A stretch of DNA of 34,265 bases from a virus (taxonomy: Duplodnaviria > Caudoviricetes). Of the stretch, positions 1-34,265 are shown piece after piece. Both the position numbers and the translations under genes were made by a program. The notes below the pieces were generated by a model. It was not told the DNA's origin. It ran no database searches and saw nothing but the letters and a program-made list of their open reading frames with translations. Location of the stretch: positions 1-34,265 of IMG/VR virus record IMGVR_UViG_3300036376_000020; one strand, written 5' to 3'. The stretch's first letter is position 1. Every line of letters begins with the position of its first letter.

Positions 1-285
1 GTGGCCAAGGCTCTCGTTGAAATCCGCTCTCTCGCTCGCAGTCACACCCGCACCGCACTCCGCGTACTCGTCGGCATCATGCGGTGCAAGGATGCAACGC
101 CAGCCGCCCGCGTCTCAGCCGCTAACGCCATCCTCGATCGCGGCTGGGGTAAGGCGACGCAACCGCTGGAGAACGGCGGCGAAGGTCCGCTTGAATTGAT
201 CCATCGGATCGAACGGGTCATTGTTCATCCGGAAGGAGAGGAGATAGGTCGCGAGAAGGACGTCTATCTGCAAAAAATATCCTGA
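1..285 (+). CDS. terS: Putative terminase small subunit
   Basis: Small helical protein with AANAILDRGWGK motif typical of phage terS-like proteins; lies upstream of the large terminase; starts at the window edge. Confidence 0.6.
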   Translation: MAKALVEIRSLARSHTRTALRVLVGIMRCKDATPAARVSAANAILDRGWGKATQPLENGGEGPLELIHRIERVIVHPEGEEIGREKDVYLQKIS

Positions 286-670
286 AATTCTCGGCAAAGA
301 CCTGCGAAGAATGCAGGAGGAGTCAACAGTACAAAGTTCGTCGCATTTCTCCGAGAACAAGGGCTGTCCGATGCCGTAAGAAACACAGATTCACCGTTTA
401 GGCGATTGAAGAGTCGGCAGGGGCGAGGGTCGGTGAGCACGCTCTGGACAACCAGCATACAATGATTGCCTCCACGCGCCGCGGGCAACTTATTCGCTTT
501 CGTCCCCACCGCCCGAAACGTTACTAGGTATCGTCACCAGTCAGCCGAGGCGAGATCTGACTTTTCCCGTACCGTTCTCGAATCTATCGAAGAGCCCATC
601 TGATCGTGATGGACGATGGACAATTTTCTTATCGACTTGCTTCACTTCAGAAGATGATCACTGAACAGGT

Positions 671-1963
671 ATGGGCGTGACTATCCTGAAAATTCCAACC
701 GCAAGAGTATTCGAGCCGCTTCTGGCGCCCTGCAGATACAAAGGGGTCTACGGCGGACGTGGCTCCGGAAAATCGCATTTCTTCGGCGAACTCCTGGTCG
801 AGACTTGTCAGGCCGAGCGCGGCACGCTTGCGGTTTGCATCCGCGAGGCGCAGCGGACGCTGGCGCAATCGTCGAAGCGGCTGATCGAGAGCAAGATCGC
901 CTCACTCGGCGTCGGTCGCGGCTTCAAACTGTTCAACGACAAGATCGAAACGCCCGGAGACGGGCTGATCATCTTCAGGGGGATGCAGGACCACACGGCC
1001 GAGTCGATCAAGAGTCTCGAGGGCTTTCGGATCGCCTGGATCGACGAGGCGCAGACGCTGAGCGCGCGGAGCCTCGCGCTGTTGCGTCCGACCATCCGCG
1101 CGGAAAACTCGGAGCTGTGGGCTTCGTGGAATCCTCGACGCAAATCTGATGCGATTGATGATTTCCTGCGTGCGCGCCAGCCGCCGGGGGCGATCGTGAT
1201 CAGTGCCAACTGGCGCGACAATCCCTGGTTTCCCGCGGTGCTGGAAGAGGAGCGCCGCACCGACCTGTCGCTCTATCCCGACCGCTATGACCACATCTGG
1301 GAAGGCGACTATGTGAGGGCATTCGAGGGCGCTTACTTCTCGCAGATGCTGGCCGAGGCGCGTGCGCAAGGGCGGATCGGAAAGGTTTCGGCCGATCCGC
1401 TGTTGCCGCTGCGGGCCTTCATCGACATCGGCGGCTCCGGCGCCACCGCGGACGCATTTGCGATCTGGGTTGTGCAGTGGGTCGGAGCCGAAATCAGGAT
1501 TTTGGACTATTACGAGGCCGTTGGGCAGGTGCTGGCGTTCCATGTCAACTGGCTGCGGTCGCGCGGCTATTCGCAGGCCATCCTTCATTTGCCGCATGAC
1601 GGCGTCAACGAGAACAACGTCACCGGAAAACGTTACGAGGATCATCTGCGCGACGCCGGCTTCACCGTCGAGCCACCGTTGAAGAACCAGGGCAGGGGGG
1701 CGGCGATGATGCGCATCGAGGCGCTGCGCCGGCTCGGCCCGAAGATCTGGTGGAACGAGGCGACGACCGAAGCCGGCAGGGACGCGGTCGGCTTCTATCA
1801 CGAGCGCAAGGATGACATTCGCAACGTCGGCCTTGGGCCCGAGCATGATTGGTCAAGCCATGCCGCCGACGCGCTGGGATTGATGGCGATCTGCTACGAG
1901 GCGCCGGGGAGGGCGGCGGGTTTCAACCGGACGATACGGTATGAGGAGCGAGGGTGGCGGTGA
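671..1963 (+). CDS. terL: Phage terminase large subunit (PBSX/P22-like)
   Basis: Walker A GGRGSGKS, Walker B IAWIDEAQ, WASWNP coupling motif, C-terminal nuclease with FIDIG and H-A-A-D-A motifs. Confidence 0.95.
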   Translation: MGVTILKIPTARVFEPLLAPCRYKGVYGGRGSGKSHFFGELLVETCQAERGTLAVCIREAQRTLAQSSKRLIESKIASLGVGRGFKLFNDKIETPGDGLIIFRGMQDHTAESIKSLEGFRIAWIDEAQTLSARSLALLRPTIRAENSELWASWNPRRKSDAIDDFLRARQPPGAIVISANWRDNPWFPAVLEEERRTDLSLYPDRYDHIWEGDYVRAFEGAYFSQMLAEARAQGRIGKVSADPLLPLRAFIDIGGSGATADAFAIWVVQWVGAEIRILDYYEAVGQVLAFHVNWLRSRGYSQAILHLPHDGVNENNVTGKRYEDHLRDAGFTVEPPLKNQGRGAAMMRIEALRRLGPKIWWNEATTEAGRDAVGFYHERKDDIRNVGLGPEHDWSSHAADALGLMAICYEAPGRAAGFNRTIRYEERGWR

Positions 1964-1999
1964 GGCCCGGCGCGGCGGCGACAGTGTTGAAAGTTGTCG

Positions 2000-2986
2000 C
2001 TATTTGTTTGCCTTCCTCGCAGCATACGCGCGCTGGGCTTCCTCGGGGCAATAGGCGACCGGTCCGCCATCGTCCCTGAATTTCTTGTCCACGGTCTTCT
2101 GCATGTGGAACGTGTTGTCATCGATCCGGCTCATCCGGACGACGTCCATGCTCAGTGTTCCAGGCTCTCGGCGAGAATTTGCTTCTGCACTTTTCTTTGT
2201 CGTGGCTGGAGCTTGCCTCGTCTCCGGCTGGCTGCAGGTCATGTTCAGGGACATCGCCGCTTGTCCCGTGTTCATCACCTCGATGACCTTGCATTGAGCC
2301 TTGCCGCTGGAGATCGAGCCGTCGGTCAGGCCGATAGCGATGTCGCCGGATTTTGCGCAGCGCTCGCTGAAATCCGGGCCGGTGCTGGCGTAGATGCCGT
2401 CCTTCGGACGCCACTGGTTCGGGCGCGATAGCTGCTCCGGAATCTTGTACTTGGCTTCTTCTATAGCGCGCTTCTTTTCGTCGATGCGCATTTGTTGCAC
2501 ATCCTCAGGGCAATAGTCGGCCTGCCAGCTTGGCCCTTTGAACTGTCCAGCAATCGTTTTTCTAACGGACATCGATTTGTGATTAATCCGGTTGAGTAAC
2601 ATGATCTCCTTGAAAGGCCGTTCGCCGGCATCAGGGTCCCGTGCCGATGTTGGCATGTTGAGATCATAGCAAGTCATATCCAATTTGATGGCTCCGGGAG
2701 CCGTATCCGATATTTTGTCGATCTTGCAGTTCCACTCGAACCCGTGGGCGTGTCGTTCGGCAAGCTCGATCGTAAAGACGCCGTGCTCCTTGCGGCAGTC
2801 AGAATCAAAATCCTTGCCCGGGCTTTCGTAATATCCGTCCGAGGGGCGCCACTTTTCCGTTGGTGACGCCGCGACGTGCTGTGCAAAAGCGGATGTGACC
2901 GCGCCCACCAGCGATGACATGACGAGGGGGAGTCCTATCCAAGTGCGATAGCTCGTTCGTTTCCAATTCAACGATGCTCTCCTCAA
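2000..2986 (-). CDS. Exported protein with two tandem homologous Cys-containing domains; candidate immunity protein for the adjacent M23 peptidase
   Basis: Signal peptide ending AFA|Q; internal duplication KWRPSDGYYESPGKDFDSDC...YCPEDVQ versus QWRPKDGIYASTGPDFSERC...YCPEEAQ; exact start uncertain. Confidence 0.75.
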   Translation of the reverse strand: MRRASLNWKRTSYRTWIGLPLVMSSLVGAVTSAFAQHVAASPTEKWRPSDGYYESPGKDFDSDCRKEHGVFTIELAERHAHGFEWNCKIDKISDTAPGAIKLDMTCYDLNMPTSARDPDAGERPFKEIMLLNRINHKSMSVRKTIAGQFKGPSWQADYCPEDVQQMRIDEKKRAIEEAKYKIPEQLSRPNQWRPKDGIYASTGPDFSERCAKSGDIAIGLTDGSISSGKAQCKVIEVMNTGQAAMSLNMTCSQPETRQAPATTKKSAEANSRREPGTLSMDVVRMSRIDDNTFHMQKTVDKKFRDDGGPVAYCPEEAQRAYAARKANK

Positions 2987-3117
2987 ACTTGGGGTCGAAA
3001 GCCCTTGGGACTCTGCGAGCTATATATCTCGCGCTTAGGTTGATCAATAGGTACAGCAGTGATCTGCGTCCGGCACCGCTTCCACTCCCCCGGACACATA
3101 CAAGGTTAGGATCATCG

Positions 3118-4209
3118 ATGTCTTGGAAAGATATGATGCGACGAGTGTTGCCACCGATCGACGGTGTCGTACCTGACATTACGAGTGGGTTTGGCGAGGT
3201 GGAAGGAAGACCGGAGAATTCAACAAAGCCTCATCGTGGGGTCGACTTTAACTATTGGGGAGTGGCCAAGCTCAATCGGAGTAACCCCGCGATGCGCGCG
3301 CCCGTCACTGGCATTGTGACACGGGCGGACAAGGGTCGGTGGGGCACAATTGCCATTCGAGATGCGGACGGCTTCTCTCACGAGATTCTGCACAGCCATG
3401 CTCAACATGTGACGGTGGGTGATCCGGTCGTCGCGGGGCAGTTGATCGGAACGATGGGCAACACAGGATTGAAAGTCAAAGATCCGAAAGACGCCAACCA
3501 CGTTCACTATCAGTTGAGAGATCCGACAGGCAAGGTTATCGATCCGAGCGCTTATTGGGATCAGCGGGAATCATTCGATCCCAGTCCGGCTCCGCCGGCT
3601 TTCTTAAATGAGCATCAGCGGTATCTGCGCATCTTGGATGCAAATCGTTCGGCAACCGCGAGCCCACCTGCAGTCAGCGAGACCACGCCTCTCCCGCGCG
3701 CCACGCGAGCGGCAGGCAACGCTTCCGCGCCGTTCGGCACGCGCGGGCAATTCGTGCCTGGCTCTGCGACGTCCTCTCAGCCGCTCTACGAAACGCGATC
3801 GTTTGTCGATCCGGCGGAAGACGTCGCAGCACGCAATGCTGGGAAGGAAGTCCGGCGCCTGGTCAGGCTTCCTGCCAGCAAGCCGGACCTCGCCGGATAC
3901 GATCCGAATGCTCCGGCCCCGTTACCGAATGAGATTTCTCCCATCGATCGTTCGACCGCCTTTGACGATCGCTTCGGAAACTGGAGTTCTTCCTCCGGCG
4001 TCAGCGCGCCGATCGCCCCCAATCAGCCGATAGCGTCGTCACCGCCGACAGGGCGTCAGCCTGGCGTCGTACCCGGCGAGCCGATGCCCGACTATCCCTT
4101 TCCACCGACACTGTTCGGATTTCCCGGCAGATCGAAGACGTCAGGCGACGACGATATTTTCTGGGCTCTGGCCCGGTCTGCCCAGTGGAACAAGAAGCCG
4201 CAGCGCTAG
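3118..4209 (+). CDS. M23 family metallopeptidase with long Pro/Ser/Ala-rich C-terminal tail, no signal peptide
   Basis: HRGVD, ILHSH and HVHYQ motifs, GxMGNTG; ATG 3118 preceded by AAGG/TAGGA. Confidence 0.85.
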   Translation: MSWKDMMRRVLPPIDGVVPDITSGFGEVEGRPENSTKPHRGVDFNYWGVAKLNRSNPAMRAPVTGIVTRADKGRWGTIAIRDADGFSHEILHSHAQHVTVGDPVVAGQLIGTMGNTGLKVKDPKDANHVHYQLRDPTGKVIDPSAYWDQRESFDPSPAPPAFLNEHQRYLRILDANRSATASPPAVSETTPLPRATRAAGNASAPFGTRGQFVPGSATSSQPLYETRSFVDPAEDVAARNAGKEVRRLVRLPASKPDLAGYDPNAPAPLPNEISPIDRSTAFDDRFGNWSSSSGVSAPIAPNQPIASSPPTGRQPGVVPGEPMPDYPFPPTLFGFPGRSKTSGDDDIFWALARSAQWNKKPQR

Positions 4210-4278
4210 CAAAAGGGCGGGGTGCGCTCCTCGTCCAACGTCGCCCATCCGATCAATTCCGAAAGCGAGTGTTCTGCC

Positions 4279-4854
4279 ATGCCCAAAATGTCCACGTCCG
4301 ATCTCAAGGCGATGCTGGCTGCCGAGAAAGCCGATGCACTGGCTGCGATCTCGGCCGCGCGGCTTTCGGAGGAGCGCGCCGATGCGATGGACTATTATCT
4401 CGGCGACATGAGCAAGGACATGCCAGCGCAGGACGGCCGCTCGCGCGCGGTGTCGACCGACGTCGCCGACACCATCGAAGGGTTGATGCCGTCGCTGATG
4501 GATATTTTTGCCGGCTCCGACGAAGTGGTGCGGTTCGAACCCGTCGGTCCGGAGGACGAGGCGGCGGCGCAGCAGGAGACGGATTACGTCAATCACGTGT
4601 TCATGCAGCAGAACCCGGGCTTCATGGTGCTCTATTCCTTCATCAAGGACGCGCTGCTTTCAAAGGTTGGCGTCGTGAAGGTGTGGTGGGAGGAGCGAGA
4701 GGAGGAGAGCCGGGAGACCTACTATGATCTAAGCGAGGACCAGTTTGCGCTGTTGGCGCAGGCGGTGGCCGAGTCGAATGGCACGATGACGATCGTGGCT
4801 CATACGGTTCATGATGCGAACTCACCGGCCTTGACGCCAAAGCAAACGACGTAA
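4279..4854 (+). CDS. Portal protein, N-terminal part (split gene)
   Basis: DYYLG...GRSRAVSTDVADTIEGLMPSLMDIF...ETDYVNHVF...IKDALLSKVGVVKVWW matches P22-like portal N-termini; own stop codon at 4854. Confidence 0.85.
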   Translation: MPKMSTSDLKAMLAAEKADALAAISAARLSEERADAMDYYLGDMSKDMPAQDGRSRAVSTDVADTIEGLMPSLMDIFAGSDEVVRFEPVGPEDEAAAQQETDYVNHVFMQQNPGFMVLYSFIKDALLSKVGVVKVWWEEREEESRETYYDLSEDQFALLAQAVAESNGTMTIVAHTVHDANSPALTPKQTT

Positions 4855-5098
4855 AGAGAACCCTACATCCGCCATTGTACAGGACTATTTATGAAATCCG
4901 GACGCTTACCGTTGATCACTTATGGCTGCCAGCGCCAAGTGTGCCCATGTCCATCGATCTGACGCGGCCATAAGCGTTGCTGAAGATTTATACAGATTCT
5001 GTGCGGGGAGTCCATGCAGCAACCCAAAGATGCATTGTTGATTGTCATCCTTGATGTATGTAGCTTTGACGAAGTCGGGTGAGCTTGCAGAGTACTGC

Positions 5099-5353
5099 AT
5101 GGAGATTGTGCTTCAGATACTGCTCGAAATGGTTGGCTACACGGTAGCACGATTGGCGCTGCCGATATTCTCGTTCGGGAAAGTTCACGTTGCTCCTCTT
5201 GCTGCTCCTGCAGGCAAGTTCAATTTGATTGGTTGTCGTCGTGATGAACGGGGGCGAGTCGAGATCGAATCGACAACCGGGGGCGTCATAGGTGTCCTGA
5301 TTTGCCTGATCGTGGCGTTTGGGCTAGCTCTGCTGATCAGAGGAAGCCTTTGA
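5099..5353 (+). CDS. Small membrane protein (candidate immunity)
   Basis: Two hydrophobic segments; directly upstream of a decayed cargo-type gene. Confidence 0.5.
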   Translation: MEIVLQILLEMVGYTVARLALPIFSFGKVHVAPLAAPAGKFNLIGCRRDERGRVEIESTTGGVIGVLICLIVAFGLALLIRGSL

Positions 5354-5467
5354 TCGTTTCCTTCCGTGAGCCAATTTGGGCGAGCAGAGCTTGCTCAGCA
5401 GTTCGGCTGTCGAACGTTCTTCGTCTGCGTCCTGCATTGAGATCGTGGATACGTAAATTCAAAGGGG

Positions 5468-6150
5468 ATGGAGAGGATCGATGTAGAATTTTTAGCGCGC
5501 GAAGCGGCAAAGAGGATCGGCGGTACGATCGTCGCCAATAAGATCGCCGGCGCTGACGAGCCAAATGGACCAGAGGTCTACGCGGATCGGATAAAGCGAG
5601 ACTTTACCTCAATGATTATGCAGACGCGTGGGCCCTCTATGACTCGGACCGTCCTCATTGGGAGAACTACCACCGTTTGCCACCAAGAGGCCCGGTGAAG
5701 AAAGAGTTCGTCCGGGACCCCGCGGCCGCGGCCGGCGTTCCAAGCCGAAACAACGTCTTCGAGTATGGGTACCCAGATTCCAGTCAGGTTCCGACTCCGA
5801 TCGGCGAATCGCAGCCGGTATGAAGGCTAAGTGCTTGGCGGGATCGTCCTGACGGAGCGGCTCGGAGGGCCTTGGCTGAGACGATGGGGGGACCGGAAGG
5901 AATTGGCGCCTTGGATGTGTGGCGGCCGACCGCTTCACCGCAGACAAATTCCAGCTTAGCGAACCGCGGCGGGCTACTCTCGCCCGCCTTTGACATGGTG
6001 TCGTCTGCCGCTCGCCCTCTCGAGTGGCAACGAGCGCCGCGAGGATTGCCCGCCATGCTGGACGAGATCGGCGGCTTCGATCTGTCGAATTCGGCGCCGC
6101 CCCGTGGTGGGCTGTTCAGCCTGTTCCAGGATTATTTTCGCAATCGCTGA
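5468..6150 (+). pseudogene. Disrupted cargo/effector-type gene, tail paralogous to 6789..7550
   Basis: Frameshift near 5603-5610 and in-frame TGA at 5821; restored frame reads FVRDPAAAAGVPSRNNVFEYGYPD...QPV*RLS...PRGLPAML...GGLFSLFQDYFRNR. Confidence 0.7.
5707..5778 (+). repeat. 72-nt coding repeat, copy 1 (FVRDxAAxAGVPSRNNVFEYGxPD)
   Basis: Near-identical peptide at 7236..7307 with mostly synonymous differences. Confidence 0.85.
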
Positions 6151-6290
6151 GCCGACGCCTTGCCGCTGAACATGTCTCGTAACTGCGCGGCAATACCTCG
6201 GTACGCGCGAACCTGCACTTGTCAGAACCAAATCTCTGCTGCGCACCGAGCGGGATCGTACGGAGACCGCAGAATGGTTAGAGTGGCCTG

Positions 6291-6725
6291 TTATGAATTG
6301 GAATACGAAATCCAGGTGATCAGGACCATGCCGACGATAGCCCATGCGAGCGCGATCAATTGATGACGCGACGCCTTCTTGAGATGATTGCGGCCGGCTT
6401 CGTTCAAACGGGCAGGGTCGATATTGACAAGGCTGTAAGATTTTGTCGGATCGAATTTGAATAACCGAGCGAGCAGGAGCATGGCGGCCAAGTATATGAT
6501 TTCCAGATAGGATGGAAACAACAGCAAGGTGCCGGCGGCCATCAACAGTTTTCGCTCTGGGCGGGACGGTGGGCTTTCCGATAGGGGAGGCCCGGGCGCT
6601 AGGTTGTTCAGTACCACGCGGATATCGTTCAGATGCTGTCCAGAAAAAAACAGCAAGCCGCACACCCAAATGACAATCAGAGCGGCAAGGAAGTAGGTCA
6701 CGTGACGGCCAGTCCTTAACAGCAT
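6291..6725 (-). CDS. Multi-pass membrane protein (candidate immunity)
   Basis: About three hydrophobic helices; divergent from 6789..7550. Confidence 0.7.
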   Translation of the reverse strand: MLLRTGRHVTYFLAALIVIWVCGLLFFSGQHLNDIRVVLNNLAPGPPLSESPPSRPERKLLMAAGTLLLFPSYLEIIYLAAMLLLARLFKFDPTKSYSLVNIDPARLNEAGRNHLKKASRHQLIALAWAIVGMVLITWISYSNS

Positions 6726-6788
6726 CCGCTGATGTTTACGAGGGGAACATAGATACCCGTTTCGAATAATTCAACCTTGGAGCGAAAT

Positions 6789-7550
6789 ATGGCACGAGAA
6801 CGCGAGGCGCGTTGGCCGGACGGCTGGTCTGCGTCCATACCACTGCCATTCCTTGGAGGCAGAGTTGGTGGAACCTATTTTTCAAATCCCGGGGCGCCAA
6901 CTGCCCCGCGCCTTACCCTGACACGCAGTTGGGGATTGCCGGGGGCAGGGCTAAACGCCGTCTTTTTGAGAGAGGGAATGACCTCGAACGATACACTTGG
7001 CCCTGGCTTCAGCGGTAACGTTTCGACTTTCCTGCCGTCGGTAAGTCTGAATGGGACGATGCTGAACAACGATATTTTTCGACCGTGGAAGACAAGGGTG
7101 ACAAGCGTAGAAGCCGGAATAGGAACGCCCAATGCGTCGCCGGCCTTTACCACAACTTACACACCGCAGCAGATCGCGGATTTCCTGACCAAATATTTCT
7201 TTTCACCGGCGAGCGGTCCTGAAGGCAAGCGCGCTTTTGTGCGCGATTCTGCCGCGGTCGCCGGCGTTCCCAGCCGCAACAACGTGTTCGAGTACGGTTT
7301 TCCTGACGCCGGTTCGGCATCGTCTGCAACGGGTCGAGCGAACGGACAGAAGCGCGAAGAAGCGATCTTCGACAATGGCGCATCTCTTGTGCCATTTGCA
7401 GTCTCGCCGGAGAGTATACCGCGCGGTCTGCCGGGCTTGCTGTTCGACAACGCGCTGGTCGATCCGTTGGGATCAGGTGCCGCGCCGGCTGGCGGGTTGG
7501 CCGGTCTCATTCAGGACTATCTGCGGCGAAACGCGTCACCCGACCGCTGA
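6789..7550 (+). CDS. Cargo/effector-type protein: Gly-rich beta-like N-domain plus conserved tail
   Basis: GGAG RBS before ATG 6789; tail motifs GVPSRNNVFEYG, FDNGASLVPF, PRGLPGLL, GGLAGLIQDYLRRN. Confidence 0.75.
   Translation: MAREREARWPDGWSASIPLPFLGGRVGGTYFSNPGAPTAPRLTLTRSWGLPGAGLNAVFLREGMTSNDTLGPGFSGNVSTFLPSVSLNGTMLNNDIFRPWKTRVTSVEAGIGTPNASPAFTTTYTPQQIADFLTKYFFSPASGPEGKRAFVRDSAAVAGVPSRNNVFEYGFPDAGSASSATGRANGQKREEAIFDNGASLVPFAVSPESIPRGLPGLLFDNALVDPLGSGAAPAGGLAGLIQDYLRRNASPDR
7236..7307 (+). repeat. 72-nt coding repeat, copy 2
   Basis: Matches 5707..5778. Confidence 0.85.
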
Positions 7551-7775
7551 GCAGCGGTGCCATGAGTCCAGCCCGCTGGATTTCGGATGCGCAGTCATCG
7601 GAAAACGCGGCTTGGTTTCAATGTGTGAAGCGTCCCGTCTTGTGACAGCGGTGCTTTCAAGCCGGACGTTATCTCTGCAGAATTTGTGCAGGCGGTGATA
7701 TGACAACCGAAAGATGGAGCGTTGATTGCAGCATGCGGAGCGTGTAACTTGATCGCTTATAACCTGGAAGCGATC

Positions 7776-8615
7776 ATGATTGCGGTTGCTAAATATTTGA
7801 GCGGAGCGTTGCGATGTTTCGTCCTGCTGATGTCAGGACTCATATGCGTCGCCGACGTTCGCGCCGATCAAGATCTCGATGCGGCGAGGTATCACCGCGC
7901 GGTCGAATACTGTCGTGGCGATGTTGTGCGGCCAATGATGCTGAGTCCGGACGGGAATATTCTCTGCATGGACGGCGTGATCATGGCGTTGCAGACGGAT
8001 CCCAGGTATATCGAGGCCCTGCCAGAAGGCGGTCTTTTCGTGGTGCGAAGTGCCGAGGGTGATGGGGCGATGGCGCTCGCATTCTCGAAACTGCTGCTGC
8101 AGCGTCGAGCGACGGTGATCATCTACGACTATTGCTTGTCGGCCTGTGCGACCTTCTTCTTTTTTGCATCAGAGCGGACATACGTCATGAAAGGCGCGCT
8201 GGTTGCGTGGCAGATCAGCCGCACCGGTTTCCCTGGCTGCCCGCTTTACAGAGCTTTGACGCGGCGCGATTTCTGGACAGTGACACGCGAGTTCTGCGAC
8301 CCACTTCCTCTTGGATTTCGAGATCGTTACGCTCAATATTACTCGGAGATGGAACAGTTTTATCTGGAAAGATCGAACAGTCCGGAATCCAAAGTTCCGC
8401 CCGCCAGCCCGCACATTTCGAGATATATCGGCAATATGGTCAAAGAGACCGGAGAGTTTCCGGACGTGTTATGGACCTTGAATCCCGCAAATCTGAACCA
8501 TTTCAAGACGAAGATTGAGTACGAGGCCTATCCGGCCAGTCAGGATGAGTTGGATGAAATCGTAGCCCGGCTGCAACTACCGCGGCTGCGCAAAAGGGTG
8601 ATCTACGATCCGTAG
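7776..8615 (+). CDS. Exported ClpP/crotonase-like fold protein, paralog 1
   Basis: Signal peptide; VVRSAEG, YDYCLSACA and VAWQ motifs; ends YEAYPASQDELD...RVIYDP like 26425..27228. Confidence 0.75.
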   Translation: MIAVAKYLSGALRCFVLLMSGLICVADVRADQDLDAARYHRAVEYCRGDVVRPMMLSPDGNILCMDGVIMALQTDPRYIEALPEGGLFVVRSAEGDGAMALAFSKLLLQRRATVIIYDYCLSACATFFFFASERTYVMKGALVAWQISRTGFPGCPLYRALTRRDFWTVTREFCDPLPLGFRDRYAQYYSEMEQFYLERSNSPESKVPPASPHISRYIGNMVKETGEFPDVLWTLNPANLNHFKTKIEYEAYPASQDELDEIVARLQLPRLRKRVIYDP

Positions 8616-9143
8616 CAAGCGTCGGCTCGGAGTCCTTCAAAGTCTGTCGGTCGCTGACTGTGAGAGCGGTTGGTGGAAGTCAGAAGTCTCGTCATACGCT
8701 TAAGTTCTCTCGTCCTGGTACTATTCACGACGGCGGAATTTTGCTGTGAGGTGGTAGCGCAGGCCTGTCGGATGTCCGCCGATGCGCTGATCGAGATCAA
8801 GGGCCGTTATCGCAAGGCTCTGAAGATGCGTGACGCCGTCTGCAGGCCGTCCGCAGAGACCATTTTGCCGAAAGTGCGTTCGCAAGGCGGAGTAGCGCTT
8901 GCCGTCTGTTGGCGGTCGTGAACGGCCGTGATCTTTGCTTCCTGGCTCGGCAAAGACTGGCTTTCATGACGACACTTTTTCGCTCGTTTCTTTCGGCCGC
9001 CTCAGGCGAACGCAAAAGTGTGGCTGTGCTCCGCGAGGGTTGGTCGCCGCGGTTTCTCATGCCGTAAGCCGCCGGACGCATCATTCCTTCCACGACCGCG
9101 CCATGGACTTTGCGGCAGACCGCTTGCAATTAGGAGGGTCAAC

Positions 9144-9494
9144 TTGACAAATCCATTTTCTGATCCTGCACACGTGCGGGCAAAGACCAAAAAGGATGCT
9201 TTGCCGGATTGGAGGCAATTTATCCCGCCGGCGTCGACTGATCGGGGTCCATACGCTCCGGTATCAATCTTGCCGGCTCTGATGCCGTTTCCAATATATC
9301 CTGCGCAGCCGGTGCCCCACGTCGACAGCTTTACAAAGCAGGGTGGACCTTCCGCTGAGCCATTTCCGCGCTTTTCGGATTTCCTGAACAGAGACGGCAG
9401 TCTCAAACCCTTCGATGCGAACGTGCCACCAGCCGGTGGTCTGCTCGGCATCATCGAGCAATATCTGCGCAACAATGGTCAACGCGGGTTCTAG
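9144..9494 (+). CDS. Small Pro-rich cargo-type protein with conserved C-terminal motif
   Basis: Strong RBS AGGAGG before TTG 9144; ends GGLLGIIEQYLRNNGQRGF. Confidence 0.65.
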   Translation: MTNPFSDPAHVRAKTKKDALPDWRQFIPPASTDRGPYAPVSILPALMPFPIYPAQPVPHVDSFTKQGGPSAEPFPRFSDFLNRDGSLKPFDANVPPAGGLLGIIEQYLRNNGQRGF

Positions 9495-9548
9495 TCGTCG
9501 GGCATACTTCGTGCAGATACGATCGGCCTCTTCACAAGCGAGATCTCC

Positions 9549-11219
9549 ATGATGAACATATCTGCTCCCGCGGCCACGGCGCTGGCGGCTCTGCCCGTTA
9601 CTCACGACGTCACGATTGTTACCACGCGGAAATTGGCGCACGCGCGCGTGATGGGTGTTCCGCCGGAAGAGTTTGGCATCGAGCGCGGCGCGCGCAGCAT
9701 TCGAGACTGCAACTATTGCTTCCATGAGGTCGTCACCAAAACCGAGGGCCAACTGATCGCGGAAGGGTTTGACGACGAGCAGATCAAGACGCTCGACGAC
9801 TATACCGGGAACACCGACATCGAGACGTTCGCGCGGGATACTACCGGCGAACACCTCAATGCGGCTTCCGACAGTGCGAACACGGCCACGCGGCTGGTCC
9901 GCATCACCGAGCACTATGTGCGGATGGACTATGAAGGCGACGGCCGGCCCTGCCTCTATCAGGTCATTACGGGCGGCGGCCAAAGCGAGATCCTTCGCAA
10001 GGATGGGCGCGAATGCATCACGCCATTCGACGCCATTCCGTTCGCGGCAACGACGCCGGTGCCGGTGACGCATCGCTTCTTCGGCCGCTCGATCGCCGAT
10101 CTGGTGATGCCGTTGCAGCGGGAAAAGACGGCGCTCAAGCGCGGCGCGCTGGATAATCTCTATTTGCACAACAACCCGCGGGTGGAAGTCGCCGAAGCCA
10201 ATGCCGGCCCCAACACGCTCGACGATCTGCTGGTATCGCGGCCCGGCGGGGTGGTTCGCACCAAGGCGCCGGGCGGGCTGAACTGGCAGGCGGTTCCCGA
10301 CATCACCGCGTCGATCTATCCGATGATGCAGTATATCGACGCCGAGCTCGAGACGCGCACGGGCCTGTCGCGGCAATCACAGGGCATCGACGCCAACGCG
10401 CTGCAGAACCAGTCGGCGACCGCGGTGGCGCAGATGTTCTCGGCCTCGCAAATGCGGATCAAGCTGATCGCGCGCATCATGGCCGAAGGCGTCCGCGATA
10501 TCTTTGCGCTTCTGCACGGCACGATCCGCAAGCACGGGCAATCGCAACAGACCGTGCGGCTGCGCAACGCGTGGGTTTCGGTCGATCCGCGCGCCTGGAA
10601 GACCCGCGAGGACATGACCATCAATGTCGGACTCGGCAGCGGTGGAAAGGCCCAGCAGTTTTCGCAGCTGATGGCGCTGGCCAACATCCAGAAGGAAATG
10701 CTCGCCGGCGGCAAGGTTCATATGGTCGGCGACCGCGAGCTTTTTAACACCGCGACCGAGCTGACACGGATCATGGGACACAAGAACCCCGGGCGTTTCT
10801 TCAACGATCCGACCGCGGTCAATCCGCTCACGGGTCAGCTCTTGCATCCGCCGCCGACGCCTCCAGCGCCGCCGCCGGATCCAAAACTGCTGGCGCTGCA
10901 GGCGAGAGCGCAAGCCGATCAGCTCGCCGCCGCCCACAGGGCGCAGGTCGAACAACAGAAACTGCAGGCCGACGCCATCCACCAGCAGGTCAAGATGCAA
11001 GCTGAGATCGAGCTGACGAAGATCAAGACCGAACTCGACGCCAGGATGAAGGTCCTCGACGCGCATCTGAAGACCGCTGCCGAGCAGCAGAAGATGCACC
11101 ACGCCCAGGCGCATCACGAGATGGAAGTAGCGGAGGCGGCACTTGGCATGGCGGAGGCGGGCGCGAGCCGAGATGCCAAGATGCAGGCCAGGAACGGGAA
11201 GGATCAATCGAATGTCTGA
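9549..11219 (+). CDS. Portal protein, C-terminal part (split gene)
   Basis: VPPEEF, ITEHYVRMDYEGDG, PFAATTPVPVTHRFFGRSIAD, LDNLYLHNNPR, INVGLGSG motifs and a C-terminal Gln/Ala coiled coil (barrel) as in P22-like portals. Confidence 0.9.
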   Translation: MMNISAPAATALAALPVTHDVTIVTTRKLAHARVMGVPPEEFGIERGARSIRDCNYCFHEVVTKTEGQLIAEGFDDEQIKTLDDYTGNTDIETFARDTTGEHLNAASDSANTATRLVRITEHYVRMDYEGDGRPCLYQVITGGGQSEILRKDGRECITPFDAIPFAATTPVPVTHRFFGRSIADLVMPLQREKTALKRGALDNLYLHNNPRVEVAEANAGPNTLDDLLVSRPGGVVRTKAPGGLNWQAVPDITASIYPMMQYIDAELETRTGLSRQSQGIDANALQNQSATAVAQMFSASQMRIKLIARIMAEGVRDIFALLHGTIRKHGQSQQTVRLRNAWVSVDPRAWKTREDMTINVGLGSGGKAQQFSQLMALANIQKEMLAGGKVHMVGDRELFNTATELTRIMGHKNPGRFFNDPTAVNPLTGQLLHPPPTPPAPPPDPKLLALQARAQADQLAAAHRAQVEQQKLQADAIHQQVKMQAEIELTKIKTELDARMKVLDAHLKTAAEQQKMHHAQAHHEMEVAEAALGMAEAGASRDAKMQARNGKDQSNV

Positions 11220-11511
11220 CGAAAGCAGGCTCGACCAGGCCGTTTCGAAAGCGGTACGTGCCCAGGAACTGCTCGATGACGAGCTTCTCACAGGCTGTTT
11301 CAGGACGCTGGAGGAAGACTACGTCTCGGCCTGGCGGTCTACGGCGATCGGAGACGTGGCCGGGCGCGAAAAACTGTTTCTCGCCATCAACATCGTCGGC
11401 AAGGTTCGCGATCATCTGAATGCCGTCGTCGCCAACGGCAAGCTGGCCCAGGCGGAATTGAAGGAGCTGGCGCAGGTCGCGGAGCGGAGGAGGCGGTTTG
11501 GGATTTTGTAA
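11212..11511 (+). CDS. Small conserved phage protein downstream of portal
   Basis: Overlaps portal stop; RAQELLDDELL...W...D...REKLF pattern typical of the post-portal gene in this phage type. Confidence 0.75.
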   Translation: MSDESRLDQAVSKAVRAQELLDDELLTGCFRTLEEDYVSAWRSTAIGDVAGREKLFLAINIVGKVRDHLNAVVANGKLAQAELKELAQVAERRRRFGIL

Positions 11512-11588
11512 TACGGAGAGGTGCACCGGACTGCGGACTAGTGTACTATCTCAGGTAGTGTTCTTCCGGTGTCCTCGATGATGAGAGT

Positions 11589-11798
11589 TTGAGAGAAAGA
11601 CATGCCCAGAGACAGGCAACCGAGCCCGTATGGTCAGAGCAACTCGAAATTGCCTGCGGGATTTACGTGCAGCCGAAGGTGTCTCCGTCGGGGAAGAATG
11701 TCGCTTTGGGGTGGATCACCAGCTACACCGGCTGTGATGGGGGCCGCAATGCTTGCCCGGCGGGGTTCGTGGTTGATCTTTCGCGGAGATCTAAATGA
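11589..11798 (+). pseudogene. C-terminal relic of an exported immunity-like gene
   Basis: KVSPSGKNVAL resembles KISPNAKYIAM at the end of 12108..13523; ATGA overlap with the following M23 fragment. Confidence 0.4.
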
Positions 11799-12076
11799 GC
11801 AGAGCAGCTAAATTCGGCCCAGGATTTACATGGAGTTCTAATTTTGGAGAACGAGATGACCCGCGGAATCCGGCAAAACGTGAATTTCATCCCGGGATCG
11901 ACGCCGTGGCGCCCGCAGGAACGCCGATTCCCGCAGCGACACCTGGTACGAGCTTTGTCGGCTCAGATGGCGAAGGTCGAGTGAAATTGAATGCGACCTT
12001 CCGTGAGGCTAACGGCGACTTCAAGACAGTGCCCGAGTCAATTCGACCGCAAGAGGCTGCATATGAGCCGGGGTAG
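11795..12076 (+). pseudogene. Truncated M23 peptidase (N-terminal fragment)
   Basis: SSNFGERDDP...FHPGIDAVAPAGTPIPAATPG, then homology stops; HxH catalytic motif absent. Confidence 0.7.
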
Positions 12077-12107
12077 ATCACAGTCGCGCAAGTGGCGGGG
12101 CGGGAAC

Positions 12108-13523
12108 ATGTTCATGTCGGTACGGTCTCATGTGCTTTTCCTCGCCGTCTTGTCTGCACTAATTCCGTCGACGACGGTTCTAGCCGCGGAAATGTCGGTT
12201 CGAGACATTCTTTACCTCAATCAATTTGAGGAGGGCGTTCGGGAGATCACTTGGTGTGACGACAACAACTTTCTCTTGGTCCAGCCGGCGATTTCCGAGT
12301 CGGCCGCGAGGAAACAGAAAGGCCTCGATTTCGCGGAGACATCCGTCAAGAAATTTTCAATGGTGACCAAGCTCGCGCGTCCATTGCTGCAGTATCACAA
12401 TGCGGTGCTCGATCATCTGTCGGCGGACTGTCTTCGCAACGGTGAATATGCGTATGTCCGAGGCAACATCATCCTGGCCGACAGTACCTACGCGAGCGGT
12501 CAGGTCCGTTTTTGGTTCGCCCAGCTGATTGACGTCACTGAAGGCGGTCGGCCCAAACAGGATCCGCCTAATTTCACTTTTATGTCCGGCAACCCGAAAT
12601 GGTTGTCGACGGCCCCAGACGGCAGTGTCTACGGTCATGGTGTCGCAGGAATAGATCTGAACAGCGTGAGGGACCCCAAGGTGCGGTCGCAGATCAAGGA
12701 TGAAAAGTCGTATCACCGGACGAGCGGGGCGATGATCTTAACATCGTATGCGACCTCACCGCGGACTTCGTTTTCTGTCTACGGTCTGAAGTCGCCAGAT
12801 TTTCAGCGTCTTGGAAGTTACCGATGCCCCGCTCCACGGCCCGGCTGTCGCGCGGGCTCCCCTGAGCAGAACGTCGTGTACTTTGCTTACACCGTATATA
12901 GCGGTACCGCGAAGGTACACGTCGACCTGTTCACAATTGCGCCGGACAAGGAACCGCTGGCTCAACGTTGGCCCATCGTTCCCAAGGCTGGAGTAAATCT
13001 GGATGCGCTCCAAATTCTGGGGGTCGTCCTGGATGAAAGACGATGCCTGGTTCTGCTGCAGCCCGAAGCGGAACTTGACGTCAACAGGATCAACGGCAGG
13101 CTTAGACTTGACGTCTATGTCGCCGAATGTGCCTTCCGCGGAGGCGCATTGGAAGTTGACGAGCCTCGGATTGTCGGACGCCGGCAGGCCTCCTTCATGA
13201 TGGTCAGTATCAGCCTTCATGGCGAATACGTGGCGATCGTCGAGGAGATGAACATGAACGAGCAACCGGAGGACCAAGCAAAGATCGAGGAGGGTTTGAA
13301 GGCTCGGATTGGTCCATGCGCTTACATTTATCACAGCGAATCGATCAAGGCCGTCAACACGATTTGCGTAGGTGCTCAGGACAATGACATCAAGAGCATC
13401 AAAATAAGCCCCAACGCCAAATATATCGCGATGGAGGGCAACAAGGATAGCACGATCGTGGGCCGCGAATATCGCAACAACGGTACCGGGCCCAAGTGGA
13501 TTAACAACGGAGATCGGCCGTGA
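12108..13523 (+). CDS. Exported, probably beta-rich/propeller-like protein; candidate immunity protein
   Basis: Signal peptide (HVLFLAVLSALIPSTTVLA|A); GTGA overlap with the downstream M23 gene. Confidence 0.7.
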   Translation: MFMSVRSHVLFLAVLSALIPSTTVLAAEMSVRDILYLNQFEEGVREITWCDDNNFLLVQPAISESAARKQKGLDFAETSVKKFSMVTKLARPLLQYHNAVLDHLSADCLRNGEYAYVRGNIILADSTYASGQVRFWFAQLIDVTEGGRPKQDPPNFTFMSGNPKWLSTAPDGSVYGHGVAGIDLNSVRDPKVRSQIKDEKSYHRTSGAMILTSYATSPRTSFSVYGLKSPDFQRLGSYRCPAPRPGCRAGSPEQNVVYFAYTVYSGTAKVHVDLFTIAPDKEPLAQRWPIVPKAGVNLDALQILGVVLDERRCLVLLQPEAELDVNRINGRLRLDVYVAECAFRGGALEVDEPRIVGRRQASFMMVSISLHGEYVAIVEEMNMNEQPEDQAKIEEGLKARIGPCAYIYHSESIKAVNTICVGAQDNDIKSIKISPNAKYIAMEGNKDSTIVGREYRNNGTGPKWINNGDRP

Positions 13524-15208
13524 ACGATATCATTGTTAGGCCGCCACTCAGGAATTTTCGGATTGGCAAAGGTAACACGTTCCATAACGTGCGAACTAGT
13601 TCATCGGGCAAGAAAAGCATTCATCAAGGTCTAGATTTTTCGCCCGAGATTCCCGGCGTGACGGGGCAACCGATTGAACCGGCCATCGATGGAAGGATTG
13701 TGTTTCAAGGCGAGTTGCCCGCATTTGGCAACAATCTGACCATCGAAACAGTCTTGGATGATGGACGATACCTTTACACTTCCTACAATCATCTGCAGGA
13801 CGTCAAGGAGGCGGATAAGAAGGAAATTGGTGCCGGCGTTTCGAATCCTCTGGGAAGGCTGGGTAATTCTGGCACAAGCTCGTTCAAGAGTCCGATACTA
13901 CCGCATTTGCATTTCGAGACGATAGTCGCGGATGGGAAGCTGGATTTCTCGAACAAATGGCCGCTTGAGAAAGGTGCTTCGGGCACCGCGAAAAATGGCG
14001 TCAAGTGGGAGCGGATCAGCCCGAAATTTGAGATTGGCGACATGATCGTGACATCTACCCCCGACCGTGTGCGCGCCACCTTGAAGTCGCCTTGGGCTAC
14101 CCCGGCGGCGGCCGTGGAGGCCGCTCCGAGCTTCGACGACCGCTATTCGGCTGCGTACCCGCGTGCGACTACGCCGACTGGCGACGCTATCGGCCGCTCG
14201 CGGGATGTTGCAACGACACACGATCGCGATGCCGGCGTTGGACGTTCGCCGTCGGAGAGTGCCTCGACTTTTTTTGGGCCAAGCATACCGTTTGCTTCTC
14301 AGCCGAGCGGTTCGATGGTTGCTCCTGGAGGCCCGTCCTCTCTCCTCGATCCGACACCGATGGACCGGGGGGAACCAGGGCCGTTCTCGACCGGCGGTCG
14401 ATTGGTGCCGCGCGCTTCGCCGTTTCGACCTCTGTACCCTACCGGGGCATTAGTCCCTGCATCGAATAGCCGTACGCGGGATCGCCAAGGTTCGCTCGAA
14501 GATCGATCCGGAAGCCGGAGTTTCTTGCCGACGGAAGATGCGGACAGACTTCGCTCGCCGGTATTGCGTGAACTGCAGAGATACAGGCGTCTGGACTCCG
14601 CTAGCGATGCTGCAGCGTCATCGACCGCGCCCAACATTGGGATCGCACGCGCTTCCAGCGGCGCTGATAGCGGAGCTGCGAGAGTCACGGGCGGTATCTT
14701 CAAATGGATCGGAAACGGCTTGACTCCTCCGACGGAAGCGTTGCCGTCAAGGCGTTTCCCGCTGGGCGATACCGCACCGAACTTCCTGGACGAAAGCAAC
14801 GGGCCGGTTTCGAAGGCCAGCGCAGCGCCGCCTCCGTCAGCCGAGGACAATCGCCGATATCTCAGCAGACGCGTCGTCGACCAAGGATCGGCATTCGACA
14901 CTGGCGCAGCGGCGGTGCCGTTTATTCGATCGAATGCAGGACTTGTAGCGGATTATCCGAATCCGTTTGAGGACGGATCGAACTCTACGGCGAATGCCAG
15001 TCACGCGCAGCTGCAACGGATCTCGACGTCGCCCGGTTTCTTTGCCGGACAGCCGTTGCCGAGCCAAGCCGTTGCGCTGCCGATCTTTGATCTTCTGAAT
15101 CGCTCCACAGGCCGCGAAAACTCTGCCGATGAACGTGAGCCGCTGGGGACGGGGATTCCAATGCTTGATGAATACATCCGATATCTGAATCGGCAGTATC
15201 CGTCTTGA
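13520..15208 (+). CDS. M23 family metallopeptidase with very long low-complexity tail, no signal peptide
   Basis: HQGLD, SYNHL, GRLGNSG, PHLHFE; tail has FDDRY, PFSTGGRLVP, RRYLSRR, FDTGAAAVPF, GQPLP, MLDEYIRYLN. Confidence 0.85.
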   Translation: MNDIIVRPPLRNFRIGKGNTFHNVRTSSSGKKSIHQGLDFSPEIPGVTGQPIEPAIDGRIVFQGELPAFGNNLTIETVLDDGRYLYTSYNHLQDVKEADKKEIGAGVSNPLGRLGNSGTSSFKSPILPHLHFETIVADGKLDFSNKWPLEKGASGTAKNGVKWERISPKFEIGDMIVTSTPDRVRATLKSPWATPAAAVEAAPSFDDRYSAAYPRATTPTGDAIGRSRDVATTHDRDAGVGRSPSESASTFFGPSIPFASQPSGSMVAPGGPSSLLDPTPMDRGEPGPFSTGGRLVPRASPFRPLYPTGALVPASNSRTRDRQGSLEDRSGSRSFLPTEDADRLRSPVLRELQRYRRLDSASDAAASSTAPNIGIARASSGADSGAARVTGGIFKWIGNGLTPPTEALPSRRFPLGDTAPNFLDESNGPVSKASAAPPPSAEDNRRYLSRRVVDQGSAFDTGAAAVPFIRSNAGLVADYPNPFEDGSNSTANASHAQLQRISTSPGFFAGQPLPSQAVALPIFDLLNRSTGRENSADEREPLGTGIPMLDEYIRYLNRQYPS

Positions 15209-15285
15209 CCTCATCCTGGTCAGAGATTGGTTGTCTCTGAAATCGACGGGCAGAGCTCTTGCTTAGCTTCTGCGCAATGTCGAAC

Positions 15286-15314
15286 TTGACATGTCGGGCA
15301 AATCACCGGCATAT
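15286..15314 (+). promoter_or_regulatory. Putative sigma70-type promoter upstream of the capsid operon
   Basis: TTGACA-N17-GCATAT; overlaps a GGGCAAATCA motif. Confidence 0.35.
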
Positions 15315-15336
15315 GTACATCATTGCAAGAATATTG

Positions 15337-15370
15337 AGCCCGCGGACGGAAGACTGTCTGCGGGCTTTTT
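15337..15370 (+). terminator. Intrinsic terminator-like hairpin
   Basis: AGCCCGCGGACGG-AAGA-CTGTCTGCGGGCT stem followed by a T run. Confidence 0.65.
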
Positions 15371-15672
15371 GATTCGGATGTCGGCGGATATTGTTGCTGC
15401 ATCCGCAAATTCTCATCGCAGCCGCCTCGAGAGTGTGGGCGCGGTGCGCCGAACTCACCGATCAATACGCCGACCCTGCGCAATGCGCTGGCGCCCGGCC
15501 AAAACGTCTCGCAAGCCGAACCGGAAGCCAGGCTTCCGCGCCATCGCGCGGTCCGAGATCTGATCCACCAGAAAGAAAATCAAGACCGGATGTCGTCCTT
15601 GCCTGGCGTATCGCACTGACGTGCGACGCGCCGCATGGCATGTGCTGCACCGAGTATCACAAGGACCAGCAG

Positions 15673-16638
15673 ATGGCTCTTCCCACCAATACCTTCACCA
15701 CCTATTCCGCGGTCGGTAACCGCGAAGACCTCAGCGACATGATCTATCGCATCGACCCCACCGATACTCCGTTCATGAGCGGCGCCGAGAAGGAAAAGGC
15801 GACCGCGGTGAACCACGAGTGGCAGACGCAGGCGCTGGCGCAGCCCTCGACCACGAACGCCCAGCTGGAAGGCGACGATCCCAGCGCCGCCCAGCTGACG
15901 CCGACGGTCCGGCTCGGCAACCTCTGCCAGATCTCCTACAAGATGGCGCAGGTGTCGGGCACCCAGCAGGCCGTCGATCACGCCGGCCGCGACAACGAGC
16001 TGGCCTATCAGGAAATGCTCAAAGGTCTCGAGCTCAAGCGCGACATCGAAAGCATCCTCCTGACCAACCAGGCCAAGGTGGCCGGTAACGCCAGCACGCC
16101 GCGCAAGACGGCGTCGATCCTGTCCTGGATCGCGTCCAATACGTCGAAGGGTACGGCCGGCTCTCCCGCCGATCCGGCCAATCCCAGCGACGGCACCGGC
16201 GTGCGTGTCGACGCCGGCGCGCAGATCGCGTTTACCGAAGCGCGGCTGAAGTCCGTGTTGTCGTCGATCTGGACCAACGGCGGAAAGCCGGGGGTTATCT
16301 TCACCGGCGCCTTCAACAAGCAGGTGTTTTCGACCTTCACCGGCCGATCCTCCGCGATCGAGGAGGCGAAGTCGAAGAAGATCGTGGCCTCGGTCGATGC
16401 GTATGAATCCGATTTCGGCAAGCTCAAGGTGGTTGCCAACCGCTTCCAGCGCCCGCGCGACGTTCTCGTTCTGGAAATGGAAAAATGGGCGGTGGCGTAT
16501 CTCAATGGGCGGAACATGACCTCGATCCCGCTTGCCAAGACTGGCGACTCCGATCGCCGTCAGATCCTGGCGGAATACGCCCTCGTTGCGCGCAATGAGA
16601 AGGCTTCGGGCGGCGTGTTCGACAACACCACGACCTGA
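15673..16638 (+). CDS. Major capsid protein (DUF5309/SU10-like)
   Basis: GNREDLSDMIYRIDPTDTPF, HEWQT, RLGNLCQI, ELKRDIE, YESDFG, LAKTGDS motifs; AAGGA RBS before ATG 15673. Confidence 0.9.
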   Translation: MALPTNTFTTYSAVGNREDLSDMIYRIDPTDTPFMSGAEKEKATAVNHEWQTQALAQPSTTNAQLEGDDPSAAQLTPTVRLGNLCQISYKMAQVSGTQQAVDHAGRDNELAYQEMLKGLELKRDIESILLTNQAKVAGNASTPRKTASILSWIASNTSKGTAGSPADPANPSDGTGVRVDAGAQIAFTEARLKSVLSSIWTNGGKPGVIFTGAFNKQVFSTFTGRSSAIEEAKSKKIVASVDAYESDFGKLKVVANRFQRPRDVLVLEMEKWAVAYLNGRNMTSIPLAKTGDSDRRQILAEYALVARNEKASGGVFDNTTT

Positions 16639-16680
16639 CACGTCGGCTGTCCATTCGTCAGAACGCTTGAACCCGGGAAT

Positions 16681-16724
16681 CGCCGGTTCGGGCCGGCCCG
16701 TGCACGGGCCGGTCCGAAACGGCG
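16681..16724. repeat. 44-bp imperfect palindrome after the capsid gene
   Basis: CGCCGGTTCGGGCCGGCCCGTG / CACGGGCCGGTCCGAAACGGCG with 2 mismatches. Confidence 0.8.
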
Positions 16725-16757
16725 TGTACATCCCATATCCCCTTGGAGACTCGTGAC

Positions 16758-17120
16758 ATGCCGCTTCCAGGCAATCGTACATTCAACACCACCGACCTGA
16801 CGGCCTACACGCCGTCGTGCGGCACGTCGCCCGTTGCCGCCTACATTCGCGTGCCGTTTCGTTGCCGGTTGCTCAAGGCGGCCGGTATTCTCGGCGCCGC
16901 CATTACGACCGCGGACGGCACCGTCACGGTCGCGGCAAATGCGACCACGCTTACCACATTCACCGTGACGCAAGCCGGCTCCGCTGCCGGTCAGTTGTTT
17001 TCGGTAACGCCGCCGTCGCCCATCTATCTCAATGAGGACGACGTCATTGTGCTGACGCCATCCGGCGCATCGGGTACATCGGTGCCGATGCACCTCTCGA
17101 TTTCCGTGAGGGCCGCCTGA
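16758..17120 (+). CDS. Virion protein, putative capsid decoration
   Basis: Small Thr/Ala-rich beta protein right after the capsid gene; GGAG RBS. Confidence 0.6.
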   Translation: MPLPGNRTFNTTDLTAYTPSCGTSPVAAYIRVPFRCRLLKAAGILGAAITTADGTVTVAANATTLTTFTVTQAGSAAGQLFSVTPPSPIYLNEDDVIVLTPSGASGTSVPMHLSISVRAA

Positions 17121-17431
17121 TGTCGTTCTTTCCAAAACATCATGCCTCGCGCGTCGGCGCGAGCCAGACCATCGCCTACGATGCCAGCGTCGGGATAGCC
17201 AACGCCTTCAGCGCGGGAACTTACCAGGTCCGCCTGGCTGCGAATTCTGCCTGCCATTACCGGATCGGCGACGGCGTACAGACCGCAACGACCGCCGACA
17301 CCTTTTTGCCGGCGAACATCATCGAATATGTCATCGTCAGTCCGGGACAGCGGATATCTGCAATCAAGGCCGCCACCAACGGGCAGGTGACCGCGACCGC
17401 GGGCACACTCTGGGTCACGGAGATGTCCTGA
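17120..17431 (+). CDS. Small virion structural protein
   Basis: Translationally coupled; beta-rich. Confidence 0.65.
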   Translation: MSFFPKHHASRVGASQTIAYDASVGIANAFSAGTYQVRLAANSACHYRIGDGVQTATTADTFLPANIIEYVIVSPGQRISAIKAATNGQVTATAGTLWVTEMS

Positions 17432-17763
17432 TGGACGGCATGATGGTGCGGCCACATTTCGATAGCAACGGCAAGGACCTTGCAATCGAGCACATCCAGG
17501 ATGTCGAGCCGGTCCTGCGCTGGAACAACCGGGCCCGGCAAGACGAGCAGCGCAGCGATTGGGCGCGTCACGTCGCGCGCATCCCCAATGTCATCTATGT
17601 GAAATGGCTCGATGAGGAACACGCGAAGGGCAACACCGGCGTGCGGATGTTCACGCCGGAGTTCGACCTGATCGTGCAGCGGAAACTCGAAGATCCGGAG
17701 TGGGCCTATCTGCGCACCGACAGGCCGAAACTGCAGGCCGGCTGGTCAGCGAGGCTGCCATGA
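17431..17763 (+). CDS. Conserved phage protein
   Basis: QDVEPVL...HVARIP...W...LEDPEWAYLRT pattern seen in podovirus head-tail regions; coupled to neighbours. Confidence 0.7.
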   Translation: MDGMMVRPHFDSNGKDLAIEHIQDVEPVLRWNNRARQDEQRSDWARHVARIPNVIYVKWLDEEHAKGNTGVRMFTPEFDLIVQRKLEDPEWAYLRTDRPKLQAGWSARLP

Positions 17764-18413
17764 CGCAGATCGTGGATTATGCATCGCTGCAATCGGCGGT
17801 GATTGAATATCTGGCGCGAGACCAGGATGCCACGCTGATTTCGAGGATTCCAACTTTTATTCAGCTGGCGGAAGCGAAATTCAACCGGCAACTTTTCGTT
17901 CGACAGATGGAGCAACGCGCCACCGCGATTGTCAATCTCGGCTCCAGCGAACCGGAATTCATCTCGTTGCCGGCGGACTTTCAGTCGATGCGGCGGGTGC
18001 GGCTATCGAGCGTGGCGGGGAAGCCCTGTCTCTCCTTCAAGTCAGGCACTCAGCTCGACGAGTACCGGTTCGGGATCCGCGATGTCGCAGGACAGCCGCG
18101 ATATTTCACGGTGTTCGGAGACGAGATCGAACTGGCGCCGACGCCGGACACCGCTCATACGGTCGAGATGGTGTACCGCCGGAAACTACCCCCGCTCGCG
18201 GTCAATGATCCGAACTGGTTGCTGACGCTCGCGCCGGATCTCTATCTCTACGGCGCATTGCTGGAGTCCGCGCCGTATATCAAGGAGGACAGCCGGATCC
18301 AGACCTGGGGGCTCGGCTTCTCGAGTGCGCTGAACGACCTCAACAATCTCGGACTGACGTCGACCTTCAACGCCGGCCCGATGGCGGTTCATCTCTCCGG
18401 CCAGGTTGTCTAG
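17760..18413 (+). CDS. Head-to-tail adaptor (P22 gp4/T7 gp11-like position)
   Basis: YASLQSAVIEYLAR, IPTFIQLAEAKFNRQL, LAPTPD, NWLLTLAPDLYLYGAL. Confidence 0.75.
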   Translation: MTQIVDYASLQSAVIEYLARDQDATLISRIPTFIQLAEAKFNRQLFVRQMEQRATAIVNLGSSEPEFISLPADFQSMRRVRLSSVAGKPCLSFKSGTQLDEYRFGIRDVAGQPRYFTVFGDEIELAPTPDTAHTVEMVYRRKLPPLAVNDPNWLLTLAPDLYLYGALLESAPYIKEDSRIQTWGLGFSSALNDLNNLGLTSTFNAGPMAVHLSGQVV

Positions 18414-18427
18414 GGAGTTCATCAAAA

Positions 18428-18859
18428 ATGGCTGCGTTCAACAAGTTCAATTGCTTCGTGCTCGACGTCGCGAATGCCTTGCACGACATGAAAACCGGTA
18501 CGTCGCATGTCTACCGGGTGTACCTGACCAACACGACGCCGGTCGCAACGAACACGGTCTACAACACGCCGGCTGACCTCGCGACCGCGAACGGCTACAC
18601 CGCGGGCGGCGTGAGCGTGGGCACCATCACCGGAGCCCAGACCGCCGGCACGTTCAAATTTACCGGTGGAAGCGACCCGGCGTGGACGGCGTCCGGCGCA
18701 TCGATCGGACCGTTTCAGTACGCCGTGCTGTACAATTTCACGTCGCCGACAAAACCGCTGATCGGATGGTGGGACTACGGCACCGCGATCACGCTGACCA
18801 ACGGCAACACGTTCACGGTCGACATCGACCAGACGAACGGCATCTTGACGATTACCTGA
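18428..18859 (+). CDS. Virion tail-associated structural protein
   Basis: GYTAGG, WTASGASIGPFQYAVLYN, LIGWWDYG motifs common in phage tail proteins; GGAG RBS. Confidence 0.7.
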   Translation: MAAFNKFNCFVLDVANALHDMKTGTSHVYRVYLTNTTPVATNTVYNTPADLATANGYTAGGVSVGTITGAQTAGTFKFTGGSDPAWTASGASIGPFQYAVLYNFTSPTKPLIGWWDYGTAITLTNGNTFTVDIDQTNGILTIT

Positions 18860-18860
18860 C

Positions 18861-19664
18861 ATGGCAGCTTTTCTCAACGTGTGTCGCTTCAACCCGACCG
18901 CCGGCGGCACCACGGACTGGACCTATTCGTCGGCCGTCACAGGTTACCAAAGTCCCGCCGCGGCGAATGTCGCAAACGGCCGGCTCTACAAATACCGCGC
19001 CGAGAGCCTCGATCTCAGCCAATGGGAGATGGGCGAGGGCGCGTACAACACCGCCACCGGCGTTCTCGCCCGCACCACGGTGCTGTCCAACTCGTCGGGC
19101 AGCACGTCGAAAATCAATTTCTCCACCGTGCCGCAGGTTGCCATCGTAGCGCTCAAGGAAGACCTGATCGCGATCGATGAGGCCAACAACTTCACGTCGG
19201 GACAGAAATCGCAGATTCGGACGAACATCGGCATGGCCGATGGGCACATTCCAGGCGAGGTATCCAACGGCTCAGCGGCCGCCGGCGAAATCGGCGAGTT
19301 TAATTTTGTGACCGGAACTGGAGCGCTCACCAACGGAGTGACCATCAACCTGGTGTCAATTTCGATCCCGGCGGGCGATTGGGAAGTATTTGGGCACACC
19401 TTCATCTCCGGCGGTGGCGCAACCACGATGACGAATTTAACAATGTCGATCAGCACGGTCTCGGCAACCCAGAACTCGAGCACGCCGGACCGTTTCAACC
19501 AGATTCGGAATGCCGGCGGAATAAGCGATCCATTCATGACCGTCGCGGCAGGTCCTTTCCGAATGTCGCTCGCTGCCACGACGACGGTCTTTCTTGTCTT
19601 TGTCGCAACATTTACGAACGTGCTGAACCACTCGAGCGAGTTGCGTTACAGGAGAGCCCGTTGA
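18861..19664 (+). CDS. Short tail fibre / receptor-binding-like protein
   Basis: N-terminal WEMGEGAY...LARTTVLSNS anchor; QKSQIRTNIG linker; C-terminal beta domain. Confidence 0.6.
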   Translation: MAAFLNVCRFNPTAGGTTDWTYSSAVTGYQSPAAANVANGRLYKYRAESLDLSQWEMGEGAYNTATGVLARTTVLSNSSGSTSKINFSTVPQVAIVALKEDLIAIDEANNFTSGQKSQIRTNIGMADGHIPGEVSNGSAAAGEIGEFNFVTGTGALTNGVTINLVSISIPAGDWEVFGHTFISGGGATTMTNLTMSISTVSATQNSSTPDRFNQIRNAGGISDPFMTVAAGPFRMSLAATTTVFLVFVATFTNVLNHSSELRYRRAR

Positions 19665-20101
19665 TGGCTTACAATCCCGCCCAAATTCTCCGCGCGGTGG
19701 AGAGCCTGCGGCCCGGCTTGCGCCTCCAGATCGATTTCGAGCTGGCCGATTTGAACGACGGCGAAGGGCCGTTCATTTCAGCCTGGAAGCGACAGGATGT
19801 GTCAAAGCCGACCAAAGCAGAGATCGAAGCCGTGGACACCGACGCGCTGGCACGGGCCGGCGTCACGTTCCTTGCGCGGGATCTGCTGTCTCAGCTGACG
19901 GCGAGCGATTACATCAACATCCTGCAGGCGACTGCGTCGAGCGCGACGCTTGGCCTGTTGTGGGCCTCGCTGCTCGCGCAGGGCGATGCACCCATTGCGG
20001 TTTCTTCAGATCGGTTCAAGCGGGGGTGGAGCGGAATGGCGCAAGCCCTTGGCGACGCGCGCGCCGACGCCATCGCGCGAGCGATCGGCATCCCGAGCTG
20101 A
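19664..20101 (+). CDS. XkdW-like / fibre assembly chaperone
   Basis: DFELAD...GEGPFISAW...KPT motif; coupled to the fibre gene. Confidence 0.55.
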   Translation: MAYNPAQILRAVESLRPGLRLQIDFELADLNDGEGPFISAWKRQDVSKPTKAEIEAVDTDALARAGVTFLARDLLSQLTASDYINILQATASSATLGLLWASLLAQGDAPIAVSSDRFKRGWSGMAQALGDARADAIARAIGIPS

Positions 20102-20103
20102 CC

Positions 20104-20715
20104 ATGTCGCTGCTTGGCTTTGACGCATCCGGGCGCCTTGCGCTCGGGCAACTTTACCGCATTGTTGCTTCCAACACCGTTCTGACCGCCGCTCCAGGTA
20201 CATACGCGGTTGCGGGACAGATCGCCGCTTTCAAGGCGGCACAAGTCGGCAGCGTAGCCGGATTTGTGATGGCGGGCAACGCGGCGATCCTTCGAACCGC
20301 GCTCGCTGCCTCGCCGGGCGCTTTCCTGGTGGCCGGCGTGGCGGCGACATTTCCGGTGCGGCTCCTGGCCGACCCTCGTAGCCATTCCGTTGCCGCCAAC
20401 GCTGCTACGATTGCAGCAAAAATGCTGTCATCCGCCGCGAGCTTCTCAATCTCGGGCCAGAGCGTTCGGTTCGGACCATCGATCGGTTTAAGTGCAGGGT
20501 CTTATGCCGTCGCCGGATCTGACGCGAGCTACACACGCGACTTCGAGGCCTGGTTTCCCCGTCCGTTCGATACCGATGACTGGACGAGCGAAACGAGTGA
20601 AAGCGAGGCCTGGGTGCCGAGTACACCGGTGACGGAAACATGGTCAACGCAGACGACGCGACCCCCGTCATGGGCGCTGGCAGCCAAGCAATCCGAGAAC
20701 TGGACAACCGAATAA
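20104..20715 (+). CDS. Ala-rich virion protein with Trp-spaced C-terminal repeats
   Basis: MSLLGFDA start; W every ~10 aa at the C-terminus. Confidence 0.65.
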   Translation: MSLLGFDASGRLALGQLYRIVASNTVLTAAPGTYAVAGQIAAFKAAQVGSVAGFVMAGNAAILRTALAASPGAFLVAGVAATFPVRLLADPRSHSVAANAATIAAKMLSSAASFSISGQSVRFGPSIGLSAGSYAVAGSDASYTRDFEAWFPRPFDTDDWTSETSESEAWVPSTPVTETWSTQTTRPPSWALAAKQSENWTTE

Positions 20716-22190
20716 TGCCGCTCATTCCATTCGGCGAGTATCGCCCCGACGTCAGCGATTACGAAGGCCAGGCAACAAGGAACATTCGTAACGTGATTCC
20801 GCGCGGCGACGGCTATGGCCCGTTCCCGGGCCTGTCGACCTATACGACGGCCCTGCCGTCCGCCTGCCGTGGCGCGTTCTATGCGATGAAGTCGGATGGA
20901 ACGGTGATCACCTTTGCCGGCACGGCCGGCAAACTCTACAGACTCAACAATACCGATTTCAGCTGGGTGGACGTTTCAAAGGCGGGCGGGACTTATATCG
21001 CTCCCACCTTCGGCGGGCAGGCGGCCAATTGGCAATTTGCGCAATTCGGCAACCTGGTGTTTGCAACGCATGCAAACACTGCGCTCCAGGTCTATGATTT
21101 GTCTTCTTCCAGCACCTTTGCCGATTGTGGCGGTTCTCCGCCTCAAGCAGCCTACATCTCCGTGGTTGGCCGCTTCCTGGTGCTGTCCGGCCTCCTGTCC
21201 AACCAATACCGGATTCACTGGTCCGGTTTGAATGCGACGACGACGTGGACCAGCGGCGTCAATTCATCGGACTATCAGGACTTTCCCGACGGCGGTGTCG
21301 TTCGCGGCGTCGCCGGCGGCGAGTATGGGATCGTCTTTCAGGACCAGGCGATCCGGCGCATGTCGTATGTGCCGGGGTCTCCGCTGATTTTTCAGATCGA
21401 TCGCATCACGCAAGACAAGGGCCTTTACGCGCCGTATTCCATCGTCCGAGCGGGTGAAAAAATCTTCTTCTATGCCGGACAGGGCTTTCACAAGATCGAA
21501 CCTGGCGGCGTGCCGGAGCAGATCGGCCGGGAAAAGGTCGATCGCACGTTTCTGGCCGATCTCGACAAGGGCAATTTGCAGCTTTTCATTGGTGCCGCCG
21601 ATCCGCGAGGCACGCGGGTGTACTGGGCGTACAAGTCGGTGTCCGGCGCCGTCGGCACCGTCTACGACAAGCTGCTCGGCTATGACTTCCTGCTGGACCG
21701 GTTCTTTCCGGTGTCGGTGTCCGGCGAATATCTGCTGGGCGTTTCGCAAACAGGCCTTACGCTCGAAAATCTCGACAGCATCTCCGTGTCGCTGGATGCG
21801 CTGACGTTGAGCCTGGATGCTTATGCGACGGCGGTGCAGCCCGAGATCGGCGAATTCAACGGCTCGCACGCCCTCGGCTTCTTCCGGGGCGGCAATCTGG
21901 AAGCGACCATCGAGAGCGCCGAACAAGGCACGGACGAAAACCGCCTCATCATTCGTGGCTTTCGGCCCGTCACCGATGCGGCAACGCTGTACGGTTCGGT
22001 CTCCTATCGCGACGCGCCGTCGGCACCAGTGGCTGGGGGCGGAGAAGTGCCGGTCAACGCCCGAACCGGCCGCTGCGATTTTATGCGCGACACGCGCTAT
22101 TCGCGATTCAAGGTGCGCATTCCGGCCGAAACGTCCTGGACATTCTGCGCCGGCGTGGTGCCCGACCTGACGACAGGAGGCACGCTGTGA
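20715..22190 (+). CDS. Tail hub / packaged-DNA stabilisation protein (P22 gp10/T7 gp12-like)
   Basis: ~490 aa beta-rich; IPFGEYRPD, WQFAQFG, RIHWSG, SDYQDFPDGG; position after the adaptor and fibre genes. Confidence 0.75.
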   Translation: MPLIPFGEYRPDVSDYEGQATRNIRNVIPRGDGYGPFPGLSTYTTALPSACRGAFYAMKSDGTVITFAGTAGKLYRLNNTDFSWVDVSKAGGTYIAPTFGGQAANWQFAQFGNLVFATHANTALQVYDLSSSSTFADCGGSPPQAAYISVVGRFLVLSGLLSNQYRIHWSGLNATTTWTSGVNSSDYQDFPDGGVVRGVAGGEYGIVFQDQAIRRMSYVPGSPLIFQIDRITQDKGLYAPYSIVRAGEKIFFYAGQGFHKIEPGGVPEQIGREKVDRTFLADLDKGNLQLFIGAADPRGTRVYWAYKSVSGAVGTVYDKLLGYDFLLDRFFPVSVSGEYLLGVSQTGLTLENLDSISVSLDALTLSLDAYATAVQPEIGEFNGSHALGFFRGGNLEATIESAEQGTDENRLIIRGFRPVTDAATLYGSVSYRDAPSAPVAGGGEVPVNARTGRCDFMRDTRYSRFKVRIPAETSWTFCAGVVPDLTTGGTL

Positions 22191-22501
22191 CGGCCTATGT
22201 GCCCGGGATCACCGAGACCGACCTGAAGAAGATCGTGCTCGCCCTGCAGAACCTGGCGGCCGGACGCTCGAACGCGGTGGGCAGCGTATCGCTGGCGACG
22301 GGGTCCGCGACGACAACGGTAACGACAGCGAATTGCTCGCAGGGATCGACGCCGATCCTGACGCCGGCTTCGGCCAGCGCGGCGGCCGAGGTGGGCAGTG
22401 GCACGTTGTATGTGAGCGCGGTGACGAATGGATCGTTCACGATCACGCATGCAAACTCGGCGACGACGGGGCGAACGTTTCTGTACGCGCTCTTAGGCTA
22501 G
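22187..22501 (+). CDS. Small virion protein
   Basis: GTGA coupling to the hub gene; GSFTITHAN C-terminus. Confidence 0.65.
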   Translation: MTAYVPGITETDLKKIVLALQNLAAGRSNAVGSVSLATGSATTTVTTANCSQGSTPILTPASASAAAEVGSGTLYVSAVTNGSFTITHANSATTGRTFLYALLG

Positions 22502-22673
22502 CGAAAACCAGCCGGGTGCCACCCGGACACTTCAACATTCTAGTCACCGGTGAGCCTGTCCCGCCGGGCGTCGACTTGCGTCTTGCCCGTCGGCGCAGAG
22601 AGGAAGTTTGTCAATCTCAAAACATGACAACGCCGGCAACGAAGCCGCCAATTTATTTATTTTGGAGAAGTCC

Positions 22674-23003
22674 ATGGCGACACCGCACCCCGAAACCGTG
22701 ATTACAATGCTGAGCTCGATTCTGAGGAGCATGGAGAATGCCGTGAACGGCTCTATTGCCGCAACAGGTGTTCCCCCTTCAACGGAAGAAGAAGCGTTCA
22801 GTTTCACCAGGCACGTGATCGTGGAATAGCTGGCGCGTTTGATGCTGCGTCAACTTTCGGTCCTGGAGCGTTACGATTCGGAAGAACTGCTCTCGATGCT
22901 GCGGGCCGGGCCGTCCCTCGAGCACTCGAACGTGACGCCCCGCGCTATTTTTACGGTCCCGGCACCGCTAATATACCTGGCCCCACAGTTCCGCCGTCGC
23001 TAA
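22674..23003 (+). pseudogene. Possible small gene interrupted by TAG at 22827
   Basis: GGAG RBS before ATG 22674; protein-like frame continues past the stop (VIVE*LARLMLRQLSVLERYDSEELLSML). Confidence 0.35.
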
Positions 23004-23029
23004 ATCGCTTCCGAGCGGATTCCGGCGGA

Positions 23030-23706
23030 TTGCCGTCATCTAGCGGTTCGGTACCTGGCGTTCCTCCGCCGGCCATCGGCAGCACTCCCTATCGAGGCAT
23101 GCCTGCGCCCCTGCGAGAACTTGATGCGATGGAGCGGCAGGCTCACGGCGTCAGGCCTAGATTGTCATCGCCGGTGGAAGATCCAAACTTCAGGCAGCTT
23201 TCACGGTTGCCTGTGTTGCCGGCCTTGGAAGCGACTGGCTCGGCTGCTACCCACTCTCTGGACATTCCTGACTTCCTGCTACGCATTCCTAAACCGCAAA
23301 TCTCAGACTCGGAGAGCACTGAGCCGTCGGATTTAACGCCCGACACGTCGAGCGGTGGTAGCCGGGATACAACTGGTGGCGGAGGAGGGAGAAGCGGTGG
23401 GGGCAACAAAGGCGGAGGCGGGGATGGTGGAGGCAGTAACAGTTCTGGACGTAGTCACAAGGATATGTGTGATGATGAACTGGCAGAAGAGATGCGTAGT
23501 TGCAAACCTATAAAGGGAGGTCCGCCAATCGGGACTACTATAATGGATGTGTGGAGCGGGCAAAAGGCAGATGGATCCAATGCTACAAAAATGGAGAACC
23601 GAACCCGAGTGGTCCAGGTCGATGGCGACCGGGTACTGATGAACAGCCCGGTGACGAAGAAACGTGGATTAACTACCGGCGAATGCCTGGCTCCAAGCGC
23701 AAGTGA
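23030..23706 (+). pseudogene. Frameshifted effector-type gene: Pro-rich region, Gly linker, 4-Cys C-terminal domain
   Basis: DPNFRQLSR motif; apparent 1-nt loss near 23507 joins MCDDELAEEMRSCK to YKGRSANRDYYNGCVERAKGRWIQC...DEETWINYRR. Confidence 0.55.
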
Positions 23707-23862
23707 GCGTCACCAAATCTAGAACTGTGGGCAAGATGGCGCGATCCTTTCTGGGCTTTTCGCAACAGCAACGAGCGTTTTCTATTCTACGTCCTAATTG
23801 ACATCGTTTCCCATTCTGCGCCATCCTTTGGATACTCTGCGGCGGAATGCGAGGTAGTCACC

Positions 23863-24474
23863 ATTAAGTCGCGTGATTCGATTTACGAACTGTATGACTG
23901 GGTCGAGCATCTGAGGCGGACCCTCACGATTGATGCTGCCATCCGTACGATTTCGGACAGTTTGGAGAAGGTGGACGAGGAGGATCATTACGTACTCGCT
24001 CTGCAACTAACCCAGCTTTTGCGCGAAGCTGAACGATATACTGAAGCCGTCCAGATGTTGGATCAGATGATGGAGCGATACCCGGATGACGTCCGTTCGC
24101 CGATGAGCAAGGCGACAACTTATATCTATTGCTTCGAAGATTATGAAAAAGCGCTCGAATGCATCAATTCGGCGCTTCAGCGGGCACGTCGCACTGGCTT
24201 TTTCCGAAGGGAAGCTCTCGGCAACAAGGCGCGAATACTACTGAAACTCCGTCGAGGCGATGAACTCTCCGATGTTCTTGAAGAGATCATGTCGCTGCAG
24301 ATCGTGAAAGGAATCCCCGACATCGGGCGTGAACGAGATTTTGTCGACCGCGCGCCGCCAGGTCTCATCCGCAAGAATGTGCTGGATCGCTACAACGAAT
24401 TTCGGCCAAAGCGCGCGGGGGACACGTCAAACGATGAGCCACCGAGATTTGAGCCTCCCGACGACGCGGCGTGA
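23863..24474 (+). CDS. TPR-like helical repeat protein (candidate immunity)
   Basis: YTEAVQMLDQMMERYPDD, YEKALECINSAL, ALGNKARILLKL; frame open upstream to ATT 23863 behind a GAGGT RBS (first standard start is TTG 23962). Confidence 0.7.
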   Translation: MKSRDSIYELYDWVEHLRRTLTIDAAIRTISDSLEKVDEEDHYVLALQLTQLLREAERYTEAVQMLDQMMERYPDDVRSPMSKATTYIYCFEDYEKALECINSALQRARRTGFFRREALGNKARILLKLRRGDELSDVLEEIMSLQIVKGIPDIGRERDFVDRAPPGLIRKNVLDRYNEFRPKRAGDTSNDEPPRFEPPDDAA

Positions 24475-24518
24475 CAGCCGACGATAAGGGTTCTAGACGC
24501 AGAGCCTCGTTATTCGCA

Positions 24519-24541
24519 TTGACATAGTTCTCTACTTATTC
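24519..24541 (+). promoter_or_regulatory. -35 TTGACA with near-consensus alphaproteobacterial LexA box
   Basis: TTGACA-TA-GTTC-TCTACTT-ATTC. Confidence 0.5.
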
Positions 24542-25063
24542 AAGTAGTCAAAGTATAAATGCGCGCAGAGCGTGTAGAGCCTTTGGATTTTTGTGTGTCT
24601 TGCATCTGATCCATGTGCTGCGCACTTGTTGCAATGGCTGTCACGAGCACGATGTCACGGTGCGGGCGACTACGTCGTCTCTTCTTGGGTATTTGATGCT
24701 GGCGACAAAATGAAACAGGAATGACTGCTGAATGCGACTACAGTGAATATTGCACCCTGAAACCGGACAGATTCGACTTTGAAGTAAGTATAAGATTTCG
24801 GCGCCCCGGATACCGTGTTGCTACCATTCGTATCTCACGCAGGCTCGATTGCTGTTATTTTATACAAGGTGAGAGTTCTGTTGAGCGCAGCACCGAGGGG
24901 TGAATTTGCCAAATGCCGGGGCTGTAGCGATGCCTCAATCGTATCGGCAACTCACACGCCGTCCGGCCAACCCCGCGCTCCCGCAAGTCTCGCGTCCGGG
25001 CCAGGCCACCCTGGCGAGTTGGCTTCGGCAATTCAGTGATGGCGAACTCTGACGGAATGGAAG

Positions 25064-25480
25064 ATGGCGCCTGCGGCTCAGCTTGTTTGCGTCGACCCGA
25101 GACGGGTCGGCGAGGTTTGGCCACATGTTAGGTCATTGCTGAAGGCCGCCTGCCGCCGCACCGGGCTCAACGCTTTCTCGGAGGTCGAGGCCGATATTCT
25201 TGCCGCCCGCAGCTTGCTGTGGGTGGCGTGGGGCGGGCGGGCGATCGAGTCCGCAGCGGCGACCATTCTGATCAACTCCGGGTTCGGCAAGGTTTGCATC
25301 ATCACAGTATGCGGCGGGCGCGACATGACGCGCTGGCTTCCCCTGCTCGGACAGATCGAAGATTACGCGCGGCGTGAGGGCTGCGCGCGAATGCGCATCT
25401 ATGGCCGCAAGGGTTGGCTGCGTGTGCTCAATGGATACGAGCAGAAACACGTCATCATGGATAAGAAATTGGGTGGATGA
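25064..25480 (+). CDS. GNAT-fold-like phage protein of the tail/ejection region
   Basis: LLWVAW, CIITVCGG, IEDYARREGC, GRKGWLR pattern; position between hub and ejection genes. Confidence 0.7.
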   Translation: MAPAAQLVCVDPRRVGEVWPHVRSLLKAACRRTGLNAFSEVEADILAARSLLWVAWGGRAIESAAATILINSGFGKVCIITVCGGRDMTRWLPLLGQIEDYARREGCARMRIYGRKGWLRVLNGYEQKHVIMDKKLGG

Positions 25481-25594
25481 GAAGCGTCAACTTCGGTGAG
25501 CGCTGCATTGCGCGTTAGCAACTAGACCTTCCCCAGTGCAGCCAGCCTTTCACAAGCCTACCTCACCGCATTATCTACTGGACAAGATATAGGG

Positions 25595-25623
25595 TTGACA
25601 ATGTTCTTTATTTGTTCTATTTC
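25595..25623 (+). promoter_or_regulatory. Sigma70 promoter with perfect LexA (SOS) box in the spacer
   Basis: TTGACA (25595) AT GTTC-TTTATTT-GTTC (25603..25617) TATTTC. Confidence 0.7.
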
Positions 25624-25791
25624 GCGTTCCAGATGACGTTTTAACTAAATGCCATCGGCAGTGGTGAGCACGGCGATGTCGCTTTGGAGAACTGATTGGG
25701 CTGGTTGCCGGGAGCAATTTGTCCGAACCACGGGCGTTGCGCGGCTTCGATTTCAACGGCTCATCCGATTCAGGGCGAAGCGGGCGGTCGG

Positions 25792-26226
25792 ATGAATTTT
25801 TCACCAATCCAGTGGGTGATGCTTATCGGAATGGATCTCTTCGTACGGTCCGCATACGCCTTTGCCGTCAGCTTCAATATCTTTTTGATTCCGATTGTTC
25901 TCAAGTTGTCAGCGCTTCACATTTTTATTCTCGGGCTGGTGTCTGGCTTCGCAACGCCATTGGCGGTGCCACTACGACGCGTCGTCACGGTTATCGTTAC
26001 AAGCGTGCTGTTTGCCATCGCAATGGCGGGTCTCTGGATTACCGCAGAGCAGAGTTCGCATTCCACTTCTTGCTTCAACAATGTCTGCGACTGGATCAAC
26101 GGAACGATTACGCCAAGCGGCGTATGGCTGGTTTTCAAGGAGACCAGCATTCAAGTTTTGGCAAATCTGAGCGTGACAGCGACCACTCTTTTCCTGGGTC
26201 GGGGGATCCGTGCGGCGGCATCATGA
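25792..26226 (+). CDS. Multi-pass membrane protein (candidate orphan immunity)
   Basis: About four hydrophobic helices with a CxxxxC loop. Confidence 0.6.
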   Translation: MNFSPIQWVMLIGMDLFVRSAYAFAVSFNIFLIPIVLKLSALHIFILGLVSGFATPLAVPLRRVVTVIVTSVLFAIAMAGLWITAEQSSHSTSCFNNVCDWINGTITPSGVWLVFKETSIQVLANLSVTATTLFLGRGIRAAAS

Positions 26227-26424
26227 CCTGAGGCGTCGTTTGCGACGGCCCATCCGGCCACGAGGATTTCGGGGGCTTTGAGTTCAGGGGCAGGCGTCAT
26301 CATGTCGAGCGGGAGAGTTGATTGGGTCTGCGGCCGAAGCCAATCGGTTGGGCGTGGTGGAATTGCACGCTGGCTTCAGCGGCAGTGCTTCCAGAGATGG
26401 AAGGCTCAAGGCCTGCTTCTTCGC

Positions 26425-27228
26425 ATGCGATATCTTGTGGCCATATGCCTTGTGTCGTGGGCTGGATTGGGCACGGCGCCGTCCCTGGCCGAGGTGTCGG
26501 AGGCGGAGAGGGGGATTTACACTCGCGCCGTCGAATTTTGCCGAGGTAGTGTCAAGCGTCCGATGGCGCTCGACCTCGACCAACGCGTGCTGTGTTTCGA
26601 CGGCGAGATTGTTCCTGATCTTGACATATCGCTCATTGACCGCCTTCAAGATAGCGGGCTCGCCGTGGTGCGAAGCGTCGGCGGTAACCTGCTATCTGCA
26701 ATTCGCCTCGCGGAGGCATTACTGGAGCGGAATGCGACGGTCGTGGTCTACGACTACTGTCTATCGGCCTGCGCCAGTTTTCTGCTTGTCGCTTCGATGA
26801 AAGCGTTCGTGGTGAAGAATACGCTTGTCGCGTGGCATTCCCCTGTTGCTCCTTACCTTTGCCCGTTGTTGCGGCAAGCAATGGACGGAGGACCAAGGCG
26901 TCTCGACAAGGATGTTTGTGCCCATGCGCCGGCCGGATTCCGCAGCTCGTACGAGCACTATAAAGAGTTGCACAGACGGTTTTACGGGCTAAGAGCGATC
27001 GACCGTACGTTCGAAGCCCCTCCGCAGAGCATTATTGTGAGAAGGATCCTGCAGAATAAGTTTGGAGGGATCGGAGACTATCCGGCGAACCTGATGTGGA
27101 CCTGGAATCCGCGATACCATGCGGGTCAGATCAAAACCCAGATTTATTATGAGGCCTATCCGCAGAGCCAGGACGAAGTAGATGCGTTGGCAATGCGACT
27201 GCGGGCTCGCGTGATTTATGATCCGTAG
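26425..27228 (+). CDS. Exported ClpP/crotonase-like fold protein, paralog 2
   Basis: Signal peptide; VVRSVGG, YDYCLSACA, VAWHSP; ends YEAYPQSQDEVD...RVIYDP. Confidence 0.75.
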   Translation: MRYLVAICLVSWAGLGTAPSLAEVSEAERGIYTRAVEFCRGSVKRPMALDLDQRVLCFDGEIVPDLDISLIDRLQDSGLAVVRSVGGNLLSAIRLAEALLERNATVVVYDYCLSACASFLLVASMKAFVVKNTLVAWHSPVAPYLCPLLRQAMDGGPRRLDKDVCAHAPAGFRSSYEHYKELHRRFYGLRAIDRTFEAPPQSIIVRRILQNKFGGIGDYPANLMWTWNPRYHAGQIKTQIYYEAYPQSQDEVDALAMRLRARVIYDP

Positions 27229-27365
27229 TTGCGTCAAGAACTGGAATTGAAAGCCGCCAGCTGCCCTTGAACGAGGGATCGCCTCGAGCAGCAATCCACG
27301 TTCCTTAAATCTCAATCCCTTACAAGGCTGCGTGCGAGCCGCTATTCCAAGTCAATGGAGAGAAC

Positions 27366-27857
27366 ATGGCGCGTGATTTTCGCGACTCTTTGCCTTGGTC
27401 AGGCAGCCTGGAGTGGCTGAGCCCGGCAATAGTACCCGGCCTCGGGAGCAACTCAGAACCTCGACTCCCCACCTGGATTCAACCGGAGCAGCCGCCCATG
27501 CGGCCTGATTTCAAGTTATGGGATCCGCTCATTCGTGGAGTGCCGGAGGCCGACCAATCGCCGCCGTTTTGGATCCGCAATCTACGGCCTCTGCCCGATC
27601 CTGGTCCGAATCCGTTTCCGAATCCGGCACCTTTGCCGCAACCAAGGCTCCTGGTGCCTGAAGCAGATCCTCCCGGGGATAACTCGGATTTGGTTGAAAG
27701 CTCGGATCCGGCTCGCGGTTTGCTCGGCCTGCTCGAAGAAGCGATCCGGGGCGAAGCTCGGGCCGGTGTCCGCTCCCAGCGGCGTCCGCGACTGGCATCG
27801 ACGCAGACAATCTCGATGCATTCTGCGCAGCCCGTACGTCGGTTGGTGCGAATGTAG
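27366..27857 (+). CDS. Pro-rich cargo-type protein with conserved tail motifs
   Basis: GGAG RBS; RGLLGLLEEAIR and QPVRRLVR motifs. Confidence 0.65.
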   Translation: MARDFRDSLPWSGSLEWLSPAIVPGLGSNSEPRLPTWIQPEQPPMRPDFKLWDPLIRGVPEADQSPPFWIRNLRPLPDPGPNPFPNPAPLPQPRLLVPEADPPGDNSDLVESSDPARGLLGLLEEAIRGEARAGVRSQRRPRLASTQTISMHSAQPVRRLVRM

Positions 27858-28032
27858 ATGGGCGACGATGTAAACAATACATTTGCCGATAGCCGATCCG
27901 GGCGGCTGTAACTCATCTTCTGACAATATAATCTCAGTGATTGAAAAGCCTGTCAGCACCGTACATCGCGGGCGACGAACGGTTGCGTATGCCTGATCTC
28001 GTTCACCAAAAGACCAAAGAGGAGCACATCTG

Positions 28033-29157
28033 ATGGGCGGACAATCGTCCTCGACACAGACCCAGCAGTCGCAAACCGCGCCGTGGGCTGCCGCGCAGCC
28101 GCTGCTGCAGGGTATCCTTGCGCAACTCAACACGGGCCTGAACAACACCGGCCTGACGGCCGCGGAGACCGGCGCGATCGATACCTTGGAAAGTAATGCG
28201 GCGAAGGGCAACCCTTACGCCGGTCAGATTGGCGACTATGCGCGGTCGCTGTTGAGCGGTGGGGGCGCCGAAGCACAGGCCGGCAATCTGCGAGATAATC
28301 TGGACGCATTCAGGAGCCAGCTCGCACCCTATGCCAATGGGAGCATGGTCGGCAGCAATCCGGCGCTCGCGGCGCAGCTCGCGCAGATCCGGGACGATGT
28401 CGCCAATTCCGTGAACGGCCAGTTTGCCGCCGCCGGCCGCGATCTCAGCGGCGCCAATCTGATGGCCTACGGGCGCGGCGTCGCCGCAGGGCAAGCGCCG
28501 GTGATCGCCGCGCAATACAATCAGGATGTCGCCAACCAGCTCGCTGCCGCCAACGCGGTCTACAATGCCGGCAACACGACGGCCGGCGCGTTGTCCGGGT
28601 TGCGGCAGAACTATCTAGCCAATCAGGGACAGGGTGTAAGCGCGGCGCAATCGGCACTCGATGCGCAGAACTACGGCGCCAACGCCACACTGGCCGCCGA
28701 AGCGCAGCGTCGCGGCATTCCCGTCCAGGCGCTTGGACTGCTGGCCCAGATCGGTGTTCCAATCGCCGGACTTGGCAATCAAACCAGCGGAACCAGCACC
28801 AAGACCGAGCAGATGTCCGGCGCACAGCAGTTTGCCACCATTGCCGGCGGCATCAACAACCTGCTTGGAACGTCGACGTTCGGACAAGGCGGTGCAAAGG
28901 GGGGAAGCGGCCTGATGGGACTGATGAATTGGTCTGACCGTCAACTAAAGGAAGATATTGCGCCGGTCGGAACGCTGTTCGACGGTACGCCGGTCTACGG
29001 TTATCGCTACAAGGGCGCGCCGGCCTATCACATCGGGCTGATGGCCCAGGACGTAGAGAAGACTGCGCCTCACGCGGTGATTGAGATCAATGGCTACAAG
29101 GCGGTGGATTATCGCGCCGCTACCGAAGCCTCTCGAAGAATGCACGAGCTTGGCTGA
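28033..29157 (+). CDS. Ejection/pilot (DNA transfer) protein with C-terminal peptidase S74 intramolecular chaperone domain
   Basis: MGGQSSSTQTQQS start, Ala/Gln/Gly/Asn-rich helical body, WSDRQLKEDI...YGYRYK...GLMAQDVE...VDY. Confidence 0.8.
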   Translation: MGGQSSSTQTQQSQTAPWAAAQPLLQGILAQLNTGLNNTGLTAAETGAIDTLESNAAKGNPYAGQIGDYARSLLSGGGAEAQAGNLRDNLDAFRSQLAPYANGSMVGSNPALAAQLAQIRDDVANSVNGQFAAAGRDLSGANLMAYGRGVAAGQAPVIAAQYNQDVANQLAAANAVYNAGNTTAGALSGLRQNYLANQGQGVSAAQSALDAQNYGANATLAAEAQRRGIPVQALGLLAQIGVPIAGLGNQTSGTSTKTEQMSGAQQFATIAGGINNLLGTSTFGQGGAKGGSGLMGLMNWSDRQLKEDIAPVGTLFDGTPVYGYRYKGAPAYHIGLMAQDVEKTAPHAVIEINGYKAVDYRAATEASRRMHELG

Positions 29158-29266
29158 TCCACGCCTTTCAGGGGCGTTTCCGGCTATCCGGGCGACATTG
29201 TCGCGTCGTGAGAAATGTCCAGGTCGGCGGCCATCGTCACCAACCCGATAATTCAGAGAGCAAATC

Positions 29267-30478
29267 ATGACAATCAACCCCGATTCTGCGCTGACCGGCG
29301 CCGCCTACGATCTCGCAAATGCCGGCTATCTGCCGATGCCGGATCCTCAAGCCGAGGAAGATCGCGAGACGATCGACAGTGGGGCCGCTTCATTGCGCGA
29401 GGCGGCTGCGCAACGCGCTGAACCGCCTGACGAGACGGTCGTTCGCGGATATACCGGCCCGGACGGTGAACCGGCACCGGCGAATGAAGCAGTTACGCTG
29501 GCGAGGGCCAGCCGCGACTATGCCGATGCGACGGCGCTGGAGAAGCTTGCCGCCGAAGCGGAATCCTCGAAATCGCTGGCAGCGCGGGTAGACGCGATGC
29601 GCGCGGAGGCCCTTGCCAATGATCCGGCCGTCGCCGAGCTTTACGGCTTCGAGCCTCCGCACGATCGAGCCGATGAGAACGCGCCTGGCGAGGAAGAATC
29701 AGGAGAGGGGACAAACAAGGGGCCTGACGCGGGAGCCGACCCGGCGTCTTCCCTCGATCCTGAGCTTCAAAAGGCGCTGCAGCACCCGCAAGTGCGGCAC
29801 GCAATCGAAGAGCAATTCGGGGAGGTCGAAAAGGTCCGACAAACCTATATGGAAGGACTAGCTGCGGCGACGCAGATTGCGCAGGTGAGCTTTCTCAGCC
29901 AGTTCCCTGAACTCGCAAGCGTTGCTCGGCAGGATCTGCCGGGTGCTCTCGAGCGGCTTTCGGTGGACGATCCCGCGAAGTTCGAGCGCGTCAAGACGAT
30001 GATAGAAGCGACCGAGCATCTGTTTGCCCAGCAGCGCGTGGAGAACATCCGGCAAGCTCAGGTAAGCCGGCAGAATTTCGAGAATTACGCGCGGTCCGAA
30101 GACGCCCGGTTTGAAACCATGATGAAGGGAGAGTCCAGGGAAACGCAGGCGGCCGTTGGCGCCGAGATCCTGGCGTCTGCCAAGGCAAGCGGCGTCGAAC
30201 CTGCCGAGCTGGGCCGGCTGCTTCATAGCGAGCCGCTGATGAGAAACGCGGTCTTTCAGCGAATGATGTATGACGCCGGAAAATATCGGTTGATGATGAA
30301 AGCCAGGGATGTTGCTGCGGCAAAGCAGTTGCCGCCGGTGGTTCGGCCTGGCGTTGCCCGCTCGCAGGCGGAACGGCAGCACGCGGACCTGCGAACGCTC
30401 AGCGCCAAACTTTCGAGCTCGGGCGATATCAAGGATGCGGTGGCGCTCTATCACGCGCGGAAATCGGGTCGGCGTTAG
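29267..30478 (+). CDS. Putative capsid scaffolding-like protein (displaced)
   Basis: Acidic disordered N-half, helical middle, C-terminal LPPVVRPG...LSSSGDIKDAVAL resembling podovirus scaffold ends. Confidence 0.6.
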   Translation: MTINPDSALTGAAYDLANAGYLPMPDPQAEEDRETIDSGAASLREAAAQRAEPPDETVVRGYTGPDGEPAPANEAVTLARASRDYADATALEKLAAEAESSKSLAARVDAMRAEALANDPAVAELYGFEPPHDRADENAPGEEESGEGTNKGPDAGADPASSLDPELQKALQHPQVRHAIEEQFGEVEKVRQTYMEGLAAATQIAQVSFLSQFPELASVARQDLPGALERLSVDDPAKFERVKTMIEATEHLFAQQRVENIRQAQVSRQNFENYARSEDARFETMMKGESRETQAAVGAEILASAKASGVEPAELGRLLHSEPLMRNAVFQRMMYDAGKYRLMMKARDVAAAKQLPPVVRPGVARSQAERQHADLRTLSAKLSSSGDIKDAVALYHARKSGRR

Positions 30479-30593
30479 GCAAGCGCATCTGCACAGATTC
30501 TCCCAAAAGTATACGAGACAATTGGGAGAAACAGACGAGAGATATTCTGACTAGCCGGATAATATCGGAGTACCAAAACTGAAGAAAAGCCGG

Positions 30594-31006
30594 ATGAGAA
30601 AGATATTTCGTGCAAGGAATTTCGTTCTTTCTTGTTGCTATCGCTGATTCTCTGGTGCGTCGAATTTGCCTTTCGCACGAACAACTTCTGCCCGGTTGAA
30701 GATCACTCGATTCAGTCTGAACCGGATGCCATCGATGTCGCCAAGAAGAAGGTCGTCAAAGACAGGTTCTTCAGCTCTGATTCTTTTGGCAGCGCGCACG
30801 AGTTTGTAGAGTCACTTGTTGAAATCGAGAATTGCTGTAGCGCCACGCGAGCCCGAAACGGCTTTGGCGTTATCGTGTGGAGCGTCTATCTCACCGCAAA
30901 GGCGACAGACAAATACAATCGCCGTACGATATTTGTCGAGATGTCGAACTGCGGTCAGATTTCTCACGATTCGTCATACAAGGATGTAGCGGATCGAAAG
31001 GAATGA
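30594..31006 (+). pseudogene. Membrane-anchored/exported Cys-containing protein with apparent N-terminal frameshift (candidate immunity)
   Basis: ATG 30594 MRKIFRARNFVL joins LLLSLILWCVEF if one T is restored near 30628; ORF 30632..31006 otherwise open. Confidence 0.5.
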
Positions 31007-31007
31007 G

Positions 31008-31681
31008 ATGGCACAAATGAGGTCAGGTTGAGAAATGGGCAGCACTGGTCGGCCCGGGACTTTGTTGATCATTACAAGAAGCCGACAGGCGTCGGGCACG
31101 CCGACACCGGTCGCCGGACCGCCTGAGCCAGTCGATGTGGATATGTCGTGGTACATGGGAGAAGGACCAGGGAAATATTATCATCCCGGTATGTTTCCCA
31201 TTATGCACCAGATCATCGACAACCGGTCCATGGCGCCCGGTGTTTACGAGCTGGAAAAGCTCGCGTCCGATGCGAATAGCCTAAAAAGCAAAATGTCTCA
31301 CTATGGTCTCGACGTGCTGTCCGCTGACTACTCGCTGCGCGCGCTCGTATTTGGGCCCCGCAGTTGAGTGCCGCTCGCACCTCCAGGACTATTGCCGAGC
31401 TTTACCGCTGCTCCGCCTGCCGCGGTCAAAGAACATCTTATGTATCTGGATCAAACGGCGGCCGGCCAGGCGCAGGCCCCTGGAGCAACCTAGTGCCGCC
31501 GCTCGGTGGCCCCGCACATTCACACCCGCCGCCAAGCGACTTAGCTGGCTGGATAGCTTCGATGGCTGGTGTCGATCCCGCCAATCCGACGCTGCCTCAA
31601 CAAGGGGCGCTTGGGGCATCGAGCGGCAACCCCACACCGCAAAGACTATTGCCGCCGTGGGTCTTTTTAGGTCCGAAATAG
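31008..31681 (+). pseudogene. Decayed cargo/effector-type gene
   Basis: In-frame TGA at 31029; globular fragment ends at DYSLRALVFG; tail relic WIASMAGVDPANP...GNPTPQRLLPPWVF in another frame. Confidence 0.5.
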
Positions 31682-31832
31682 GCGCCTCCGCCGCATCCTC
31701 CGCGGTTGAGTGCTTCTCAAAATAATTTGCAGAACAGCAGTTGTCCGGTAAGCCTCCGGTAGAGGCCGCCTTCCCGGATCGGGTTCGAGCGTGAGATGGT
31801 TTGCTCATTAATTTGCAAACAAATGAGCAAAC

Positions 31833-32234
31833 GTGACAACAGTTACGGTTCTTTCCGGTCCAGAGCGGCGACGGCGGTGGACGAGTGCCGAGAAGCTTCG
31901 GATCGTGGAGGAGAGTCTGGCGCCTGGGGCCAGTGTTGTCGAGGTTGCTCGACGACATGATGTTCACCGTAATCTGATCACGGCCTGGCGACGGCAGGCA
32001 CGCACAGGCGCCTTTGCTTTCGAGCCTGGGCCGATGCCGCGGCAAGCTGACGAGGTCGGTTTTGCGGCGGTCTCCATTGCGCCGGACCGGCAACCGTCGA
32101 CGGCGCCCTCCGGGACCTGCGGTGCGATCGAGATTGAGTTCGCGGCCGGGGCGCGGATGCGGATCACGGGCGCGGTTGACGCGGCGACGCTGAGCGCAGT
32201 CGTGGTGGCGCTGACGGATGGACGGCCGCGATGA
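31833..32234 (+). CDS. tnpA: IS66 accessory protein TnpA
   Basis: RRRRWTSAEKLRIVEES...VARRHDV HTH. Confidence 0.9.
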   Translation: MTTVTVLSGPERRRRWTSAEKLRIVEESLAPGASVVEVARRHDVHRNLITAWRRQARTGAFAFEPGPMPRQADEVGFAAVSIAPDRQPSTAPSGTCGAIEIEFAAGARMRITGAVDAATLSAVVVALTDGRPR

Positions 32235-32578
32235 TCCCGTTGCCTGCCGGCGTGCGGGTATGGCTCGCGACCGGCCATACCGACATGCGCAAGGGCTTTC
32301 CGTCGCTTGCGATGCAGGTTCAGGAGATCCTGCATCGCGACCCGCTTGGCGGCCACCTGTTTTGCTTCCGCGGTCGCCGGGGCAACCTTTTGAAGGTCAT
32401 CTGGCATGACGGCCAGGGCGCCTGTCTGTTCACGAAGCGCCTGGAACGAGGGCGCTTCATCTGGCCGAGCCCGGCGGAGGGCGTTGTGACGATCTCGTCG
32501 GCGCAGCTCGGTTATCTCTTGGCCGGGATCGACTGGCGGCACCCACAAGAGACGTGGCGGCCGACTTCGGTAGGATGA
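32231..32578 (+). CDS. tnpB: IS66 accessory protein TnpB
   Basis: TDMRKGF, LFCFRGRRG, KRLERGRFIWP. Confidence 0.95.
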   Translation: MIPLPAGVRVWLATGHTDMRKGFPSLAMQVQEILHRDPLGGHLFCFRGRRGNLLKVIWHDGQGACLFTKRLERGRFIWPSPAEGVVTISSAQLGYLLAGIDWRHPQETWRPTSVG

Positions 32579-32624
32579 GGCTTTGGGCTTCTCGGATCGT
32601 GATGGATGTGATTCCATCATCGTC

Positions 32625-34265
32625 GTGACCACATCTGAATCGCTTCCCACCGATCTTGCCGCCGCGCATGCGATGATCCTCGCGGAACGCGCTGCGCGCC
32701 TGGAAGCGGAAGCAGTCGCGGCGAGCGCCAAAGCGGAAGCGGCCAATGCGAAGGCGGCCGAGGTACTGATCAGTTACCTCAAGCTCGAAATCGAGAAGCT
32801 GCGTCGCCAGATTTACGGCAGCCGCTCGGAGCGCAAGGCACGGCTGTTGGAGCAGATGGAGCTTGAGCTCGAAGAGCTGGAAGCAACCGCAACCGAAGAC
32901 GAGTTGGCGGCCGAGAGGGCGGCCGCCAAGGCGCAGACGGTACAATCCTTCCAGCGCAAGCGTCCGTCGCGCAAGCCGTTCCCCAACCATTTGCCGCGCG
33001 AGCGGGTCGTAGTCGCCGCACCGCAGAGCTGCCCTTGCTGCGGCTCGAACAAGCTGTCAAAGCTGGGCGAGGACATCACCGAGACGCTGGAAGTGGTTCC
33101 GCGTCAGTGGAAGGTGATCCAGACGGTTCGCGAGAAGTTCTCGTGCCGGGGCTGCGAGACGATCACCCAGCCGCCGGCGCCTTTCCACGTGACGCCGCGT
33201 GGCTTCGCCGGGCCCAACCTCCTGGCCATGATCCTGTTCGAGAAGTTCGGCCAGCATCAGCCCTTGAACCGGCAGAGCGAGCGCTACGCCCGGGAGGGCA
33301 TCGATCTGAGCCTGTCGACACTGGCCGACCAAATCGGCGCCTGCGCGGCGGCCTTGCAGCCGCTCCACGGGCTGATTGAGTGCCACGTCCTGGCCGCCGA
33401 GCGGCTTCACGGCGATGACACGACGGTGCCGATCCTGGCCAAGGGTCAGACGGTCAAGGGGCATATCTGGACCTATGTCCGCGACGACCGGCCGTTCGGC
33501 GGTCGGGCGCCGGCGGCGGCGCTCTATTACGCCTCGCGCGATCGACGGCAGGAGCATCCCACGCGGCATCTCCAAAGCTTCACCGGCATCCTGCAGGCCG
33601 ACGCCTATGGCGGCTATAACGAGCTGTATGACACTTCGCGCGCGCAGGGGCCGGTCACGCCCGCACACTGCTGGGCCCATGCCAGACGGCAGTTCTTCGA
33701 GCTGGCGGACATCGCCGCCAGTGCGAGGGCCGGCAAGAATGCCGCAGCGATCTCGCCGATCGCCCTGGAAGCGGTCAAACGCATCGATGCGCTGTTCGAT
33801 ATTGAGCGCGGCATCAACGGCCAAAGTGCCGAAGAGCGTCTGCGGGTGCGTCAAGAACAAGGCGTCCGGCTCTTGACCGCGCTACAAGCATGGCTGCGCG
33901 AGCAGCGCGCCCGGCTGTCGAACTCGTCCTCGGTCGCCAAGCCAATCGATTACATGCTGCGCCGCTGGGACCGGTTCGCTCACTTCATCGATGACGGGCG
34001 GATCTGCCTGACAAACAATGCGGCGGAGCGCGCGCTGCGTGGCTTTGCCCTCGGCCGCAAGTCATGGCTCTTCGCCGGCTCCGAACGCGGCGCTGACCGC
34101 GCCGCCGTCATGGCGACGCTGATCATGACGGCAAAGCTCAACGACGTCGATCCGCAAGCCTGGCTCGCGGACGTCTTGGCCCGCATCGCCGGCACCCCGC
34201 AAGGTCGGCTCAATGAGCTGCTGCCTTGGGAATGGAAGAGAACCCCTGTTCAGTCTGCGGCGTGA
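32625..34265 (+). CDS. tnpC: IS66 DDE transposase TnpC
   Basis: Leucine zipper, CPCCG zinc finger, LHGDDT, LQADAYGGY, CWAHARR, TNNAAERALR; start approximate. Confidence 0.95.
   Translation: MTTSESLPTDLAAAHAMILAERAARLEAEAVAASAKAEAANAKAAEVLISYLKLEIEKLRRQIYGSRSERKARLLEQMELELEELEATATEDELAAERAAAKAQTVQSFQRKRPSRKPFPNHLPRERVVVAAPQSCPCCGSNKLSKLGEDITETLEVVPRQWKVIQTVREKFSCRGCETITQPPAPFHVTPRGFAGPNLLAMILFEKFGQHQPLNRQSERYAREGIDLSLSTLADQIGACAAALQPLHGLIECHVLAAERLHGDDTTVPILAKGQTVKGHIWTYVRDDRPFGGRAPAAALYYASRDRRQEHPTRHLQSFTGILQADAYGGYNELYDTSRAQGPVTPAHCWAHARRQFFELADIAASARAGKNAAAISPIALEAVKRIDALFDIERGINGQSAEERLRVRQEQGVRLLTALQAWLREQRARLSNSSSVAKPIDYMLRRWDRFAHFIDDGRICLTNNAAERALRGFALGRKSWLFAGSERGADRAAVMATLIMTAKLNDVDPQAWLADVLARIAGTPQGRLNELLPWEWKRTPVQSAA

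Follow-up and report, generated by a model that had tools for sequence, protein, structure and literature searches.

Bradyrhizobium keeps a podovirus head-tail operon at one chromosomal site, furnished with interchangeable toxin-immunity pairs, from which it likely makes non-replicating headed particles directed against rival bacteria. The window, the whole 34,265-nucleotide stretch analyzed here, is an intact podovirus morphogenesis operon of the SU10/Bruynoghevirus type with six cargo slots hosting eight gene pairs. We consider it probable that this encodes a host-domesticated, headed podovirus particle which ejects toxins; the loading, ejection, and killing steps are what we infer. The preliminary description had left the choice between a weaponized phage and a domesticated particle. 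The comparisons that it called for came out as expected, with a fixed site and no integrase or replication gene in 19/19 orthologous regions, and the reading can be narrowed to the domesticated particle.

The morphogenesis operon and its cargo slots

The 19 core ORFs, which encode terminases, a two-gene portal, capsid, adaptor, fiber, tail hub, ejection protein, and scaffold, are open (Table 1). This set had been described as near-complete and P22-like. It was found to be intact, but Pfam assigned its families as SU10_portal, SU10_MCP, and SU10_adaptor, and the SU10/Bruynoghevirus-type portal, capsid, adaptor, tail hub, and ejection protein are all present; only its gene order resembles that of P22. 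The closest solved structures for the portal were 7sxk and 9nwm. The tail-needle label of the 104-aa protein is presumptive and taken from gene order. An alternative genetic code was ruled out, as the core genes are open under table 11. The portal is divided at the slot B insertion, but in the free phage ppBeUSDA76-2 it already consists of two overlapping ORFs, and therefore the split was not caused by the slot B insertion, nor does it represent pseudogenization. Sheath, tube, baseplate, and spike annotations were found for 0/44 window ORFs, the adaptor and tail hub being of the podovirus type. Nor is the locus the headless long tail of a tailocin, since its capsid, portal, scaffold, and terminase genes have all been conserved.

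All six insertions reported previously were recovered, at 1964-4278, 4855-9548, 11512-15672, 22502-25063, 25481-28032, and 30479-31747 (slots A to F). They sum to 17,553 nt, with a GC content of 56.3% versus 62.1% for the core. The earlier estimate of about nine gene pairs was revised on recounting to eight pairs and two singletons. Breaks disrupt four of the nine cargo genes, namely, those at 5468-6150, at 11795-12076, at about 22913-23706, and at 31035-31681. Since positions 4200-12500 are identical to an independently assembled 47.8-kb contig from the run in which the record may have originated, the breaks within that region are not peculiar to this record. An IS66 element occupies the place where relatives carry on with fiber and lysis-position genes. 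The portal tip of the window is of the ancestral form, and the tag-headed nuclease class is absent.

Table 1. Core genes and slot genes of the window
Feature	Position	Strand	Basis
Small terminase subunit	1..285	+	weak PHROG terS match; orthologous in relatives
Large terminase	671..1963	+	Pfam Terminase_3; ATPase and nuclease motifs
Slot A partner: exported protein with eight invariant cysteines and a pair of DUF3617-like repeats	2000..2986	-	export read from N terminus
Slot A cargo: signal-less peptidoglycan endopeptidase of the M23 family with intact HxxxD and HxH motifs, Pro-rich linker, and C-terminal tag	3118..4209	+	
Portal, N-terminal gene (split in free phage too)	4279..4854	+	Pfam
Slot B partner 1: small membrane protein	5099..5353	+	
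Slot B cargo 1: tail-bearing gene, broken (frameshift and stop)	5468..6150	+	
Slot B partner 2: membrane protein	6291..6701	-	
Slot B cargo 2: residues 1-136 predicted to form a VapA-like beta-barrel; disordered linker; GGLxG..DYLR helix at C terminus	6789..7550	+	
Slot B partner 3: exported protein of ClpP fold with Gln in place of His	7776..8615	+	
Slot B cargo 3: short Pro-rich ORF, GGLxG..YLR tail, start uncertain	9174..9494	+	
Portal, C-terminal gene, ancestral helical tip	9549..11219	+	Pfam; solved portals
Conserved 99-aa protein, present in free phage too	11212..11511	+	PHROG; relatives
Slot C remnant: 5' half of M23 gene	11795..12076	+	
Slot C partner: exported, 471 aa, without family match	12108..13523	+	
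Slot C cargo: signal-less M23 endopeptidase, intact motifs, long Pro-rich tail	13520..15208	+	
Major capsid protein	15673..16638	+	SU10_MCP
Three small conserved proteins of virion region	16758..17763	+	relatives; dN/dS set
Head-tail adaptor	17760..18413	+	SU10_adaptor
Fiber module (143-aa protein, tail fiber, XkdW-like protein, 203-aa protein)	18428..20715	+	
Tail hub/nozzle	20715..22190	+	PHROG virion protein; 9nwi
Conserved 104-aa protein at tail-needle position	22187..22501	+	orthologous in relatives
Slot D cargo: Gly-rich linker plus C-terminal domain with Cys; broken by frameshift near 23500	about 22913..23706	+	
Slot D partner: TPR protein	23857..24474	+	
Conserved 138-aa protein upstream of ejection gene	25064..25480	+	relatives
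Slot E singleton: membrane protein; no homolog among loci compared	25792..26226	+	
Slot E partner: exported ClpP-fold protease-like protein, Ser and His motifs	26425..27228	+	
Slot E cargo: Pro/Trp-rich 163-aa ORF, no folded-domain match	27366..27857	+	
First ejection protein with S74 chaperone domain	28033..29157	+	PHROG "DNA ejection protein"; Pfam
Scaffolding protein, relocated from phage position before capsid gene	29267..30478	+	PHROG; relatives
Slot F partner: hydrophobic segment at N terminus	30620..31006	+	
Slot F cargo: disrupted gene with tail, spread over two frames	31035..31681	+	

Chromosomal site, descent, and turnover

As the preliminary description had anticipated, the conserved core lies at a fixed site: orthologs occupy one chromosomal place in Bradyrhizobium, with right-flank markers in 18/19 and left-flank markers in 14/19 of the fetched orthologous regions. 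By orthology, the window copy would occupy the same site. Integrase, recombination, and replication markers, also expected to be lacking, were found in 0/19 of these regions (40 to 80 kb). The locus descends vertically, the core tree having 8/10 splits in common with the tree of flanking host genes (Mantel p 0.001, 13 taxa), and is under purifying selection, with median dN/dS values of 0.08 to 0.22 in 15 core genes versus 0.07 to 0.09 in three neighboring host genes; such low values between species partly mirror past selection.

The cassettes turn over at the same junctions. Inserts of >500 nt were present between terL and the portal in 18/19 regions, inside the portal in 17/19, and before the capsid gene in 18/19, versus 0/18 at each of two control junctions, and any single relative covered at most 27% of any one window insert. 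Cassettes are also linked to the structural genes, with 46/49 cargo matches in 251 genomes falling inside the locus. Their ends bear repeated fragments of terS, terL, portal, and needle genes, a trait of orphan cassettes in polymorphic toxin systems.

Retention among 251 species was uneven: a full close capsid gene was found in 21, a full terminase in 41, and only a 5' terminase fragment in about 67. Deletion scars are held by many species, including most of those with any trace left, and large parts were missing in 3 of the first 5 genomes examined. Together with the broken cargo and IS66 of the window, this could point to an ancient, slowly decaying prophage with a defunct particle, whose junctions are a depot of toxin/immunity cassettes that the cell uses otherwise, or an immunity bank only. 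We regard this as unlikely. Nearly all complete loci have open core genes, dN/dS is near host values, and the ATPase and nuclease motifs are retained in 19/19 large-terminase orthologs. In addition, the cargo tags are slot specific and one co-varies with the portal tip (see below), which would be unexpected of a passive depot. The domesticated particle that we favor is nevertheless weakened by the loss of the system in most species, by the damage to the window copy, and by the ancestral portal tip and missing tag-headed nuclease class of that copy, as well as by the loose pairing and the unmatched partners described below.

Toxin families, partner genes, and cargo tags

The pairing typical of polymorphic toxins, previously proposed from the window, was borne out in the relatives, which carry the recognized toxin-immunity pairs WHH nuclease with SUKH and muramidase with Ivy. 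SUKH lies directly after WHH in 5/6 WHH genes with a neighbor scanned. Further toxin families in the relatives are HYD1 ADP-ribosyltransferase and Ntox44, and their C-tail cargo includes M23, Ntox44, and a transglycosylase with an Ivy inhibitor upstream. In the relatives, exchangeable toxin domains are attached to a delivery part that is conserved, and in the window M23 and Vap-like cargo have common tails. An intact prophage has, downstream of its ejection genes, a Pro-tailed muramidase to which the cargo muramidase shows 53% identity over 122 aa. MuF, Rhs, VgrG, and PAAR were considered as carriers and gave no matches, in agreement with the preliminary description; a MuF domain was found in none of 44 window ORFs and none of 105 proteins of relatives.

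In family searches, no window partner gene matched any known immunity family. The slot A partner is a candidate immunity protein to the adjoining M23 protein. Homologs of slot B partner 2 adjoin Vap-like cargo in 22/37 cases, and homologs of the slot D cargo domain adjoin a TPR protein in 4/4, while M23 domains adjoin a window-type partner in 34/52, so that pairing is loose for some families. The predicted fold of slot B cargo 2 aligned with the VapA-like fold with a Z of 8.8 and an rmsd of 2.7 over 97 aligned positions. The ClpP-like partner family had no sequence match in PDB, its fold being assigned from a structure model; the exported ClpP-fold protein may confer immunity through proteolysis. 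Protein alignment A1 matched no Pfam family.

A single shared tail had been described. Instead, we found several slot-biased tag families, short, slot specific, and located at either end of the cargo. In the window, GGLxG..DYLR is on three ORFs, a second tail on one, and a third on one, with a weak match on one and none on two. The tails are not due to chance, since every distinct match of four tag profiles sits on the operon strand (124/124, 66/66, 34/34, and 59/59). One third of the tag-bearing ORFs in relatives are short. For one tag, the best matches among the phage-type loci set apart were to the N terminus of the second ejection protein, in three loci. In related phages, ejection proteins associate with the portal barrel (bioRxiv 2025.06.11.659172).

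The second portal-tip allele was followed by a tag-headed gene in 32/33 cases versus 3/67, counts which are not phylogenetically independent; the allele differs within two sister pairs. This N-terminal tag is carried by 1229 database proteins, and 15/29 tag-headed proteins or fragments match WHH, Tox-ART-HYD1, NucA, deaminase, DUF4329, DUF4951, or DUF6883. Against cultured phages the tag gave nothing significant (best E value of 8). Neither the portal-tip profile nor that of the N-terminal tag had a convincing match in the phage-type loci set apart, so that an origin of the two from ejection proteins is hypothetical. A predicted complex of this tag and the alternative portal tip scored 0.26 (mark, 0.32), which counts neither for nor against their pairing.

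Lysis-position genes close the locus in relatives, where the "lysin" gene after the collar fiber takes its label from position only and has no family match. The cargo could accordingly be soluble bacteriocins freed by the element's lysis genes, in the manner of S-type bacteriocins beside tailocin clusters, with a separate role for the capsid; bacteriocins near tail cassettes are described in PMC5576092. We judge this quite improbable. No receptor-binding or translocation family matched in any cargo scanned, the conserved parts are short tags only, one of them from an ejection protein, and the cargo genes lie inside the morphogenesis operon rather than beside it.

Proposed delivery and comparison with known systems

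Gene transfer agents occupy a fixed locus under purifying selection and retain head and terminase without replication genes. The present locus resembles them in its fixed site, vertical descent, purifying selection, lack of replication genes, and conserved intact terminase, and headful packaging was predicted for the related phage in PMC10127595. A gene transfer agent or transducing particle, with toxin-immunity pairs as accessories that select kin or recipients, is likewise quite improbable. Unlike gene transfer agents, the locus has polymorphic toxin cassettes and lacks large DNA-channel ejection genes: both the free phage and an intact prophage have two such genes after the first ejection gene, but the locus has neither of them, and some complete loci leave no space for them. 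A genome-wide search for both proteins was empty in 5 genomes (no positive control). In SU10 the DNA channel is formed by ejection proteins, according to PMC9509320.

Anti-phage hotspots, in which tags would sense or enter related incoming phage particles and exported partners would bring about superinfection exclusion, are highly improbable: accessory hotspots of prophages frequently contain defense genes, and the genus also harbors related intact prophages, genome G330 even containing both such a prophage and the locus, but muramidase-Ivy and WHH-SUKH are interbacterial toxin-immunity pairs and the N-terminal tag follows the element's own portal allele.

For the domesticated particle, we propose that stress would switch on the operon through an upstream phage-derived cluster (repressor, GcrA-like, and Q-like). 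Signal-less effectors would enter the procapsid via short tags borrowed from ejection proteins, one tag class docking inside the head at the portal tip. The terminase would still pack DNA into the head to act as a piston, and lysis would liberate the particles. At the target cell, cargo would be set free in the envelope; there, M23 and muramidase domains may cleave the wall and Vap-like or glycine-rich domains may harm the membrane. Nuclease-type cargo might reach the cytoplasm by its own hydrophobic segment; only 11/25 cytoplasmic-type toxins have a clearly hydrophobic segment, and, with the large channel proteins missing, how these toxins would cross the envelope is a weak point of the proposal. 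Exported and membrane partners would guard against envelope toxins, and cytoplasmic partners (SUKH and TPR) against cytoplasmic ones. New cassettes may be acquired by recombination anchored in the tag and a piece of the adjoining core gene. We incline, with limited confidence, to the view that this is a new class of bacterial weapon, a podovirus converted into a headed protein syringe. The host would have discarded the ejection proteins of the DNA channel but kept their terminal peptides to mark cargo for loading, using separate tags for separate docking sites, the portal tip among them, and a single particle would thereby discharge a mixture of toxins against wall, membrane, and nucleic acids.

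Tailocins, extracellular contractile injection systems (eCIS), and PBSX-type defective phages are host-domesticated, controlled by a cI-like repressor and an activator, released by lysis, and used on competitors. They derive from long-tailed phages, and tailocins and eCIS are headless, whereas the present locus retains head, portal, and terminase and has no sheath, tube, or baseplate. To our knowledge, the domesticated phage weapons described so far (tailocins, eCIS, and T6SS) stem from long or contractile tails and none from a podovirus head with an ejection route. A search of the open-access literature found no description of this locus. If true, toxin delivery by a podovirus head would be a further delivery class in the main legume-nodulating genus, in which the success of inoculants hinges on competition between strains. 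How podoviruses select ejection proteins for loading, an open question, would become testable, as the short tags and portal-tip allele are direct candidates, and the cassettes offer many uncharacterized antibacterial domains.

MuF polymorphic toxins and MuF capsid-packaging secretion (Zhang et al. 2012, PMC3482391; Jamet et al. 2017, PMC5576092) likewise have toxin-immunity genes within a phage head module and predicted capsid loading via the portal. The Bradyrhizobium locus differs in lacking a MuF domain, in its podovirus rather than mostly siphovirus type, in being fixed and vertically inherited rather than a mobile prophage, in its six or more slots with short tags at either cargo end, and in cargo predicted to act on the envelope as well as in the cytoplasm. 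It shares with ppBeUSDA76-2 (OP596614; the podophage of PMC10127595) and the SU10/Bruynoghevirus podoviruses not only the morphogenesis genes, among which the capsid is 70% identical, but also a portal made of two genes, the first ejection protein, and a Pro-tailed virion muramidase. The free phage differs from the locus by its genes for integrase and replication, by compact junctions and the lack of cassettes, by a scaffold gene that lies upstream of the capsid gene, and by two additional large ejection proteins. The Xanthomonas T4SS effectors and immunity proteins X-Tfe/X-Tfi (PMC6536674) are similar in their variable N-terminal toxin (M23 or muramidase), conserved C-terminal loading signal, upstream immunity gene, and remnants of the signal alone. 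The locus has no T4SS gene or XVIPCD match, however, and the machine linked to its cassettes is a capsid with a short tail.

Chromosomal setting and core genes

The best 80 of 467 terminase matches in a species-genome collection were mostly from Bradyrhizobium, and the genes upstream of these matches were host genes. Regions of 40 to 80 kb surrounding 19 orthologues were compared: five from an initial choice and 14 from capsid-positive genomes, with five further capsid-positive genomes left out. Right-flank markers were present in 18 of these regions and left-flank markers in 14. The preliminary description had proposed such a comparison as a check, and it was borne out: the core lay at one site, the cassettes varied at the same junctions, and integrase, recombination and replication markers were found in 0/19 of the fetched regions. 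Most core genes of the window were 70 to 92% identical to their orthologues. The window record itself stops short of the host flanks, and its DNA was also found within longer contigs of 47.8 kb and 81.5 kb. In the three far-reaching regions, a phage-derived HTH+S24 repressor, a GcrA-like gene and a Q-like gene were located 13 to 20 kb upstream of the locus with host genes between, and a fourth region starts inside this cluster. The median dN/dS was 0.08 to 0.22 for 15 core genes versus 0.07 to 0.09 for three host neighbours, the core tree and the flanking host-gene tree had 8 of 10 splits in common (13 taxa; Mantel p 0.001), and the terminase motifs were intact in all 19 orthologues.

ORF listing, translation and family scans of the window showed that its + strand carries a complete podovirus morphogenesis operon, comprising small and large terminase, a two-gene portal, capsid, adaptor, fibre module, tail hub, first ejection protein and scaffold. 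The families recognized were SU10_portal, SU10_MCP and SU10_adaptor, and the nearest solved portals were 7sxk and 9nwm. All core genes are open in the window copy, but four of its cargo genes are broken and an IS66 element lies at its end.

Features of the window (plain coordinates) and of related genomes (G, with contig C) and fetched or listed loci (L)
Feature	Location	Strand	Remarks
Gap between terminase genes	286-670		385 nt without a convincing gene; cargo slot in 12/19 relatives
Portal, two genes	4279-4854 and 9549-11219	+	Pfam SU10_portal
Exported ClpP-fold proteins, each with the short Pro-rich ORF after it	7776-9494 and 26425-27857		37-38 homologous matches among loci compared
First ejection protein	28033-29157		S74 chaperone domain, also in some relatives; ~90 residues shorter in others
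IS66 element (tnpA, tnpB, tnpC)	31833-34265		Window end, after scaffold; relatives have two small genes, collar fibre and lysis-position genes here
Scars, terminase 5' part/holin-like 3' part	G536:C1:5559782-5560802; G399:C129:28156-29176; G386:C23:72379-72849
Capsid gene fused to lysis-end gene by deletion	G002:C1:6108035-6108922
Cassettes upstream of small terminase	L107:1806-3391; L112:5128-6675		One clade; include DUF4261 and Imm11 genes
Tle1-like phospholipase gene	L101:13657-14832	opposite	Fills terminase-portal slot in eight loci
Similar element, more distant genome of the family (G214)	L240:14767 to L241:10864
Fixed-site terminase copy	G330:C1:214962
Compact related prophage, same genome	G330:C34:347001-407000		All ejection genes present

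Relation to a free phage and loss across the genus

The best cultured match to the window was Bradyrhizobium phage ppBeUSDA76-2 (capsid 70%), described in PMC10127595 as a podophage produced spontaneously. Integrase and replication genes are present in this phage, unlike in the locus, as are three ejection-type genes, and its junctions are compact. Its portal is also encoded by two overlapping ORFs, so the portal split is ancestral and was later turned into a slot. The scaffold gene of the locus lies behind the first ejection gene, a move relative to the phage. The two large ejection genes of ppBeUSDA76-2 had no match in the orthologous regions fetched, and some complete loci are too tight to hold them. 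Among the strains with a complete locus are B. lupini BA2 (L114) and B. oligotrophicum (L142).

Among 251 Bradyrhizobium genomes, a full capsid gene (at least 85%) was found in 21 and a full terminase (at least 82%) in 41, while about 67 by hand count retained no more than a 5' fragment of the terminase, which in several of them is fused straight onto the 3' part of a holin-like gene. When 301 genomes of the family were sampled, 15 had a capsid match of any kind. The few full genes and many terminase fragments therefore indicate that the locus was either ancestral to the genus or widespread in it, with deletion in most lineages. Across many species, the end points of the deletions form clusters near terminase residues 110, 157 and 277.

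Cassettes as probable polymorphic toxin modules

The preliminary description had counted about nine gene pairs at six sites. The six inserts were confirmed (17,553 nt, 56.3% GC versus 62.1% in the core), but they contain eight pairs and two singletons. Most orthologues had inserts of >500 nt at the same junctions, two control junctions had none, no relative covered more than 27% of any window insert, and fragments repeated from the neighbouring core gene marked the module ends. Of the matches to portal-seam cargo (the cargo of the slot between the two portal genes) in the 251 genomes, 46/49 were inside the locus and three on an unplaced contig, in line with the linkage to phage structural genes that the earlier proposal required. 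The cassettes have the make-up of polymorphic toxin modules, and they occur in two polarities. The conserved part had been described as mostly C-terminal, which holds for the polarity seen in the window but not for a second class in relatives, in which the tag is N-terminal.

In the N-tagged class the immunity gene follows the cargo. All 59 distinct matches to the motif M.D(F/Y)SLVPV(D/E)HQPDF were behind the portal, and 1229 database proteins begin with it. Fifteen of 29 N-tagged proteins or fragments matched WHH, Tox-ART-HYD1, NucA, deaminase, DUF4329, DUF4951 or DUF6883, and 12 of the 24 genes that follow N-tagged cargo matched a family; SUKH followed the WHH gene in 5/6 cases with a scanned neighbour. 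In the other class, the variable domain is N-terminal and is joined by a disordered Pro-rich linker to a short tag, a median of 4 to 5 residues from the C-terminus, with an exported or membrane partner upstream, a layout parallel to that described for X-T4SS effectors (PMC6536674). Of 124 GGLxG..DYLR tails, 94 were located in the portal seam. Among the domains of this class were M23, Ntox44 and a transglycosylase with an Ivy gene before it; of the 29 cargo representatives scanned, most had no Pfam match.

The window cargo comprises two intact signal-less M23 endopeptidases, one predicted VapA-fold protein, two Pro-rich short ORFs and the four broken genes. The VapA fold is predicted for an N-terminal domain modeled with a pLDDT of about 90 over residues 11 to 80 (Z 8.8, rmsd 2.7, 97 aligned; Foldseek E only 0.2). 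VapA damages membranes. One partner is a TPR protein and the others are exported or membrane proteins, including two exported ClpP-fold proteins (pLDDT 88, Foldseek E 1e-5). Signal peptides were read from sequence, and a periplasmic location of the partners would fit their invariant cysteines. The exported ClpP-fold gene mostly precedes a short ORF that is rich in Pro and Trp and lacks a folded domain; the two are possibly a peptide toxin and a protease acting as its immunity protein.

The cassettes upstream of the small terminase extend the slots beyond the six in the window. In the G214 element, cassettes lie behind the ejection gene with repeated ejection-gene fragments and M23-like cargo bearing a different shared tail; this element may represent a parallel branch of the system or an older one.

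The particle as probable carrier of the cargo

The locus probably encodes a particle that delivers toxins, with loading, ejection and killing as steps that we infer from sequence. Capsid-borne toxins were proposed earlier for MuF (PMC3482391, PMC5576092), and the idea was thus anticipated. The locus itself fell outside MuF, tailocin, eCIS and mobile prophage when compared with each, and had the features of a polymorphic toxin system in the tests that could be run. A description of it was not found in open-access full text, and none of the described families includes it.

The cargo is probably carried by the particle, judging from the portal tip, a tag resembling an ejection protein and a muramidase. 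The tip, the end of the C-terminal portal gene, has two alleles, the alternative one ending in DG(H/R)HY..PGK..LV. An N-tagged gene followed the alternative tip in 32 of 33 distinct cases versus 3 of 67 for the ancestral tip (counts that are not independent), and the three exceptions had portals that end early. In two sister pairs, the two members carry different alleles. The portal of the window has the ancestral tip, and an N-tagged gene is absent. In P22-type phages, the portal barrel is described as facing into the head and associating with ejection proteins (bioRxiv 2025.06.11.659172).

When 9,462 held-out ORFs were searched with the tag of cargo near the ejection gene, it matched the N-terminus of the second ejection protein in three phage-type loci (E 1e-5, 0.0015 and 0.012) and one further cassette gene. 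One of these three proteins is annotated in PHROG as 'released from the phage upon host infection'. A cargo muramidase was 53% identical to the Pro-tailed muramidase that an intact prophage encodes after its ejection genes, where there is no adjacent Ivy. SU10 is reported to release five ejection proteins, one being a transglycosylase (PMC9509320). Signal-less wall hydrolases need passage across the outer membrane to act, for which ejection would be a route. A clearly hydrophobic segment was present in 11 of 25 nuclease-type cargo proteins, and large channel proteins are missing from the locus. In G330, the genome that also has a terminase copy at the fixed site, the compact related prophage could supply new cassettes or act as a helper.
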